In this document: piece after piece, positions 1 through 51,808 of the stretch
Layout of the letters: each line of letters starts with the position of its first letter
Numbering within the stretch: the stretch's first letter is position 1
Virus record (IMG/VR): IMGVR_UViG_3300030107_003389
Span: 1-51,808 of that record
Source of the DNA: a virus
Taxonomy: Duplodnaviria > Caudoviricetes
DNA length: 51,808 nucleotides
Strand: one strand, 5' to 3'
Notes under the pieces: model-generated
Told to the model about the DNA's origin: nothing
Databases searched by the model: none
The model's input: only the letters and a program-made list of their open reading frames with translations
Program-made: the position numbers and the translations under genes

Positions 1-90
1 TATCCAAATCCATCATCTATGGTGTTTGACCATACATCTGGTGAGCCAGTTCCTTCTGCAAACGCACTACCAATAACTTGACATTTGTCG
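1..90. repeat. 90-bp terminal direct repeat (left copy); circular-assembly overlap
   Basis: 1..90 matches 51719..51808 except position 21 (G vs T at 51739), a synonymous Thr ACC/ACA third position in the capsid frame. Confidence 0.95.
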
Positions 91-605
91 TTATTAGCAA
101 CTGTATTTGCTCCAGAAGCTCCAGATACACTAATACATTTTCCTGTAAAGCTGGTATCGCTACCACCATCTGTAGGTGCAGATTCGATTCTAATAATCGC
201 TTGTCCAAAACCTACATCTGCTGCAGCAGAACCAGTTGTTCTAACTGCGAATACCATTCCTTTAATAAGCCAATCTACTGAATCACCACCTGCAGTATCT
301 ACTACAAAATTGTAGTCAGTATTTGCAGCTACTGTTCCAACAGCTCCTTTAACCAAAAATTCTCTACTTGTGTAGTCCACTTTGCTTCTATCTTCTAGGT
401 AACGGAAAATAGAATCATCAGTAGGAAGTTTTGCTGTCTTTGACAAATAGACGAAAAACGGACTTTCTTCAGGTGCTAGTTCAGCAATCCTATCAGAAAA
501 ATTATACAATCGTCTTTGGTCAAGATTTTGTGCTGCATCAGAACCTGTAGCTGTATTTACAGTATTAAACTGATTGGCATTTAATTGTCCACTTGTAATT
601 GCCAT
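1..605 (-). CDS. Major capsid protein, 5' part (joins 51718..50953 across the origin; about 456 aa; SU10/DUF5309-like)
   Basis: ATG at 605 with AAGGAGG RBS; open frame MAITSGQ...RRLYNFSDRIAELAPEESPFFVYL...VIGSAFAEGT continues in frame through the terminal overlap; follows scaffold and portal. Confidence 0.9.
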   Translation of the reverse strand, partial: MAITSGQLNANQFNTVNTATGSDAAQNLDQRRLYNFSDRIAELAPEESPFFVYLSKTAKLPTDDSIFRYLEDRSKVDYTSREFLVKGAVGTVAANTDYNFVVDTAGGDSVDWLIKGMVFAVRTTGSAAADVGFGQAIIRIESAPTDGGSDTSFTGKCISVSGASGANTVANNDKCQVIGSAFAEGTGSPDVWSNTIDDGFG

Positions 606-625
606 TTATTTCCTCCTTAGCATAA

Positions 626-1369
626 TTACTTTTTGATACTTCTTCCAATGCTATTATGACTAGAGGCATTCATAATATTATTCCACATATTATCTTCATC
701 AGAAGGCTTAGGTGGTTCTCCACCTTGTATTAAACCTGCTGATTTAGGTTTTTGCTGTGTGTTTTTAACACTTTTAATATTATTCGCTTCTTTAAGCTGT
801 TTGCCATTTTTAACATTCCAGACATTAAATAAAGTATCTAGAGGAAGTTGTTCCTTAGGTTTGGTTACAAAATCAACAAATTGCTCAGCTTCTTCTCTAG
901 AAAGATTAAAATCAGATTGAGCTCTATACTGTAGATTGTCTACAGCTCTTTGAGCATCTAATCTTGACATATAGTCATCCATTCTGGATTGAACTGCTGT
1001 CTCAATTTCGCTTTTTCTTAATTGATAAGAAGGAGAATTTGGATTTGTGTAAGCATCCCACGGATTAAATTCCTCTTCGGTTAATTTAACTTGTTCTTTT
1101 TCCTGTTCCTTACCCCCTGATAAGTGGTTTCTAACTACATCTACCAGTTCAGGATTATCCTGAAATAACTGTGCTACTGGTCTTAGTTTTGCTAACTCAG
1201 CCTCAGATTTATCATACATCGATTGGAATTTACGAGATTCGTCTTCTTGACCAACCTCGTCTGAACTCACATCTTCTTGATACTCAGACTCACTTATAAC
1301 ATTATTTTCAGAAGTTTCAGAACCTTCTAAAGCCTGTTCTTGTACATTTTCTTGTACTAATTCACTCAT
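626..1369 (-). CDS. Capsid scaffolding protein
   Basis: 247 aa, acidic N-terminus, helical/coiled-coil; between portal and capsid; AAGGAG RBS. Confidence 0.75.
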   Translation of the reverse strand: MSELVQENVQEQALEGSETSENNVISESEYQEDVSSDEVGQEDESRKFQSMYDKSEAELAKLRPVAQLFQDNPELVDVVRNHLSGGKEQEKEQVKLTEEEFNPWDAYTNPNSPSYQLRKSEIETAVQSRMDDYMSRLDAQRAVDNLQYRAQSDFNLSREEAEQFVDFVTKPKEQLPLDTLFNVWNVKNGKQLKEANNIKSVKNTQQKPKSAGLIQGGEPPKPSDEDNMWNNIMNASSHNSIGRSIKK

Positions 1370-1393
1370 AACTTCTCCTTGATGTGCTGTTTA

Positions 1394-3394
1394 TTATTCA
1401 CCAATATCCTCAGACAGTAATGAATCTACTCCAGCCGTCACCTGTTGTTGTCGTTTTAGTTTCTCTTTCTCAATATTGACTTTTTGTTGAGCACCAGCAC
1501 CAGTAACAACTTTATCAAGGTTAGATTTAAATTTCTGTACCTCAACTCTTTTCTTATCTTGTACTGATTCTCTTTGAGCAGTTTGTAAGTCTCCACTAAG
1601 AATCTTTATTTGGTCTTGTAGCTGTGCTACCATACCTTGTAATCTTTGAACTTCTCCAGTTCTTTGTAATACACCTTCTTTATCGTATATTTCTGTTTTC
1701 TTTAATGCTTCCACTTTATCAATTAATCCTAATTGATATGCTTCTAAATACATTTGATATTCTGCATGTTTATTTGAAGGCATTGTTGACCCAGCAACAA
1801 TTTTAATATCAAATTGTCCTGAGGTTAAATCGTTTTCAATAGCTAAAATTGAATTAGTTTTATCATCATATAATCTATTATTAATAGCAAATTCTGTAAT
1901 ATCATTATTAGGTTGTACTATTCTAAATTTCTTTTCAAAAGTATAATGTCCTTTAGCAAGTTGATATAATACTTTTCCTAATTGTTGTAAAGACATTTCT
2001 ATATCTCTCAATTTAGCAGCACCTCTACCTTCTCCCATTTGTGCAAGTAACATTGTTCCTCTAACACTATTAGGAGCACCTTCTTTCATTCCTTGCAATA
2101 ATTCAGGAACACCAAAATTTAAATCAATATATCTTTCACATTGATTAATTAATTGATAGAACTCTCCTGATAATGCTTGAGGAGCTGGAAAATGAGGTTC
2201 TCCATAACTTGGGTCATATTCTAATACAGCATTAGGGTTTGCCCAATCTTTTTCTAATTGTCTTAAATCTTCTACACTTCCTTGAGGAACAAGTAATTTT
2301 AAACCTGCAGATGATTGAGCATGTGCTAAAGCTAAAGAAAATAGTTTGTTTAATAATCTTTGCATATCTTTAACTTTATTTACATCTGATTTAGGGTATG
2401 GTGTATTAGTCCAAATATTTGGTATAGGAATAATAGGGTATGTATCTGTATCTAATATAGTTTCATATAGAAGAACTTGTCCTATAGATGCTGTTACTTT
2501 AATTCTTGTTTGTGGTATTTCTACATACTCATAAACATTCATTTCAAATAATCTTTCATTTTCTTCCATAAACATTTTAAATGCTTCAGAACTCATAATT
2601 TTTTCTTGTCCAGTTTGATTATCTGCTACTCTATAATAAGGAACTCTTACTTTACTAAATCTTTCAATAATTCTATATCTGTTTCCTATTGTAGATTTCC
2701 AATCTTTATTATCTACTTCAGCAGGAGTAAATACAGCATTTGAATTTTTATTTAAAGAATCTGGATAATCGCTATATATATCAGACATATTATATGTTTC
2801 TATGTCTTCTAAAAATGGAGCTACATCTGGATATAAGTTTAAAACTTGTTCTTTTGTAAGTATTGTGGACAACAATACATTTGCTGCATCTTTAAAGTAC
2901 CTGTCTCTAGAAGCAGGGTCTACATAAACACGAAATGGGTTTACATGAGTAAACATTACTTCCCCTCTACCATAATCGGCTTCAGGTTCTATATAGGCAT
3001 AAAAATAACCCATTCCTGTGGTTGCATAATCATGTACAGCTTGTTTAAAATGATGTTGTCCATCTGATATATCGTATATATATTCTAGCAATGTTCTCCA
3101 AACACTAGCCATTTTAACATCAGAATCTTCTCTAGCTGTTGCACTAAATTTAACAGGTCTTGATGTCATCAATGATTTAAGCTTATCTATAGCTGCATAA
3201 ATTCTATCAATAGTAAAATCTGCTTGTCCTATAGCTTGTAGAGAATCTGATTCTTCTTGAGTGTAATGATTGCCTAATGTAAAATCTACGGCATCTCTTG
3301 CCTCTACATCCCAATCACTACGAGCATCAGCATATTGCTGAAAAAGTTCTTTATTTTCTGTTGCTTTTTTGTCTTCTTGTATTTGTTCTATCAT
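1394..3394 (-). CDS. Portal protein (P22-like)
   Basis: 666 aa; motifs TGMGY, VNPFRVYVDP, QRLLNK and C-terminal coiled coil typical of P22-type portals; downstream of TerL. Confidence 0.9.
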   Translation of the reverse strand: MIEQIQEDKKATENKELFQQYADARSDWDVEARDAVDFTLGNHYTQEESDSLQAIGQADFTIDRIYAAIDKLKSLMTSRPVKFSATAREDSDVKMASVWRTLLEYIYDISDGQHHFKQAVHDYATTGMGYFYAYIEPEADYGRGEVMFTHVNPFRVYVDPASRDRYFKDAANVLLSTILTKEQVLNLYPDVAPFLEDIETYNMSDIYSDYPDSLNKNSNAVFTPAEVDNKDWKSTIGNRYRIIERFSKVRVPYYRVADNQTGQEKIMSSEAFKMFMEENERLFEMNVYEYVEIPQTRIKVTASIGQVLLYETILDTDTYPIIPIPNIWTNTPYPKSDVNKVKDMQRLLNKLFSLALAHAQSSAGLKLLVPQGSVEDLRQLEKDWANPNAVLEYDPSYGEPHFPAPQALSGEFYQLINQCERYIDLNFGVPELLQGMKEGAPNSVRGTMLLAQMGEGRGAAKLRDIEMSLQQLGKVLYQLAKGHYTFEKKFRIVQPNNDITEFAINNRLYDDKTNSILAIENDLTSGQFDIKIVAGSTMPSNKHAEYQMYLEAYQLGLIDKVEALKKTEIYDKEGVLQRTGEVQRLQGMVAQLQDQIKILSGDLQTAQRESVQDKKRVEVQKFKSNLDKVVTGAGAQQKVNIEKEKLKRQQQVTAGVDSLLSEDIGE

Positions 3395-3957
3395 ACTATA
3401 TACGGCTCTAAGAACTCTTTATAAAATTCTTTGTTCCTTCCTAATCTTTGTCTTTTTCCACTACTATCTTTAAAAATTCTTTCATAATGTTTAAAACCTT
3501 CTCTAGTTGGGTCATCTTCAATAGCCCCTTTTACATCATTGTTCATTAAACATTTAGATGTAGTTGGAAATTTTTTTAAACTTCCTATATTAAAACAATA
3601 ATCAGCGAGGGCATATTTTAATCTTTCATCCACTTTTTCCCACGCAAAATTTTTTTTATTTGCGTAGTTTTCAGCTTTTGATAAAGAAACTTCTATTTCA
3701 TGTCTTAAAACATCTTCTACTTCTTGTTCTGACATTCCATCAATTTCTAATTGTTCTTGCTCTTTATCTGTTCTAATTTTATATCCATACCCTATTGTTT
3801 TTAATCCTCCTTCTGGAGAATCGTATGGAAAAAATCTATCCCCTACTTTATTTTTGTAGCCCTCTACCCTTTTTAAGTAGTCTATAAATTGCTCTAATGT
3901 ATAATTAGATACCATTGCCCTAAAGAATTTAACACCAGTTATTGCTCGAAATCTCAT
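3391..3957 (-). CDS. Lysozyme/endolysin (GH24, T4-lysozyme-like)
   Basis: LKRVEG...YDSPEGGLKTIGYG catalytic E/D/T-type motif and DYCFNIG; start 3957 (ATGA overlap with TerL stop) or 3915. Confidence 0.85.
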   Translation of the reverse strand: MRFRAITGVKFFRAMVSNYTLEQFIDYLKRVEGYKNKVGDRFFPYDSPEGGLKTIGYGYKIRTDKEQEQLEIDGMSEQEVEDVLRHEIEVSLSKAENYANKKNFAWEKVDERLKYALADYCFNIGSLKKFPTTSKCLMNNDVKGAIEDDPTREGFKHYERIFKDSSGKRQRLGRNKEFYKEFLEPYIV

Positions 3958-5519
3958 ATTTTTAATCCTGTCATCCAATTTATTTTTGTTTTAGTATAAG
4001 TAGGCATATCATCAGGTGTTTGATAGTCGTCATTTTGAATAACTCCACTTCTTGGTGGCTTAGCAAAAAAGTCAGCATAATACAATCCATCAAGCAAATC
4101 GTCGTGTCTTCCTTTTGGAAATTCAAACAATTCATCTATAAGTTCTGTATGTTCTTTACGAACAAATAGTTTCTTACTATTTACAATACTTCCTAAAGAC
4201 ATTTCTAATCTATCTTCTTTTTTAATACCATGAGGAGGTTTAACTCCCTTGTTAATACCAGTTAATAGTCTTTTTTCTTTTCTAGCCATTCTTTCTAACA
4301 TGTCTCTTACCATTTCCTGAGCACCTACCGTTTCAACAGAACATCTTCTTATAGGAGCATATTTATTTGCTATTTTCAATATTTCTGCAGGCATATCAAA
4401 TGCTGGTATCTTTTCACGATAATAATCAATAACATATCTATTTTTATTACTATCAATACCCATGACCATAATTACTTGATAGTCAGACTTGTTTGTAGCT
4501 GTATGTGCTAAATCAACTCCTATATATGTGTAAATAGGTATCATTTCTTCTTTATTCTTTAAATAACTAAATTGTCCATCTGTAAAAAATTCGTAATTAT
4601 GATATTGAACTCTTTCCATTTGGAAAGTTGCAGAAGCAGCATCTCTAGCATCGTTCATATATTCTTGAGCAAATTTGTCTATTTTACCTGCTTCAATAAA
4701 TTCTTGTTTTTTCTGTTCTAGCTTTTTTAAAGGAAACTGTTCTTTCCAAACAGCTTTTCCATCTTCTATAGCTCTAATAAATGTTACTCCCCAAGGATAT
4801 GATTTATTATTTTTCTTAGCATCGTGATAACCATCGCATACATTTTGCAAGAATGCATCGTAGTGAACAATAGTTCCAGATAGCCATATCCAACCTTCAT
4901 TTCCAGGAGTTTCTTCTAAAGCAGGATATACAGTAGATACAATCCATTGTTTAATCTCATCTCTTCTTTCTGCTGTTTTTGTATTTAACTCAGATTCAAA
5001 GTCGTCAAGTATAATTCCTGTGTATCTTACATCTACCTCAGCACGACCTCTAAGTCTTTGTGAAGTACCCTTAGCAATAATACGATGACCTTTATTTGTT
5101 ACTAAGTCTTTTTCTGTCCATCTTTTACCAGTATCAGCTCCACACATATTTCCAAAATAATACTTAATAGCATGATTATTTTCTAAATGGGAACGAATAT
5201 ACTTTAAGTGGTCAATAGATTGTCCTTGTTCTTCTGCAACCCAAGCCATAAACATAGCCTGGTCTTGTGGAGTAAAACAAAGTCTGTGCATAATTGCAGC
5301 TTTCATTAATACAGATTTTCCAAAACCACGAGGCAAAACATTACAAATACGAGCCCCTGGTTTTGTACTAATTAATTTTTTACCTAAGTCATAATGAAAA
5401 GGAGGGGAAGCCGATTTATGTAAAAAATCATTTGGTAAAAATAACTTACCAAACAGTATTAAATCTTTAGATGCTTTATGTAAAAGAATCTCTTTATCTG
5501 ATAAACTAAGCTTCTCCAT
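3954..5519 (-). CDS. terL: Terminase large subunit
   Basis: Walker A LPRGFGKS, Walker B IILDDFE, SGT, FAQEYMN, nuclease GVDLA and HDDLLD. Confidence 0.95.
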   Translation of the reverse strand: MEKLSLSDKEILLHKASKDLILFGKLFLPNDFLHKSASPPFHYDLGKKLISTKPGARICNVLPRGFGKSVLMKAAIMHRLCFTPQDQAMFMAWVAEEQGQSIDHLKYIRSHLENNHAIKYYFGNMCGADTGKRWTEKDLVTNKGHRIIAKGTSQRLRGRAEVDVRYTGIILDDFESELNTKTAERRDEIKQWIVSTVYPALEETPGNEGWIWLSGTIVHYDAFLQNVCDGYHDAKKNNKSYPWGVTFIRAIEDGKAVWKEQFPLKKLEQKKQEFIEAGKIDKFAQEYMNDARDAASATFQMERVQYHNYEFFTDGQFSYLKNKEEMIPIYTYIGVDLAHTATNKSDYQVIMVMGIDSNKNRYVIDYYREKIPAFDMPAEILKIANKYAPIRRCSVETVGAQEMVRDMLERMARKEKRLLTGINKGVKPPHGIKKEDRLEMSLGSIVNSKKLFVRKEHTELIDELFEFPKGRHDDLLDGLYYADFFAKPPRSGVIQNDDYQTPDDMPTYTKTKINWMTGLKI

Positions 5520-5727
5520 ACTCCAAAATAAAGTTTTTATTAACTCCAACCAAATTCATATTTTCATCATAAATAGAAAAACAACTTTTACAAACATGGC
5601 TTTGTAATGGTATCTCATACATTTCATTTAAGAAATAATCAAATACTGGTACATGTGCAAGTGTTTTTTTAATCTCCGTCTGACATATCAGGCAGTTGTC
5701 TTGTTTGCGTCGCAATTTTTTTGACAT
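5506..5727 (-). CDS. Small Zn-finger protein
   Basis: CLIC...CKSC; GGAGG RBS; overlaps both neighbours. Confidence 0.65.
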   Translation of the reverse strand: MSKKLRRKQDNCLICQTEIKKTLAHVPVFDYFLNEMYEIPLQSHVCKSCFSIYDENMNLVGVNKNFILEYGEA

Positions 5728-6430
5728 CGTTTCCTCCTTCTAGCAATTCTAATTGCTCTTTGCTAAATCCTTTAAATAAAGTAATCGATTCTGTCTTTTG
5801 CTCTTTTTTGCCTAATAGCCCAGCTATTTCCATTAACATTTTTAGCGACGATATTTTATCTCCATCTCTCGCTTCGTCGTTATCTACAATTTCTTTAGTC
5901 TTTAATAAAAGATATTTAGGTGTAATTTCTGTTTCTTCTAAAATTCTTTGTACTTCTTTATCTATCAACTTTTTAATCCTTTCAGTTTTAAGTAATAAAT
6001 TACTTCTTTCTTTTATATACTCTTCCGACTTAGCTTTAGGAAAAGCATGTTTAAATGCATCTACAATTCCTTCACCTTTTGCAATATACTTAGCAAAAAG
6101 AAATTCATTCTTAGTGACATTTTTTCTGTCTTTAGCAATATGCTCAGACCTTTTTCCACTAAAAGAGTAGATGTTGTCTCTCATCTTACCCTCAATCTTT
6201 TGAGAAGGAACACAATGAAACATTCCGATAGCTGTTCTTATATATGGATGATTGTTTAATGAGCCTTGTTCTACTATTTGACAAACCTGCCCATCATCCG
6301 TCAAAACCCAAGCATCCAAAGGAGCATTCCTCCAATCATCATATATTTTTTCATCTGGCATAACCTGCCTAAGTTCATCGATGTTTTCATATACGAAGTG
6401 CTCCTTCCCTTTAATTATTCTTTTTTTCAT
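5669..6430 (-). CDS. terS: Terminase small subunit (with N-terminal extension)
   Basis: C-terminal half (LFAKYIAKG..AFKHAF..LLKTERIKKLI..DKISSLKML) resembles TerS; upstream of TerL. Confidence 0.7.
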   Translation of the reverse strand: MKKRIIKGKEHFVYENIDELRQVMPDEKIYDDWRNAPLDAWVLTDDGQVCQIVEQGSLNNHPYIRTAIGMFHCVPSQKIEGKMRDNIYSFSGKRSEHIAKDRKNVTKNEFLFAKYIAKGEGIVDAFKHAFPKAKSEEYIKERSNLLLKTERIKKLIDKEVQRILEETEITPKYLLLKTKEIVDNDEARDGDKISSLKMLMEIAGLLGKKEQKTESITLFKGFSKEQLELLEGGNDVKKIATQTRQLPDMSDGD

Positions 6431-7170
6431 TTTCTATGTACTATATACTTAGGTTCTTCTTTACTCAACTGTATCTCTACCCATCCTTTAGTTTGTGGCT
6501 CTAAGATACCATATCGTGCGTATTCTGCATATCCTATGAATGAACCCCCTCGTACAAACCATTGTCTTTTAACTTCTTCATTATCTTTCATGATTTCAAA
6601 AGAATCTATTGGTTTAGCATATAGTTGATGATTATGACCTAAATAGTACATATCAGCTTCTGGAAAGATGTTTCTTAATCTAGTTAGTTCCATGTCTCCG
6701 TTTTTAGCACCACTCTTCCCATGACCACTTGCTAATACAAATCTTCCATTTTTATAGTTTATTACTGTATAGCCTGGAAAAGGAAAGTATGGTATTTCTA
6801 AATCATCACACATAACACGAATTATATCAATTCCTGCTAATCTTACGGAACGAAGAGTGTCATGGTTTCCACCTCTCATGAAAATACATTTATTCAAAAT
6901 AGGTCTTACCATAGTAACAAATTGTTCGTACTGTTCGTTATTGTCAAAAGCTTGGTCGCCTTCAGGAATATGATAATTAGGTGGTATAAACTCTAACATA
7001 TCACCATTTCCGAACCAAAGAGCATTTGGGTCTTTCTTTATCTTATCTATTGCTTTCAAAAAAAGCATTCGGTCAAAAACCTTGCTTCCTACATGAACAT
7101 CTGTAAGGCAATGTATATTAACCTTAGGCTTGTTTACCGTCTTTTCTAGTATTTTACCTGGAACTATCAT
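6427..7170 (-). CDS. Calcineurin-like metallophosphoesterase
   Basis: DVHVG, GD, GNHD, HG and GHNH motifs. Confidence 0.9.
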   Translation of the reverse strand: MIVPGKILEKTVNKPKVNIHCLTDVHVGSKVFDRMLFLKAIDKIKKDPNALWFGNGDMLEFIPPNYHIPEGDQAFDNNEQYEQFVTMVRPILNKCIFMRGGNHDTLRSVRLAGIDIIRVMCDDLEIPYFPFPGYTVINYKNGRFVLASGHGKSGAKNGDMELTRLRNIFPEADMYYLGHNHQLYAKPIDSFEIMKDNEEVKRQWFVRGGSFIGYAEYARYGILEPQTKGWVEIQLSKEEPKYIVHRK

Positions 7171-7501
7171 AGTCTTTCTCCATATCTTCTAATAATTCTA
7201 CATTATCACTTGAATACAAATGATAACTAGTAAGAATTATACTATAATTTATTAAATCTAATAGGGTGTCTTCAAGTCTTTCGTCTTTTACAGCCATTTT
7301 TCCGTTTCTCCTCAACAAATTAGCAATTCTAGCCAATTTATCCGATATTCTTACCAATATTCCTGTTGGAACATCGCATATTTTAAGCGATTCTACCATT
7401 TCAAAGTTAGAAAAAGGGTCTTTTTGCTGTGCATAGTCAATATTCTTGTTATCACACAACGATTTTGCCTTTTTCACGATAGCATCATAGTTTGGAATCA
7501 T
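7154..7501 (-). CDS. Nucleotide-modification-associated domain 1 protein (NMAD1/DUF1599, all-alpha NTP-pyrophosphatase-like)
   Basis: KNIDY...SNF, RISDKLAR, DERLEDTLLDLINY motifs; GGAGG RBS before ATG 7501. Confidence 0.8.
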   Translation of the reverse strand: MIPNYDAIVKKAKSLCDNKNIDYAQQKDPFSNFEMVESLKICDVPTGILVRISDKLARIANLLRRNGKMAVKDERLEDTLLDLINYSIILTSYHLYSSDNVELLEDMEKDYDSSR

Positions 7502-7829
7502 ATTCTCCTCCTGATTTTTCCCATATATAGTTGCCAACCCCTAGTTGATATAAGGAGTTGGCAATTACCTGGACTTGTGTTTCTGATATATTCAAACTTG
7601 TTCCATGAGTTATAGCATGTAGCACCTCATGGCACAATACTTCTAAGATTTTAGAATGTTTCATGTCTCTTTCTAAGATAATGTCACATTTCCTCATACT
7701 GACAGCACCCAAGATTTCACAATCATCTGTGCCATATTCTGCTTTACCACCTTCAATAAAGCGAATAGTGTAGATATGCCCGTTAATTTCTAAACTAAGA
7801 GGCTTTTTCGGAATTTTCAGTATTTTCAT
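7485..7829 (-). CDS. Small zincin-like metallopeptidase
   Basis: HEVLH (HExxH) with downstream E (SETQV). Confidence 0.75.
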   Translation of the reverse strand: MKILKIPKKPLSLEINGHIYTIRFIEGGKAEYGTDDCEILGAVSMRKCDIILERDMKHSKILEVLCHEVLHAITHGTSLNISETQVQVIANSLYQLGVGNYIWEKSGGEYDSKL

Positions 7830-8019
7830 CGGCTTCCTTATTAATTTCTTCTTGTAAGTGTTTATTAAATTTTTCTGTATCTTTTTTCATTTCTATATAT
7901 TTATTAATAACAGACTCAAGTAACATTAATCTTTGGTTTAACTCAATAATCATTCTCTTATTGAGGGCGATATTATATACTAATTCCTTATTAGTGGGTT
8001 TTTTCTTTCTTTGTCGCAT
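7795..8019 (-). CDS. Hypothetical coiled-coil protein; first gene of the late arm, probably leaderless
   Basis: 74-aa ORF; ATG 5 nt downstream of a putative -10 box; no SD. Confidence 0.7.
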   Translation of the reverse strand: MRQRKKKPTNKELVYNIALNKRMIIELNQRLMLLESVINKYIEMKKDTEKFNKHLQEEINKEADENTENSEKAS

Positions 8020-8024
8020 AATAA

Positions 8025-8054
8025 AGGTTAAAACTGTTATTTCATGAAAGTCAA
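8025..8054 (-). promoter_or_regulatory. Putative sigma70-type promoter for the late (-) arm
   Basis: TTGACT-N18-TAACCT with T-rich upstream tract. Confidence 0.6.
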
Positions 8055-8100
8055 GAAAAAAATAAAAAAAAATTTTCTAGGGTTTGTTTTACGATAATAC

Positions 8101-8129
8101 TTGACTTATGCTTTAAATCTTCTTAAATT
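8101..8129 (+). promoter_or_regulatory. Putative sigma70-type promoter, divergent (+)
   Basis: TTGACT-N17-TAAATT. Confidence 0.6.
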
Positions 8130-8193
8130 CAGTTAGAAACTAACTGCTAATAGTCTAGTTAGTCTAACTAGTTAGTTAGTATAGTTAGCGAAA
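8130..8193. repeat. TAGTTAG/CTAACTA palindrome cluster (operator- or iteron-like)
   Basis: CAGTTAG-AAA-CTAACTG (8130-8146) and CTAGTTAG-T-CTAACTAG (8155-8171), plus further GTTAG units; the 15-mer recurs at 18957-18971. Confidence 0.75.
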
Positions 8194-8196
8194 TCC

Positions 8197-8360
8197 CTAA
8201 GTCCTTATATATCACGACTTAGACACAATACCCATTCTAAAAAAATAGCCCAAGTATGTGTGCTCTTCTTTTTTTTGCATGATACCCCCCCCCTGACTTT
8301 GTTATAGGATTGAACTTTTTAGTTGAAATTCGCCCTAAGTGTTGATATTGTTGAACTTAG
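8197..8360. repeat. Two split palindromes CTAAGT-N14-ACTTAG flanking a T-run and a C9 run
   Basis: Copies at 8197-8222 and 8335-8360 with identical 14-nt spacing. Confidence 0.75.
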
Positions 8361-8497
8361 AGCCGAGCCTTAAAAGTGAGCCGATTAGTGCTCAGACTAT
8401 ATTTTTTGAGCACTTTTCGAGCCCTCCAAATCATCCAAATCATCAAATTAGCCCTCCTGAGCACCCTTACTTTACCGACGATAAAGCCAAATAATCC

Positions 8498-8526
8498 TTG
8501 CTTGTTGCTCCTCGTATATATAAGTT
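8498..8526 (+). promoter_or_regulatory. Possible early promoter
   Basis: TTGCTT-N17-TAAGTT upstream of the first early gene. Confidence 0.4.
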
Positions 8527-8690
8527 TGTTTAGTTGGAGGTAAACCCTCGACACCTCCGACGACACAATAAGAGTTCGAGGAAAGAATAGAGAGAAAAAC
8601 ATGAATAAGACACTTTTAGCGTCAGAAATACCGACGGAGAGCACAAGTTCTCCGATAGAGAAACTAAACATCCTAAGAGGAGGATATAAC

Positions 8691-9062
8691 ATGAAAAACG
8701 AGTTAATTAACGAAAATACGACGAAACTTATCGACGAGTGCCAATTTGGTTGTGCATTGGAGATAAGCGAGAACATCGAGGAGAAAGCGAGAATATTACA
8801 GGCTATGCTCGTCGAGAACTTAGACGGAACAATTAATGCCTTAGTCGAGGCTTATGAGAAGCCATGGGATTATAGCCGAGAGGTTGTGGTTGATTTAGTA
8901 TCGACAATCAAGGGCATTAACACTTTCGACTTTGTCGTCGAGCAAGGGGATTTTTGCGATATTTTCCGAGCAAATGAGACCTTGAACGAGGTTTTTATCG
9001 TCGATGCTACTGAGGATAAATATGAGTTTATCGACGAGAACTTCGGGGAGGACTTTGTTTAA
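8691..9062 (+). CDS. Acidic early hypothetical protein
   Basis: GGAGGA RBS before ATG 8691; D/E-rich. Confidence 0.75.
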   Translation: MKNELINENTTKLIDECQFGCALEISENIEEKARILQAMLVENLDGTINALVEAYEKPWDYSREVVVDLVSTIKGINTFDFVVEQGDFCDIFRANETLNEVFIVDATEDKYEFIDENFGEDFV

Positions 9063-9312
9063 CCCGACGGCTTAACCGAGACAACGAGGCTTTGAGCACT
9101 TTGTATCGACAAGTGCCGAGAATTCGAGGGAAACCTCCGTCGAATACCCGACGGCTATTTCTCAGGGCTCAAATTCTGAGCACCGAGATAAGTGCACCCT
9201 TTATTGAGGGGAAAGTGAGGACTTACTGAGGAAAATTCGGCAAAAGCACGGCAAACTCCGTTCGCACGGGGAAGTGGGAACTTCCCTCCCTTTAAAAAGG
9301 ACTACGGAGCAA
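9063..9312 (+). ncRNA. Candidate structured non-coding island 1 (tandem short hairpins)
   Basis: GAGG-GAAA-CCTC, CCGTCG..CGACGG, GCAC(T)TTGT..ACAAGTGC, CTCCGT-TCGC-ACGGGG, GGGAAGT..ACTTCCC; ACCCGACGGCT occurs twice. Confidence 0.45.
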
Positions 9313-9351
9313 AATTAACGAAAATTCAAATAAACTATGAGGAGTTTAAAC

Positions 9352-9771
9352 ATGAAAAACAACATTAACATCGAATTAATTAACGATAGCATTAAAACTG
9401 AGACAAATTGGCTCTTACTCGACGAGTTAGAGTTATATGAGTATGATAGTGAAATCCAAGAGAGTTTCCAATATCTTTCAGATATTAGAAATGGAGAGGA
9501 TTTTAAAGACTTGCCAAGAGATTTAAGGCTTGAAATAAAACAAATTCTCTTACAAGTAGAGATAGAGAGAGATAGTTTGGACTTCTTTCTTGATGATGCC
9601 GATAGTTTCATAAGGGAGAACTTTTGGGCTCTTGTATCAAACTTTGTTATCATCGGTAAAAAAGAGCAATTTATCAAACTTTGTTTAGATAAATTGAGCA
9701 TTTGCTTAGAGGACAAAGAGGATTTAATGTTTTTACAAACATTAAACCATTTATCTGAGGGCTCAAAATAG
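9352..9771 (+). CDS. Acidic early hypothetical protein
   Basis: GAGGAG RBS before ATG 9352; D/E-rich, helical. Confidence 0.75.
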   Translation: MKNNINIELINDSIKTETNWLLLDELELYEYDSEIQESFQYLSDIRNGEDFKDLPRDLRLEIKQILLQVEIERDSLDFFLDDADSFIRENFWALVSNFVIIGKKEQFIKLCLDKLSICLEDKEDLMFLQTLNHLSEGSK

Positions 9772-9822
9772 TTGCTACCATCAAAGATGGGAGCAAAAGT
9801 TAAAAGGGCTCAGTAGTAGTGC

Positions 9823-9874
9823 TCATGTTTAATCATATCTCTTTACTTTGTTTTTAGAGATATGATAAACATGA
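9823..9874. other. Long intergenic hairpin
   Basis: TCATGTTT-A-ATCATATCTCT ... AGAGATATGAT-AAACATGA. Confidence 0.7.
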
Positions 9875-9922
9875 AAACACTTAAAGCCGAGCAAAATCAA
9901 CCACTTATGGAGGACAAATAGC

Positions 9923-10114
9923 ATGAGTAAAAAGTATTCTTACAATAGTTTCGCCGACTTTGGAAAGGCATATAAACGAGGAGAATTGGGTAAAGACTTC
10001 TCGAAAACTCTTGCCGACAACAAGAGAAAACAAGAAAGTAAAAAGATTGTTAATAAGATGTCGGCTATTAGCCAAAATACTAACGACATTTTAAAATTCA
10101 TGGGGAGGAGATAA
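9923..10114 (+). CDS. Small basic hypothetical protein
   Basis: GGAGGA RBS; 63 aa. Confidence 0.75.
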   Translation: MSKKYSYNSFADFGKAYKRGELGKDFSKTLADNKRKQESKKIVNKMSAISQNTNDILKFMGRR

Positions 10115-10115
10115 T

Positions 10116-10280
10116 ATGCCGAGAGAGATATTAGAATATATATTGGGCTTTGAAAACAAAGTTTTCAACGAGAAAACTCGAATTGAGGACTTTGAGGGTT
10201 TCTCCAAATGGATTTGGAGAACATATTACATTGACGATTTGGGAAATAAACAAACTTTGTTTGTTTGGGAGGAGAAATAA
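10116..10280 (+). CDS. Small hypothetical protein (54 aa, MPREILEY...WEEK; not in ORF track)
   Basis: GGAGGAG RBS; TAATG coupling to next gene. Confidence 0.7.
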   Translation: MPREILEYILGFENKVFNEKTRIEDFEGFSKWIWRTYYIDDLGNKQTLFVWEEK

Positions 10281-10729
10281 TGAGATTTATTAATAAAATG
10301 ATAGCCGAAGTAGTATCGAGGGAGCAAATAAAACCTATTGACATGGATAAGCACGATTTATCTATAAGTGATTTAGGTGCAGGGAGAATACCTTTATTTG
10401 CCGAGGATAATATGGGAAATTTCAACCTTTCAGACGAGGTTTTCGGTTATCAAATGGTGCGAAACATATTGACGATATGTAATCGTTATGATATGGACAT
10501 CATGAGAACAAAAATAATTGTTGAGCCCGTAGGTATAGTATGGAGTGAGGACATGCAACGAGAAAATAACGAGACTTTCGGTTGGGCTTATCAGGAGAGA
10601 GACGAAAACGGAGATATAGAATATCTCTACGATACTCGACTTTTTACTTACGAAGTAAGATATGCTCATGAGGAGGCACTTGTTCCAAGTGCTATAATTA
10701 TTAAGCAACGAGTAATAACCTATTGCTAA
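10280..10729 (+). CDS. Hypothetical protein
   Basis: GGAGGAG RBS; TAATG-coupled start. Confidence 0.75.
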   Translation: MRFINKMIAEVVSREQIKPIDMDKHDLSISDLGAGRIPLFAEDNMGNFNLSDEVFGYQMVRNILTICNRYDMDIMRTKIIVEPVGIVWSEDMQRENNETFGWAYQERDENGDIEYLYDTRLFTYEVRYAHEEALVPSAIIIKQRVITYC

Positions 10730-10750
10730 CATTAACAACGAGGAGTTAAA

Positions 10751-11107
10751 ATGAAAAATACACAAGAAATCGCAGACAATTTTCAAAGAAAATTTGAGAA
10801 AGAGGACTACCTCTCTTTCATGTTGGATGAGTTCATCCAATATTTAAAGGAGGCAAAAGAGGACGGACAAGACATCGAGGATGTCTTGAATAAATGGAGG
10901 TTAGATACCGACGAATATCTACCTTTCAATAGTTATTCGTTCCGAAAACTATGTTGGATTTTCATAAATGCTTTTGCATGGTGTCTAAAAGACACGGATT
11001 TCTCCGACATAGAGAATTACGAGGATATGGAGATGTATGTAAAGATTATTCAGGGAGATTGGCATTGGCAAGACGACATGGATAATATCAACGAGGAGGA
11101 TAAATAA
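10751..11107 (+). CDS. Acidic protein; candidate Ocr-like DNA mimic
   Basis: 118 aa with 30 D/E (hand count), aromatic-rich, acidic tail; early position. Confidence 0.5.
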   Translation: MKNTQEIADNFQRKFEKEDYLSFMLDEFIQYLKEAKEDGQDIEDVLNKWRLDTDEYLPFNSYSFRKLCWIFINAFAWCLKDTDFSDIENYEDMEMYVKIIQGDWHWQDDMDNINEEDK

Positions 11108-11108
11108 C

Positions 11109-11459
11109 ATGAAGTTAATTACGAAAGAAATTCAAAAGAAATTAGACGGAAATCTCAAACTCGACGAGTTTGAAAGAAAACCTTATCTTAAATTATTTAA
11201 TCCGTGTGGACAAGCAACATGGCTTATTTCCGAGCATAATAAGGAAACTGGTTTAATGTTCGGCTTGTGTGATTTAGGACAAGGATTTGTCGAGTATGGA
11301 TATGTTAGCATCTATGAAATAGAGGCTATTGAACTTCCGTTTGGGTTATCTATCGAGAGAGATAAGTTTTTTAAACCAAAAACTACATTAAAAGGTTATT
11401 TAGACGAAATAAATGAGAAAGCCGAGGACGGCTATCCAACTATTATGTCGGTAGCATAA
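11109..11459 (+). CDS. DUF2958 family protein
   Basis: KLFNPCGQATWLISE...MFGLCDLGQG..EYGYVSIYEIE...IERDKFF signature. Confidence 0.85.
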   Translation: MKLITKEIQKKLDGNLKLDEFERKPYLKLFNPCGQATWLISEHNKETGLMFGLCDLGQGFVEYGYVSIYEIEAIELPFGLSIERDKFFKPKTTLKGYLDEINEKAEDGYPTIMSVA

Positions 11460-11505
11460 TGATATACTTAGAACTATTTGTATTTGCACTATCTATGATA
11501 GTGAT

Positions 11506-11835
11506 ATGGGAAATAAACAAAGCAATATGGAGAGATTAAACATGATACAAGCACAAGAAGTAAAAGAAAACGATATAATTGTTCAGGCTTTGCCTGATGA
11601 GGTTATCGAGAAAGAAATAATCGAAGTTTCATCCATTTATGGAGATATAATGAGCAAATTTCAACTCATAGAAGTAATTGTTCATCAACTAAGAGAACAA
11701 CACGAGCAAGAATTGAGGGCTCAGGAGTTTATCGACATGGAACTTTATATTCCTAACGAGGATGATGAATACGAAAAAATACAAAGTATGGGATACTTTG
11801 ACGGCGATGATTTTATCATCGGAGAGGAGGAGTAA
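11506..11835 (+). CDS. Acidic hypothetical protein
   Basis: E/D-rich ORF; start uncertain (11506/11527/11542). Confidence 0.7.
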   Translation: MGNKQSNMERLNMIQAQEVKENDIIVQALPDEVIEKEIIEVSSIYGDIMSKFQLIEVIVHQLREQHEQELRAQEFIDMELYIPNEDDEYEKIQSMGYFDGDDFIIGEEE

Positions 11836-11836
11836 T

Positions 11837-11995
11837 ATGAGCACTTGGAATATATGTTGGCTATTCATAGGCTTACAATTCGCAGGGCTATTCCTTGGAG
11901 TAGCGACGGATATGGTGCACGAGTTTAACACGATTGCATATCCTACATTAGTGCTCATGTTTTTATTAATAATGCTCACTAAGTATTTAGTATGA
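11837..11995 (+). CDS. Small two-TM membrane protein
   Basis: GAGGAG RBS; two hydrophobic stretches. Confidence 0.65.
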   Translation: MSTWNICWLFIGLQFAGLFLGVATDMVHEFNTIAYPTLVLMFLLIMLTKYLV

Positions 11996-12050
11996 GCATT
12001 ATTAAAAAACATGAACAACAAAATTTCAACCAATTTGGAGGACAAATAGC

Positions 12051-13457
12051 ATGATTGTCGATAATAAATCAACTGAATTACAAAATCACGGAGGAACAGG
12101 CATGGAGAATAATATTCCGTCGGCTAATGAGATGTCGAACATGAAAGTAAAGTCGGAACTTCGCCCTATGATGAGAAAACTCGTCGATGTTTTACAAAAA
12201 GAGGGCTTAGCAAGTCGTAAAGATTGCTCAGATTACCGATACCAAATCAAAATGGGTAGCAAAAGTCAAATTATGGACTTAGCCAACAAGTTAAGTGAAC
12301 TATATGGAGATGCATTGGAAAATTTGCAACCTAATCAACCTAATCAACCTACACAACCTACACAAAAAGACGGCTCAGGCATAAAATTTAAGCCTCAGGG
12401 AAATGAAAAATCCGACGGAGATGATACTTCTTATGGAGGTAGAATAAATAATGTCGAGCAAAAAGTCGATGATTTAGCCGAAATGATAGCCAATGGGATG
12501 ATGCAAATTAAACCTAACGAGGTTAAAGATAATAACGGAGACGAATTAAAACACTTCCAATTCGATACCATAAAACTTATGTTGGAGGAGAATAAACAAG
12601 TGCTCTTAGTCGGAGATGCAGGTAGTGGTAAGACATACTTGGGTAAGCAATTAGCATCGGCATTGAATTGTGAGAATTTCCACTCGTTATCGCTTACCTC
12701 AGGGATGAGTGAGAGCCACATCACAGGTAGGATGAACATCGAGGGAACTTTCCTCACTCCTGAATTTATGCATATCGTCGAAAATGGAGGTTTAATTCTA
12801 CTCGACGAATTTGATAACGGAGATACTGATGTATTAGTCGGCTTAAATAGTTTATTAGCCAACGGCTTTATATCATGTCCTTTGAGAACAGGCAACGAAA
12901 TGGCAATTAGACACGAGGATTGTTATATTGTATGTAGTGCTAATACATGGGGTAATGCCAACTCAGGAAATATGTATGTGAGAAAACAACTCGACGGAGC
13001 AACTCTCGATAGATTTGTGTGCTCAAAGGTAGAAGTCGGAAATGATAGACGAATTACACATCGAATAATGGGCTTATCAGGAGATAATTGCGAAGTTCAG
13101 GAATATCCTGAATTAGAAATGCTATCGACATTAGAGAGACAAAATGCAGATTTACATGTCGGTAAATTAATGGAGATTTTCGATACCATAAAACAATATA
13201 CACTCAAACCTAACATGCAAATCAGACAAATGTGCTCGAATAGAGCCTATGAACAAGGTGCAAAATTAGTTAGACGAGGTATAACTCCTAACCAAGTGCT
13301 CAAACTATACCTACAAAATTGGACTGACGATGAATTAAAACGAATAGGTGTAGAGAGAGATAGAGCAAACGAGTTTTTCGGAGTAATATCGTATAATATT
13401 AATGAAAAAGAGTTCTTTAACGGAGTTAAAGACACACAAGGAGAGAACAATGAGTAG
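12051..13457 (+). CDS. MoxR/CbbQ-like AAA+ ATPase
   Basis: Walker A GDAGSGKT, Walker B ILLDEFD, sensor SANT, Arg finger DGATLDRF; QPN/QPT linker repeat. Confidence 0.9.
   Translation: MIVDNKSTELQNHGGTGMENNIPSANEMSNMKVKSELRPMMRKLVDVLQKEGLASRKDCSDYRYQIKMGSKSQIMDLANKLSELYGDALENLQPNQPNQPTQPTQKDGSGIKFKPQGNEKSDGDDTSYGGRINNVEQKVDDLAEMIANGMMQIKPNEVKDNNGDELKHFQFDTIKLMLEENKQVLLVGDAGSGKTYLGKQLASALNCENFHSLSLTSGMSESHITGRMNIEGTFLTPEFMHIVENGGLILLDEFDNGDTDVLVGLNSLLANGFISCPLRTGNEMAIRHEDCYIVCSANTWGNANSGNMYVRKQLDGATLDRFVCSKVEVGNDRRITHRIMGLSGDNCEVQEYPELEMLSTLERQNADLHVGKLMEIFDTIKQYTLKPNMQIRQMCSNRAYEQGAKLVRRGITPNQVLKLYLQNWTDDELKRIGVERDRANEFFGVISYNINEKEFFNGVKDTQGENNE
12327..12365 (+). repeat. 9-bp tandem repeat CAACCTA(AT/CA) x4 (QPNQPNQPTQPTQ linker)
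   Basis: Read directly from sequence. Confidence 0.85.
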
Positions 13458-14496
13458 AGGTAGTAGAGACGGATTTAGCCCTCAGGTAAATGATATTAAT
13501 CGCCCTTTGACGAGTAATCGCATAGTAAATGTATCACACAAGTTTCCAAATCTAAAAGATGTAGAAACTTCCTATGGGTATAATCCTACGGAGGTATATA
13601 ACTTTACCTATGGAAGTTTGAACGAGTTTATCGACGAATTAGTGTTCGATAGTTATAACGGAGACTATGATTGGTTTAATACTACTGGTTATCATAGTAG
13701 AAAGGGTAGGTATAGCGATTTTGAGACTACTCTCGACATAAATAGTAGACAAAAGATGCTCAAATGTATAAATCAGGGCTATACCTCTCCTAAACTTTGG
13801 GATGAATACATAACGAGGAAACAAGACATAATTGCCTCTCCTGAATTTGTTAATAAATTGGGCTCAATAGGTATTGATTGTCGTCGTAAAAGACAACGAG
13901 ATTTATCAGGCACTATCATAAACATTGACAAATACATGGGGGGAGAGGAGTGTATGGAGAGCATGAAAAGACAAAATAGCCAACGATGTATTAGGTTTTT
14001 TATCGATTATGCTCAGTCCTCAGGAGAGAACACAATGAGATTAACCAATAAAGTAATTATGGCAGTAGCAATATGTGAGAAAATTGAACAATTAGGGTTT
14101 GCTACCGAAATTTATTTCGGAGAAATTAGTCGCCCTACATTTAATAAGAGAACATCTTTTGAAAGCATGGGAAAGTTTAGTTGGGATAGCGACACTCATC
14201 CTATTACATGTTGGAAAATATTGGCTAAGCCCTCAGGAGTTAAAATCGACGAAACTTATCTATGCAACTATTCCTTGACTGGAATATTTAGAGATTTGTT
14301 TTTCGATTGGAGTAAAAATTGCTTAGCAACTACCGATAGTATCGGAACTCCTATGTATCACTTAATAAAACCAAGTGAAAATCAGGAGTTATACAAGCAG
14401 ATTAGCGATAGCGATATATACATCGGACACGGAGCAACATTTCAAACTCTCATAACAAATGTAGTAGGTTATGTAAATGAGGGCTCAGATGAATAA
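13450..14496 (+). CDS. Degenerate vWA-like partner of the AAA+ ATPase
   Basis: Coupled downstream of the MoxR-like ATPase; INIDKYMGGEECM, FFIDYAQS (degenerate MIDAS), IEQLGFATEIY. Confidence 0.65.
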   Translation: MSRGSRDGFSPQVNDINRPLTSNRIVNVSHKFPNLKDVETSYGYNPTEVYNFTYGSLNEFIDELVFDSYNGDYDWFNTTGYHSRKGRYSDFETTLDINSRQKMLKCINQGYTSPKLWDEYITRKQDIIASPEFVNKLGSIGIDCRRKRQRDLSGTIINIDKYMGGEECMESMKRQNSQRCIRFFIDYAQSSGENTMRLTNKVIMAVAICEKIEQLGFATEIYFGEISRPTFNKRTSFESMGKFSWDSDTHPITCWKILAKPSGVKIDETYLCNYSLTGIFRDLFFDWSKNCLATTDSIGTPMYHLIKPSENQELYKQISDSDIYIGHGATFQTLITNVVGYVNEGSDE

Positions 14497-14502
14497 AAGA
14501 AC

Positions 14503-14931
14503 TCTTAAATTAACCATACCACAGGTAAATGTGTTCCACCATTTACCATGGGTATCGGTTAATATTAAGAAAGTGAGCACTTTTTTGAGCACTAATACTT
14601 ATTCTTTCTTTGCTTCGCTTGTGAAAACAAGCAAAGCAAGAATAAGCATAGAGGCATGTGTGTTAAATAATTTGCTCACACAAAAAGTGGTGAGTAAATT
14701 ATCGCATGATGCTCGTGTTATACTCACGAGGCTTTTATATGAATTTGTAAAGCATACATGCCGAAGTATACTTCGGCAAAGTATTGCTAACAAATCATAT
14801 ACTATTGAGCATCCCTTCGAGAGTTTATTTTTGGATATTAGTCCAAAAATAAAACAAGAATATACCGACAAACGAAAATCTATTATTATTATTATTTAAT
14901 TATTTATGTTTTATAAATAATAATAATAATA
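14503..14931 (+). ncRNA. Candidate large structured non-coding island 2 (about 430 nt, at least 7 hairpins)
   Basis: Stems 14503-14570, 14598-14646 (GAAA tetraloop), 14667-14702 (G-U), 14736-14801 with perfect 20-bp palindrome 14759-14778, 14824-14853, 14881-14931. Confidence 0.6.
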
Positions 14932-14956
14932 AAAACCTTTTAGGAGGACAAATAAC

Positions 14957-15229
14957 ATGGCGAAATTTAGAATATCAATATCCGTTCCAATAGATTGGAA
15001 CATAGATGAGTTGCCAAGTGATTACACATGGGAAACTGATATAGAGGCAGACAACGAGGATGATGCCTATGATAAAGGCTACGAGGAAGTCGAGGATAGT
15101 CTCGATGTAAGTAGTGTTTATGATGAACTATACGAGGAAATGCATAATGCTTGTATATATTTAGACGGACAATACGATTGTGATTTTACTGAGTATGTAG
15201 AAGTAAGAGAAATCAAGGAGAAAAAATGA
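14957..15229 (+). CDS. Very acidic small protein (candidate DNA mimic)
   Basis: 28 D/E in 90 aa (hand count); IEADNEDDA motif; GGAGGA RBS. Confidence 0.7.
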   Translation: MAKFRISISVPIDWNIDELPSDYTWETDIEADNEDDAYDKGYEEVEDSLDVSSVYDELYEEMHNACIYLDGQYDCDFTEYVEVREIKEKK

Positions 15230-15420
15230 GATTAACCGAAAAAGAATTGACACAATTACACGAATTGTTAGACAAGGCATGTGTTCTTTGGCAATACTAT
15301 GAAAAAGAACATGTAGATATTAATGATGAAATGTCTGACGATGAGTGGGAAAGTTTTGTCGATGAAAAACAAGATGCTTTTGCTATTGCTTGTGAAAGTG
15401 CATTGGAGGATATACAATGA
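15226..15420 (+). CDS. Acidic hypothetical protein
   Basis: AAGGAG RBS; ATGA coupling. Confidence 0.7.
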   Translation: MRLTEKELTQLHELLDKACVLWQYYEKEHVDINDEMSDDEWESFVDEKQDAFAIACESALEDIQ

Positions 15421-15557
15421 GACATTACTGGTATGATGCAGATGCAGATATAATGTATGTAGCATGTTTACAATGGCATGATTTGTTAATAATGTTAGTA
15501 TTACCAATTATGTGTTGGGAATTATGTAAATGGTTAAAAAGGACATTAAAGCCGTGA
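15417..15557 (+). CDS. Small membrane protein (46 aa, MRHYWYD...; not in track)
   Basis: GGAGGA RBS; ATGA coupling; hydrophobic core. Confidence 0.6.
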   Translation: MRHYWYDADADIMYVACLQWHDLLIMLVLPIMCWELCKWLKRTLKP

Positions 15558-15817
15558 AAAAAGAGGGTAAAATCGTTATTGATATGAACGAAATTAAAGG
15601 ACAATGTTGGGTGCTCAGTTCAATTCTGAAAAGAGAACTAAGCAACTCAGACTTATCTCCTGAATATATAGACGAGTTATTCTCAAAGATAAACAATGTT
15701 GAGGAGCAAGATTTAGAGCCTTATCTAATCTACATATTTTTGAGAGAACTCGGAGATGCATACATGTTAGACAATTTAACCGACGAACAAATAAAATATA
15801 TCGAGGAGAGAAAATGA
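15530..15817 (+). CDS. Hypothetical protein
   Basis: ORF within early operon; start uncertain. Confidence 0.65.
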   Translation: MVKKDIKAVKKEGKIVIDMNEIKGQCWVLSSILKRELSNSDLSPEYIDELFSKINNVEEQDLEPYLIYIFLRELGDAYMLDNLTDEQIKYIEERK

Positions 15818-15864
15818 TTGGCATTATAGTATTTGTAATTATTTTTCCATATTGTTTGATATGA
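15814..15864 (+). CDS. 16-aa hydrophobic microprotein MIGIIVFVIIFPYCLI
   Basis: GAGGAG RBS; ATGA overlaps at both ends. Confidence 0.5.
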   Translation: MIGIIVFVIIFPYCLI

Positions 15865-16025
15865 AAAATAATAAAAATACTAATAAGAATTGGAAGTGCT
15901 CAACTTGTGGCATGGAAAATTGGAGCAAGGCAACTGAGTGTTATCAATGTGATATGTTAAACTTTTTTGGAGTTAGAAAAAATCAAAAAGGACATTTGAC
16001 GATGTCTAAGGAGAAAAAATTATGA
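15861..16025 (+). CDS. RanBP2-type zinc-finger microprotein (54 aa; not in track)
   Basis: WKCSTCGMENWSKATECYQC fits W-x-C-x2-C-x3-N-x6-C-x2-C; ATGA coupling. Confidence 0.7.
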   Translation: MKNNKNTNKNWKCSTCGMENWSKATECYQCDMLNFFGVRKNQKGHLTMSKEKKL

Positions 16026-16270
16026 GTGAAAAAGAGTATTTAGTAGACGGAGATTGGCTTAGCCCTGATGAATTTGCTTGTAGTTATTGTGGATGCACAA
16101 TAGAGGACAATGGTGGATATATGGCAGAAATACATGGCGACTGGGTATGTGCTACCGACGGAGATAATGCACAATGTTGGTGGGAGGTTATTCAAAACTA
16201 CATGTGTCAAGTCTTAGATGTGGATAGCATGGAAAAAGACGACGAAGTTAGGGATGCACAAGATGATTAA
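16022..16270 (+). CDS. Acidic Cys-containing protein
   Basis: CSYCGC..C..C; AAGGAG RBS. Confidence 0.7.
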   Translation: MSEKEYLVDGDWLSPDEFACSYCGCTIEDNGGYMAEIHGDWVCATDGDNAQCWWEVIQNYMCQVLDVDSMEKDDEVRDAQDD

Positions 16271-16517
16271 TGTCGAAACTGAATTAACCAAACAAGTGAA
16301 TAAATCAATAGAAAAGATTAAAGCAACTGAGTGGGTATGTGAAACATGTGGTTGTCCTGAAATACAACAACAATCATGGACATACATAAACTCGGATGAA
16401 TTAGCCGACTACATAGACGGATATTTTTATTGTGAGTGGTGCAATTCAGACGACATAGCAGTAATTGACAAAAAAGAATTTAACGAAGTTAAGGAGAAAA
16501 AAAACGATGAAAAATAA
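16263..16517 (+). CDS. Zn-ribbon protein
   Basis: WVCETCG...YCEWC. Confidence 0.7.
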   Translation: MINVETELTKQVNKSIEKIKATEWVCETCGCPEIQQQSWTYINSDELADYIDGYFYCEWCNSDDIAVIDKKEFNEVKEKKNDEK

Positions 16518-17466
16518 TGAACAACAAATTGGTGTTCTCAAAGGCGATTATCCTCATCCAATGGTAAACATGGATAAAGAGCACTTTGTGAAATATGCCG
16601 ATGCAATAATGAACATGAACGAGGATGAATATAACTCTAACTCTTGCGAACAAGAGAGAGAGTTTGAAAATCCTTATGCAACATATAAGTTAGTAGGCTC
16701 ACATGATTTGTGGGGAACTCATGCAGAAGTTAGGGTGCTCAAATGTAAGCAAAATCCTGATACATTTCTGAGTGATGAAAAGGCTCTACTTGTTAAGACA
16801 TTACTTAAAAGCGAGAGCACAAACGATGAGTGGAAATTTGGAACTATGGAGTGGTTTGATATTGCAAAGTTAATTGTAGAGGGTAAATTAGTAGAAACTC
16901 AACGAGATGTAGAGTGGAGTGTTTACGAGTTTAAAGGAGTTTTGCAGAAATGTATTTCTGAGGCAAAAGTTTCTCCTAAAAAGGCATATTACATGGTAAG
17001 CAGTCAATTATTTGAACTTTGTGATACGGCACAAAGGAATAATTTAAACTTTGACGAAGTTAGAGAGGTTGCTATAATGAGCACTAACGAGAAAAAAGAC
17101 GGAAAAGAACTAATTCAGAAATTAGTTAAGGACAAAGGCGAGGAATACATTGCATGGAAATACACGAGTAAGGATGAAACGATTAATCGCTTGTTAGAGG
17201 ATGTTTCTGAGATGTTCTGTGGCTCATCTACCGACGAGGTAGGTTTTATGCTTACATTTGTAGCAAGAGTGCTCGACAAAGTAAAGAGAGAGCAAGTGGA
17301 AAGTAGTCAAGATGAAAAGGAATTTAGAGCAAGAACAAAAGCGACTGGTGTGATAGAAATTATGTTCGCTCTCATGGAGGAAACAAAATCTCTCGACAAT
17401 AAAGTCGAAGAATTTATGACAATAACAAAAGGAGGAATAAATGGAAAAGACATCCCAAAAGCCTAA
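16507..17466 (+). CDS. Hypothetical protein
   Basis: AAGGAG RBS; long ORF. Confidence 0.75.
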   Translation: MKNNEQQIGVLKGDYPHPMVNMDKEHFVKYADAIMNMNEDEYNSNSCEQEREFENPYATYKLVGSHDLWGTHAEVRVLKCKQNPDTFLSDEKALLVKTLLKSESTNDEWKFGTMEWFDIAKLIVEGKLVETQRDVEWSVYEFKGVLQKCISEAKVSPKKAYYMVSSQLFELCDTAQRNNLNFDEVREVAIMSTNEKKDGKELIQKLVKDKGEEYIAWKYTSKDETINRLLEDVSEMFCGSSTDEVGFMLTFVARVLDKVKREQVESSQDEKEFRARTKATGVIEIMFALMEETKSLDNKVEEFMTITKGGINGKDIPKA

Positions 17467-17779
17467 CGGAAAACTTATAGGCAAAGGTATGAAAACCATA
17501 AAAAGTAAAGGTTTTTCACAAGACGAGCAATTAGAGGCAAAAGAATTTGCTTTATCGTCTCGTGGACAACTTATTATGGCACAAGCACTAAGTGTAGCAA
17601 GTGCTATATTAAGAGATAAAGAGCCGTCAAATAGTGATGACATGGAATATATAGGGGAACGATTGTTCCAACCATACTGGATGATATATAGCAGTCAAGA
17701 CTATTTAGATGCTCAGGAGCAAGTTATTAAACTTGCTCAAACTGAAAATCAAAACCTAACCATTGATAAGGAGGATTAG
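17441..17779 (+). CDS. Hypothetical protein
   Basis: GGAGGA RBS. Confidence 0.75.
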   Translation: MEKTSQKPNGKLIGKGMKTIKSKGFSQDEQLEAKEFALSSRGQLIMAQALSVASAILRDKEPSNSDDMEYIGERLFQPYWMIYSSQDYLDAQEQVIKLAQTENQNLTIDKED

Positions 17780-17780
17780 G

Positions 17781-18389
17781 ATGAAAAAGAAAGATAGATT
17801 AACCAAATTGAGTGATTGGTATAGAAATAGAAAGCCTATGTATACACAATCTCATCAACCTATGTCTATGGATGTATTCGAGTATTTATTAACACATAAA
17901 TACATTACTGAAATATCTTTTAAAAAGAATTTTGGTAAAAAAGGTAATACTTCGCTTGTTAATTGCATACAACAATTAAGAAACTCAGGTGCAGAAATCA
18001 CTTCTACGAAGTATCGTCAAGGTGGAAAAATGCACTATGCTCTTAGAAATAGACATCAATTAGCAAAAGTCTTGGGAGTTAATATCGATACTTTAAAATT
18101 AGCCCTTGCAAATGCTCAAATAAGTGCTCAGACACTTGGTAGTAGCACTACCATTACGACACAACCTGTGCAATATCACAAGGCTACGAAGTTTGAAATG
18201 GTAGAGACTGATGCAAGAGATAGTAATGTAGAAGTTCCCGTGTATTATTTCATGGATGATATGAATAAAGTCGTTCTTGATAGAGCCCTTATGTGTAAAG
18301 AGTTTAATGAAAAATTAGACGATTTAGAACAAGGATTTGAGGATGCATGGAACGATAAGCAAAAGGACTATGCAGATGATAATAGATAA
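17781..18389 (+). CDS. Winged-HTH-like DNA-binding protein with acidic C-terminal domain
   Basis: SLVNCIQQLRNSGAEIT...HYAL resembles the wHTH at 23326; GGAGGA RBS. Confidence 0.55.
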   Translation: MKKKDRLTKLSDWYRNRKPMYTQSHQPMSMDVFEYLLTHKYITEISFKKNFGKKGNTSLVNCIQQLRNSGAEITSTKYRQGGKMHYALRNRHQLAKVLGVNIDTLKLALANAQISAQTLGSSTTITTQPVQYHKATKFEMVETDARDSNVEVPVYYFMDDMNKVVLDRALMCKEFNEKLDDLEQGFEDAWNDKQKDYADDNR

Positions 18390-18390
18390 G

Positions 18391-18608
18391 AAAGGAGGTA
18401 TTTCCTATGAGCCCGTAAACACACTAAAAGTGTGTAATCGGAACGATAGGAGTTCTGAGTATTGTTTACATTAAACATGTATTAATTCAACTTGCCTATG
18501 GGCATTAAATATGTTGTCGTGCCTAACTTAATGGATAGTGGGCATGGGATGTGCACAATCGGTTAGTGTATGTGTAAATAATGCACGGAAACTCGCCGAT
18601 TGCACACT
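18391..18608 (+). ncRNA. Candidate structured non-coding island 3 beginning with an SD + Met-Ser-Pro-stop minigene
   Basis: AAAGGAGGT-N7-ATG AGC CCG TAA (18407-18418); nested stem 18403-18451; stem 18550-18606. Confidence 0.5.
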
Positions 18609-18629
18609 TAAAACAAAAAAATAAAAGTG

Positions 18630-18659
18630 TTGAGTTTAAAGCAAATTTATTAGTATATT
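18630..18659 (+). promoter_or_regulatory. Putative sigma70 promoter
   Basis: TTGAGT-N18-TATATT, A-rich upstream. Confidence 0.5.
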
Positions 18660-18711
18660 GTTTTAGAGAGACATTTTTATTGTAAGTTTAACAATAAGTG
18701 AGGTTGCAGAT

Positions 18712-18912
18712 ATGCTTGATTTAAAAATTACTGATAAAATAAGTAGTGGTAAATTAAAAGAATTTACTTTTGTGCTCAGAAATAAAAGAGCACTTCAAGG
18801 GTTTATCACAAAACAATTTGTTGCTAAAAATAAGCAACAAGCAATTACTATGTTGCAACAAAATTGCGACTTAGTTTATGACGAAAAAAATGGAGATAAA
18901 TTAATTTCTTAA
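18712..18912 (+). CDS. Small basic hypothetical protein
   Basis: GAGGT RBS; 66 aa. Confidence 0.65.
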   Translation: MLDLKITDKISSGKLKEFTFVLRNKRALQGFITKQFVAKNKQQAITMLQQNCDLVYDEKNGDKLIS

Positions 18913-18921
18913 TTTTTTTTC

Positions 18922-18972
18922 TTGACTTTCGCTAACAAACTAATTAAACTAACATATAGTTAGTCTAACTAT
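18922..18972 (+). promoter_or_regulatory. Putative promoter with downstream TAGTTAG-T-CTAACTA palindrome
   Basis: TTGACT-N17-TAAACT (18922-18950); palindrome 18956-18972 shares a 15-mer with 8156-8170. Confidence 0.65.
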
Positions 18973-19012
18973 CTAACTTAGATAACTATACTTTTTTTAC
19001 CTTTATTCGAGT

Positions 19013-19270
19013 AAAAAGGCAAGGTTTTTAATTTTCCCTGAATTAGTTAGTTCTCATCAATTCATGTTATGCTATCAGGGTTTTCATGTTTTCCTTGCCT
19101 TTTTCTTTTTTAATCCTTATATTCCCTTATAACATGTCAGGTAGTGATACAATTACTTAAACATTTAATAGCACTTAAAAGGAGTGTTGCAGGTTTGTAA
19201 ATCCTGTTTACCTTTGTTGTTAATATTTAAGCAAATACAAAATTGGTTTGGCTACCTTATCGCTACCTGA
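19013..19270 (+). ncRNA. Structured leader/non-coding island 4 upstream of the recombination operon
   Basis: 12-bp IR 19013-19024/19093-19104 with inner CCCTGA/TCAGGG; 13-bp stem with G-U 19137-19149/19258-19270; TTGCCT-N17-TATATT at 19095-19123. Confidence 0.5.
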
Positions 19271-19288
19271 TTTAATTAAGGAGAATAT

Positions 19289-20158
19289 ATGTCGGCGATA
19301 GGTTTTATATGTCCTGATAATCAAGAAATACAATTTAAAGATTGCTTTAATAAATGTCGCATGTCCGAGAGATGCATGTCTATTGCGACATTAAAAGCGA
19401 TGTCTGAGCAACGACCACCTAATCGCCCTCCCTCAACAACTGAACTCTTGTCTGGAACATGCGAGAGTTATCTCAAAAGAACACAAGAATATTTTATCAA
19501 CCCTCAGGATAGAGCATTTGCTCTTATGGGAACAATTCATCATCTACAATTAGAAAACCAAGATGTTGGAGACAATGTTTTACAAGAGGAAAATCTACAA
19601 GGTTTAGATATTACTGGAATTTTAGACTTTTACGACAAAGAAAGCCAAACATTAATCGATTATAAAAACACGGGAAGTTTTAAAGCCTCAAAAGTGCTCG
19701 GATTAAAAAATAGATTAGTTCCATGTCCATTAAGAACGAAATACAAGAAATCAGGAAAGTGGGGGAAAGCAGGAACAATCAAAAAAGTGAAAGAGCACTA
19801 TCAAGACGAAAATTCTAAGGATTTCGGAGATTGGTTATATCAAGTAAACATGTATCGTTATATGCTTGAATTAAAAGGATATAAAGTAAAACACATGAAA
19901 CTACAAATGAATATCAGGGATGCAGGAACATACTCCTGTAAAGATAGGGGAATAACACGAAATATTTACTTTGTCGATATTCCTTTCCTTGACAATGATA
20001 TAATTATTCCGTATTTTCTTGAAAAGAGAGATAGACTTTTACAACATCTTGAAGATGAAACTACTCCTCCAAAATGCTCAGACGAGGAAACTTGGGAGGG
20101 TAAAAAATGTGAAAGTTATTGCGAAGTAAGAGGTTTATGCCCACACATAAACAAGTAA
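19289..20158 (+). CDS. Cas4-like PD-(D/E)XK exonuclease (Fe-S type)
   Basis: GTIHH, GILD, IDYK, YQVNMY and C-terminal C-x3-C-x5-C; solo, no CRISPR context. Confidence 0.85.
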   Translation: MSAIGFICPDNQEIQFKDCFNKCRMSERCMSIATLKAMSEQRPPNRPPSTTELLSGTCESYLKRTQEYFINPQDRAFALMGTIHHLQLENQDVGDNVLQEENLQGLDITGILDFYDKESQTLIDYKNTGSFKASKVLGLKNRLVPCPLRTKYKKSGKWGKAGTIKKVKEHYQDENSKDFGDWLYQVNMYRYMLELKGYKVKHMKLQMNIRDAGTYSCKDRGITRNIYFVDIPFLDNDIIIPYFLEKRDRLLQHLEDETTPPKCSDEETWEGKKCESYCEVRGLCPHINK

Positions 20159-20183
20159 GTTAATTAAATAGTAAGGAGTTGTT

Positions 20184-20864
20184 ATGGCAACCAATGTTAA
20201 GAAAAAAACAAAGAGTGTTTTTGAAACACTAAACAAAATCAATGTAAATGAGTTCACGGAAAAGAAAGGTAGATTTACTTACTTATCTTGGAGTGATGCA
20301 ATCACGGAAGTTCTTAAAGTTTATCCTGATACTACATGGGATGTTCACGAATTTTCCAATGGAGAAAATTTTGGCTCTCAACCTTATATGAGCACGGAGG
20401 CTGGATGTTTTGTTAAAGTTTCAGTATCAATCGAAAACATTACAAGAACACAAATTCATCCTGTTCTTGACAATAGAAATCAACCTGTATTAAGTCCAAA
20501 TGCATTTCAAATTAACACATCTATATTAAGATGTTTAACTAAATGTTTATCTTTATTTGGCTTAGGATTATACATTTATAGGGGAGAGGATTTACCTGAG
20601 GAGGAAAAGCCTAATACTATATCTGATGCTCAATATAAGATGATATTGGATTTAACGAAAAGCAAGGGTGCAAATTTTCATAAATCTTTACAAAAAGCAA
20701 TCAAAGACAAAAAGATAAATACAAATAACTTTGATAATTATGTAGATAAAATTAAAGAAAGTATTGAACTTGAAAAGAAAGAACTCGAAAAAAAGCAAGT
20801 CAAAGAAAAGAATATCGAGTTGCAAAATAAAGACTATAATGATAAAGTTAAGGAGAAAAAATGA
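20184..20864 (+). CDS. Sak-like/DUF1071 ssDNA annealing protein
   Basis: FTYLSWSDA, HPVLDNRN, INTSILRCLTK, GLGLYIYRGEDLP. Confidence 0.9.
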   Translation: MATNVKKKTKSVFETLNKINVNEFTEKKGRFTYLSWSDAITEVLKVYPDTTWDVHEFSNGENFGSQPYMSTEAGCFVKVSVSIENITRTQIHPVLDNRNQPVLSPNAFQINTSILRCLTKCLSLFGLGLYIYRGEDLPEEEKPNTISDAQYKMILDLTKSKGANFHKSLQKAIKDKKINTNNFDNYVDKIKESIELEKKELEKKQVKEKNIELQNKDYNDKVKEKK

Positions 20865-21061
20865 GTAGAGAAGATGTCTTTAAGATGATGACACAAGAGC
20901 AACATGATGACTACACGAGAGAGTTGGAAGATAAAATAGAGGCTCGTGAAAAAGAATATATAACAATTAAAGTAAAAAAAGATAACTATAATTCTTTGAT
21001 GAAAGAAATGTTAAAACAATTTAGAGAATTACAATACAATGTAAAAGTGGAGGAAAAATGA
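20861..21061 (+). CDS. Hypothetical protein
   Basis: AAGGAG RBS; ATGA coupling. Confidence 0.7.
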   Translation: MSREDVFKMMTQEQHDDYTRELEDKIEAREKEYITIKVKKDNYNSLMKEMLKQFRELQYNVKVEEK

Positions 21062-21573
21062 ACGATACATTAGAAAGTGCTTTAGACGAAGTATTCGGAG
21101 AGGATGCATGGTTTGAGCCAAGCGAAAGTAAAGGCTCAAGTATTCCTGAGGGAGAATATGATGCTAAGGTAGTTGATTTAGTAGTAAAAGAAGATATAGT
21201 AATTAGTGGTAAATTTTTAGCCGATATTTATGAGCCTGTTTTTCAAATTCAGGGCAAAGAAGTAAGGCATAAAGGTTTGTTTAGGTTTAAAAAACCTGAC
21301 CCTGCTAAATATCCAAATTTACAAAGTGATATGGGCTCAAACTCAAACTACTACAAGTTTTGTGATATGTTAAAGATAGCACAAAATAAAGACGGAAAAT
21401 TATTTCTACCTCAGTTAGACTTAGACACTTTAAAACAATATCAATATAAAGTTGTTGTTGTTATAGAAAGTTGGACTGGTAGAGAGGGAAATGAAATGAG
21501 AACTCCTCGTGTTAAGTTTGTGAATAGTGCTCAATTAGAAGTAAATAGCAACGAAGAAGAATTACCATTTTAA
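21058..21573 (+). CDS. ssb: Single-stranded DNA-binding protein (DUF669-like)
   Basis: IPEGEYDAKV, OB-like strands, acidic tail EEELPF; follows the annealase. Confidence 0.75.
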   Translation: MNDTLESALDEVFGEDAWFEPSESKGSSIPEGEYDAKVVDLVVKEDIVISGKFLADIYEPVFQIQGKEVRHKGLFRFKKPDPAKYPNLQSDMGSNSNYYKFCDMLKIAQNKDGKLFLPQLDLDTLKQYQYKVVVVIESWTGREGNEMRTPRVKFVNSAQLEVNSNEEELPF

Positions 21574-21575
21574 TA

Positions 21576-21679
21576 TAGATTAAACGAAAATTAAACAACT
21601 CATATATTAATATAATCATTTGTTTAGTCTGTGTTTATGGTGTGAGCAAGGTTAGGTTTCTCTATTCCTAACTTTGCTC
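21576..21679 (+). other. Two intergenic hairpins with G-U pairs (terminator or processing site)
   Basis: 21576-21631 and GAGCAAGGTTAGG/CCTAACTTTGCTC 21644-21679. Confidence 0.55.
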
Positions 21680-21696
21680 TAATTAAGGAAAGTTTT

Positions 21697-21900
21697 ATGA
21701 AAGATAAAAAATTAGTTTACGATAAGAATAGAAATCCAAAATATATACCAACATCTCCTGTTGTCCACGACAAAAAATGGAGAAAGGAAACATCTGAGCA
21801 CTTCCGAAAAAAACATGGTGCTTGGTGGATTTTTGCAGGGATTAGAGGCTCGGCAAAAAGAACTTGGATTGACCAATATAGAAAGAAAGCAAGAGGTTAA
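21697..21900 (+). CDS. Basic hypothetical protein
   Basis: AAGGA RBS. Confidence 0.65.
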   Translation: MKDKKLVYDKNRNPKYIPTSPVVHDKKWRKETSEHFRKKHGAWWIFAGIRGSAKRTWIDQYRKKARG

Positions 21901-21901
21901 A

Positions 21902-22117
21902 ATGAAAAAATGGATGAAAAAATCTGCACAGGATTTAGAGAAATTCCTTGAAGATAAATTAGAAAACTATGTAGGAGAAATGTTTTGGCTACAAAATGTA
22001 GGTAAAATATATCTTACGGAAAATGGCGATATTGACGAAATAACTATGCAAGGAGAATTTAACGAAGAAATTGATATAGTTAAAGAGTGGATAGATGATT
22101 GGAAAAAAGATGAGTAA
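21902..22117 (+). CDS. Acidic hypothetical protein
   Basis: GAGGT RBS before ATG 21902. Confidence 0.65.
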   Translation: MKKWMKKSAQDLEKFLEDKLENYVGEMFWLQNVGKIYLTENGDIDEITMQGEFNEEIDIVKEWIDDWKKDE

Positions 22118-22313
22118 AAAAGGAAAAGAATATTCAGATAAAGAAGTAAATTCAATGATATTATATCTTAGAATTAATCGTGTAGCCGAAATGCAATACA
22201 TTGACGATAGTTCAGATAAGTTTCATGATTTTATTAGCCATAAAAAACTAACAAGAGAAGAAGTTATAGACTTAGCACTTGATTATAAATGGCATAAAAG
22301 TTGGAATACATAA
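22110..22313 (+). CDS. Hypothetical protein
   Basis: Coupled ORF. Confidence 0.6.
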   Translation: MSKKGKEYSDKEVNSMILYLRINRVAEMQYIDDSSDKFHDFISHKKLTREEVIDLALDYKWHKSWNT

Positions 22314-22314
22314 A

Positions 22315-22482
22315 ATGAAACCAAAAGAAGATAAATCTTGGGATATAAGGGTTGAGGGAAAACAAAATAAAAACAATATTATTTTTCAAGACAAAGCCTA
22401 TTATAAATTATATTTAGAGTTAAAAAAAGAAAATGATAAAATTAAAGCAATAAAAGGAGACGAAAATGGTTGCAAAAAATAA
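22315..22482 (+). CDS. Hypothetical protein
   Basis: Tightly packed ORF. Confidence 0.55.
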   Translation: MKPKEDKSWDIRVEGKQNKNNIIFQDKAYYKLYLELKKENDKIKAIKGDENGCKK

Positions 22483-22780
22483 AGCAAGAGGAACATATTA
22501 CGAAAGAAAATGTGTAGAATTTGCTAAGAGTTTAGGTTTAGATGCAGAAAGAACTTGGGGGTCAGACGGAAGAAGTAGAGGACTTCCTCAAGAAGTAGAT
22601 ATGGTGCTCGAAGAAGACATTTACATACAATGCAAGAAAAGAAAAAAACTTGCAAAACATTTAAAACCAACTAAAAATATACATGTTCAATTTGTTGGAG
22701 AAGATTATGGAGAAAATTATGCTATCATGTCTCAGGAATATTACTTAACTTTGATAGCAATGTTAAAGGAGGTTAAATAA
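22466..22780 (+). CDS. Hjc-like Holliday junction resolvase
   Basis: KARGTYYER, AERTWGS, VD...IQCK PD-(D/E)XK-type motif. Confidence 0.8.
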   Translation: MVAKNKARGTYYERKCVEFAKSLGLDAERTWGSDGRSRGLPQEVDMVLEEDIYIQCKKRKKLAKHLKPTKNIHVQFVGEDYGENYAIMSQEYYLTLIAMLKEVK

Positions 22781-22878
22781 TGGCTAAAAGAAAATACACA
22801 AGAAAGAAATTAAGTTTTTGGGATAAAGTTGCCAAAGGCTTAGAAAAATTTCTATCTACGGCTATGCCTAAAAAGTAA
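22780..22878 (+). CDS. 32-aa basic amphipathic microprotein (MAKRKYTRKKLSFWDKVAKGLEKFL...)
   Basis: AAGGAGG RBS; TAATG coupling. Confidence 0.6.
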   Translation: MAKRKYTRKKLSFWDKVAKGLEKFLSTAMPKK

Positions 22879-22885
22879 TAGCAAG

Positions 22886-22914
22886 TTGAAATCATGTTAA
22901 ATTATTATTATATT
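22886..22914 (+). promoter_or_regulatory. Putative sigma70 promoter
   Basis: TTGAAA-N17-TATATT. Confidence 0.55.
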
Positions 22915-22937
22915 ACAAACCTATAAAGGAGGATAAA

Positions 22938-23150
22938 ATGTCAAAAAAAGACAAGGAAATGCAAGAAAATGCTGAAAAAAACTTGACAAAATATTCTGAT
23001 GAAGTTCAGAAAGTTCAAGAAAGAAAAAATCATTTAATCCAAGAGTTAGATGCTTTAAATAAAACCGAACAAAGACTTGTTGGTGCTATGGTAGGGCTTC
23101 AGGAATTACTTGGAGAAGAAAGCGAAGAAAACAAAAAAGAGGAAAACTAA
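22938..23150 (+). CDS. Coiled-coil protein
   Basis: AAGGAGG RBS. Confidence 0.75.
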   Translation: MSKKDKEMQENAEKNLTKYSDEVQKVQERKNHLIQELDALNKTEQRLVGAMVGLQELLGEESEENKKEEN

Positions 23151-23329
23151 TGAGTTCAAACGAAGAAAAGTTAAAAGACTATGAAAGTGAAATAAAGGAT
23201 ATTAACTCTATGTTAGATGACCTTACAATGAGAAAAGCAAAATTATTGTTTGCTATTAAACAATTACAAAACGATAATTTAAGCACTCAACTTAGGCTTA
23301 ATCCTAAAAATATAGGGGGAATATCATGA
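23150..23329 (+). CDS. Coiled-coil protein (59 aa; not in track)
   Basis: GAGGA RBS; TAATG and ATGA coupling. Confidence 0.65.
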   Translation: MSSNEEKLKDYESEIKDINSMLDDLTMRKAKLLFAIKQLQNDNLSTQLRLNPKNIGGIS

Positions 23330-23529
23330 CACAAAATGATATGATATTGGTTGCACTTAAAAACGGAGAAAAAGTCACTCCTTTAAGTGCACTCCAAAAC
23401 TTTGGTTGTTTTAGATTAAGTGCTCGAATTTGGGATTTAAGAAATGAAGGGCATCCTATATCTAAAAAAACAATATCAACTCCTCAGGGAAAGTCTGTTG
23501 CAGAATATTATTATGACAAACAAGATTAA
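23326..23529 (+). CDS. Winged helix-turn-helix protein
   Basis: ITPL-like VTPLSALQNFGCFRLSARIWDLRNEGHPI...VAEY phage wHTH signature. Confidence 0.85.
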   Translation: MTQNDMILVALKNGEKVTPLSALQNFGCFRLSARIWDLRNEGHPISKKTISTPQGKSVAEYYYDKQD

Positions 23530-23704
23530 TAATATTAAAATAGAAAAAGGAACACAATCTGAGAAAGATGTTGATGACTTTAAAGAGTGGATATTAACTA
23601 AGGCAAATCAGTTAGGCTTTTCAGTAGAAACAAAAGAAATAAACCTTGATAAAGATTTAGAGGCTCGTAGTGGAGTTGCTCTATGTGATACATGTGATGA
23701 TTAA
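23513..23704 (+). CDS. Hypothetical protein
   Basis: C-terminal CDTCDD. Confidence 0.6.
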   Translation: MTNKINNIKIEKGTQSEKDVDDFKEWILTKANQLGFSVETKEINLDKDLEARSGVALCDTCDD

Positions 23705-24027
23705 TGAAAATCTTTATCAAAAAAATCATTACTAAATGGTTGTATTTATACGAAAGTATTTATTCTAAAGAAACTCTTGAATATTACTTTGGCAAAAATA
23801 CAGACTGGTTTGATGACGAGAACATAGAAAGCGAAAAAAGAAAAAAAAACGAAGTTTCTTATAGCAGGAAATCTAAGTTCCAACCTTATAGATGTCCACA
23901 ATGCAAAAAATCATGGAGATATTATTCCATGCCTAAGGGGAAAGTTCCTCTTAGGGAATTTATCGGAAAAGGAATACCAATGGAGGAAAAAAAATGCCCA
24001 AAAAAATTAAAGTGCTCAAAAATTTGA
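23704..24027 (+). CDS. Zn-binding hypothetical protein
   Basis: CPQC...CPKKLKC; TAATG coupling. Confidence 0.65.
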   Translation: MKIFIKKIITKWLYLYESIYSKETLEYYFGKNTDWFDDENIESEKRKKNEVSYSRKSKFQPYRCPQCKKSWRYYSMPKGKVPLREFIGKGIPMEEKKCPKKLKCSKI

Positions 24028-24073
24028 ACCTGTGCTCAACTTCTGCTGCCGAGCACTCACCTAAGGACTGGCA

Positions 24074-24421
24074 ATGAGATGCCCTGCTTGTGGTTGGTCA
24101 AACACCTTAAAAAATTACCCTAGAAAAATAAAACAATTAGAAAACAAACTTAGCCATGAAGCCCTTGAACATTTAAGACGGCTTTTCTTAACAACATTAG
24201 ATGATTTAACATCATATACACTTTTAAAATCATGCGAAGAACTTGAAGATAAAGTCATTGAACATTGTGTAAATATATGGGAAAGAAGAAATTTAGAAAA
24301 AAAAGGCTTTGATGTATATTATTTCATTGGTATATTGAGAAATGAAAACAAGAAGTTTGAGAACAAACTGATTGTTGAAAAAAACAAATTAGAACAATTA
24401 CCACCTACTATTAATGAATAA
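24074..24421 (+). CDS. Hypothetical protein; possible helicase loader/initiator
   Basis: N-terminal CPAC; overlaps DnaB start. Confidence 0.5.
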   Translation: MRCPACGWSNTLKNYPRKIKQLENKLSHEALEHLRRLFLTTLDDLTSYTLLKSCEELEDKVIEHCVNIWERRNLEKKGFDVYYFIGILRNENKKFENKLIVEKNKLEQLPPTINE

Positions 24422-25772
24422 TAAAAATCTTGAAGTATCAAAAATGTATAGTGGCATGTCAGAACGAGAAGTTTTGGGATGCATGCTACTCGATGATAGC
24501 ACTATTAATGAAGTAATAAAGTATATTCCTACTAAACAAGTATTTTATCACAAAGACCACCAAAACATTTGGTCTGCTATTTATAGTCTGCACAAGCAAA
24601 ATAAGAAAATCGATTTAAGTGTTGTTGCAAACTATTTAGGAGAAAAAGGATTAAAGATTACATATTATTTAAGTGGAATTACTGAACAAATAGTATCAAA
24701 AGGTAATTTAAATACACATGCAAAAATTATTTATGATTTATATTTAAGAAGAGAACTTTGGAATAAGGTTGCGAAGTTTCAACAAAGATTAAAAGACGAA
24801 AGTTCTTATAAAGAAGTAGCAACTGATGTTAATATGTTGGGGAGAATTTCCGACAAATTCGCCGATATGCTCGATAATGGCAATAAGTCAATGGATTGCA
24901 TCACAGAAGAAATGGAAGAGGCTATATTTGCTCAAAAAAATCTATTACAAACTGGATTAAGAAAAGTAGATAAGTCAATCGTTGGTATGACAAAGGGCGA
25001 AATCTCCATTATTGCAGGTAGACCTGGAAACGGAAAGAGCACCTTAGCCTTAAATATGGTTAAAAATATGATTTTAGACGGCAAAAAAGTAATGTTAGTT
25101 AGTAGAGAAATGCCTAATGTTGAGATTATTAAGAAGTTAGTTGCTATGCATACTAATGTTCGTAATAAGGAAATGAGAGGAAATGCTCACAAACACAAAG
25201 AAGAAATCAAAAAAGGTTTAGAGTTCATAAAAAAACATTACACTTCGCTTCATTTATTTGATAATTTAAGAAGTCTCGATGATAGTATAAACGAGGCAAA
25301 AAAAATAAGACCCGATGTAATTATTGATGACCATGTTGGTTTTATTGAATTTCCACATTACGATAATAGAGATACTCGACATCGTATTGCCGAAATTACA
25401 AGAAGATATAAATGGTTAGCAAAAGAAATTGATTGTTCTGTAATCTTAGTCTCTCAACTAAACAGAAACATAGAACATCGAGTTGATAAGATACCAAGAC
25501 TTAGCGACCTTGCTGAGTCTGGTAATCTTGAGCAAGATGCCGAAATTGTAGTCTTTGCCTATTATCCCTATGTATACGAATATGATAATGCCGAGCACGG
25601 AGAACACGGATTAAAAATTATCATAGCAAAAAATAGATACGGAACAACATGTAAATTTGATATGGGTTATCACGGAGATAGTGCTACAATATTGGATAAT
25701 CCTGCCGAGGCTATTGCAAAATCTGAGGGTAGAGAACTTACTACTGAAGAAGTAGTAGAAAGTCTATTTTAA
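24414..25772 (+). CDS. dnaB: Replicative DNA helicase
   Basis: N-terminal SEREVLG/FY..HQNIW; IAGRPGNGKS, SREM, SQLNR, LSDLAESGNLEQDA, AKNRYG. Confidence 0.95.
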   Translation: MNNKNLEVSKMYSGMSEREVLGCMLLDDSTINEVIKYIPTKQVFYHKDHQNIWSAIYSLHKQNKKIDLSVVANYLGEKGLKITYYLSGITEQIVSKGNLNTHAKIIYDLYLRRELWNKVAKFQQRLKDESSYKEVATDVNMLGRISDKFADMLDNGNKSMDCITEEMEEAIFAQKNLLQTGLRKVDKSIVGMTKGEISIIAGRPGNGKSTLALNMVKNMILDGKKVMLVSREMPNVEIIKKLVAMHTNVRNKEMRGNAHKHKEEIKKGLEFIKKHYTSLHLFDNLRSLDDSINEAKKIRPDVIIDDHVGFIEFPHYDNRDTRHRIAEITRRYKWLAKEIDCSVILVSQLNRNIEHRVDKIPRLSDLAESGNLEQDAEIVVFAYYPYVYEYDNAEHGEHGLKIIIAKNRYGTTCKFDMGYHGDSATILDNPAEAIAKSEGRELTTEEVVESLF

Positions 25773-28700
25773 TTTTCTATAGTGCTCATTTTTTGTTTGA
25801 GCAATATGTCTAAATAATTCTTGAGAGTTTATGCGATAAACACCTGTAATATCTTTAAGTTCTGCTTTCATTTCATCATTTAATCTGCTTACAAAATCTG
25901 CATGGTCTGATATTCTTCTACCTTGTGTTGATTGCATTGATAGTTGTATAGGTTTTTGGTCTTTTATGTATGCTAATGCCATTTTATATCCGTATTCAAA
26001 CGATACTTTTTGACTTGTTCTTCCTGGATTAGCCATTTCGTGTTGATGTGCTAAGAAATATACGGTAGTCCAAAAACTTTGAGCCTTTTCTTCTATAGGT
26101 TTTTGAGAATAAAGAGTTGCTTGTAGTTGTTTATACATTAAACTTTTCGTCACATCGTCGTTAAATTGTCCAACACTTTCAATTTTTCTTATGTCTTTTC
26201 TATATTCTGATTGCAACATCCTCATATTTTTGAAATGTCTTAAATCTTTTTTAAGCCAATTAGCCTCTATACCTTTAATAATGTCATTAGACAAAGGAAT
26301 TGCTTCAAAAATTGCTTTTGCTCCTGCTTTTAACAATGCTACATCTTGACCATTAGCATCCTTATCTAATAACATTGCTCCTCCTTTAAACATTTGAGTA
26401 AATGCACCTATCATCCTTATAGGCAGTTGAATAATTGCAGGAGTAAATGATTGAAAAAAACCACCTGATGCTTGGTCTTGGTCCATTATACCTGAGCCCA
26501 ATGCATACATTTCACCTTTTACTGCGTAATCGTTCATCCTTTCAAGAGGAATAACGATGTTATTTCTATATTCATCCCAACTTATTTCTCCTTTTGAAAC
26601 ATCTATTGTAGATTTTGCAAAATCTTTTAATTTCATTTCAGGTTTAAATGCCTTAGGATTAGAGTTAAATGCATCAAAATATACATTTTGTAATACATAT
26701 CCTGCTCCCATACTTCCTGCTATATATCTTAACATAGGAGCAACTTCTCCATTATCTATCATAGGTCTAAACGCATTTTTATAAACATTTTCTTGAACAC
26801 GATAAGCAATACGATAAAACAATGTAAAAGGTTTCATCGCTTTAGTGCTCATAAAACGAGGCATAAACACAGGGTCTGCTAAACCTTGCGTGCTCGCATG
26901 TGCTGTAAAATATATTTTATCTAACGCTTTTTGACTAAATGCTCCTGTTTCAACTGCGTCTGCAATTTGTTTATCAGACAATTCTAACGCCTCTCCGAGC
27001 ACCCTTCTGGCTGTAGACTTGTCCATACCAGAAAACATTTTTATTGGCTGGTTTCTGAGCACCCTAAGAGCATCAGTCGCTACAACATCTCCTGTAGTAG
27101 TTGCTACTACCCTATTTAATTCTTCTGCTTTTTGCATCCAAGTAGTAAGCAATTTTCTAAATCCTGTTTTTGGAACTAATGTAGTTTCTAATATAGCATC
27201 AGAAGCACCTATAGCACCACTTGCTCTTGCTTTTTGCCATGCTTGATTTCTAAATGATTTACTCATAATCATATTATACCATGTCGAAATAACAGGTTTC
27301 ATGCCATGTGTAGTTAATAATTGAACATTTCCTAAAAGAATATTTTTTAGAGCAGAACGAGGACTACTTAAACCCAAAGAAGCAGTCCAAGATACTAAAT
27401 TTCTTGAAATAGGTCCAGTTAATTCATCATATCCAGGTCCATGAAGAATTAATTCTAAATCTTTTTCCATTTGTTCTTTAATATATTTTTGAGCACCTGG
27501 ACTATTTACTTGTCTTTGTATACTTCTAAACCTTTTTGTAAAATTTGACGAAAAGTCTTTCGAGCCTGGTTTAAATACACCTTCGTGACCAAAATATTTA
27601 GTAGTTGCAGTAATATTTGATGCACGACTTGCATATCTGTCCATACTTTTAGCATAATTAGGCTCATATATATCTATTATTTTAGCAATTCTAGTTCCAT
27701 CAATGCTATCTCCTACTTGTTGAGTCATGTTTTTTACACCTTGAATTATTTTTCCATTACTATCAAGAAACAATTTTGGAGGAATAGCATCACTTAAACG
27801 GCTATATTGTGCTCCAAACATACCATGTTTTTGACTTCCAGTAAGAACAGTTTCAAAAACTCCTTCTGCAAGTTCATATCTTTTTTCATATGGTAATTGA
27901 GCATATTCTCCATTTCTGATAAATCTTGCATCATGAGCTAGTATATGATTAATCATAGTTTCATGAGCATCTTTATCTTTCATAAAAAATTCTGCAGCTT
28001 CATCAGTAGTTGTTAAACTTACAAAATTAGGAGTTTTTGTTAAGTCTCTATATCTATAACCTTTTCCATCCCAATATTTTTCTTTTACTCCAGCTTTTTT
28101 CATCATTGCAAACATATCATCGGTATATTGTTTATGAAGAGCTACCATTTTAAGCATAGCATCATGCTCTTGAGCAGTTAAATTTGGCTGTAATTGCTTC
28201 ATAAACCTTCCTCTTGCACTTTTAGTTTTTCCTTCAATAAAATATGTAAGATTCTCGTCTAATAATTTTGTAGAAGCCTTAGAAAGACCAGAAGTAATTT
28301 TTTTCATCTGTTCTCTCATTACTGAATATCCACCTTTTAATTTTTCTCTAAAAGCAACCATATCTCCTAAGTCTTTTCCAAGAACTACTAATTCATCACT
28401 TCCTAAATCTCTACCTAAATTCATAAATTTAGTGTTAATTGGAAGAACTGAATTAATCCATTTTCTTATACCTCCTAAAAGAGACTTTTCTTGTCCAAAT
28501 AAAGTAGATAATGTAGATTCATTTACTCTAACAGCATATGTTTTGTCTGATTTTAACAATGAATAATATTTGGCAAGTTCATCACTATTCATTTTTTTCA
28601 TAGAATCTTTACCAAATAAAGCTTGTTTTAAAGCTGCATGGTGCTCAACACCTTTTTTAGTTGCTATAGGAGATTTTAACCCCATTGTTCTTTCTAATTG

Positions 28701-30863
28701 TTCTGCTTTTCTTACTAATTGTATGTGCTCAGCAGTTTGAATAGTAAAAGGAACTTTATCTCTTGGATTTTTAATTGAGCCTAAAATTTCATCAGCTCTT
28801 ATCATTTTAAACTTTTTAGAAATAGATGGGTCTTGTAAAGATTTTTGTTTACTGCCTTCTTGAAATTTATAACTCCAAGGTATTTCTTTATTATTGTTAC
28901 CTGTCATTGAACCAGCTCTTGTCCAACCTTTTTTCCCAGATGCACCAGTTATCCAATCTACTTTTTGATATGTAATTTGTTTAATATCATACGATGCTCC
29001 TTTTTTAGGTCTTATTATATTCATAAGTCCTTTATTTGTAAAAACTGTTTCTTGTCCAAATAATTTAGCTATATCTATAACACCTTTTTCGTCAAGCTTA
29101 CCAAGAGTTGAAGCATCAGCTCCTTTTAAACCTTTCATTTTAACAATAAAAGAAGTTCCATGTGTTCCATCAATCATTAATCCTTTAGTGCTCATAATGT
29201 GTTCTCTTGAAACACCTCTATCAAGCAGTTCTCTTACTAATGCTTCTGCCTGAGTTTCTCCAGGTAAAACTTTTGCAGTAGTGTTATATAAAGGACTATC
29301 AGCTGATATAATAGCATATTTTTCTTCGTTTAAAAACTTTAACAAATCTTTTTCATTTTTTAAACTACCTCTAGCTCCACTAATAACATGTCTTTGTAAA
29401 TCACCATTTTCATCTTTTACAACATTGTGTATAATTTCTTGAACTTTATTATCGTCTAATCTTTTATACTGAGGACCAACTCTATCTCCTTTTTTATTTC
29501 TTCTACCTAAAGTAAATACATCAAAGTCTTGAACAACATCTTTATCTTTAATTTTTGTAGACATACCTTGATATGTGTCATATTGAACTTTTAATTTTCC
29601 ATCTTCTGCATCAATAAATACTTTTTTAACTTGAGCTCTATTTTTAGTTTGTCCTCTTTTACCAGTTGGCTGACTTACAAATTCTAAACCTGCAAACATT
29701 TCGTTCATTACTTTAAGTCCTTGTTTCCCACCTAAAGCCATAGATATAGATGCTAATTCTCCTAATTGTCTTTCATCTGTAATTCCTAATCTTTCAAATG
29801 CTCTTATTGTATCTTGTTTAGCAACATTTAAGGAAGCACCACCAAACAATCTACCCATAACAGTTGTAACTCCACCCATCATTAATCTAGAAGTAAGTTG
29901 TTCTTGAGCACTCATTTCATCTTGTCCAGGCATATACATCATCATACCTGAAGCCATATAAGCTTTAGCTTCAGCCCAAGCTCTTGTATCTCTTTGTGCT
30001 AATTTAGTAAAAGTAACTCCAGTTCCTATTTGAGTTCCTTTTGTTATATCATCAGCAATAAAACTACTTTTTCTAATTAAATGTGGATTTTTAACATATC
30101 TCATTGCTGGAGCATATGCAAAAATAGCACCAGCAGCAGCATCTTGTCCAAATGCTAAAGCTCTTTCTTTTAATGTAGCTTCATCCTCTACCATTAATTG
30201 CCCCGTAGAGCCCCAAATTAGGCTCTCCCTGGTCATTTCTCTACCTAAGGCATACCTTCTTGCAGCTCCAACATCTTTTGCGGCTAATCGCATGAATTTA
30301 TCAATATGAGCTTTACCTGGTCCATTTATACCAATTTTACTAACAAGTCCTGAACTTTTAACTCCAATTCCTGATTCAGCAACTGCATCTGCCATTGCTA
30401 ATCGTTTTGCTTTATTAGTTTCATAAACTACTTTACCAGTAGCATCCATACCTTTTTTAGCAAGATTGTATGCTTTTGCACCTTTTTGAAGTCTATTGGA
30501 ATTAGAAGCAAGCATTGCTAAACCACCTAAACCTCCTGTAGCATAAGTTGCTATACCTGTCCAAGCAAGAAATCCAAGACCTGTTCCTAAAGCTTTACCC
30601 ATTTTAGCATTAAAAGCTAAATCATCTGCTTCTAAATTAGGGTCATTATATAATTGTCCAAATGACATTTCTTCTGCCCAAGAACCAAGAAAAGCTTCAC
30701 CAAAAGTATAACTTTCAGGTGGCTTATATTGTTCTATTGGAGTTAATTTTGGACCTTTATTATCTACGGCGTATTCGCTTAAAGGTGTAAGACTGTACTC
30801 GTTTAAAGGAGTAAGTTTAGTTGTGTTTGCTTTTTCGTAATCTTTTAAAGGTGTAAGCTTCAT
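25764..30863 (-). CDS. Large internal virion/ejection protein (1699 aa)
   Basis: Last gene of late arm; N-terminal (K/S)LTP(L/I)xxY repeats; Gly/Ala-rich hydrophobic segments; DUF3293-like segment (YAIISAD...SFIV...AKLFGQETV). Confidence 0.7.
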   Translation of the reverse strand: MKLTPLKDYEKANTTKLTPLNEYSLTPLSEYAVDNKGPKLTPIEQYKPPESYTFGEAFLGSWAEEMSFGQLYNDPNLEADDLAFNAKMGKALGTGLGFLAWTGIATYATGGLGGLAMLASNSNRLQKGAKAYNLAKKGMDATGKVVYETNKAKRLAMADAVAESGIGVKSSGLVSKIGINGPGKAHIDKFMRLAAKDVGAARRYALGREMTRESLIWGSTGQLMVEDEATLKERALAFGQDAAAGAIFAYAPAMRYVKNPHLIRKSSFIADDITKGTQIGTGVTFTKLAQRDTRAWAEAKAYMASGMMMYMPGQDEMSAQEQLTSRLMMGGVTTVMGRLFGGASLNVAKQDTIRAFERLGITDERQLGELASISMALGGKQGLKVMNEMFAGLEFVSQPTGKRGQTKNRAQVKKVFIDAEDGKLKVQYDTYQGMSTKIKDKDVVQDFDVFTLGRRNKKGDRVGPQYKRLDDNKVQEIIHNVVKDENGDLQRHVISGARGSLKNEKDLLKFLNEEKYAIISADSPLYNTTAKVLPGETQAEALVRELLDRGVSREHIMSTKGLMIDGTHGTSFIVKMKGLKGADASTLGKLDEKGVIDIAKLFGQETVFTNKGLMNIIRPKKGASYDIKQITYQKVDWITGASGKKGWTRAGSMTGNNNKEIPWSYKFQEGSKQKSLQDPSISKKFKMIRADEILGSIKNPRDKVPFTIQTAEHIQLVRKAEQLERTMGLKSPIATKKGVEHHAALKQALFGKDSMKKMNSDELAKYYSLLKSDKTYAVRVNESTLSTLFGQEKSLLGGIRKWINSVLPINTKFMNLGRDLGSDELVVLGKDLGDMVAFREKLKGGYSVMREQMKKITSGLSKASTKLLDENLTYFIEGKTKSARGRFMKQLQPNLTAQEHDAMLKMVALHKQYTDDMFAMMKKAGVKEKYWDGKGYRYRDLTKTPNFVSLTTTDEAAEFFMKDKDAHETMINHILAHDARFIRNGEYAQLPYEKRYELAEGVFETVLTGSQKHGMFGAQYSRLSDAIPPKLFLDSNGKIIQGVKNMTQQVGDSIDGTRIAKIIDIYEPNYAKSMDRYASRASNITATTKYFGHEGVFKPGSKDFSSNFTKRFRSIQRQVNSPGAQKYIKEQMEKDLELILHGPGYDELTGPISRNLVSWTASLGLSSPRSALKNILLGNVQLLTTHGMKPVISTWYNMIMSKSFRNQAWQKARASGAIGASDAILETTLVPKTGFRKLLTTWMQKAEELNRVVATTTGDVVATDALRVLRNQPIKMFSGMDKSTARRVLGEALELSDKQIADAVETGAFSQKALDKIYFTAHASTQGLADPVFMPRFMSTKAMKPFTLFYRIAYRVQENVYKNAFRPMIDNGEVAPMLRYIAGSMGAGYVLQNVYFDAFNSNPKAFKPEMKLKDFAKSTIDVSKGEISWDEYRNNIVIPLERMNDYAVKGEMYALGSGIMDQDQASGGFFQSFTPAIIQLPIRMIGAFTQMFKGGAMLLDKDANGQDVALLKAGAKAIFEAIPLSNDIIKGIEANWLKKDLRHFKNMRMLQSEYRKDIRKIESVGQFNDDVTKSLMYKQLQATLYSQKPIEEKAQSFWTTVYFLAHQHEMANPGRTSQKVSFEYGYKMALAYIKDQKPIQLSMQSTQGRRISDHADFVSRLNDEMKAELKDITGVYRINSQELFRHIAQTKNEHYRKLK

Positions 30864-30874
30864 ACATACTTATA

Positions 30875-31810
30875 TTAATGCAAAACCATTTGTTTACCAA
30901 AAGAATCTTCAACTATCATATGACCATCAGATGTTTTTTTACCTGTATCAGTATATCCTTCAGGTATATTAGCTTGTGCTGGATTAACATAATCTTTCAT
31001 ATCATAACCACCTCTTTCTAATAATTGTTTTGTAGCCCAATCTGCTAAGTAAGGATTTCCGTCAGTTCCTAATTCTGTTGTTGCTTTAGAAACTTCTAAA
31101 ACCTTAGTAAAAGCTATTATATCATTTGATGTTAAGTCTTTTTTTATTGAATTGTCTAACCATTGTTTTTTAACAGCATCAGATACATTTGGGTCTGATA
31201 TAATTTTAACTAAATTTCCTACATTAACATCATCTTTTACTAATCCTGACATAGAATTATTTAAAGATTTTTCTGTTTTTTGTTGAACATATCCTTTTTG
31301 TAAATTGTTATAACTTTCATTGTTTTTTAAATCATAATTATTAAGATTAGCTGTTTTTCTAATTTCATTTAATCTTACTTCTTTTTCTTCTAAAGTCATG
31401 TTAGGATTTTGAAAATCTTGACTAGATTGTGTAATTGAATTAAGCCAACCTTCTTTATTAGAATGAGTTGTATTTTTTCCAGTTAGAATAGCTTGAGCAT
31501 CTGCTTTACCTTGTTCAGTATAATATGTAAAATGAGGAAAAGCAGCTTGAGCTTCTTGTGCTGTCATGCCTGCTAAAATAGAATTTGTTTGACTGTCTTT
31601 ACCATAATCAATTTGATTTGTTTGCAAAGTATAATTTTTTTCCCATTTTTCATTATCGTCTGCTCTAATTTCTGCTCTTTCTTGTCGGTCTTTATTTTCT
31701 TTTTGGATTTCTGCAAATGTTCCTGGTGCAGCATCCATTAATGTATTTAGGTCAGCTTTTCCACCTTCCATCATTTTACCCATTTGTATTACTCTCTCTA
31801 TTGCTCCCAT
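30875..31810 (-). CDS. Putative ejection/internal virion protein
   Basis: Position; helical Q/N/K-rich composition. Confidence 0.55.
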   Translation of the reverse strand: MGAIERVIQMGKMMEGGKADLNTLMDAAPGTFAEIQKENKDRQERAEIRADDNEKWEKNYTLQTNQIDYGKDSQTNSILAGMTAQEAQAAFPHFTYYTEQGKADAQAILTGKNTTHSNKEGWLNSITQSSQDFQNPNMTLEEKEVRLNEIRKTANLNNYDLKNNESYNNLQKGYVQQKTEKSLNNSMSGLVKDDVNVGNLVKIISDPNVSDAVKKQWLDNSIKKDLTSNDIIAFTKVLEVSKATTELGTDGNPYLADWATKQLLERGGYDMKDYVNPAQANIPEGYTDTGKKTSDGHMIVEDSFGKQMVLH

Positions 31811-32607
31811 TATTCTTCATCCTCGTTTTTAAAATAATCTGACAACTCAGCTAATGATAGCATATCTCTTCTTTGTTGTCCTACTAAGCTTTGATAATAT
31901 TTTCTTGCAGAAGATACTCTACCAACAATATCTTGGTTAATATCCCACAATCCTTTTTGAAATGCTTGGTTTAAAGAGTCTCCTTTTCTAGCAGCTTCTT
32001 CACTAATATCACTTACTATAGTTCTACCACTAACAAATCCTCTTCTTCCTTCTAATCCTCTTGCTTCTCTATGTCCAGTAAACAATGCAGACCTTAAATC
32101 TTCTCTTCCTCTTTGTCTTGAATCTGATAAAAATCCAGTTTTTTCTTTTCTTAATGCTGTATATAAACCAAAATTAGGGTCTGTTGCTTCATAAAGTTCT
32201 CCAGGAATAGGAGTAATAAATTGTTGATATTGAGACAATGTATCATCATCTATATCAGGAAAATAACCTCTTAATATGTCCATTTGATTCATACCTGCTT
32301 GTGAAGCACCAGGATTAAAATTATTTGTATTTGGTTGAGTTTGAGTTGTTGTAAAAGGGTCTGATACATTTTGAGCACCATAATTATAATCATATGCATT
32401 TGGTTGGTCATATCCAAATGGGTCATAACCAAAACCATCGTCTCCTTGAAACATAGGAGTCATATTTTGTTGTTTTTGTTGTGCAGATTGAACTGGATTA
32501 CCAGAACCTATACCTGCACTTGCTGTTTTTGTTATATCATTGGGATTATACAATGATTGTGTATTTTTCTTGTTCATATTGAGCATATTATCTAATTCAA
32601 ATGCCAT
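31810..32607 (-). CDS. Putative ejection/internal virion protein
   Basis: Position; Q/N-rich low complexity then coiled coil. Confidence 0.55.
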   Translation of the reverse strand: MAFELDNMLNMNKKNTQSLYNPNDITKTASAGIGSGNPVQSAQQKQQNMTPMFQGDDGFGYDPFGYDQPNAYDYNYGAQNVSDPFTTTQTQPNTNNFNPGASQAGMNQMDILRGYFPDIDDDTLSQYQQFITPIPGELYEATDPNFGLYTALRKEKTGFLSDSRQRGREDLRSALFTGHREARGLEGRRGFVSGRTIVSDISEEAARKGDSLNQAFQKGLWDINQDIVGRVSSARKYYQSLVGQQRRDMLSLAELSDYFKNEDEE

Positions 32608-32609
32608 AG

Positions 32610-34535
32610 TTAAAAACTCCTTTGAAATATATTTAATGGGTCAGTACCAGTTCTATATTGTAAATTAACAAGTCCTTGATTTTTATTTTTCCACAAATTT
32701 GCTAATTGATGTAATTTTTTATAAGTTACGCTAGCAGTACCGTCCTTGTTAAATTTCCATTTTCCATCTTCGCTGTACCAATCAGGAGAAATCTGCATTA
32801 AACCTGCATCTCCACCTGGATTTATAAAGTTTGAACCATATTTACCTGATTCAAACCTTTGAATATAAGGTTGCATAACATCATAAGGAACATCGTTTAC
32901 AGTTTTAATTTTTCCTTTAAAACCAGGATTATCTTTTCTAAAAGCAGAAAATGCTTTTTCTAAAGTGCTGTCTGCATATGCTATTTCATATCCTAAATCT
33001 TCAACTAATAGTCTACCAGCTTCTTTACTAAATTCTGGGTCAAGCCAAACTGGGTCTACATTATAATTTTCTTTTCTTTTATTCCACAAATCTGGTCCTG
33101 ATAAACCTTGTTCTCCTTGTTTTCTATACATTTCAGCAACATCTATAATTCCTCTTTGTTCAGGACTTCTTGTAGGAGCAGGTTCAAAAGGATTAGGAGA
33201 AGTTCCATAAGAAGATACTTCTGACAAATCTTCTAATACATTACTTGCTTGCGTTGTTGTAGATGGACTTGCTTTACGACTAGAAAGAAGATTTCCTCCA
33301 TGTCTACCTTTGGGTATATGTGTATCTACATTTTTATAATAATCATCTAACATATTTTCAAAATTGTCATATTTTTGCAAAGTATTTTTATCCCAATTTA
33401 CACCTAAAACATCTTCAGAACCACCATAAGGACTTGAAAGAAATTTATCTACATAATTTTCTGGGGTATATTCGCCAGGAAATTGTTTTTTATATGATTC
33501 TGGAACATTTCTAAATCCTTTTACAATATCTGCAAATTTTTGACTTGATATATCTCCATCAAATGCTTTAGATAAAGCTTGAATATCTGCATCTAAAGGT
33601 TTAACTGATTCAACATTTACTTCTGCTAAAATATTTTCTCCAGGTTTAATTGGTTCTGCTGTAGCAGGGTCATGTAATTGTCCGTAACTATTAAACATTT
33701 CATCTCTTGAAAAATCTTGCATTGATTGAATCATTTTTTCATTTTGATAAGAAGTTATATCAAAGTCTTTTGGAGCATTTTTAAATTGTCCAGGGTTTTC
33801 ATAATCAGTAACCCATGTTTCTGGATTATCTGCATCAAAAACTGCCATATCTCCACCTGTTAATTGAGCATTATCTGCATCAGACAATCCTCCAGGTAAT
33901 AATTGTTTAGCACTAAATTTTATATAATCTTTAAAACTAATATCTCCAATTTGATACATTTCATCTAAACTTATATTAGCACCTTCTGGAACATATTGTC
34001 CTGCTTTTGCAAAAGAAGCACCTGTAACCATGTCAAAAATAAAATTAACACCTAATTGTCTATCCATTCCTTCATTAATTTCGTCTATAGCTTCACGAAA
34101 ATCTTGAGCTTTCATTTCAAGCTCTTCTCTTGAATTAGCATAAAAAATACCACCAGGAACAAATTGACTATCTAATCCAGATTTTACATCTCCTTTTTGT
34201 GCAATTTTACCACCAATAGCTCCCCCAGCTGCTGTCATAGCTGCTCTTGCTAATGCTGGATTACCAGTAGCAGCACCTATTGCTGTTCCTATTACTGCAC
34301 CTACAAGTCTACCAATACCACTTCTTCTTTGCTTTTTCTTAGCACTTTTTTCTGCTTCTTTAGCTAATTGTTCTAATCTTAATATCGTAGATTCAAGTTC
34401 GCTTTGTTCTTTTTGAGCTATACGCCCTTTTTCAAAGCTTGCTTCTGAACTAGCTAGTCCATAAGCCATATCTACGCCAGATAAACTTAGCCCAGCTTGT
34501 TGTGATGCTGTAAAATGTTCTGTTCCGTTTGCCAT
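32610..34535 (-). CDS. Ejection (pilot) protein with glycine zipper and C-terminal lytic-transglycosylase-like motifs
   Basis: IGRLVGAVIGTAIGAATG..AAGGAIGG; IQRFES and AGLMQI. Confidence 0.65.
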   Translation of the reverse strand: MANGTEHFTASQQAGLSLSGVDMAYGLASSEASFEKGRIAQKEQSELESTILRLEQLAKEAEKSAKKKQRRSGIGRLVGAVIGTAIGAATGNPALARAAMTAAGGAIGGKIAQKGDVKSGLDSQFVPGGIFYANSREELEMKAQDFREAIDEINEGMDRQLGVNFIFDMVTGASFAKAGQYVPEGANISLDEMYQIGDISFKDYIKFSAKQLLPGGLSDADNAQLTGGDMAVFDADNPETWVTDYENPGQFKNAPKDFDITSYQNEKMIQSMQDFSRDEMFNSYGQLHDPATAEPIKPGENILAEVNVESVKPLDADIQALSKAFDGDISSQKFADIVKGFRNVPESYKKQFPGEYTPENYVDKFLSSPYGGSEDVLGVNWDKNTLQKYDNFENMLDDYYKNVDTHIPKGRHGGNLLSSRKASPSTTTQASNVLEDLSEVSSYGTSPNPFEPAPTRSPEQRGIIDVAEMYRKQGEQGLSGPDLWNKRKENYNVDPVWLDPEFSKEAGRLLVEDLGYEIAYADSTLEKAFSAFRKDNPGFKGKIKTVNDVPYDVMQPYIQRFESGKYGSNFINPGGDAGLMQISPDWYSEDGKWKFNKDGTASVTYKKLHQLANLWKNKNQGLVNLQYRTGTDPLNIFQRSF

Positions 34536-34595
34536 AAATGTATAATCCCTAGTTAATTTATTAAAAATACCTTAATCATTTCTACTATTTTATTA

Positions 34596-35243
34596 CTACA
34601 AATCATTATTATCTACCACTAATTTAGGAGCATAATAAGTATTACCTTCTCCTTTTAAATACCAATCTACTCTAGCTTTTTCTGGTATAGTTAAATCAAC
34701 TGATTCAAAATCTATCCTACTCTTTCTTTCAAATTGTTGTATTTCGTGTACTTTTTTGATATATTTTTGTACTCCGTCATACTGACTTTCTTCTTGTAAA
34801 AAATTATTATACCAAGTAATTATAGTTCCTTCTTTGCAATGTTGCATTATTCTGGTAGGAAAATATCTTTTATTTATCATATCTCCAAAACCATCATAAA
34901 ATACACCATCGTATTTTTTATCAGTAGGTATATCGTCATACCAATCGCCTTTAATTGGTATTACATTAGGTTTATCTTTAGCCCATTCTACTAATGCATC
35001 ATATATGTTGTCATTAATTTCAATAATTGTATGAGATTCTATATTATGCTCTTGTATTAAACCAGCACTAATACCCATACCAAAACCAAATTCTAATATA
35101 TGTCCACCATTAGCACATACTATATCAGCATGTAATTGCATAATAGGAGTTTCCCAGGTAGACATAACATCCCACCCAGTAGCTTCATCTATAATACAAT
35201 CTTCTTGAATTGTATAATTTGCTGCATATGCATAACCCTTCAT
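34596..35243 (-). CDS. Class I SAM methyltransferase, GAMT/Rmt2-like
   Basis: VMSTWETPIM, ILEFGFGMGISA, HTIIE, GDW, YDGVFYD. Confidence 0.85.
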   Translation of the reverse strand: MKGYAYAANYTIQEDCIIDEATGWDVMSTWETPIMQLHADIVCANGGHILEFGFGMGISAGLIQEHNIESHTIIEINDNIYDALVEWAKDKPNVIPIKGDWYDDIPTDKKYDGVFYDGFGDMINKRYFPTRIMQHCKEGTIITWYNNFLQEESQYDGVQKYIKKVHEIQQFERKSRIDFESVDLTIPEKARVDWYLKGEGNTYYAPKLVVDNNDL

Positions 35244-35551
35244 CTACCAGGACCTCCACCAGCAACATGTTCTCCTCCTATTAACTCAGACATCCTAAAA
35301 GGAGCTTGCTCTATATCAGCTACTTGAGAACCAGTTATATCAGCTTGAGTAGATTGAAAATAACTGTTAGTACCACCAATCTTTTCAAAAGTATCTCCAG
35401 GTCCACCTTCTGATGCAAAAGTCATACCTTCTCCACCAGTAGACAATCCTTTTAAACTAATATCTGCTGTTTCTTGAACAACAGTAGCTTCACCTACGGC
35501 TGAACCATTACTAAACAATCCTACATTAGTACTTCCTACTGTAACGCCCAT
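35240..35551 (-). CDS. Small Gly/Ser/Thr-rich fibre-associated protein
   Basis: Follows fibre genes; MSELIG motif. Confidence 0.55.
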   Translation of the reverse strand: MGVTVGSTNVGLFSNGSAVGEATVVQETADISLKGLSTGGEGMTFASEGGPGDTFEKIGGTNSYFQSTQADITGSQVADIEQAPFRMSELIGGEHVAGGGPGR

Positions 35552-35552
35552 A

Positions 35553-35792
35553 CTATCCCTTTATCTTTTTATATTCAACAATGTCTGCTTTAAGTTCAGT
35601 CACTTTTGCTTCTGCTTTTACTAATTCTTCTTCTGCTTCTGAAATTGCTAAATCAACTGATTTAGTTTCAGTCCAATCAACTACTGAAACATCTTTATCT
35701 GCTTCATCTTTCATTGAACGAAGATGTTTGATTTCAACCATTTTAACTGCAGTTTTTGACTCTACTGCTTTTTCTGCTATTTTCTTAGCCAT
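35553..35792 (-). CDS. Small coiled-coil protein (fibre assembly-associated)
   Basis: GGAG RBS; overlaps fibre stop. Confidence 0.65.
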   Translation of the reverse strand: MAKKIAEKAVESKTAVKMVEIKHLRSMKDEADKDVSVVDWTETKSVDLAISEAEEELVKAEAKVTELKADIVEYKKIKG

Positions 35793-38700
35793 TACTATCT
35801 CCTATTTTAGTTTTAAGTTCATTTATTTGAACTTGTTGTTCTTGAACTGCTTTTATTAATACAGCAGTTAATTTTTCATAGTCCAAAGTCTTTATTTTTT
35901 TATCAAAATGTTTTTTATCTTTTACAATTTCAGGAATTATTTCTTCTACTTCTTGTGCAATAAATCCTATATCATGTCTATTATCTTCTTTCCAATCATA
36001 TTGTTTTGGATTTAAACTCATAATAGTATCTAAACCATAGTTAATTTCTTCAATATTAGTTTTTAATCTCTTATCTGAAGGTGTTGTAGAAAATGCTATA
36101 ACATCTTGTTTTGCATGAAAATCTCCATCAGTTTCCATTCTAAATTCTTCTGTTGCACCACCTGATTGATTATAAGGACAAGTCCCAAATGATAAATAAC
36201 CACCTGCAAGAGTTCCATTACCTGTTGGATTTACTGTTTTAATAAATGAAGCTATATAAGGTGCATTACCACTTGAATCTTCTAAAAATGTTTCTATTGT
36301 AGATATAACATCTCCTGAATCCCAATCTGTGCTTTGTACTGTGTTAGTCAATCTAAATGTCGGTGAACCTGCTGCACCATCAGTACCACCTGAACCTGCT
36401 ACATCTAAATTTGTTTGTGGTGATATTCCTATACCGACATTTTGAGATGCATCAATAGTCATTGCAACAGCATTGGCAGTTTTAAAGTCCATAGAATCGC
36501 TACTATGTTTATATGCTATTCTACCTCTTATTCCACCACTATCCATAAAGTGGATACCAGTATCTGAACTTGTACCACCACCTATTCCAAGATAAGAATG
36601 CCCATCATCTTCAATTAATAAATGATTATTTGCATCATCAGGAATAGAACCATCTCCATTATAAATATGAACTTTACTTGTTGGGAATTTAGTTCCTATA
36701 CCGACATCTCCACCATGACTAATCCTCATACTTTCATTAAAATCACCTGAACCATCTGTTCCTTGTGTATAAAAAGCCAATCCAACAAAATCAGTATCAG
36801 TATTTTCAGCAACAGCAGTAATCATAGCCCTTCTTCTTGAAGAACCACCCAACCATGTAATTCCACCATAAGTAGCAGCATTAGTTCCTTCATGCCCACG
36901 AAGTAGTATGCTATCTTGACCTGAAGCTGTTTCTGTAGCACTTCCATCTCCATCTGAAGTTGTAGAAGTATTATGTATGTGCAATTTTGCACTTGGTGAT
37001 TGAGTTCCTATGCCGATATTTCCTGAATTATCAATGACCATTCTTTGATTTGACTGCAAATTATCTGAATCAGCAAAAACAAATAATGAACTATTGCTTG
37101 GTGTTCCCATTCTCATAGCTCTATGTCCTGCTCTTTCCATTTTAATAACTACTGGACTTCCTGTAATGTGTAAGTTAGCATCAATAGAATCTTCTCCTAT
37201 ACCGACACCAGTATTATTAACTCTAACTCTTTCAGTATTTCCTGTTGATATACCAAAACTATTATCTGCTGGTCTAAATATTGCTGCATCTGCTGTTGGT
37301 GCAGAAGCATTTGTTCTAAAAATTAATCTATCAGAACGAGCATCTCCTGCTACATCTAATTTATATCCTGGTGATGAAGTTCCTACTCCTAAATTTCCTG
37401 CAGGCATTAAATTAATATCATAACCACCATAAGTTCTAATTTCTAAGTCATTACTTACTCTATTAATTACTGCATTAGTATCCTCAAATTCTACTTGGTC
37501 GCCATGTCTTGTATTTTTATGTATAGTAGTTCTACCAGTACCATAAGTCAATAACATAGCACTATTAGTAACATCTCTTAAATACAATACATCTTCTCCA
37601 CTATTGTTGTATTGAAGAAAGTTAGTATTACCATTGTCAAATTGCACACCATAACCAGTTGTAATTTTACTCGTTACACTTAATTCTCCACCAATATCTA
37701 TATTACCACCAGTCACTATATTGCCACTAAAAGTTGTATTACTATTGATATACATTTGTGCAGCATTACCAGATAAATCTTGAACTGCAATAGCGTCCCT
37801 ACCTAAATACATTAATCTTGCATTATCTTCAAGCTTTAATAAAGAAGTGCTACCACTTCCAGTAGTTTTAATGTGAAGTTTTGTATCGGGACTATTTTCA
37901 CTAATACCGACTTTATTGTTAGCAGAATCTGCAAATAAAGTAAAGTTGGAATCATTGACTACTAAGTTAGCATCTACTGTGGTAGCATTAGGTATATATC
38001 CACCTTTAAATCTTTGATTGTTAGATAGTTCATGTTGCATAGCCCCAAGCATAGTTGCTTCATCTTGTCCACCTCCCTCTTGACATACTAAATAAAATGG
38101 TGCTGTACCTACAAATCTAAATGGACCTGCAGTTGATACATTTGTTGCTCCAGTAGCATTACCAGTTTCAAACAACAATGGTGAATTTTTAGTAGCAGCA
38201 CTTCCATCGTGCGTATATAATACATTACCACTTACATCTAATACTTTTACAAAAGTATCTTGAAAACAAACTAATCTATAATTTGACAAATCTGTACTAC
38301 CATAAATATAGTAATCAGAACAGAACTCGATAGGCATAGCAAATTCTGCGTCACTACCTGAACCATCAGCAGTACCTGAAGCATATAATCCATACTTACC
38401 AGTAGTATCTCTTAAATAATAAGCATTACTATTTGCTGTTTCTGAAATAGTTGTACTACCTTCCAAGCCATTTGTTATACCACCTTTCATTTCTCTTGAA
38501 TAATTACTTGCTATAACTTCCATAGCTAAAGGTGTAAATATTAAATGGTCAGCTCCTCCATCATCTAAGGTAGCACATACTTTTCCATCTGCTACAATTA
38601 CATAGTATTGAGTTTGTGAAGTGCCTCCATCTTCATCATATGCTACAATACCACCTTTGCTAAGTGTTCCTGTTTCTTCAGGAGTTCCAGTAATATCTAT

Positions 38701-41700
38701 GTTTGCAGAAGTGCTTACAAATATTTTATAAGTTACACTCGCATAAGGTGCATAAATATGTATTTTTAAAGGTTGTCCTCTTGAATTAGAAGAACCTAAT
38801 ATTCTACCACTAAATCTTGTATTCATGCACATACTTCTGATTGTGCCTGATTGATTTACAACAACTGCTCTATCTGCTGAAATAACATCTCCTAAACTTA
38901 AATCTCCTGCACTAATAGTTGCTTGTCCAAAGGCACTATCAATCTTGCCTTTATATACGCCATTTAGATAAACATTTGTATTATTAAAATATGAAGTAAC
39001 AACATGGTCAGAACCACTCTCCATTACAATCCAGTCACTTTCAACAAAGTGTCCTTTGTGTTGCATATAATCTCTTGTATCTAAATATTGATGTGCTTTT
39101 AGTGTACCACCTAATGCTAAATTTTGATTTTGAACATTACTACCTACAAAAATATTATTTTTAATACTAACATTACCTGACGAGTTAATTTTGAAAGCAT
39201 TAGCACCTGCACCACTTTCAATTACAAAAGGGTCACCTGCACCAGTTTCAGTAATATGAAAATTATTTGTTACTGCTCTTGCTCTCCAAGTTGCACTTCC
39301 ATCAGTATCTGTAAATGCTAATTCAGGTGCAGTTCCTGATAAATGTAAAAGATAACTTGGTGATGTAACTCCAATGCCAACATTACCTGATGTATCTATT
39401 GTTAGTCTATCATTAGTTCCAACTGCAGAATTATCAGAAATTTTAAAAGCATTAGCACTATCATCTATACCTATTGAAAAATATTTATTACCAACATCTC
39501 TAAATGTTATTTGTGGGTCGCCACTTCCTGCATGAATATTAACTTCTGCATAAGGAGAAGATACACCAATATCTCTTACAAATCTTGCTATACTTGCACC
39601 TCCACCACCACCAGTAACTTTAAAAGCATGGTCATTACTATCTTGATTGACATGGAGAGGTGTTTCGGGCGATGAAGTTCCAATTCCCACTCGTGAATTA
39701 CTATCTACTACTAAAGTATCACTTCCTGCACCATCTTCAATGCTAAATGGTGTATTACTATCTGCATAAAGTTCAAATCTATTATTAGAAATACTATATC
39801 CAAGATTTGCTCTTGTTGTGCTTCCTTCATTGAAATATATTCTTGGATTTGCGTCATTAGATTGTATTCTAAATACTGCATTACCTGATGCTTTTTCAAG
39901 TTTTAAAGTTCCTGCAGTATAAGTTAATTCTGTTTCTCCAGTTAGTGTACCATCTCCATCTGATGTTAATACTGCGTTTGCAGTTCCACTATTAGCAATC
40001 ACATCAGCTAAAGCAATAGATAAAGTACCAGTAGAAGTAATTGTTCCACCACTTATACCAGTGCCAGTTGCTATACTACTAACTGTACCAGAATTGTTTG
40101 TAAAAGGTAAATCACTTACTGTACCTACTCTTGTATTATTGCTATCAGAACCATCAAAAAATATAAAACCATCTGAAGCCTGTACCTCAGATACAGCTGT
40201 TAATGCACTAAAAGCTATGTCTACTTTATCTGCACCAACTGACAATGTATCTGAACCTACTGCAAGAGTTATAGTTCCTGATGATGTTATTGCACTACCA
40301 CTACTAGTTAATCCATTACCACCTGCTACTGTTACAGAAGTAACCGTACCAGCATTGGAAGTAAATCCTGAATCGTTGTTAAAGCCAGATAAATTAATAT
40401 TACCTTTTGTAAGTTTTTTCTGAGCATTAGAACTATCAACTACTGCAAAGAAATCTCCGTCTCCGTCTGATGTAGATGTGGTGAGCTCAGATAAATCTAG
40501 TGACAAAGTATGAGTAGTTCCTTCTCCAGAAGTAGCAGCATTGCTATCTATACCAGTTCCTCCAGTTATAGTAGCAACATAATTACCAGTTGTTTTTGTG
40601 CCTAATGCTACGCTATCATTAGCAATCGTTGTATCAATACTTACTGCTGCACTACCATCAAAACCTGCTCCTGGTGTTACACCTGTTATATCTCCAGTTA
40701 ACGATATGTCTCTAGCATTTGCTAACTTTGTTGCTGTTCCTGCATTACCAGTAGCATTACCAGTTACATTACCTTCTAAGTTTGATACAAGAGTTCCAAC
40801 AGCATATCCTGTTTCATTTACATCTACTGTAGTTGTAGGCTCTACTTGTAAATCTTTAAATAATTTAAACTTACCACTATCATTAGCATCTCTAAATAAA
40901 CCTGCATATTTATCAGTTCCACTTGTATCGTACAAACCATAAAAACCAATGTCTACAGAATCTGCAGCATTGTTAGCTTTTGCTAGTTTAATTAAAGGGT
41001 CTTCTACTATAAGATTAGTAGTGTCTATTGTAGTTGTAGTTCCGTTTACTACAAGACTGTTAGCAATAACAACATCATCTGGTAAACCAATAGTTATTGT
41101 ACCAGAACTTTCTGCAACAGTTGCTTCATTTGAAGTTCCACTAAATGTAATTGTACTTCCTAAAGTTCTTTGAGTAGAGTTAGAACCATCTGAAACAGTA
41201 ATACTACTTTCAGCTAATTTAGTAATAGCAATAGCTGCATCAGAAGCAACTTGACCATCACTTATAGTGTCTAATTCTGCCAAATCTCCTAAACCTAAAT
41301 TACTTTTCGCTGCAGTTGCAGTAGTTCCTCCAGTACCACCTCTAGCAATACTTAAAGTTCCTGTAGTTCCTCCAATAATAGGTAATCCTGTAGCATCTTG
41401 TAAGTCAAACGCAGGTGTTGCATCGCTAGCTCCTAAAGCCACACTTACTCCACCATAGCTTACAGATGTATTAGTTAGAGCTACATCATTAGCATTAACA
41501 GTAATTCCTGTACCAGCTCCTATGTTTAAAGTTGTGCTTGAACCTAAAGAAACCGAACCTCCGTTTATTAATCCTGCTCCAGCAGTTATTGTTACAGCAG
41601 ACTCAGCTAGTTTACTGATAGCTATAGATGCATCTGAAGCAACATCGCCATCTGATACTTCATCTTTAATTGCTAAATCTCCAAGCCCTAAACTTGTTCT

Positions 41701-42477
41701 TGCCGTGCTACCTGATTCGTATTGAAAAGCACCAGAGCCAGTAGCTACAATAAATTGACCATTAGAAGAAGCTGCTCCTAATGTATCTAAATCTTCTAAA
41801 ACACCATCTACTGCTATAGTTAATGTTTCGTTTGAACTTTGATTAGTTGTAAAATTACCTATTGCAGCTAAACCTGCACCAGGACTTAAAGTAATAGTTG
41901 CGTTAGCAGGAGCAGCTATACTTGATATTTCTGAATCTACATAAGCTTTAATAGATTGTTGTGTAGCAAGTTTAGTATCGCTATCAGAAGCCATATTGTT
42001 TTCATCTAAAATAGCAGTACCACTTACACCTGTATTTATAACAGGACTTGTTAAAGTTTTGTTTGTAAGAGTTTGTGAGCCAGTAAGAGTTGTTACTGTA
42101 GAATCAATAGCAATATCATTTGCATTAGCAGTAATACCCGTTCCACCAATTACATTTAAAGGTATATTTCCACTAGAACCACCACCTGTTAAACCTGTTC
42201 CAGCTGTAATACCAGTAATATCTCCAGCTCCAGAAGAACTGCCTTGCATAATAACATTTGTAACATCTCCAGTTTTTCCAGGAGCAACGGTAGGCATAAC
42301 CTTTCCTTGTTCTTCAAATCTTGTTTCGTATACAACGCCTTGTCTTTTTTCTTGTTTTATTAATACTCCATCCTCAAGAAATGATATAGATTCTCCTTCT
42401 CTAATATTATTTTTAGATGGTCTTACTCTAAAGAATGAGTCAATTCCATTGACTTTATGTTTACCAGATTTTGGCAT
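35785..42477 (-). CDS. Tail fibre with VGIG repeats and C-terminal intramolecular chaperone (peptidase S74)
   Basis: G/S/T-rich; eight (V/I/L)G(I/V)G-type repeats; SDKRLKTNI...HDIGFIAQEVEEIIPEIV...LDYEKL..LIKAVQE. Confidence 0.9.
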   Translation of the reverse strand: MPKSGKHKVNGIDSFFRVRPSKNNIREGESISFLEDGVLIKQEKRQGVVYETRFEEQGKVMPTVAPGKTGDVTNVIMQGSSSGAGDITGITAGTGLTGGGSSGNIPLNVIGGTGITANANDIAIDSTVTTLTGSQTLTNKTLTSPVINTGVSGTAILDENNMASDSDTKLATQQSIKAYVDSEISSIAAPANATITLSPGAGLAAIGNFTTNQSSNETLTIAVDGVLEDLDTLGAASSNGQFIVATGSGAFQYESGSTARTSLGLGDLAIKDEVSDGDVASDASIAISKLAESAVTITAGAGLINGGSVSLGSSTTLNIGAGTGITVNANDVALTNTSVSYGGVSVALGASDATPAFDLQDATGLPIIGGTTGTLSIARGGTGGTTATAAKSNLGLGDLAELDTISDGQVASDAAIAITKLAESSITVSDGSNSTQRTLGSTITFSGTSNEATVAESSGTITIGLPDDVVIANSLVVNGTTTTIDTTNLIVEDPLIKLAKANNAADSVDIGFYGLYDTSGTDKYAGLFRDANDSGKFKLFKDLQVEPTTTVDVNETGYAVGTLVSNLEGNVTGNATGNAGTATKLANARDISLTGDITGVTPGAGFDGSAAVSIDTTIANDSVALGTKTTGNYVATITGGTGIDSNAATSGEGTTHTLSLDLSELTTSTSDGDGDFFAVVDSSNAQKKLTKGNINLSGFNNDSGFTSNAGTVTSVTVAGGNGLTSSGSAITSSGTITLAVGSDTLSVGADKVDIAFSALTAVSEVQASDGFIFFDGSDSNNTRVGTVSDLPFTNNSGTVSSIATGTGISGGTITSTGTLSIALADVIANSGTANAVLTSDGDGTLTGETELTYTAGTLKLEKASGNAVFRIQSNDANPRIYFNEGSTTRANLGYSISNNRFELYADSNTPFSIEDGAGSDTLVVDSNSRVGIGTSSPETPLHVNQDSNDHAFKVTGGGGGASIARFVRDIGVSSPYAEVNIHAGSGDPQITFRDVGNKYFSIGIDDSANAFKISDNSAVGTNDRLTIDTSGNVGIGVTSPSYLLHLSGTAPELAFTDTDGSATWRARAVTNNFHITETGAGDPFVIESGAGANAFKINSSGNVSIKNNIFVGSNVQNQNLALGGTLKAHQYLDTRDYMQHKGHFVESDWIVMESGSDHVVTSYFNNTNVYLNGVYKGKIDSAFGQATISAGDLSLGDVISADRAVVVNQSGTIRSMCMNTRFSGRILGSSNSRGQPLKIHIYAPYASVTYKIFVSTSANIDITGTPEETGTLSKGGIVAYDEDGGTSQTQYYVIVADGKVCATLDDGGADHLIFTPLAMEVIASNYSREMKGGITNGLEGSTTISETANSNAYYLRDTTGKYGLYASGTADGSGSDAEFAMPIEFCSDYYIYGSTDLSNYRLVCFQDTFVKVLDVSGNVLYTHDGSAATKNSPLLFETGNATGATNVSTAGPFRFVGTAPFYLVCQEGGGQDEATMLGAMQHELSNNQRFKGGYIPNATTVDANLVVNDSNFTLFADSANNKVGISENSPDTKLHIKTTGSGSTSLLKLEDNARLMYLGRDAIAVQDLSGNAAQMYINSNTTFSGNIVTGGNIDIGGELSVTSKITTGYGVQFDNGNTNFLQYNNSGEDVLYLRDVTNSAMLLTYGTGRTTIHKNTRHGDQVEFEDTNAVINRVSNDLEIRTYGGYDINLMPAGNLGVGTSSPGYKLDVAGDARSDRLIFRTNASAPTADAAIFRPADNSFGISTGNTERVRVNNTGVGIGEDSIDANLHITGSPVVIKMERAGHRAMRMGTPSNSSLFVFADSDNLQSNQRMVIDNSGNIGIGTQSPSAKLHIHNTSTTSDGDGSATETASGQDSILLRGHEGTNAATYGGITWLGGSSRRRAMITAVAENTDTDFVGLAFYTQGTDGSGDFNESMRISHGGDVGIGTKFPTSKVHIYNGDGSIPDDANNHLLIEDDGHSYLGIGGGTSSDTGIHFMDSGGIRGRIAYKHSSDSMDFKTANAVAMTIDASQNVGIGISPQTNLDVAGSGGTDGAAGSPTFRLTNTVQSTDWDSGDVISTIETFLEDSSGNAPYIASFIKTVNPTGNGTLAGGYLSFGTCPYNQSGGATEEFRMETDGDFHAKQDVIAFSTTPSDKRLKTNIEEINYGLDTIMSLNPKQYDWKEDNRHDIGFIAQEVEEIIPEIVKDKKHFDKKIKTLDYEKLTAVLIKAVQEQQVQINELKTKIGDSNG

Positions 42478-45005
42478 TATGAAGGTCTCTTGTTAGTTAA
42501 TCTAAAATCTATATTAATATCGTTAATATCTATTTTTCCACTACTAACAAGTTTTAAAGCTACAGATTCACAATTTTGATTGATAGTATAAGCATTAACT
42601 TCATATTGTGCATTGTTAATAGTTGCTTGTCCACTTCCAGGGTCAGATGCTGCTGTAAAACTTGTACTGCCATCAAGTGCATAAGACAATGTTAATGTAG
42701 AATTAGCTGCTGCATCTCTAGAAGTAACATAAACTTTTTTTACTTTTTTAACTAAACCTGGATTACCAAAATCTATATCTTTAGTAATTAATTCTATACC
42801 TTTTGTTCCAGTATCTCCTGTTAGCAATTTTAATGTTTTTTCATTACTACTGCCATATTCTAAATAATATAACCCATCAAATGATTCTATAAAATTTGAT
42901 ATACCATCATAATTACTTGTTGCAAAAGGTTTAATAATAGACCAACATTGTCTTGTAAAATCAAATACAAATACATCTGTATCAGCATCTGCATCTTGAA
43001 CTACACATAATTGTTTATATTTATTGTTATATCCTATTGCAGGATTTTTAGTAGTTTGATTTGTTCTCCAAGTTGCATCATCTAATTTTACAGTTAATTC
43101 TTTTGGCATAGATTGCCCATCAAATATATATACTCCATCGTCATTAACCCAACAAACACCAAAAGGAGTTTTAGATATTGATTCTTGTTGTCTACATCCC
43201 ATACCATCATATTCTGCTTCTAGATACCAACCAGCATCTGAAGATGAAGAAACATTAATAACATATAATTTTTTCTGTTTAAAAGCTAATAATCTATTTC
43301 CTAAACTATGTAAAGCAGTAAATGAATCACCATCGCTAATTCCAATATCTAAATAATAAGTATCTGGAAAAGTTGAAAATCTATTTACTGGACTATAATA
43401 TACTCTATCATCATACACTTTATCATTTTTTCTTACATTTGCTACCCAAGCTCTTCTTGCACAAACAGTAGCTGCTTTATATCCACCATCTGTTCCAAAA
43501 TCAATAGATTCTTCGTCTTGAGAATAACCGTTAATACTTTCATATGTGTCTAATGAAGGATTTACTATATCAAAAGCATTTGTATTTTCTTGATAATCTG
43601 TTGCTGCTGTAGTAAAAGCATCAAAATCTTCAAATAAATTTTTTCTTACTCCTTGATAATAATCAACATCTAAAAATAATATCCATCTTCCATTACCATC
43701 TTTTTTCCTTGTATAAATTCTTACGCCTTTTTCATTTCTTCTTGCTGTAAATGAAGTATCTTTAATTCTAAATTTAACACCAGTAAAATAAGCACCAGTT
43801 GTAATAGCAAATAAATCGCTTTTAGGAGTTTGTGGCAATGTTTCATTGTCTTGTAAATCTACTACTGTATGACAGAACTCATAAGAACCTTCTTCCCATC
43901 CCCCAGAAGTAACAGCAATGCTTGATGTATCTACAACTTGAACTTCAGAAGCTCCTGAGTGTTCTAAAGGAACTCCTGTATATACAGCTCTATCTACTAT
44001 TAATTGCAATATATCATTAGTTGCACTTCCATTTACAGTATTAACCCCTCTTACTCTCATAGCTTCACCGTTAATATAAATAATATTACCATCCATATTT
44101 GCAGAAGTAAAAGCTCCAGCAGAATATACAGCAGTTCCATCAACCTCATATGTTAAAGATTGTGTAGCCATATTATCAGTTGTTCCTTGAATTGTAAGAT
44201 ATATAACTTTATCAGTAAGTCTTATATCAGCTGTTTGGTCAGGATTTGTTTCATCTGGATTTGTTGTTGTAACAAGTTTATTTGCTGCTGATGTTTTTAC
44301 AATAGTACCAAAATCTTGAGAATCTAATGTAGGGTCTGTTTGTAAAATTACACTAAATTCTCCTGCACCAGAAGGATTTGTAGATGCTCCAGAACCAAAA
44401 GCTGTTCCTTCTGCTATGTCTTCAAATTGATTACTGTCTTTTTCTACTTTAGTAGTGACATCATACCAACCAGATGTAATAGAAGTTCCAAGTCTTGTGC
44501 TATGATTTACATAAGGTAATTTTCTTGGTTCAAAACTATTAGTTCCATCTACTATTAATTTATCAGAAACATATAATATTCCATCTACAAAATAATATAC
44601 AGGTTGCACAGCACCAGTTTGTTGCATATCTATTTGAGTATTAGTTCCTTCTTGTGTAAATACTCCTGTAGAATCAAAATGTCTTCTAAAAAATTGTATA
44701 GTAGTATTTCCAGAACTTTTATCTATAGGATAAGCTATAATTTGACTTGGTTGTGTTGCAGTTCCGTCTGTATCTACATTAAATTGAGAATTAAATATAA
44801 ATGCACCATTTCCACATTGAGTATGAGTCATTGTAGTAGCACTACTTACTTTATCAGTAGCAGATGAAGAGGCTTCTATTAAGCCAGGATTAGATAATAC
44901 AACATTATCTGCTTTTTGAACTTCATTAGGTGCAATATCTCTAGGAGACGACTTAGTGTTTAAGCCTCCACTAAAATCATTTAATTGTAAAGATTGTCTT
45001 GGCAT
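42477..45005 (-). CDS. Tail tubular/stabilisation protein (P22 gp10 / T7 gp12-like)
   Basis: DFSGGLN start, NVVLS, beta-propeller-like repeats, TKDIDFGNP...KKVKKVY. Confidence 0.75.
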   Translation of the reverse strand: MPRQSLQLNDFSGGLNTKSSPRDIAPNEVQKADNVVLSNPGLIEASSSATDKVSSATTMTHTQCGNGAFIFNSQFNVDTDGTATQPSQIIAYPIDKSSGNTTIQFFRRHFDSTGVFTQEGTNTQIDMQQTGAVQPVYYFVDGILYVSDKLIVDGTNSFEPRKLPYVNHSTRLGTSITSGWYDVTTKVEKDSNQFEDIAEGTAFGSGASTNPSGAGEFSVILQTDPTLDSQDFGTIVKTSAANKLVTTTNPDETNPDQTADIRLTDKVIYLTIQGTTDNMATQSLTYEVDGTAVYSAGAFTSANMDGNIIYINGEAMRVRGVNTVNGSATNDILQLIVDRAVYTGVPLEHSGASEVQVVDTSSIAVTSGGWEEGSYEFCHTVVDLQDNETLPQTPKSDLFAITTGAYFTGVKFRIKDTSFTARRNEKGVRIYTRKKDGNGRWILFLDVDYYQGVRKNLFEDFDAFTTAATDYQENTNAFDIVNPSLDTYESINGYSQDEESIDFGTDGGYKAATVCARRAWVANVRKNDKVYDDRVYYSPVNRFSTFPDTYYLDIGISDGDSFTALHSLGNRLLAFKQKKLYVINVSSSSDAGWYLEAEYDGMGCRQQESISKTPFGVCWVNDDGVYIFDGQSMPKELTVKLDDATWRTNQTTKNPAIGYNNKYKQLCVVQDADADTDVFVFDFTRQCWSIIKPFATSNYDGISNFIESFDGLYYLEYGSSNEKTLKLLTGDTGTKGIELITKDIDFGNPGLVKKVKKVYVTSRDAAANSTLTLSYALDGSTSFTAASDPGSGQATINNAQYEVNAYTINQNCESVALKLVSSGKIDINDINIDFRLTNKRPS

Positions 45006-45376
45006 TAGGCACTTCTCTTTACCTTTTCAAAGCTACGCATTCCTCCAAGACCGAGCATACCAAGAAGTACTGTTGTAAGAGTACCCATATCAAAAGTTGG
45101 TAATACTACTTCGTTTCCAAAACTATATAAAATAAATGTAAGTAAAGGTTGTAGTACAAAATGATAACATAGTGCTACTCCACAAGTCCAGCCTACGAAG
45201 GGTCTCCAGCCACTAACAAATAAGCTACTACTATTTGCTTCAACTTTATTAACCTCAATCTGTGCTTTGTTTATTTCTTGTATTAATTGTGCTTTTTCCT
45301 CTTTGTCTAAAGTAAACTTGTCTACATGACCTGCAACCTTATCAATAATACCAGCAACTACATTTAACTTAGGCAT
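45005..45376 (-). CDS. Holin (3TM, GTA-type/DUF3154)
   Basis: NKVEA...FVSGWRPFVGWTCG...MLGLGGMRSFEK. Confidence 0.85.
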   Translation of the reverse strand: MPKLNVVAGIIDKVAGHVDKFTLDKEEKAQLIQEINKAQIEVNKVEANSSSLFVSGWRPFVGWTCGVALCYHFVLQPLLTFILYSFGNEVVLPTFDMGTLTTVLLGMLGLGGMRSFEKVKRSA

Positions 45377-45531
45377 TATTTTTTACCTCTTTTCTTCTTA
45401 GCTTTTATAATCTTTCTTTTTAATTGCATAAAATTCCAACATTTCTTACATTTTCCTTTAATATCATCAGCACAAAATAATGCATAATGTGAGCTAAATC
45501 CTAAGATAAAGCCTATAATAAATCCTACCAT
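45376..45531 (-). CDS. 51-aa membrane peptide with basic tail (not in track)
   Basis: MVGFIIGFILGF...CKKC...KKKRGKK; GGAG RBS; TAATG coupling to holin. Confidence 0.65.
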   Translation of the reverse strand: MVGFIIGFILGFSSHYALFCADDIKGKCKKCWNFMQLKRKIIKAKKKRGKK

Positions 45532-45545
45532 ATTATCTCCTGTCA

Positions 45546-46640
45546 TTAATATATTAACCAGTTAAATCCAATTTTAGATTCATAAGATTGAACATCGTAC
45601 ATACTTAAGTATCTTCCTTCTAAGAAAATACCAAACTTTTTACTAAGTTTCCAACCATACACTAATCCTAAATCATAATCCATTCCATTTTCAGCTACAT
45701 CGTAATTAAATGAATAATCAGACATACCTTTTGTTATTGGATATGCAGTAGCCCAAAAGTGAAACCAATTATTAGGCATATACTTGTAATAGTCAGCACC
45801 TACAGATAAACTTAATTCGTTTTGATACCCTAAATCTTTAGCATATTCTTCGTTATATTCTCTAACAATTTCTCCATATACTTGAGTATAAAACTCTTCA
45901 TCAGTAGTTGCTACAAGATTTCCTTCAGCATCCCACCATAGATAATCATAAAATTCATATCCATATTGAGTAAATTGTTGTTCAAAAGAATCTGTATATC
46001 CATAGAAATAAGCAAATTCCCAAAATGGAATATATTCACTAATATCTATACCTTGTTCATCCCACCATAAATCTATAGGTAAAAAGTCTAAATAAGCTGG
46101 ATGCATTCTTCCAGCAACACCCATAGATAAAGCAAGATTACCAAAATCTTTTTTAAATCGCATATCTAAAGCTGCAAACTCTACATCTTCTAATCCTCTA
46201 AAATCGTAATTAGCTTTTGCAATAAATTTATCTCCCATATATCTAAGCATAAATTGTTGGTTTGTAAATTCTTCTTCAAACTCTTTATGGTCTGAATATT
46301 CAATTACATATTCCCAACCAGTAGGAACATTACCAATAGAAACGCTTTCATTAATAGGTGCTTCTTTACCAGTATACCACACTTCAGGTTTATTTTCATA
46401 CCCAAATCGTGCTAATTTTCTAATACCAAAAGTCATAACTGTATTGTCATCTAACTCTTGTTGTAGTTCTTGTAATTGCCCACCTGACACTTGGTATTGC
46501 AATTCTTTAGTTATTGGACTACTAAAGCTATATGCACCGTATATAGTGCTAAACTTAAAAAAGTCTTGTGCTGATAAAGTGCCTGCTAATAATAGACAAC
46601 TTAATATTTGTTTGTAAAACAAACTTAAATAATACATCAT
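45546..46640 (-). CDS. Putative outer-membrane beta-barrel protein
   Basis: Signal peptide ...AGTLSA|QD; alternating aromatic beta strands; C-terminal KIGFNWLIY; acidic aromatic insert. Confidence 0.6.
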   Translation of the reverse strand: MMYYLSLFYKQILSCLLLAGTLSAQDFFKFSTIYGAYSFSSPITKELQYQVSGGQLQELQQELDDNTVMTFGIRKLARFGYENKPEVWYTGKEAPINESVSIGNVPTGWEYVIEYSDHKEFEEEFTNQQFMLRYMGDKFIAKANYDFRGLEDVEFAALDMRFKKDFGNLALSMGVAGRMHPAYLDFLPIDLWWDEQGIDISEYIPFWEFAYFYGYTDSFEQQFTQYGYEFYDYLWWDAEGNLVATTDEEFYTQVYGEIVREYNEEYAKDLGYQNELSLSVGADYYKYMPNNWFHFWATAYPITKGMSDYSFNYDVAENGMDYDLGLVYGWKLSKKFGIFLEGRYLSMYDVQSYESKIGFNWLIY

Positions 46641-47038
46641 TGAAATCTCCTTAACATTATTTCATCTATCTCATTATTTATTTCTTTTTTAATTTTGTTT
46701 TCATCCAGGTTAAATGATAAACCTGCTTCAAATCTTTTTATTTCTTTGCCATATTCAAACATAATAATTGTTGGAACTGATTTAATTCCCCATTCATTAG
46801 CTATAATAGCACCATATTGTTTATCGTCTATACTTGCATTAAACCATTTACAATTCTTCATTTTTCCTAAATCTATAGAAGCTTTAATATTCCAGTCTGC
46901 ATTGACTTGAACTATAACGCATTCGTCTTGACTTAATAACTGTATTTGTGTTAAATCTTTTAGTTTACCTTGTGAGTGTAATGGCGTAAGCCACAACGAC
47001 AAACCAAGTAACGATAAAATACCATAATATAAGTTCAT
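46637..47038 (-). CDS. Secreted thioredoxin-fold protein lacking CxxC
   Basis: Signal peptide ...PLHS|QG; VNADWN in place of FxAxWCxxC; IKSVPTIIMFEYGKEIKRF cis-Pro motif. Confidence 0.7.
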   Translation of the reverse strand: MNLYYGILSLLGLSLWLTPLHSQGKLKDLTQIQLLSQDECVIVQVNADWNIKASIDLGKMKNCKWFNASIDDKQYGAIIANEWGIKSVPTIIMFEYGKEIKRFEAGLSFNLDENKIKKEINNEIDEIMLRRFQ

Positions 47039-47047
47039 CTCTATACC

Positions 47048-47338
47048 TCACTTTTGTTGCATCATCATGCGTTCAATGTTTTTAACATCATCACGCATTT
47101 CTTTTTGTTCTTCTTTCATTTCAGTAACATCTTTTTGTGTTTCAATGATTGTATTTCTAATCATTTGGTCTTTTAAGTCATATTCTGTACGACCTACTTC
47201 TGGTACTGGTAATTCTTTTGCTTCTTCAATGTCTGCTTGAAGAGTAAACCACATACCAATTACCATGGCTACAGAAACTAAGATACTAATACCTGTTTCT
47301 ATAGTTAGTGTAAATTTGCTATCTTTACTTACTTCCAT
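47048..47338 (-). CDS. Single-TM coiled-coil membrane protein
   Basis: N-terminal TM helix, C-terminal coiled coil. Confidence 0.7.
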   Translation of the reverse strand: MEVSKDSKFTLTIETGISILVSVAMVIGMWFTLQADIEEAKELPVPEVGRTEYDLKDQMIRNTIIETQKDVTEMKEEQKEMRDDVKNIERMMMQQK

Positions 47339-47468
47339 CTTTAATTCCTGCCTTTTTATATCTGTGTTTGTTAAAAATCTTTTTCCATCTTTCTTCGTAT
47401 TCTTTTCTGTCTATAGACATAGGTCTTGGTTTATCTCCTTTACCTGCTCCATTTGGTCCTTTAAACAT
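47325..47468 (-). CDS. 47-aa basic microprotein (GKGDKPRP...YEERWKKIF; not in track)
   Basis: TAATG-coupled; motif recurrent in small phage proteins. Confidence 0.65.
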   Translation of the reverse strand: MFKGPNGAGKGDKPRPMSIDRKEYEERWKKIFNKHRYKKAGIKDGSK

Positions 47469-47683
47469 TATTTTTTATAAACCTTTTCTGCTCCAGCAAT
47501 TCCAAACGAACCTAATGTTACCCAAACAAATGAATTATAAATATTATCGTTAATTATAATTTCTTGTCCTAATAAACCTGTTACTAAATCTACAACTCCA
47601 AATACACACATAAGTGCAAAAGAAATAAATCCAATAATAGATTTTTCATTATATTCGTTCTTATCTTTAAATATTGCCCACAT
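47468..47683 (-). CDS. Two-TM membrane protein
   Basis: Two hydrophobic helices. Confidence 0.7.
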   Translation of the reverse strand: MWAIFKDKNEYNEKSIIGFISFALMCVFGVVDLVTGLLGQEIIINDNIYNSFVWVTLGSFGIAGAEKVYKK

Positions 47684-47687
47684 AATA

Positions 47688-48380
47688 TTAAGTTAAATTA
47701 GCTGGTACAACAGCTCTTGTTCCTCCAACTTTATCATTTTTCTTCATACCAAATTTTCTTAATGCCTCTCTATAACTTGCTAATGCTTGTTGTGCAGCAG
47801 CTAGTTTAATTTGTGCAATATTAGGGTCATCTGTTCTTGCAGCAGCATCCATTAAAGCTTTTCCTTTTACATAATCAATTAATGCAGGCTGTAATTCGTT
47901 TTCAATATCTATAGTTCCTGTTGTAAGAGAAGTTAATTTATCTGGTTCTGCATGATATGAAATTAATATTCCACCAGAAATATAATTTACAGTATATACA
48001 TCAGTATTATCAACATGTGCTGCGTCTGTTGTGTCTCTATATCCTCTTGTAACAGTTAAATTTTGACTACCTGGTTTAGCAGTTACTAATACAATTTCAC
48101 TATCAAGCTTTAACATATCATTAACAGATATATTAGTAACATCATCAACAGTTAATGTAGTATCTCCAGCAGCAAATGGATTTTCATTAATTTTATTTTT
48201 AGTTTCATTATCGCTTTGATAAGATTGATTTGTTCCTAATTGAACTGCTTTATATCTACCTTCGCCTGTTTCTGTAGTATTAGCATCTCCTTTAGAAGTT
48301 ACTATAGCTATTCTATTGCCATCAATATACCATGCAAATGTATCGGAAGGGTCTGTATATATACTATCGATTGCTGCCAT
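47688..48380 (-). CDS. Head-tail adaptor / tail tubular A-like protein
   Basis: C-terminal LQPALIDYVK motif; internal AAGDTTLTVD...VTRGY domain; position. Confidence 0.55.
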   Translation of the reverse strand: MAAIDSIYTDPSDTFAWYIDGNRIAIVTSKGDANTTETGEGRYKAVQLGTNQSYQSDNETKNKINENPFAAGDTTLTVDDVTNISVNDMLKLDSEIVLVTAKPGSQNLTVTRGYRDTTDAAHVDNTDVYTVNYISGGILISYHAEPDKLTSLTTGTIDIENELQPALIDYVKGKALMDAAARTDDPNIAQIKLAAAQQALASYREALRKFGMKKNDKVGGTRAVVPANLT

Positions 48381-48721
48381 TATACTTCAGTCCATCCGAA
48401 TACACCACTAATTGATGTTTCATTATAAAATTGTTTAATTTTTCCATCTAATAATCTTGGAATTAATATATATTCTCCATCGCTATTTTTTATATAACAA
48501 TTATAGATTTTGTTTACAGTTATATTTTGATTATCATCCAAATCATACCATAATTTATTGTCTATTAAATTTGTTTTAGCATTTTCTGTTTTTTGTCTAT
48601 GTTGCCCCATATCTATTAATGCTTCATTAATTAAATTTAATACATAATTTTCTGATACTCCAGGAACTGCTTGTAAAACTCTACTATATATTTCTTTTCC
48701 GTTAAATTCTATTGCTGCCAT
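48380..48721 (-). CDS. Virion structural protein (adaptor-like)
   Basis: TAATG-coupled start MAAIEF; LNLINEAL. Confidence 0.55.
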   Translation of the reverse strand: MAAIEFNGKEIYSRVLQAVPGVSENYVLNLINEALIDMGQHRQKTENAKTNLIDNKLWYDLDDNQNITVNKIYNCYIKNSDGEYILIPRLLDGKIKQFYNETSISGVFGWTEV

Positions 48722-49737
48722 TATACACTTCCTTGTAATATTTGTATTTCTTCTTTGTATTGACCGTCTATCATTTGATATTGTTGAACATACCAATTAT
48801 ATTTTGCTTGGTCGTCTGCTAATCTTGCTTGTATTTCTGCTCCATATCCTTGAGCTTCTGATAAAGATGCATTAATTTCTTTAATTCTCATGTCTCCAAT
48901 AGAAGTCCATTCTGCTAAATGCATTTGTGCTCTTTGTAATTCTGTTTGAGCAATATTTAAAGCTGATGTAACTAATTCTACATCTTCAGTAGCTTGTGCT
49001 CCAAATGCATCAGTTGTTGTAGAAGGTTGGTTTCCATTTATAATATCTGATGCTTGGTCTAATGCATTTTTAACTCTTGTTAATTGAGAGTTTGCAGTTG
49101 TAAATGTATCTTCATCTCCCCAAACAGATTCTTCAGATGTATTCATTTTATCTATAGCTGCTTCTGCTGCGTCTATTGCTGCTTTCATAGCTGTAAGTGC
49201 AGTAGGAATATCATTATTATTCATAACATCAGTCATTAATCTTTGTGCATAATTTCTTGCTGCATATAAAACAACAGCTTTTTCTGCTTCATCTGGAAAA
49301 TTAGCAATAGCACTATCTGTATGAGCAACAGTTATTCCAGTATTAATATAATCTAATCTACCATCATAGCTTGCTTCTGTATCAGGAAAAATTTCTAACA
49401 CATCTCCATCAATAAGATAAGCAGGGTCATTTCTTGTTGCATATTCCATATAATTACTATCAAGAACCCTTCCTCTTTGATTAGGAGCTATTAATCTGCA
49501 AGGCATAAAACGGTCACTATTAGTATTATCTTTTCTAGATACAGATATAACTTTTTTGCCTTCTACATCTACTGTATTAGTAAAAGCTTCAGAACTAACT
49601 ATTCTTTGTAATTTTGTAGGACTTAAAACATCTAAAATTTTTCTAGCTCCAGCAGTCAACCAATCAGACATAGCTGTAGTATCAGGAGTATCTTGTGCTC
49701 CTAATATATTTTGTAATTGTGTTTGAAATGTTGCCAT
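48721..49737 (-). CDS. Head-tail connector-like virion protein
   Basis: MATFQTQL...WLT..., FPDEAEKAVVLYAA, coiled-coil C-terminus. Confidence 0.6.
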   Translation of the reverse strand: MATFQTQLQNILGAQDTPDTTAMSDWLTAGARKILDVLSPTKLQRIVSSEAFTNTVDVEGKKVISVSRKDNTNSDRFMPCRLIAPNQRGRVLDSNYMEYATRNDPAYLIDGDVLEIFPDTEASYDGRLDYINTGITVAHTDSAIANFPDEAEKAVVLYAARNYAQRLMTDVMNNNDIPTALTAMKAAIDAAEAAIDKMNTSEESVWGDEDTFTTANSQLTRVKNALDQASDIINGNQPSTTTDAFGAQATEDVELVTSALNIAQTELQRAQMHLAEWTSIGDMRIKEINASLSEAQGYGAEIQARLADDQAKYNWYVQQYQMIDGQYKEEIQILQGSV

Positions 49738-49907
49738 TATTTACCTTGTCCTCTATATTTCTTTTTATATCTATTCAAACTTTTGTTAGATACAAACATG
49801 TGGCTAGTATCTGGAATACTTCCAAAAATGGTTTGCTTACTTAAACCTTGTCTAGTTTTTTTAGCTCCATTAGTTCTTCTTGTAATCTGTTGTCTTAAAC
49901 CACGCAT
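49737..49907 (-). CDS. 56-aa basic microprotein (KKTRQG...KKYRGQGK; not in track)
   Basis: TAATG-coupled on both sides; recurrent phage peptide motif. Confidence 0.75.
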   Translation of the reverse strand: MRGLRQQITRRTNGAKKTRQGLSKQTIFGSIPDTSHMFVSNKSLNRYKKKYRGQGK

Positions 49908-49945
49908 TAATATTTCTTCTTTTTCTTCTTCTTTCTTTTATACAT
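49907..49945 (-). CDS. 12-aa polybasic peptide MYKRKKKKKKKY
   Basis: GGAGGA RBS; TAATG coupling to next gene. Confidence 0.55.
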   Translation of the reverse strand: MYKRKKKKKKKY

Positions 49946-49946
49946 A

Positions 49947-50225
49947 TTATCCTCCACTTTTAACTGTTACTGGGCTATCATCCCATTTAACAGAATTATG
50001 AAGCCTTTTATTAGCATCTGCTTCATTTTTCTTTTGTACTTCTTTTATATGTGTATTCATATCTCTTGTGCCAAATTCAATCTGGTCTTTTCTAATAGCT
50101 GTTGCCATAGGAGTATCTCTTACAACAAATTGAGTGCTCCACTTTGGTGGATGTGCTCTTTTACCACAAGAAGGGCAATTAAACATTCCTTCTTTGTTTG
50201 GTTTGTTGCAATGCTGACAATTCAT
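49947..50225 (-). CDS. Zn-ribbon protein
   Basis: CQHC...CPSCG. Confidence 0.7.
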   Translation of the reverse strand: MNCQHCNKPNKEGMFNCPSCGKRAHPPKWSTQFVVRDTPMATAIRKDQIEFGTRDMNTHIKEVQKKNEADANKRLHNSVKWDDSPVTVKSGG

Positions 50226-50228
50226 CTA

Positions 50229-50423
50229 TTATGTATATAGAATTATATAAGCCACTCTTGAACGGTCTAATTTAACAACTGAAATATCTATAATTGCTTC
50301 ACTAGTGCTATCCAAAGCATTTACTGCTGCTTTAATATCTGCTGCTAAAGAGCCAGATACTGTATCTGCTGCATCGCTTATATCATTAATAACTATTTTT
50401 ACATTTGAGTTATATACTGCCAT
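50229..50423 (-). CDS. Small virion-associated protein
   Basis: AGGAG RBS; 64 aa. Confidence 0.65.
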   Translation of the reverse strand: MAVYNSNVKIVINDISDAADTVSGSLAADIKAAVNALDSTSEAIIDISVVKLDRSRVAYIILYT

Positions 50424-50442
50424 CGTTTTCTCCTATAAATTA

Positions 50443-50522
50443 AAATTTTTAGAGTGTTCGGGGTTGAACCTTTATACGAACAACCCCACAGTACTCAAAA
50501 CTGTTAATCCTCACGGATTAGT
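50443..50522 (-). ncRNA. Structured RNA element after the capsid/decoration genes
   Basis: TAATCC-GTGA-GGATTA (GNRA loop), ACAGT/ACTGT, GGGGTTG..CAACCCC. Confidence 0.5.
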
Positions 50523-50951
50523 TTATGATAGTGTCATATGGTCGTTATCGTGTTGTTGTCCACTTACATAGAAGTTAGAACCGTCACACACTAACTCAGC
50601 CCAATCGCCAACTACTGCTGCAGCTGCCCAAACTAATTCATCAACTCCTGATTCTGCAGATTCTCCACCTGAAGAGTCTGCTGAAGTTATGATACCAATT
50701 AAGGTATCTTCTGCTGAATTAGGGATTACTTTTACTGCATTTGAATCAGCTGTTGTCACGATGAACTTTGCGTGCCATCCTGCACCAGCTGCTGCTGCTG
50801 TTGGTAATGTGATACTAAAAGCAGAAGATTGGTCAAGTGTAAACACTTTTCCAGAATCAGCTGCAGTTAAAGTTCTAGCTGCTGCTACATTTTCTACTTT
50901 TAGCTTTAAATCACTAACACCACTATTTTGCTCTAAATAACTACTTCTCAT
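50523..50951 (-). CDS. Capsid decoration/minor head protein
   Basis: Directly after capsid; TLTAADSGKVF..ITLP...CDGSNFYV beta-rich pattern; GGAGG RBS. Confidence 0.65.
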   Translation of the reverse strand: MRSSYLEQNSGVSDLKLKVENVAAARTLTAADSGKVFTLDQSSAFSITLPTAAAAGAGWHAKFIVTTADSNAVKVIPNSAEDTLIGIITSADSSGGESAESGVDELVWAAAAVVGDWAELVCDGSNFYVSGQQHDNDHMTLS

Positions 50952-50952
50952 T

Positions 50953-51808
50953 TTATAAGCCCTCCACATTAAATAGTGCATGTGCCTCAGGTAAACATAC
51001 TTCAAGACCAGCTTCGGTAAGAATCATATCTTTTCTTAAATCCTCATCTGCTGCTTGTACATTTGTTTGAACTTGAGTATCACGATTAATACCGTTACCT
51101 ACTAAAGGTCTGTAGTATAGTTTAGACATATCAGCCATAAGCATAAGCCCTGCTGAGTGACCTCTAAATAGAGGTTGTTTAACCATATACATGTCTCCAT
51201 GAACTGTATTAATTGCCATCACTTTGTGACCAAATGCTCCATCAGAATGGTCCATTTGAACCCTGTATGGTGCATTTGAATGTCCAACAGAAGCGTCAAT
51301 AAACGCACCGTCGGCAAGTTTGTTAAATAAAGTAACTACAGGTAAAGAAGCCATAACAAGTTTTTCACTTGAGCCTCCTCTTGCTGGGTCAAAAATTACT
51401 TCTAAATCAGAAAGCAATCTATCATAAGTCAGTTGAGCTTGTGTCATTGAACGAGCATAAGCTTTTCCTGATGAATATGATAAATCATTTGTTCCTGTTG
51501 TAAAAGTACTGTTTTTGATAATTTGTCCAACAATACCTTCTGTGTAGTTAATACCATTACTTCTTGCTTTATGATTGAACAACATAGCTCTTTCGATGTC
51601 TATTTTATGTTCTCTCAATTTGAGTGCAAGTACTCTCTCGAACTCATTTGCATATCCACGCATACGAGTTGCATAAGCTGTATTAGTCACTTCAGCTGCA
51701 GTTTTAAAGATTTGAGTATATCCAAATCCATCATCTATTGTGTTTGACCATACATCTGGTGAGCCAGTTCCTTCTGCAAACGCACTACCAATAACTTGAC
51801 ATTTGTCG
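50953..51808 (-). CDS. Major capsid protein, 3' part
   Basis: GYTQIFKT, REHKIDIERAMLF, RKDMILTEAGLE; in frame with 605..1. Confidence 0.9.
   Translation of the reverse strand, partial: DKCQVIGSAFAEGTGSPDVWSNTIDDGFGYTQIFKTAAEVTNTAYATRMRGYANEFERVLALKLREHKIDIERAMLFNHKARSNGINYTEGIVGQIIKNSTFTTGTNDLSYSSGKAYARSMTQAQLTYDRLLSDLEVIFDPARGGSSEKLVMASLPVVTLFNKLADGAFIDASVGHSNAPYRVQMDHSDGAFGHKVMAINTVHGDMYMVKQPLFRGHSAGLMLMADMSKLYYRPLVGNGINRDTQVQTNVQAADEDLRKDMILTEAGLEVCLPEAHALFNVEGL
51719..51808. repeat. 90-bp terminal direct repeat (right copy)
   Basis: Matches 1..90 with one mismatch. Confidence 0.95.

Follow-up and report, generated by a model that had tools for sequence, protein, structure and literature searches.

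Recognition words purged from the early gene arm of a marine phage genome and kept in its late arm

Gene content and layout

The window is the whole 51.8-kb phage contig. Its two ends join in frame through a wrap-around ORF, and the contig closes on itself. The source phage is marine and uncultured. Features are listed by coordinates, strand and description.

1394..6430, minus: late packaging genes, the unpurged comparison (portal 1394-3394, TerL 3954-5549, TerS-like 5669-6430)
6427-7170, minus: metallophosphoesterase/exonuclease-like gene (phrog_7339 match), its 5' part in the left overhang
6953..7953, minus: left overhang, free of AGCT and GTAC, with small genes at 7795-7953, 7485-7829 and 7154-7537
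7954..8375, no strand: divergent intergenic control region, conserved in an alignment with 6 relatives
8101-8129 and 8323-8351, in the control region: promoter-like TTGACT and TTGAAA, respectively
8147-8188, in the control region: array of short TAGT/CTAG repeats
about 8286-8294, in the control region: C-run
8169..25772, plus: motif-purged core of the early/replication arm, 39 called ORFs, from small acidic proteins through DnaB
8691..9062, plus: first early ORF with a strong Shine-Dalgarno, 123 aa
9337..11835, plus: run of small, mostly acidic ORFs (144, 63, 54, 154, 118, 116 and 109 aa)
11109-11459, plus: DUF2958 protein, within the acidic run
12051-13457, plus: AAA_5 (MoxR/CobS-like) ATPase, 468 aa, the largest early ORF
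13402-14496, plus: DUF7192 partner of the ATPase
19289-20158, plus: exonuclease of a recombination pair
20184-20864, plus: Sak-like single-strand annealing protein of the same pair
24414..25772, plus: DnaB-like replicative helicase, the last early gene, its stop overlapping that of the convergent 1699-aa gene
25764..27935, minus: right overhang, the 3' 2.2 kb (C-terminal ~720 codons) of the 1699-aa late gene
27936..51808, minus: remaining late arm, including the N-terminal part of the 1699-aa gene, crossing the contig join and continuing to 605
31810-32607, minus: 265-aa protein, weakly T7 gp14-like (profile match)
35785-42477, minus: 2230-aa tail fibre with Peptidase_S74 chaperone
45005-45376, minus: holin

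In the early arm, small acidic ORFs precede the recombination and replication genes. The first early ORF has a longer reading (8601-9062, 153 aa) with a net charge of about -20 and a pI of 4.1. Its product has 8 homologues only. AlphaFold models it as a helical bundle (pLDDT 70), for which no PDB fold match, no Ocr-like fold and no Pfam or PHROG match were found. We regard it as a putative host-takeover or anti-defence protein. Among the 20 scanned of the 39 called early ORFs, no anti-restriction or methyltransferase family was found in Pfam or PHROG.

In the control region, the conserved blocks stop at ~8330 and the sequences of the 6 aligned relatives then diverge. CTAG is kept at 8077, 8155 and 8168 and purged to the right. 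The promoter-like matches are not above shuffles. We propose the region as a candidate location of early promoters and perhaps of the genome terminus.

As for a phage RNA polymerase, none was found: the large late ORFs (1699, 2230, 842 and 641 aa) carry no polymerase family, and early ORFs reach at most 468 aa. The single-subunit RNA polymerase gene that marks T7-like podoviruses (Autographiviridae) was thus not found. The 265-aa protein matches PF24072 (T7_gp14) weakly: E is 6e-4, the 20 bits fall below Pfam's cut-off of 27, and the match is seen in 1 of 7 family members. Neither this protein nor the 1699-aa protein has a PDB sequence match.

Word depletion in the early arm

The early arm (~8.2-25.8 kb) is without, or nearly without, AGCT, GTAC, CTAG, GANTC, ACNGT, GTNAC and CAGC, and also ACGC, CCATC, CCTTC, GGTGA, CATTC and others. 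About 15 words, and at least that number, stand at 0-12 % of expectation there and at 50-115 % in the late arm. Recognition words are therefore missing from one contiguous region and present at the expected density elsewhere in the same genome. With 11 core motifs pooled, 8169-25772 holds 0-3 sites per 500 bp and the late arm 6-34.

Most of the gaps given in the preliminary description were recovered at its coordinates. No AGCT occurs across 6953-27935 (the last is at 6949, the next at 27936); the first kb has 9 sites and the whole window 166. GANTC, described as absent from about 7.9 to 25.5 kb, has no site from 7914 to 25514, and GAAGA/TCTTC has the single site at 17407 between 8265 and 20050. 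GTAC is missing from 6929-30794, CTAG from 8169-24119, CAGC from 7704-27994 and GCTG from 7427-20399. Two other words had been misplaced in the list: GGNCC is not specific to the block (12 sites in total, none from 1 to 26479), and GATGG has just 4 plus-strand sites anywhere, the block pattern belonging to its complement CCATC.

We scored both arms separately against 200 codon shuffles that preserve amino acids and codons. Observed and expected counts are as follows.

Word: early arm; late arm
AGCT: 0 vs 45.5 (sd 5.4); 166 vs 184
GTAC: 0 vs 32; 58 vs 101
CTAG: 1 vs 30.6; 49 vs 97
GANTC: 1 vs 40.8; 71 vs 84
ACNGT: 0 vs 17.5; 68 vs 75
GTNAC: 1 vs 22.7; 64 vs 79
CAGC: 4 vs 34.5; 229 vs 242
CCATC: 2 vs 22; 79 vs 80

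The earlier account had staked its claim on such a null, under which the depletion survives. The codon-pair choices it described also hold, Asp-Gly being written with GAC in 17/17 early pairs and with GAT in 60/73 late pairs. These results support a selective, not a compositional, depletion.

Another group of words, most of which had been overlooked, is at zero across all 51.8 kb: GATC, ACGT, CCGG, GGCC, GCGC, CGCG and CCGC. In the late arm, codon shuffling gives an expectation of 88 for GATC and 44 for ACGT. The late arm can thus be purged when needed, and AGCT is kept there through relaxed selection and not through constraint.

Composition of the early arm

From ~8.3 kb rightwards, GC3 falls through 0.37, 0.30, 0.23, 0.17 and 0.13, a gradient shared by 12 of the 14 relatives' loci examined. 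CpG odds are 0.85 in the arm vs 0.32 outside. TCGA, missed earlier, is reversed, with 74 sites in the arm and 11 outside, a reversal of TCGA and CpG that the entry model of the preliminary description does not predict. Resampling constrained to avoid 22 purged words gave a GC3 of 0.16 and 6-10 CpG per kb, vs 0.37 and 36 observed. Removal of those 22 words does not account for the arm's high GC3, CpG and TCGA.

The gradient in GC3, CpG and TCGA, which is conserved in relatives, raises the question of a constraint unrelated to restriction, such as a demand for GC- and CpG-rich DNA that the host polymerase can transcribe at once, for evasion of AT-binding silencers or for rapid translation, with the missing words partly side effects. 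Leading regions of conjugative plasmids offer a parallel, being GC-rich and codon-adapted and, in the part of PMC13478746 drawn on here, not consistently motif-depleted. However, a shift in composition cannot bring AGCT to 0/45 and leave TCGA, CATG and TGCA no rarer than the arm's own codon usage predicts. Lineages with the same gradient also lack different sets of words, and many of the missing words are what we take to be classical restriction sites, recognised by enzymes in REBASE. Such a constraint probably explains the gradient and not the purge, for which we consider it quite improbable.

Related genomes and strains

Repeating the analysis on related genomes, as had been proposed, gave a one-sided result. 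We tested 152 motif classes per genome in 15 related genomes. By the threshold used, 24 motifs were purged from the early arm alone, spread over 9 genomes, and 0 from the late arm alone in any of the 15. The other 6 genomes had no early-only motif that reached the threshold.

The purge is lineage-specific, and the purged sets differ. The early-arm AGCT purge is limited to this phage and a relative with 95 % TerL. Across the family, early-only purging affects ACNGT in 6 genomes, and CAGC and GTAC in 3 each. Unlike this phage, 4 relatives are purged of CATG throughout the genome. In 9 relatives, dnaB (68-73 % aa identity) carries 3-11 AGCT, 2-5 CTAG and 3-7 GANTC, against 0, 0 and 1 here. The relatives' orthologous exonuclease (69-78 % aa identity), AAA and other early genes also carry the sites. 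It follows that the words were lost in situ, from genes passed down vertically.

The purge is also maintained among strains by purifying selection, as the variants support. The 33 listed natural variants of other strains at 8.3-12.4 kb create 0 forbidden words, vs 8.6 expected (sd 2.9) when the same substitutions are placed at random; 0 of 2000 such trials reach 0.

A mosaic history would see the arm as an import from a phage lineage whose hosts carried different R-M systems, its composition being a leftover. The arm does differ in dinucleotide signature and GC3, and several right-hand boundaries cluster at 27.6-27.9 kb. Early arms are hypervariable among relatives and strains, with gene replacements; in strains from other samples, 9349-9756 and 10282-10728 are replaced by unrelated DNA. 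Against an import stand the one-sided motif counts, the avoidance of purged words by strain variants, and the vertically inherited dnaB and exonuclease, which are purged here and not in the relatives. The left flank is collinear with many relatives and evenly 74-77 % identical across the 6.95-kb AGCT boundary, and their alignment gives no break in similarity at this left block boundary. At the right end, the early genes are orthologous to those of relatives, and the boundary falls inside a syntenic, fast-evolving gene. We judge an import very improbable. Recombination may spread purged arms; it does not explain the one-sidedness.

Boundaries and polarity of the purge

The purge is polar. It starts at ~8.2-8.3 kb and weakens rightwards along the plus-strand arm: stray sites of purged words lie mostly at 20-25.5 kb, and GAAGA/TCTTC and GCTG are missing only to ~20 kb and then return. 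The preliminary description held that the purge follows position, and that boundaries coinciding with gene or strand switches would speak against this. The polarity bears it out in part, and several boundaries do adjoin the strand switch: those of ACNGT, GTNAC, GAAGA and ACAG lie within 400 bp of it, whereas AGCT, GTAC, CAGC, CCATC, GANTC and CTAG overrun it by 1.1-5 kb. Overall, the purge overruns the arm by 0.4-1.4 kb on the left and 0.3-5 kb on the right.

On the left, AGCT, GTAC and CAGC overrun the divergent region by 0.4-1.4 kb. In the left overhang the AGCT gap has P = 0.0015; CTAG, GANTC and CAGC are not purged there, and GC3 is 0.26 vs 0.13 in late genes. The stretches homologous to 6.9-8.4 kb contain 2-9 AGCT sites in 12 relatives, and one, at 8032, in strain L001 (99.3 % identical).

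On the right, the AGCT-free zone was said to run about 2 kb into an opposite-strand late gene, and it covers 2.2 kb of the 1699-aa gene (P ~3e-5 at the late-arm AGCT density). This gene is syntenic with the relatives' gene convergent on dnaB and 25-28 % identical to it. In this overhang, AGCT and CAGC are at zero (P = 3e-5 and 5e-4), GTAC has no site up to 30794 (2e-4), and CCATC, GANTC and CTAG are nearly at zero (0.012, 0.018 and 0.055). GC3 is 0.17 vs 0.13 in the N-terminal part of the gene.

Proposed explanation

This pattern suggests that the early arm meets host defences first. We favour, as the fairly probable reading, a polar avoidance of restriction linked to the order of entry, the principle of T5, T7 and Murciavirus on a much larger scale. 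Most likely, the DNA would enter the cell in the plus direction from an end near 8.2-8.3 kb. The plus-strand early arm would then meet host restriction enzymes before the phage takes control, and a cut there would be lethal, so that selection would remove the words of R-M systems circulating in the host population. Two groups of words would result, about 9 removed genome-wide and about 15 (at least 15) more from the early arm only. The late arm would enter later, shielded from the second group by an event that follows early gene expression, and would keep those words. The order of entry, a fixed genome end and the shielding function are what we infer here.

Selection per site would fall with distance from the leading end, which would account for the graded, motif-specific boundaries and for the motif-free sequence that reaches into the 3' end of the 1699-aa gene. 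Such a smooth drop fits the boundaries as well as the discrete time stamps, one per enzyme, proposed earlier. Ordered entry needs an extra assumption for the leftward overrun of AGCT, GTAC and CAGC: a terminal repeat, or an end that lies further left. That no recognised anti-restriction gene or methyltransferase was found among the 20 scanned early ORFs, and no DNA-pulling phage RNA polymerase, counts against it. So do the missing fold match of the first acidic protein, the weakness of the T7 gp14 likeness, the 6 genomes with no early-only motif and the high GC3, CpG and TCGA of the arm. The closing of the contig on itself and the scattered breaks of relatives' contigs fit terminal repeats and also headful packaging, under which an effect of entry order should not exist.

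A race in time could give a similar picture with the whole genome entering at once. Cuts in or near early genes would stop the takeover, anti-nuclease and recombination functions, a late-arm cut would be tolerable or repairable once the Sak and exonuclease encoded in the arm are made, and selection would decay on both sides of the early genes. The overrun on both sides is expected if end-resection from a nearby cut matters, and the arm does encode the recombination pair and the helicase. The assembled contigs give no evidence for fixed ends; those of relatives, from public runs, break at scattered places. However, a race does not predict the strong left-to-right gradient, in which protection is lowest for the replication and recombination genes at the right end. 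Moreover, wherever a double-strand break falls, exonucleases of the RecBCD type normally gain access to the entire molecule. We consider this race unlikely and retain ordered entry as the preferred reading.

Comparison with known systems

The first-step-transfer region of T5 is without EcoRI sites (Davison and Brunel, cited in PMC12455610 and PMC8594841). According to the parts of these papers drawn on here, a site gained in the leading segment makes the phage sensitive, and the pre-early genes located there protect the rest. The likeness, as far as these parts describe T5, is a defined segment free of sites found elsewhere in the genome. T5 concerns one enzyme, a ~10-kb terminal repeat and a proven two-step transfer; the present arm lacks at least 15 words over 17-21 kb, its boundaries are graded, and an ordered transfer is what our reading proposes.

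In Murciavirus (Autographiviridae), facing the Type I system Mme2I, restriction depends solely on motifs of the first-injected region, and relatives differ from one another most in the early region (PMC12455610, in the part used). The early region also varies between relatives in the present family. That case, as far as the source text goes, concerns a single 4+3 bipartite Type I motif, was shown experimentally and belongs to a T7-like phage with its own RNA polymerase. In contrast, we describe many 4-5-bp Type II-like words in a phage in which no RNA polymerase was found, on purely computational evidence.

T7 combines gene 0.3 (Ocr) with a slow, transcription-coupled genome entry, later DNA entering after defences are disarmed (summarised in PMC12455610). 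Early genes at the leading end and host-type promoters, as proposed for the present phage, resemble this arrangement; an Ocr-like fold was not found. The late genes of the present phage oppose the proposed entry direction, so that their transcription could not draw the DNA into the cell. Avoidance of Type II sites in T7 is genome-wide and not regional, as stated in the part of PMC8594841 used here. Genome-wide avoidance has its likeness here in GATC, ACGT and the other words that are absent throughout. Rusinov et al. (2018, cited in PMC8594841) reportedly described avoidance of restriction sites across whole phage genomes. What mainly marks the present genome is regional and polar, and whole-genome counts would dilute or miss it.

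Lastly, the leading region of conjugative plasmids is GC-richer, with a distinct codon usage, read as adaptation to recipient defences (PMC13478746, in the part used). The phage arm shares these two traits and may likewise enter first. In that text, short palindromes are not consistently depleted from plasmid leading regions, whereas the phage arm is depleted to zero. The principle is the one known for the first-entering DNA of T5 and Murciavirus, and it would act here on a larger scale, with about 15 words over a third of the genome.

Genome layout and relatedness

The window is the entire assembly, a single 51,808-bp contig. It is a closed (circular or permuted) assembly without duplicated ends, since an ORF leaving position 1 on the - strand resumes in frame from 51,808. 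The features referred to below are the following.

1-605 and 50953-51808 (-): 486-aa ORF crossing the contig join in frame
7954-8375: 420-bp intergenic region from which the two arms diverge
8077-8294: non-coding elements, namely a TAGT/CTAG short-repeat array (8147-8188), TTGAC-type boxes and a run of 8-9 C
about 8.4-25.8 kb (+): 39 called ORFs of the early arm
8691-9062 (+): ORF of the first acidic early protein
9337-9771, 10751-11107, 11506-11835, 14957-15229 and 16022-16270 (+): further small acidic early ORFs
9900-9925, 11086-11111, 12028-12053 and 14934-14959: repeats of a 26-nt translation-start cassette with a strong GGAGGA Shine-Dalgarno
25,764-25,772: overlapping stop codons of dnaB (+) and a 1699-aa late gene (-), where the arms converge

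The early arm (+ strand, early and replication genes, about 8.2-25.8 kb) runs from many small acidic proteins through an AAA_5 ATPase with its DUF7192 partner and an exonuclease/Sak-type annealing pair to a DnaB-type helicase. The remaining, - strand genes form the late arm, with portal, large terminase, a weak small-terminase match, a phosphoesterase/exonuclease-like gene, holin, virion proteins and a 2230-aa fibre with a Peptidase_S74 chaperone domain. The 1699-aa late protein matched no known family; a locus search for its relatives was empty, and local tblastn then recovered homologues. PDB sequence searches with the 265-, 842- and 1699-aa proteins were empty or spurious, the T7 gp14 likeness of one late protein is weak, and literature mentions of DUF2958 give no functional information. 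No phage RNA or DNA polymerase was found among the window's ORFs, and the tRNA scan of the window returned none.

Because both stop codons overlap, there is no space for a terminator at the convergent junction, and early transcription past dnaB would run antisense into the 1699-aa late gene. Strong GGAGG ribosome-binding sites lie upstream of early genes, and the repeated start cassette speaks against a host in which Shine-Dalgarno sites are not used. In the intergenic region, three CTAG sites, the short-repeat array and the C-run are kept in all relatives compared; over 8077-8294 the relatives are 73-89% identical, with conservation ending at about 8330. This region is a candidate for promoters, origin or terminus.

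Marine metagenomes commonly contain this family. No named phage was matched by megablast of the block; in TerL and DnaB, named phages are at best 25-30% identical, and tblastn gave no relative above 31%. As for the host, a search of genome contigs with TerL alone found no match, and a TerL profile search gave one 4.6-kb contig in a MAG and distant prophage-like matches, uninformative on the host.

An assembly chimera was rejected, with independent contigs spanning both the left junction (L001, L002, L003, L005 and L008, all metagenomic loci of relatives) and the right one (L083-L089). Higher summed depth at 6-8 kb in one public run (X1) does not count as evidence for a terminal repeat, as contigs of related strains had been summed.

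Words missing from the genome and from the early arm

The preliminary description reported a block of about 20 kb, between 6953 and 27935, purged of many restriction-type motifs. A site scan of the window reproduced all its coordinates with some corrections, and the loss proved larger than first reported. Synonymous codons were shuffled within each arm, with its proteins and its codon usage preserved (200 shuffles, plus 30 with 5-mers), and the depletion persists.

Six words (GATC, ACGT, CCGG, GGCC, GCGC and CGCG) have zero sites in the whole genome. In the early arm, 9 of the 12 palindromic 4-mers containing G or C are absent or nearly so (CTAG has one site), and only TCGA, CATG and TGCA are still present. 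Many of the purged words are what we take to be classical Type II or IIS recognition sites. Both arms are purged of GATC, ACGT, CCGC, CAGAG, CACTG and the rare GC-only palindromes, and GAAGA/TCTTC is missing solely from 8.3 to 20 kb.

Table. Observed/expected sites in each arm under the codon shuffle.
Word: early arm; late arm
AGCT: 0/45.5; 166/184
GTAC: 0/32; 58/101
CTAG: 1/31; 49/97
GANTC: 1/41; 71/84
ACNGT: 0/17.5; 68/75
GTNAC: 1/23; 64/79
CAGC: 4/34.5; 229/242
ACGC: 1/30; 42/50
CCATC: 2/22; 79/80
CCTTC: 2/19; 62/54
GGTGA: 2/20; 22/51
CATTC: 0/22; 34/42
GAACC: 1/12; 41/36
CCAGA: 2/11; 51/51
CTGTC: 0/8.5; 20/27.5

On the + strand of the late arm, asymmetric words are almost confined to one orientation (CCATC 75 versus GATGG 3, and TCTTC far above GAAGA). 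This bias looks like a consequence of AT-rich third positions, and it would also blunt enzymes needing inverted site pairs.

Boundaries and polarity

In the late arm, each 500 bp holds 6-34 sites of eleven pooled core words. Across 7.0-9.0 kb the counts are 9, 6, 4 and 1 per 500 bp; they stay at 0-3 up to 26.5 kb and rise again over 26.5-28 kb. Within the arm the purge weakens rightwards, with GAAGA and GCTG back at about 20 kb and most stray sites at 20-25.5 kb.

The boundaries had been described as staggered. On the right side, ACNGT, GTNAC, GAAGA and ACAG reappear less than 400 bp from the strand switch. The others overrun it: ACGC, GGTGA, CAGC and CCTTC reappear at 26.5-27.0 kb, CTAG, GANTC, CCATC and AGCT at 27.7-27.9 kb, and GTAC not until 30.8 kb. 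At late-arm density, the probabilities of such gaps are 3e-5 for AGCT, 5e-4 for CAGC and 2e-4 for GTAC. On the left side, the last of the forbidden words stand at 8168 (CTAG) and 8264 (TCTTC), with AGCT ending at 6949 (P = 0.0015) and GTAC at 6928 (P = 0.10). The homologous 6.9-8.4 kb of relatives holds 2-9 AGCT, and one AGCT (at 8032) is present in a strain of 99.3% identity; the left AGCT overhang is real but modest, evolving by single mutations. In relatives, motif-free zones extend past the convergent junction by 0.26-1.9 kb and past the divergent junction by 0.05-2.3 kb. Scans for terminators and promoters at the two boundaries gave matches not above shuffles, and no + strand terminator was found near 27.6-27.9 kb.

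Each boundary may mark the time at which one enzyme is neutralised. The same boundary data are explained by selection that declines smoothly with distance and scales with the frequency of each R-M system.

Composition along the early arm

Codon usage has the same polarity as the purge. GC3 is 0.37 at 8.3-14.5 kb, then 0.30 and 0.23; in the 1699-aa gene it is 0.17 for the C-terminal part and 0.13 for the N-terminal part, the remaining late genes also have 0.13, and the left flank 0.26. Closer relatives start at 0.41-0.58 beside the divergent region and reach about 0.24 at dnaB, their late genes having 0.12-0.19; the gradient is absent from two distant relatives examined. CpG falls from about 36-41 per kb at the arm start (41 at 8-9 kb) to 12-14 at 20-25 kb and 3-12 in late genes. 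CpG, TCGA and GC3 are all strongly enriched at the arm start and decay along 8300-27600, as they do in relatives' arms, some of which have CGCG.

That this enrichment is a by-product of the purge was rejected by constrained resampling: early proteins resampled with late-arm codon usage, with 22 purged words forbidden, gave GC3 of 0.16-0.17 and CpG of 6-10 per kb. It is therefore a feature separate from the purge. It may stem from long motifs beyond detection, from the needs of immediate transcription or translation, or from evasion of AT-binding silencers. The TCGA "reversal" is weakened as counter-evidence to the model, the late arm being only mildly low under its own codon usage (11 versus 25.5 expected). 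Leading regions of conjugative plasmids are GC-rich and codon-adapted, according to a 2026 study (PMC13478746).

Selection in place or mosaic history

One could suppose that the early arm lacks these words through a mosaic history and not through selection in place. Early arms are indeed hypervariable, and strains swap or lose single early genes. Five results stand against the pure form of this reading and point to position-linked selection.

First, GATC (0 versus 88 expected) and ACGT (0 versus 44 expected) are completely missing from the late arm, so it is free to lose words; since its AGCT count is normal, the pressure against AGCT is absent there.

Second, the purge is one-sided in related genomes, on which a repeat of the analysis had been proposed. 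We compared this genome with relatives' contigs long enough for both arms (14 of 89 loci) over 152 motif classes, calling a motif purged at an expectation of at least 8 with observed counts up to 15% of it, and normal from 50%. Purges confined to the early arm affect 24 motifs, distributed over 9 of the 15 genomes; as the genomes are related, the 24 do not stand for independent events. No genome has a motif purged from its late arm alone, though late segments are usually longer. At this threshold, 6 of the 15 have no early-only motif. The purged sets differ from lineage to lineage, so the purge is not one inherited accident.

Third, early genes of vertical descent have lost the words here. DnaB and the exonuclease share 68-73% and 69-78% amino-acid identity with relatives, in which the two genes hold 3-11 AGCT, 1-6 CTAG and 0-7 GANTC, against 0, 0 and 0-1 here.

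Fourth, the left flank up to about 8.3 kb is collinear with many relatives at 74-77% nucleotide identity, and the alignment is unbroken at the left AGCT boundary.

Fifth, strain variants avoid the words. Between the window and strains from other samples there are several hundred differing positions; of the 40 differences listed out of 567, 33 fall in 8.3-12.4 kb. Applied together, these 33 create none of 28 forbidden words, whereas at random positions the same substitutions yield 8.6 (sd 2.9), and not one of 2000 trials was free of such words. From these five results, a purely mosaic origin is unlikely.

Near-identical phages show turnover of genes in the early arm. In strains from other samples, unrelated DNA of 441 and 284 nt replaces two early ORFs (9349-9756 and 10282-10728), a 69-bp stretch (11459-11529) is missing, and so is the 66-aa ORF 20861-21061 (20856-21054).

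Every lineage has its own barcode of missing words. CATG is absent genome-wide in four relatives (L023/L088, L028/L085, L007 and L027); the window has more CATG than expected in the early arm (89 versus 69) and about the expected number in the late arm (69 versus 71.5). CCATC/GATGG is absent genome-wide in several relatives and here from the early arm only.

Proposed mechanism and precedents

The best-supported reading is that the early arm would be open to restriction while the phage has yet to act, and the late arm once it has. The simplest route to such unequal exposure would be ordered entry that starts at an end near 8.2-8.3 kb, a route with direct precedents. The preliminary description had proposed entry from about 8.3 kb, with early proteins neutralising R-M systems; the site loss that it described is confirmed, and its interpretation finds partial support. 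No known anti-restriction gene was found among the early ORFs scanned (20 of 39). Late genes are oriented against the proposed entry direction, so transcription cannot draw them in. PMC12455610 states that an entry-order effect should not exist in headful packagers, and on that basis the pattern predicts fixed virion ends for this family.

The first acidic early protein was examined as a possible Ocr- or ArdA-like DNA mimic, and its AlphaFold model (pLDDT 70) gave no Foldseek PDB match at E <= 0.001; it and the second acidic ORF are not paralogues.

A further reading, which we find rather doubtful, is that the family admits its genome in a fixed polar order and that a broad shield, raised soon after early expression, makes the remaining two thirds indifferent to at least 15 Type II-like specificities. 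The shield might block nucleases in general, coat the DNA or gate its entry, and would be encoded among the small acidic early proteins. If true, the per-motif boundaries and the GC3/CpG gradient would preserve, in sequence alone, the order of entry and the restriction repertoire of the host population, a record readable in any metagenomic phage genome without culturing.

If the reading holds, a comparison of motif purges between arms would reveal, from sequence alone, which end of an uncultured phage leads and with what polarity its DNA enters, and purged sets would read out the restriction repertoire of the marine host population, evidently R-M-rich. Lineage-specific barcodes could link phage strains to host strains. 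Furthermore, genome-wide and early-only words would separate the defences that the phage cannot switch off from those it can, a contrast pointing to an unrecognised broad anti-Type-II function among early genes. Whole-genome site-avoidance statistics would then also understate restriction pressure on phages.

In T7, slow genome entry is combined with Ocr. T5 has a first-transfer region without EcoRI sites, a precedent for site-free leading DNA as cited in PMC12455610. The same paper reports that in Murciavirus only the motif in the first-injected region counts, and that avoidance surveys had not considered the location of sites. In the literature searched on regional site avoidance, only PMC12455610 and the plasmid study PMC13478746 were directly relevant. 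Graded boundaries, lineage-specific word sets across an abundant uncultured family and an accompanying compositional gradient were not found there. The principle is already known; its scale here, with at least 15 early-only words and about 9 genome-wide ones over one third of the genome, was not found in that literature either.

Follow-up and report, generated by a model that had tools for sequence, protein, structure and literature searches.

The window, which is the whole stretch of DNA analyzed (51.8 kb), is the complete genome of an uncultured marine phage, and its assembly is circular, with one gene running across the junction. The early/replication module (8020–25772, + strand) encodes a MoxR-like AAA+ ATPase, a vWA-like partner, a PD-(D/E)XK exonuclease, a Sak-like annealing protein and a DnaB-like helicase, together with many small ORFs. 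It begins at a divergent intergenic control region (8020–8600) that also carries TAGTTAG-type repeats and a C9 run. Convergent to the module, a late gene of 1699 amino acid residues was located on the − strand (25764–30863). The family search gave no match for this protein itself; from its place after a T7 gp14-like gene, it is probably a T7 gp16-like internal virion protein. The late genes between 29912 and 51808 (− strand) include a Peptidase_S74-domain tail fibre, the T7 gp14-like protein and the head genes.

The hexamer GAGCAC, or its complement GTGCTC, was found 59 times in the window, compared with 11.55 ± 3.23 copies in 100 dinucleotide shuffles, none of which reached 59. An earlier note on this DNA had counted by hand about 45 copies in about 19.6 kb, in both orientations and with clearly fewer per kb elsewhere, and the exact count between 8260 and 27814 was 45 (21 on the + and 24 on the − strand), or 2.30 per kb. 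The other 32.25 kb of the window contained 14 (0.43 per kb). Its prediction of roughly 3 copies from composition also holds, because base composition gives 3.2 in 8020–25772 and 3.8 in 8260–29911; in the early module the word was enriched 12-fold over composition. GAGCCC/GGGCTC (12 copies in the block vs. 1.6 expected), TCGA and CCGA were frequent there as well, as had been reported. The enrichment of GAGCAC was confirmed as a real observation. The end of the block had been set at 27814 and had to be moved, as the dense stretch continues to 29906. Between 8260 and 29911 (21.65 kb), 49 sites were present in either orientation, where 3.8 (composition) to 18.7 (order-3 Markov) were expected; 38 lie in the early module and 11 in the 1699-residue gene, all of the latter within 25782–29906. 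The remaining 30.2 kb of the window contained 10 sites (4.9–9.5 expected), namely six in the motif-poor late genes from 29912 to 51808 and four in the continuation of this motif-poor part over 1–8259.

Palindromic words are avoided in much the same part of the window: eight of the 16 palindromic tetramers are absent from 8020–25772, and AGCT, which is frequent outside these bounds, is missing from 6950 to 27935. Nulls that respect codons or the avoided words were applied, as the earlier note had proposed for AGCT, GGCC and GCNGC. When synonymous codons were shuffled, 7.0 ± 2.3 sites were obtained for the early genes (31 observed) and 7.9 ± 2.4 for the late genes (21 observed). Order-3 Markov chains reproducing the absence of AGCT in 8020–25772 gave 14.3 ± 3.6 sites, and none of 300 reached the 38 observed. 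Under a synonymous resampling that forbade 8 tetramers and 13 hexamers (every absent palindrome) as well as GCNGC, 7.6 ± 2.3 sites were expected in the early genes, with a maximum of 14 in 150 runs, and the excess of 31 sites persisted. The enrichment was thus shown to be independent of codon usage, protein sequence and avoided words, which supports selection for GAGCAC itself rather than a by-product of avoiding AGCT, GGCC or GCNGC. The relatives agree with this: the avoided tetramers differ (ACGT, AGCT, CTAG and GTAC in the window, CATG in genomes G001–G004) while the same word is enriched. The extents of the avoided sets vary among the relatives as well, and avoidance there does not cover the same DNA as the GAGCAC array.

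The word itself is sharply defined. In the logo of 389 sites from five genomes (YGAGCACY), additional information was found only at positions −1 and +6, where Y reaches ∼77%; one-mismatch variants were not comparably enriched in this set, GAGCCC being a weak variant. Relative to transcription, 92 sites of the pooled early modules were in the sense and 97 in the antisense orientation. Sites occur in all reading frames and are spread uniformly along genes, 189 of 227 pooled sites (83%) lying inside ORFs. The earlier note had described copies as clustering in non-coding DNA; no such preference was found, either in 8020–25772 (7 of 38 sites intergenic vs. 12.5% non-coding DNA) or in the five related early modules pooled (38 of 227 sites, 16.7%, vs. 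15.2%). Among the upstream regions of 39 early genes, only two contained GAGCAC. The fixed place and orientation at gene starts that characterize promoter or operator elements were not seen. About three sites per kb inside genes are many more than a regulator needs, which counts against an array of binding sites.

The enrichment was also analyzed in related phages. Seven related genomes keep 2–4 sites per kb, although most of their early genes are non-homologous and lack a homologue between genomes; five relatives carry 54–92 copies of GAGCAC compared with 4–14 of the reversed control word. Among TerL-anchored early modules, 12 of 21 (the window counted) reach 2 sites per kb or more. The GAGCAC type and the sister type, whose early module is a different one, are alike in TerL, portal and other late genes, and differ in the orthologous early genes: the helicase gene has 2, 5, 6, 7, 6, 5 and 6 sites in seven GAGCAC-type genomes and none in two sister-type genomes, and the exonuclease gene has 2, 5, 5, 5, 5, 4 and 4 vs. 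none. Orthologues of the 1699-residue gene contain 6–11 sites in GAGCAC-type genomes and 1–2 in the sister type. Many of the palindromes avoided in the GAGCAC type are avoided in the sister type too, yet the helicase and exonuclease genes of the latter are free of the word. Since the same orthologous genes hold 5–7 copies in one lineage and none in the other, the selective agent is lineage-specific. The sister lineage has an oriented motif of its own, AGAGCGTTTAAACG, located 15–20 nt upstream of gene starts. Codon alignments revealed two origins of sites: where residues are conserved, a synonymous codon is chosen (AAG AGC ACC vs. AAA AGT ACT), and where they vary, tolerated replacements introduce Glu-His, Ser-Thr or Val-Leu. 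Conservation among relatives, the lack of which the earlier note had named as a refutation, is half borne out. It holds for density, and aligned sites are conserved more often (3/7, 4/8, 3/7 and 5/10) than control hexamers (16–19%); individual sites turn over, occupying 17 distinct columns in the helicase gene and 15 in the exonuclease gene. In five complete genomes, with boundaries placed by eye from the site lists, the dense stretch measures 22.1, 24.1, 24.7–26.3, 26.8 and 22.5 kb (43–58% of the genome). Because these lengths are similar despite early modules of 18.0, 12.9, 13.9, 14.6 and 14.3 kb, respectively, the stretch behaves as a length of DNA and not as a set of genes. The enrichment was thus shown to be confined to a single lineage and, along the genome, to a single stretch.

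All clusters named in the earlier note are present where it had placed them. The dense stretch begins in the control region with sites at 8260, 8388, 8408 and 8459 (and a GAGCCC at 8419), of which the middle two form the inverted pair AGTGCTCA-N12-TGAGCACT (8387–8414), 20 bp from start to start, as had been noted; this GTGCTC…GAGCAC arrangement at 20 bp occurs six times in the pooled genomes. A direct pair, GAGCACTTTTTTGAGCAC, with sites at 14575 and 14587 (14575–14592, + strand), is spaced by 12 bp, and an inverted pair, GTGCTC-N10-GAGCAC (18772–18793), by 16 bp. Three sites at 24012, 24032 and 24051 (24012–24056), with gaps of 20 and 19 bp, lie upstream of a 115-residue gene that itself precedes the helicase gene, and four more were found in the late gene at 26845, 26890, 26997 and 27057. 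Neighbour gaps of 11–20 bp were in clear excess (33 vs. 12.3 ± 3.4; none of 1000 simulations reached 33), and gaps of 6–10, 21–30 and 31–40 bp occurred as often as simulated. These phased close pairs are compatible with protein binding. The earlier proposal of a dispersed array of binding or modification sites on leading DNA, which might be a methylated self tag, handles for pulling or decoys, is partly supported; the part that stands is a DNA-level array of a sharp, selected word whose pairs fit binding.

Two adjacent genes are candidates for a part in the function of the word. The first (12051–13457, + strand) encodes a MoxR-type AAA+ ATPase of 468 residues that matches Pfam AAA_5 and is closest in fold to NorQ/CbbQ; its N-terminal domain is conserved, basic and made of three helices, and the protein also has a disordered linker. 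The second encodes a DUF7192 protein of 364 residues (13402–14496, + strand) with weak vWA-like fold matches. All 10 of the 10 GAGCAC-type loci that could be tested had both genes, and none of the seven P-type loci long enough to reach them did. This association is phylogenetically non-independent, as it comes from one large sister clade and one swapped locus. The single N-type locus, L079, also lacks both genes, its 4.4 kb of early sequence being of borderline reach. No other early protein shares this distribution. Against such a part, the two proteins look like a NorQ/NorD-type MoxR-vWA chaperone pair, for which, to our knowledge, no DNA role has been described. Among the 40 of 73 ORFs scanned with PHROGs and/or Pfam, no helix-turn-helix, repressor or integrase family and no methyltransferase or base-modifying family was found, nor were competence genes found among these 40. 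Small ORFs of no known family remain in the genome.

Taken as a whole, the data point tentatively (probability about 0.4) to an array of recognition sites, selected for their density and read by a sequence-specific DNA-binding factor, on the half of the genome that probably enters the cell first. GAGCAC would be a positively selected cis-acting DNA word, written at 2–4 per kb in either orientation over a contiguous half of 22–27 kb from the divergent early/late control region onward. Its predicted reader, presumably a protein and most likely phage-encoded, would respond to site density and not to exact places, so that sites could be made and lost continually, and a subset in phased pairs (11–13 and 19–20 bp) may serve cooperative binding by an oligomer. 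By analogy, and from the avoidance of restriction sites in the same region of the window, we infer that the dense stretch may be the first-entering half, which the factor would coat, protect or organize before the rest of the infection programme; the mismatch between avoidance and array in the relatives speaks against this. The MoxR-type ATPase and its vWA-like partner, the only lineage-specific conserved genes, may take part in this function.

The word might instead have no function and reflect biased repair, gene conversion, codon or dinucleotide habits, or the end point of mutations that remove avoided palindromes. G/C-ending codons, CTC and AGC among them, are far commoner in the early genes (GAG to GAA, 106 to 63 in the first early genes vs. 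91 to 570 in the late genes). Tetramer content by itself brings the expected number from 3.2 up to about 14, and several unrelated marine phages have over-represented hexamers of their own. Nevertheless, nulls keeping codon usage and protein sequence and forbidding the avoided words give 7–8 sites vs. 31, relatives with different avoided tetramers enrich the same word, and sister-type genomes with similar avoidance have no sites in the orthologous genes; a neutral drive would also not account for amino acid replacements that create sites or for the phased pairs, which makes it improbable. Signals of gene expression (promoter elements, operators, terminator stems or RNA motifs of the early transcription unit) could apply to a few paired intergenic sites only, such as the inverted pair at 8387–8414 and the sites at 24012–24056 upstream of a gene; one pair overlaps a terminator-like hairpin prediction, and the gene-start motif of the sister lineage is a truly oriented example of such signals. 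As an account of the array, this is very improbable given that 83% of the sites lie within ORFs without bias of strand (92 vs. 97) or of position along genes, that 11 fall in the convergent late gene, and that the control region has about as many promoter-like matches as its shuffles (3 vs. 2.4).

Two further explanations involve host enzymes. A host helicase-nuclease of the AddAB/RecBCD type might stop degrading at GAGCAC as at Chi, the phage having loaded its exposed half with the word in both orientations to protect either side of breaks within a few hundred bases. Chi is an existing system and is enriched in some phages; like GAGCAC, it is a short unmodified word that works by presence at high density, is scattered in genes and is selected at synonymous sites. 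Selection on density and not position, turnover, balanced orientation (as two-sided breaks would predict) and the avoidance of restriction sites in the same stretch, as suits DNA exposed to host nucleases, all agree with such a tag. Chi works in a single orientation, which would also suffice to protect just a leading end, so that a bias relative to the DNA ends would be expected; GAGCAC is balanced (92/97 pooled; 21 + / 24 − in the block), a parity that two-sided breaks would predict as well. However, Chi is defined by a host enzyme and GAGCAC is known here from phage sequences alone; the latter is confined to about half of the genome and absent from the orthologous genes of sister phages with closely related TerL. 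The Chi words described are G-rich 5–8-mers, which GAGCAC is not, and pairs phased at 11–20 bp play no part in Chi recognition. A Chi-like role is thus unlikely. The word might otherwise be the target of a methyltransferase or other base-modifying enzyme, of the host or from an unrecognized phage gene, that hinders host nucleases or marks self. Recognition words of Type IIS, Type III and BREX-like systems are short, non-palindromic and sharply defined, as is this 6-mer on both strands, and GAGCAC belongs to the degenerate set GDGCHC, which is depleted as a whole in another marine phage group (34 loci, 302 kb: GAGCAC 13 vs. 99 expected, GTGCAC 0 vs. 50, GAGCTC 2 vs. 50, GGGCAC 4 vs. 72 and GAGCCC 7 vs. 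72); therefore, enzymes reading such words act in this habitat. Modification is a doubtful explanation all the same: the targets of known modifying enzymes show neutral or depleted counts in phages and GAGCAC a more than tenfold enrichment, no member of the set other than GAGCAC and, weakly, GAGCCC is in excess here, and the 40 ORFs scanned include no modifying family.

The binding-site array was further compared with known repeated words. The DUS/USS of Neisseria and Pasteurellaceae are 9–12-bp words that the competence machinery reads on bacterial chromosomes. They resemble GAGCAC in their density of about one per kb or higher, in their presence on either strand and in their place inside genes, even at the cost of amino acid changes. 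An uptake sequence was rejected, as the core is 6 bp, phage-borne and limited to one stretch, with no competence genes in the ORFs scanned. Stoperators are ∼13-bp asymmetric sites to which the immunity repressor of a temperate phage binds; most are intergenic, and they share one orientation with respect to transcription. They too were rejected: the information in 389 GAGCAC sites is limited to 6 bp and a weak flanking Y, orientation is unbiased, 189 of 227 sites lie in ORFs, and no repressor or integrase family was found in the 40 ORFs scanned. The likeness is in the many sites spread over a phage genome, which in Cluster A mycobacteriophages are numerous binding sites for one phage protein (PMC9283540). 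The first-step-transfer DNA of T5 is a defined leading part, present by itself in the cell and sensitive there to both restriction and CRISPR, and it has special cis-acting repeats (10.1101/866236). The T5 signal is local, its repeats and DnaA boxes being clustered in 8% of the genome. The early stretch of the window, devoid of eight of 16 palindromic tetramers, resembles such DNA in that avoidance is limited to a segment. It differs in having a single hexamer over 43–58% of the genome, and the likeness is drawn from sequence and not from two-step entry.

Chi, uptake sequences, KOPS and stoperators are dense selected short words, and each revealed a DNA-handling machine; GAGCAC is a clean and strong case in an abundant, uncultured family of marine phages. 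Its reader, if found, could show how phage DNA is protected or organized in the first minutes of infection, and the word could supply a sequence-only marker of the genome end that enters first. Enrichment of words, besides their avoidance, carries biological signal in viromes. A speculative and rather unlikely extension is that each phage lineage marks a half of its genome, defined by length and entering first, with a hexamer of its own as a ‘self by presence’ code. A lineage-specific machine, here the MoxR-type ATPase with its basic N-terminal domain and the vWA partner, would read the code and protect, organize or process incoming DNA, the hexamers of other phages being further instances; if true, this would be a general, undescribed class of phage cis-element. 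The over-represented hexamers of those other marine phages are GCTAAC, CGTCGA/CTCGAC, ATTCCC and CGCAAG, and given these, the cause is possibly more general and possibly not a protein.

The record comprises 51,808 bases, all covered by the window, with a G+C content of 33%. Because a minus-strand ORF crosses the junction in frame (leaving the record at position 3 and resuming from 51807), the genome is circularly closed; no tRNA genes were found in the window. Based on ORFs and family matches, a plus-strand early (replication) module was delimited at about 8.3–25.8 kb, which encodes an AAA_5/MoxR-type ATPase, a DUF7192 protein, a PD-(D/E)XK exonuclease, a Sak-like annealing protein and a DnaB-like helicase, together with numerous small ORFs of no known family. 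The minus-strand late operon runs from 8019 across the record junction to 25764 and encodes the small and large terminases, the portal, a T7 gp14-like internal virion protein, a 1699-aa protein, taken as gp16-like by its position alone, and a tail fibre of 2230 aa with a Peptidase_S74 domain. An early protein of 116 aa (11109–11459) matched DUF2958, a family of unknown function (E 1e-26). The sequence was found in 20 sequencing runs, labelled as marine and in part freshwater metagenomes, with no RNA run among those listed. Megablast of positions 8000–28000 against phage records gave no match, searches with the portal, Sak and TerL proteins returned only distant phages (21.7–49% identity) of numerous hosts, and the only match of the genome-contig search, at 36% identity, came from an archaeal MAG (contig of 2.8 kb). 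The phage collection holds no close cultured relative of the window phage.

The word GAGCAC, counted on either strand, occurs 59 times in the window against 11.55±3.23 in dinucleotide shuffles, so that the enrichment reported in the earlier note is real. It is the top over-represented hexamer of positions 8020–25772, where 38 copies were seen and 3.2 are predicted by composition. The block to which the enrichment had been assigned, 8260–27814, holds 45 copies (21 plus, 24 minus) against 14 in the other 32 kb, and all the site clusters named there were recovered. Its proposed end at 27814 did not hold, since the dense stretch reaches 29906; 49 sites lie in 8260–29911, and the remaining 30 kb contain 10 sites where 4.9–9.5 are expected. 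Nor do the sites cluster in non-coding DNA, as the earlier note had claimed, because 38 of the 227 sites of five pooled early modules (16.7%) were intergenic and 15.2% of this DNA is non-coding. None of the strain differences listed (40 of 946) hits a site, only about 0.5 being expected.

Four nulls, each stricter than the last, were applied, and all left the word in excess, which argues against redistribution from the avoided words AGCT, GGCC and GCNGC, a source that the earlier note had named as one that would refute the claim. Within-gene synonymous codon shuffling gave 7.0±2.3 copies in the early genes and 7.9±2.4 in the late genes, against 31 and 21 observed, respectively. Third-order Markov chains trained on the block, which reproduced the total absence of AGCT, gave 14.3±3.6 against 38 observed, and 0 of 300 got to 38; this null is generous, because its tetramer counts include the motif itself. 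When synonymous resampling was constrained to forbid the eight palindromic tetramers and 13 hexamers absent from the block, plus GCNGC, 7.6±2.3 copies were obtained against 31 observed (maximum 14 among 150). A maximal-order Markov z-score (45 vs 29.2) was discarded as over-conditioned, since the motif itself makes up the pentamer counts on which it is based. In the fourth comparison, the avoided words differ between the window and its relatives, and the enriched word is identical. Besides AGCT, the tetramers ACGT, CCGG, CGCG, GATC, GCGC, GGCC and GTAC and 13 palindromic hexamers are absent from 8020–25772, where CTAG occurs only 4 times and CATG 91 times; in the relatives G001–G004, ACGT, AGCT, CTAG and GTAC are present and CATG is absent. 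Enrichment far beyond chance or redistribution is thus confirmed.

Across 389 sites in five genomes, information is limited to the six bases and the flanking positions −1 and +6, each of which is a pyrimidine in about 77% of sites, and one-mismatch variants showed no comparable enrichment. In the window, GAGCCC within the TGAGCCCT context (15 copies, 13 of them inside the dense stretch) looks like a weak variant of the word. Gaps of 11–20 bp between neighbouring sites were in excess (33 against 12.3±3.4 expected, with 0 of 1000 simulations getting to 33), and gaps of 6–10, 21–30 and 31–40 bp were all at expectation. Inverted pairs GTGCTC...GAGCAC with a spacing of exactly 20 bp occur six times, once in the divergent control region of the window (8387–8414), and these pairs are partly homologous between genomes, so that the six occurrences are not all independent.

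A helicase search recovered nine IMG/VR loci at 68–73% identity, each with 2.2–3.7 sites per kb upstream, and five whole records held 92, 90, 61, 87 and 54 copies of the word against 4–14 of the reversed control word. DNA-level alignment to relatives covers only about 4 kb of the dense stretch of the window; here 3/7, 4/8, 3/7 and 5/10 aligned sites were conserved, against 16–19% of control hexamers. For most early genes, no homologue could be detected in the other genomes; density is thus maintained through a turnover of genes and sites. From the 69 loci of a TerL profile search, the 20 with a near-full TerL and an early sequence of 2.4 kb or more were analyzed with the window (n=21). Twelve of these early modules were GAGCAC-rich, eight carried GTTTAAAC at 2–3.7 per kb with no GAGCAC excess (the sister type, or P-type), and one outgroup had neither. 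In the TerL tree, seven loci of the GTTTAAAC type formed one clade and the eighth was nested with the window (support 94/95, under the star threshold of the tool); at least one exchange of the early-module type has therefore taken place.

At similar divergence, the helicase gene contains 2, 5, 6, 7, 6, 5 and 6 sites in the GAGCAC type against 0 and 0 in the sister type, and the exonuclease gene 2, 5, 5, 5, 5, 4 and 4 against 0 and 0. The gp16-like gene contains 6–11 against 1–2, and TerS, TerL, portal and other genes 0–3 in either type. As shown by the codon alignments, a conserved Lys-Ser-Thr is written AAG AGC ACC in the GAGCAC type and AAA AGT ACT in the sister type, Glu-His GAG CAC and GAA CAT, and Val-Leu GTG CTC and GTT TTA, respectively; at variable positions, residues are replaced by Glu-His, Ser-Thr or Val-Leu in single genomes. 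There are 17 distinct site columns in the helicase gene and 15 in the exonuclease gene, few of them common to all genomes. Such a pattern is the mark of selection, or drive, that continues to act for the word itself.

The dense stretch begins at the divergent control region in each of the five complete GAGCAC-type genomes, spans the early module and then enters the distal late genes. With boundaries set by us from the site lists, it measures 22.1, 24.1, 24.7–26.3, 26.8 and 22.5 kb, counted from the point of divergence up to the final dense site, and the early modules, in the same order, measure 18.0, 12.9, 13.9, 14.6 and 14.3 kb. In these five genomes it is only suggestive that the dense stretch behaves as a length of DNA and not as a set of genes. 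AGCT is missing over 21 kb of the window (6950–27935) and returns abruptly at 27936, within the 1699-aa gene; TCGA does the opposite, being dense in 8417–27560 and nearly absent beyond. TCGA is almost missing in the sister-type genomes. The avoided stretches of the relatives are shorter and concern other words, and therefore word avoidance and GAGCAC density are not one feature. GATC and GGCC are absent from the records analyzed over their full length (the window, G001, G004, G005, G007, G008 and G009), save that G009 has three GATC within its first 2 kb. In pac phages such as P22 and SPP1, packaging runs away from terS along the late operon, and the last-packaged DNA is ejected first; by analogy, the dense half would enter the cell first. 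The early stretch of the window, stripped of restriction-type words, recalls the first-step-transfer DNA of T5, which is described as restriction-sensitive (10.1101/866236).

The divergent intergenic region (8020–8376) may serve as an origin, a pac site or a control region. Short repeats of the TAGTTAG/CTAACT type (about 8125–8185) and a C9 run (about 8295) were observed in it, and a promoter/terminator scan of 7900–8700 gave promoter matches at shuffle level. Near 8045–8071, contigs from other strains end or are joined, which suggests a recombination junction between modules. The GAG:GAA ratio is 106:63 in the first early genes (8020–14600) against 91:570 in the late genes, among Leu codons CTC makes up 26 of 166 against 9 of 820, and CGA, TCG and GAC are likewise raised relative to the late genes. 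At the start of the early module of G001, TCGA and CCGA reach 35–41 per 2 kb.

The word is best read as marking sites that a sequence-specific DNA-binding factor recognises, in an array selected for its density and lying on the genome half that probably enters first. We give this reading a probability of about 0.4, and some probability is assigned to none of the readings considered here. That the sites are ordinary expression signals is very improbable; in five pooled early modules (227 sites) they are sense in 92 cases and antisense in 97, and their positions are uniform along genes. Membership in the stoperator, uptake-sequence and promoter classes was rejected, because defining features of these classes were looked for and not found. 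Neutral drive, or a by-product of other sequence biases, is an unlikely origin, and the four nulls speak against the by-product. A Chi-like tag, with the word attenuating a nuclease, is improbable.

A modification target is likewise improbable, and the modification or restriction-linked reading is kept alive by a separate group of marine phages (L138–L172, 34 loci, 302 kb) in which the whole GDGCHC set is depleted. In this group, GAGCAC was seen 13 times against 99 expected, GTGCAC 0 against 50, GAGCTC 2 against 50, GGGCAC 4 against 72 and GAGCCC 7 against 72, with no GGGCCC at all, and one-mismatch neighbours outside the set were at normal counts. Enzymes reading such words therefore act in the habitat, and the depletion suggests hosts with a restriction system like SduI/Bsp1286I. 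No description of GAGCAC as a phage or methylome motif was found in the literature searched; the site of an unrelated phage HNH nickase, GAGCADNW, does not tolerate C at position 6.

As for a factor that would read the recognition sites, a 468-aa ATPase and an overlapping 364-aa DUF7192 protein are the only early proteins that all GAGCAC-type genomes share and all sister-type genomes lack. Their genes were found at each of the 10 testable GAGCAC-type loci and at none of the 7 P-type loci that extend far enough to include them; L079, the N-type outgroup, at 4.4 kb borderline for reach, is also without them. The model of the ATPase (pLDDT 67.5) is nearest to NorQ and CbbQ, and that of its partner (pLDDT 59.5) gave weak vWA-type matches, none at E≤0.001. 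An McrBC-like pair was rejected, given this fold, McrB at rank 15 and a weakly vWA partner with no nuclease match. For the pair, PADLOC returned weak P-loop matches only, and PDB sequence searches weak Lon P-loop matches only. The N-terminus of the ATPase carries a conserved basic three-helix domain on a disordered linker, for which an ESM Atlas search with the N-terminal 95 residues gave no usable match; this domain is at most a candidate for contact with DNA. Relatives of the ATPase in IMG/VR with at least 36% identity all lie in GAGCAC-rich loci, which is not the case for more distant relatives. The association of the pair with the word is real but phylogenetically non-independent, and it is treated as a lead.

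Other motifs are over-represented in related and unrelated phages. Sister-lineage phages (L037, positions 1–7300, and G006–G008 and G010) contain 22–28 copies of GTTTAAAC, mostly in the early module, as part of the oriented motif AGAGCGTTTAAACG, which in several cases lies 15–20 nt upstream of early gene starts, directly ahead of the ribosome-binding site. This motif is probably a promoter or regulatory cassette, other in kind than the GAGCAC array. Private two-orientation hexamers in the loci L117, L120, L173 and L178, chosen post hoc as the top word of each locus, exceed a synonymous-shuffle null (GCTAAC, 40 against 13.2; CGTCGA, 79 against 19.2; CTCGAC, 59 against 9.2; ATTCCC, 62 against 25.2; CGCAAG, 45 against 13.9), and such over-represented words may be widespread among marine phages. 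Some GAGCAC-type genomes, namely G004 (32–39 kb), G009/L028 and L029, also contain a second motif, which is strand-specific: ACGCGAAG (CTTCGCGT on the opposite strand), whose 11–12 copies lie towards the start of the early module.

Follow-up and report, generated by a model that had tools for sequence, protein, structure and literature searches.

What kind of element is the island of hairpins at positions 14503–14931 of this tailed phage genome, a gene for a large structured RNA, a small protein gene or a palindromic stretch of DNA? An earlier note on the same DNA had considered it as a candidate for a novel large phage non-coding RNA. The window, i.e. the whole stretch of DNA analysed, is a complete IMG/VR virus record of 51,808 bp, which is estimated to represent the complete genome. 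Comparative sequence analysis indicates that the 430-base island is a chain of seven hairpins maintained by evolution which is also an open reading frame. We consider it as a structured cis-acting element, not as a proven free-standing RNA gene.

Genomic setting

The record appears circularly permuted and has a GC content of about 35%; its terminase is about 26% (<27%) identical to those of cultured phages. The genes between 9.3 and 25.8 kb are located on the plus strand and belong to early, recombination and replication functions. The remainder of the genome is encoded on the minus strand, including terminase, portal and a 2230-aa tail fibre. The recombination/replication set comprises a Sak annealing protein, a PD-(D/E)XK exonuclease, a RusA-like resolvase, an SbcD-like nuclease and a DnaB-like helicase. 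Just upstream of the recombination genes lies a 900-nt AT-rich stretch devoid of coding sequence (Table 1).

The island is placed at the border between two early gene blocks. It is preceded by the genes for an AAA_5 ATPase and a DUF7192 protein, the latter of which we take to be CobT/vWA-like, and it fills exactly the gap between the upstream stop codon (14496) and the next ribosome-binding site (14943). As the surrounding gene block is co-directional, the array must be transcribed in sense. The stop codon of the upstream gene overlaps the start region of the ORF that carries the island, termed carrier ORF. An alternative ATG of this ORF at 14489 is found 6 nt after GAGGG; its codon overlaps the upstream stop (ATGAATAA), and the first hairpin starts 14 nt past it.

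Table 1. Coordinates of the hairpin island, its parts and the genes and segments referred to in the text (numbering of the window)
Feature	Position	Strand	Description
AAA_5 (CobS/MoxR-like) ATPase gene	12051–13457	+	precedes the DUF7192 gene
Upstream gene (DUF7192 protein)	13402–14496	+	364 aa
Carrier ORF	14477–14899	+	140 aa; product would be basic, pI 10.1
Hairpin island	14503–14931		seven hairpins
H1	14503–14571		69-nt bulged hairpin, 30 pairs
Tandem direct repeat (G/T)TGAGCACT-TT(T/G)-TTGAGCACT	14573–14593	+	12-nt period, unpaired; 9-mer copies at 14573–14581 and 14585–14593
H3	14595–14649		55-nt hairpin; GAAA loop at 14623–14626
H4	14667–14702		36-nt hairpin; loop and tip variable; 3 pairs changed on both sides
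H5	14712–14730		6-bp GC-rich stem, variable 7-nt loop, then GCTTTTATAT
H6	14736–14801		66-nt bulged hairpin; tip in the window a 20-bp palindrome (14759–14778)
H7	14824–14853		12-bp stem (14824–14835 / 14842–14853); six pairs changed on both sides among relatives
H8	14881–14931		all-A/T palindrome, 18-bp stem, 15-nt loop
Small stem CCTT/AGG(A)GG	14936–14959	+	covers the Shine-Dalgarno site; then 17-mer GGAGGACAAATAACATG and next gene start
Downstream gene	14957–15229	+	90 aa, acidic
AT-rich non-coding stretch	18390–19288		900 nt, upstream of the recombination genes
DnaB-like helicase gene	24414–25772	+	10 kb from the island

Structure of the island

The seven hairpins (H1, H3, H4, H5, H6, H7 and H8) span 326 of the 429 nt and hold 127 pairs. 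With 254 paired bases (~59%) the island is less densely folded than the earlier note assumed, in which nearly every base was assigned to a stem. The features named there were all found in the sequence, in part with a different reading. The described 68-nt bulged hairpin corresponds to H1, which has 69 nt here, the GAAA-capped stem to H3, the 12-bp inverted repeat to H7 and the (TAT)n/(ATA)n repeat to H8, whose 18-nt arms are 100% complementary. The 20-bp palindrome in H6 is indeed perfect; the heptamers GATGCTC (14708–14714) and GAGCATC (14807–14813), regarded as the closure of its longer arm, are present but remain unpaired in the minimum-energy folds. A postulated mini-hairpin showing GAGC in the loop is more plausibly explained by an invariant tandem 9-mer, TTGAGCACT, whose first copy it represents.

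The RNA fold calculated for the segment 14497–14956 amounts to −146.3 kcal/mol compared to −80.6 ± 5.5 kcal/mol for 100 dinucleotide shuffles (z = −12.0), none of which folds as well. Similar values were obtained for the minus strand (z = −11.5) and when DNA energy parameters were used (z = −12.2). Scanning the genome in windows of 200 nt identified the island as the strongest and longest structured region of the 51.8-kb genome, reaching down to −4.75 SD after GC correction; the GC content across 14650–15000 is 0.24–0.29. The island consists of long simple hairpins lined up one after another, with neither junctions nor conserved loops. GC-rich stems bearing a U-tract are restricted to H5 on the plus strand, the sole terminator-like hairpin there, and to the tip of H6 on the minus strand, and thus do not form a cluster of intrinsic terminators. 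Further convincing copies of the H1 or H3 cores were not found elsewhere in the genome.

A search of the whole window against Rfam (4227 models) yielded no match at the gathering threshold and no family when relaxed to E-values up to 10, in line with the earlier statement that the island resembles no recognised family. The best sub-threshold match, to a miRNA-precursor model (31 bits versus a threshold of 88), reflects generic hairpin likeness only.

Relatives, conservation and covariation

The island is carried by seven relatives, found on one viral contig (L005) and six marine metagenome contigs (L007–L012). Together with the window they constitute a comparison set of eight sequences from one clade, five of which are close (window included) and three distant (L010, L011 and L012). 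Scans of viral contigs provided one close relative only, and scans of genome contigs yielded no matches to the upstream protein or the H1 core. Likewise, no match was detected in the GenBank phage collection, neither for the island and the surrounding 10 kb (blastn and megablast) nor for the upstream protein (tblastn). Parts of the region occur in 20 public DNA runs, none of which (0/20) is listed as RNA; contigs of four DNA runs reproduced the variants of the loci and revealed neither ends nor joints.

Among the four close relatives the island, with 91.7–94.1% identity, is more variable than its flanks (96.4–98.8% for the upstream and 98.2–99.6% for the downstream gene), and its differences are not randomly distributed. 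For the 169 pairs given, 91.9% of the cells in the eight sequences are paired, versus 39–48% with slid partners. Altogether 23 pairs are changed on both sides (2 of them in a helix at the end of the upstream gene, one of two helices in the structure string that lie outside the seven hairpins), versus 3–7 in the slid controls, and none of 500 shuffles matches this count. Base pairs are maintained by compensatory changes, as expected of a structured RNA, in a test which does not tell RNA hairpins from DNA hairpins. Transversion swaps (A-T to T-A, C-G to A-T) make up about half of the double changes; for these, no wobble intermediate is possible on the way. Besides H4 and H7, both-sided changes are found in the outer stem of H1 (7 pairs), in two outer pairs of H3, once in H8 (A-T to G-C) and once in the small stem over the Shine-Dalgarno site of the next gene.

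Variability is highest in loops and hairpin tips, and the loops differ in length between sequences. The loop of H1 is hypervariable and comprises 7–13 nt. The loop of H3 reads GAAA in five of the eight sequences and is 3 nt shorter in the other three, so that the GNRA loop, previously considered as a pointer to a function at the RNA or ssDNA level, is not conserved. At the tip of H6 the relatives have three other self-complementary sequences instead of the perfect palindrome of the window. In L010, L011 and L012 the middle of the island (about 14677–14870 of the window), including H4, is missing and non-homologous hairpins are present instead; H5 is missing in three of the eight sequences. The distant islands still fold well beyond shuffles (z = −9.5 for L012 and −7.4 for L010).

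Against this turnover stand a few cores. The H1 core, CCACAGGTAAATG / ATTTACC(A/G)TGGG, was found in all eight sequences, and its invariant arms sit in a segment which is 81–100% identical. The tandem 9-mer, H3 and H8 are 90–100% identical in the relatives measured. In detail, 19–21 of the 21 positions of the tandem repeat are identical to the window in the four relatives measured, H3 retains a 5-nt bulge and a C.A mismatch, and H8 is kept in the seven sequences that reach it, with 46–51 of 50–51 positions identical in those measured. In L012 the upstream protein is 69% identical and a stretch consisting mostly of the 3′ end of its gene 74% identical at the DNA level, and identities of the cores to the window are 20/21 (tandem 9-mer), 47/52 (H3) and 46/50 (H8); the downstream 90-aa gene, at 91%, reaches the conservation of the cores. 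According to the aligned relatives it is the nucleic acid that is constrained, with covarying stems, exchanged tips and nearly invariant cores. Loop inversion, a mark of template switching, was not seen by eye in the alignment of the relatives.

The open frame through the island

The overlapping 140-aa ORF announced in the earlier note is present, and the finding which that note had named as fatal to its proposal, protein-type conservation of this ORF combined with stems devoid of compensatory changes, was not obtained. None of the marks of a protein-coding gene, i.e. third-position excess, host-like codon usage and a family or confident fold, was detected in the carrier ORF. Variable sites are distributed evenly over codon positions 1, 2 and 3 (18, 17 and 17), compared to 14, 13 and 24 in the upstream gene. 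The codon-usage score of −0.16 per codon is lower than that of any of the 24 training genes or the 15 small early genes. Neither Pfam nor PHROG contains a family for the product, and AlphaFold2 modelling gave a mean pLDDT of 35 on the basis of a shallow alignment of five sequences. A profile search against 1.84 billion cluster representatives produced five hits, three of which are clade members and two weak matches to proteins of >2000 aa. Moreover, the same DNA is read in different frames between lineages, and the C-terminus of the product is not conserved.

The frame itself is maintained, being open in all eight sequences; an ORF of at least 130 aa arose in only 4 of 5000 dinucleotide shuffles. 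It comprises 140–175 codons in the five close sequences and 80–88 in L010, L011 and L012. Spacings between anchors differ by multiples of three: +4/−4 in L010, −2/−1 in L011 and L012, −3 in the H3 loop and 62 versus 65 nt in H6. In the B lineage (L005, L008 and L009) a spacing change of −1 is offset by a 22-nt insertion upstream (+22/−1). The sole exception to frame-neutral indels, a deletion of 1 nt close to the 3′ end in L009, merely lengthens the frame. Codons in novel contexts, absent from the relatives counted before, include 0/228 stops in frame, versus 21/228 and 20/225 in the other two frames. The count is in part circular, as stops delimit the stretches, and one substitution creates up to three novel contexts.

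The stop codon of the carrier ORF falls within the 5′ arm of H8. In the distant lineages the ORF ends 115–150 nt before H8 and covers only the 5′ half of the island. A possible Shine-Dalgarno site and start are available in three lineages, and public databases list the frame as a hypothetical protein on the basis of gene-caller predictions. From these comparisons we conclude that the frame is selected to stay open, whereas the amino acids are not under selection.

Strand symmetry of the stems

The earlier note had emphasized stems containing G-U pairs, which turned out to be rare, with 2 of the 127 pairs in the seven hairpins on either strand. Over the eight sequences they account for 37/1044 pairs (3.5%) on the plus and 72/1065 pairs (6.8%) on the minus strand, relative to a background of 12.3% and 9.1%, respectively, in 33 windows of the same gene block. 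The background folds better in sense (−83.9 kcal/mol) than in antisense (−72.4 kcal/mol), whereas the antisense strand of the island folds slightly better in 8/8 sequences, the energies of the two strands differing by 1–8%. Mismatches of both kinds, G.T and A.C, are present in the stems. A sense-strand C.A mismatch is invariant in H3, where it would be G.U on the minus strand, and occurs in H4 in seven of the eight sequences.

A strand-specific RNA signature, i.e. tolerance of G-U pairs and a better fold on the transcribed strand, was accordingly not found, and the nearly pure Watson-Crick stems without a clearly favoured strand argue against a strand-specific RNA. The conserved sequence is located in stems and bulges. 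Its position, together with the varying loop length, would fit stems being recognised in the folded state and not as a linear dimer site. The Watson-Crick stems would also fit palindromes homogenised at the DNA level; template switching is a reported origin of perfect stems (PMC8794818).

Functional interpretation

On the basis of these properties we tentatively rank first a candidate DNA-level palindrome array of the origin or recombination-initiation type inside a translated spacer. The array would act as DNA. A protein of the phage or its host would bind the H1 core, H3 and the tandem 9-mer, probably as extruded hairpins, a form of the target made probable by the loop length, which varies between 7 and 13 nt. 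Ready extrusion or unwinding of the DNA would be the contribution of the generic hairpins and the all-A/T H8. In its most probable role the array would start replication, either as an origin or as a programmed cruciform/break site, which would feed the phage's own recombination-dependent replication set. The island would be transcribed along with the early operon, and the open frame might let ribosomes coupled to the upstream gene hold the sense transcript unfolded.

An origin is favoured by an adjacent AT-rich segment suitable for unwinding, as H8 is 100% A/T over 51 nt, and the recombination and replication genes of the phage also agree with the DNA-level reading. Against it, only two tandem 9-mers instead of three or more iterons were found, the other direct repeats being short and present in two copies, and the neighbouring genes encode AAA_5 and DUF7192 proteins instead of an initiator or helicase. 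The AT-rich stretch upstream of the recombination genes is an at least equally good origin candidate, and a protein binding the array was not identified. The explanation of the open frame by ribosomes unfolding the transcript is ad hoc for an element acting as DNA, and the fact that a DNA element alone would not need an open frame counts against this reading, as does the restriction of the frame to the 5′ half in L010, L011 and L012. Perfect Watson-Crick stems could also result from template-switch mutations (PMC8794818) in an element working at the RNA level.

A close rival, possible although on the doubtful side, is a cis element of the sense mRNA, in which the island serves as a spacer of an early polycistronic transcript whose folding depends on ribosome transit. 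Ribosomes re-initiating from the upstream gene would run through the frame and keep the stems melted. Without translation the stems would fold and lead to RNase III-type processing, pausing, termination (at H5) or altered mRNA stability; expression of the downstream early block would thereby be coupled to translation of the block before it. The maintained open frame is integral to this scenario, and the covarying stems, the sense transcription of an array which fills the gap between upstream stop and next ribosome-binding site, the terminator-like H5 on the plus strand and the small double-changed stem over the next Shine-Dalgarno site agree with it. The position of H1 relative to the ATG at 14489, which overlaps the upstream stop, would enforce translational coupling. 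Conversely, the stems lack a sense-strand signature, as G-U pairs are rarer than in antisense and C.A mismatches are found in H3 and H4, and the antisense strand folds equally well or better. Only one of the seven hairpins is followed by a U-tract, and just this one, H5, is not universal; the ORFs of the distant lineages, in addition, end well short of H8. We know of no precedent for a translated spacer of seven hairpins, which also counts against the mRNA element. Rather unlikely is an obligatorily translated hairpin array, i.e. a cis element whose function would require folding as well as ribosome passage. It could form a giant translation-gated switch or timer between the early blocks, and in the boldest form the turnover of the tips could diversify the basic peptide in frame; to our knowledge, such a dual-use sequence has not been described for dsDNA phages.

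A free-standing large structured ncRNA transcribed from either strand appears improbable. The claim of the earlier note is borne out with respect to a real, maintained structure with compensatory changes, whereas its free-standing nature is unsupported in view of the open sense frame, which is unexpected for an untranslated RNA, and the Watson-Crick stems. The strong covarying structure, the lack of matches to known families, the slightly better fold and the higher G-U content of the minus strand are compatible with an ncRNA, and a weak sigma-70-like site on the minus strand (14951–14923) could drive an antisense transcript. This site is lost in L011 and L012, where the downstream gene differs; the long, nearly perfect hairpins form a plain chain without junctions, the loops, including the GNRA loop, are the least conserved parts, and stems of 18–30 pairs are expected substrates of RNase III. 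Equally small is the chance that the locus encodes a real small basic protein (pI 10.1), its gene being built of palindromes or diversified by their tips. The frame open throughout with its restored indels, the possible start sites in three lineages, the gene-caller entries and a clustering of the variation in discrete patches speak for a protein, and the even distribution over codon positions, a codon-usage score below all 39 genes scored, the low pLDDT, the profile hits confined to clade members and two weak matches, the missing families, the lineage-dependent frames and the variable C-terminus against it. Least credible, and very improbable, is a functionless by-product, in which template switching, a reported mechanism (PMC8794818; PMC8604942), would make and homogenise palindromes that are tolerated between genes. 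Such a process would produce the perfect Watson-Crick stems, transversion-type double changes, variation hotspots at hairpin centres and new mini-hairpins, e.g. the 22-nt insertion with GAAGT-CT-ACTTC in L005, L008 and L009; it does not account for an array that persists next to an upstream protein of only 69% identity, for the conserved tandem 9-mer, H3 and H8, or for a hairpin density kept despite sequence replacement. Phage genomes, moreover, rarely retain 430 nt of useless DNA.

Several more specific candidates were rejected. The motif TGAGCAC was inspected as a genome-wide operator, because it is 3-fold enriched relative to shuffles (46 versus 14.7), yet its excess over a Markov expectation is small (34 versus 23.5). 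It is probably a coding artefact, given this small excess, the sense copies mostly corresponding to x-Ala-Gln/His codons and the exact retention in L012 of only four of the eight sites outside the island. In other viral contigs the tandem 9-mer had four further hits, which belong to tandem repeats within coding sequence or to unrelated contexts. Hairpin promoters of the N4 type were dismissed, as a virion RNA polymerase was not detected; the protein of 2230 aa is the tail fibre and a 1699-aa protein has no assignment. For an HUH Rep protein with a single-strand origin, the best Rep_1 score was 17.8 bits (115-aa ORF) against a cut-off of 33.2, and NCBIfam gave none. Hexamers in H6 resembling the −35/−10 elements of ssDNA promoters are present in the window only.

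Comparison with known systems

Origins, injection-stop regions and single-strand origins are known examples of cis elements rich in palindromes, and structured RNAs are known as well. Unusual is the combination of seven covarying hairpins, hypervariable tips, hairpin replacement, ultra-conserved cores and an open frame with unconstrained amino acids. If the array is an origin or break site, it would mark the replication start in an abundant group of uncultured marine phages; if it works through ribosome transit, it would represent a new way of coupling gene blocks. For annotation, the locus is a caution that a hypothetical-protein entry may be such a frame.

The lambda ori inside gene O is the textbook origin in a translated and transcribed frame, and phages of dairy streptococci and lactococci possess repeat-rich, non-coding ori (PER) elements. 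Like these phage origins the island is a cis stretch of 300–500 bp located in the early region, in which direct and inverted repeats adjoin an AT-rich segment. Unlike lambda-type origins, it has two tandem 9-mers instead of four iterons, the helicase gene is not adjacent and no initiator was identified. In further contrast to phage origins, the island is dominated by seven different long hairpins, and its replication role is that of a candidate. Hairpin elements acting in ssDNA are exemplified by the intergenic region of Ff phages, the single-strand origins of plasmids and the ssDNA promoters (Frpo) of plasmid leading regions. They are recognised in the folded state, depend on orientation and belong to replicons that pass through a single-stranded stage. 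They share with the island several hundred nucleotides of consecutive imperfect hairpins and conserved sequence in stems instead of loops; the present genome belongs, unlike such replicons, to a tailed dsDNA phage with terminase and portal genes, in which no HUH Rep gene was found.

Among RNA elements, the RNase III hairpins between the early genes of T7 are likewise bulged, 50–70 nt long and located between co-transcribed early genes, but each T7 junction contains a single untranslated hairpin, whereas seven hairpins without strand bias are situated here inside an open frame. GOLLD, ROOL and the phi29 pRNA resemble the island in their length of hundreds of nucleotides, phage origin and covarying stems. 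They differ from it in that the island has no Rfam match, multi-way junctions or conserved loops, and in that its stems are long and perfect.

[quoted passage not shown] The same report describes them as untranslated regions of up to 1.2 kb which are located in the terminal repeat and contain paired DnaA boxes (10.1101/866236). A DnaA box of the form TT(A/T)TNCACA was not seen by eye in the island. In contrast to the iss regions, the island is an open frame. Both are palindrome-packed blocks of a tailed dsDNA phage which end the first gene block and are better conserved than many neighbouring ORFs.

Origin candidates and structured regions outside the island

The hairpin array at 14503-14931 (the island), itself a candidate origin-type DNA element, has a competitor for the origin role in an AT-rich stretch further downstream (Table), which could serve as an origin or as a promoter region. 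Within this stretch both GC and AT skew are reversed, repeats are scattered and at most one ORF of 66 aa is present. Two other regions are structured. The GC-rich block at the divergent junction, with a GC content of 0.50 in 9101-9300 vs 0.35 genome-wide, is strongly structured and includes short GC-rich stems, and the region containing the second long hairpin ranks next in structure in the genome scan.

The ORFs at the two ends of the record (1-605 and 50953-51808, both on the minus strand) join in frame across the record ends, giving 201 + 1 + 284 codons by coordinate arithmetic. Because of this fit, the assembly appears to be circular or circularly permuted, and the ends of the record would not be physical genome ends.

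Features of the phage genome within and outside the island
Feature	Position	Strand	Remarks
SbcD/Mre11-like DNA repair exonuclease gene	6427-7170	-	phrog_7339, E 3.6e-28; adjoins terminase genes
Paired TTGAGCACT-like words	8387-8414, 18111-18131, 24011-24039, 25781-25805		found in some places
GC-rich non-coding block	9050-9300		divergent junction of late (-) and early (+) genes
Second long hairpin, single	~9826-9872, within 9771-9925		between two early genes
17-mer GGAGGACAAATA(A/G)CATG	9909-9925, 11095-11111, 12037-12053, 14943-14959		spans ribosome-binding site and start codon
Invariant core of hairpin H1, CCACAGGTAAATG	14519-14531		one-mismatch copy CCTCAGGTAAATG at 13480-13492
AT-rich stretch	18390-19288		~900 nt, GC 0.26-0.31; directly 5' of exonuclease and Sak genes

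Repeated words and gene context

Words resembling TTGAGCACT are enriched about 3-fold over shuffles in the whole genome, where TGAGCAC occurs in 34 copies. Since the majority of the in-gene copies read x-Ala-Gln/His codons, this enrichment is probably in part a coding artefact; some of the pairs are intergenic. The one-mismatch copy of the H1 core lies close to where the DUF7192 gene upstream of the island begins. CCACAGGTAAATG and CCTCAGGTAAATG each specify Pro-Gln-Val-Asn in their own frame, and their resemblance may be due to chance. In the lineage of the marine contig L010 (positions 1-60, protein P0005), the open frame runs at least 55 codons further 5' into an extension which is unlike the DUF7192 gene and holds a third TTGAGCAC-like copy.

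The 17-mer marks four early gene starts (4 matches at up to 2 mismatches vs 0.01 expected). In three relatives carrying the island (L008, L011 and L012), an extra gene, of 112 aa in L012, is inserted directly after the all-A/T palindrome H8, and the insertion in L008 is flanked by copies of the 17-mer, which may serve as a recombination boundary for gene shuffling.

Nucleases of the SbcD/Mre11 type process DNA hairpins, and the presence of an SbcD/Mre11-like gene may be relevant to a phage in which a palindrome array is maintained.
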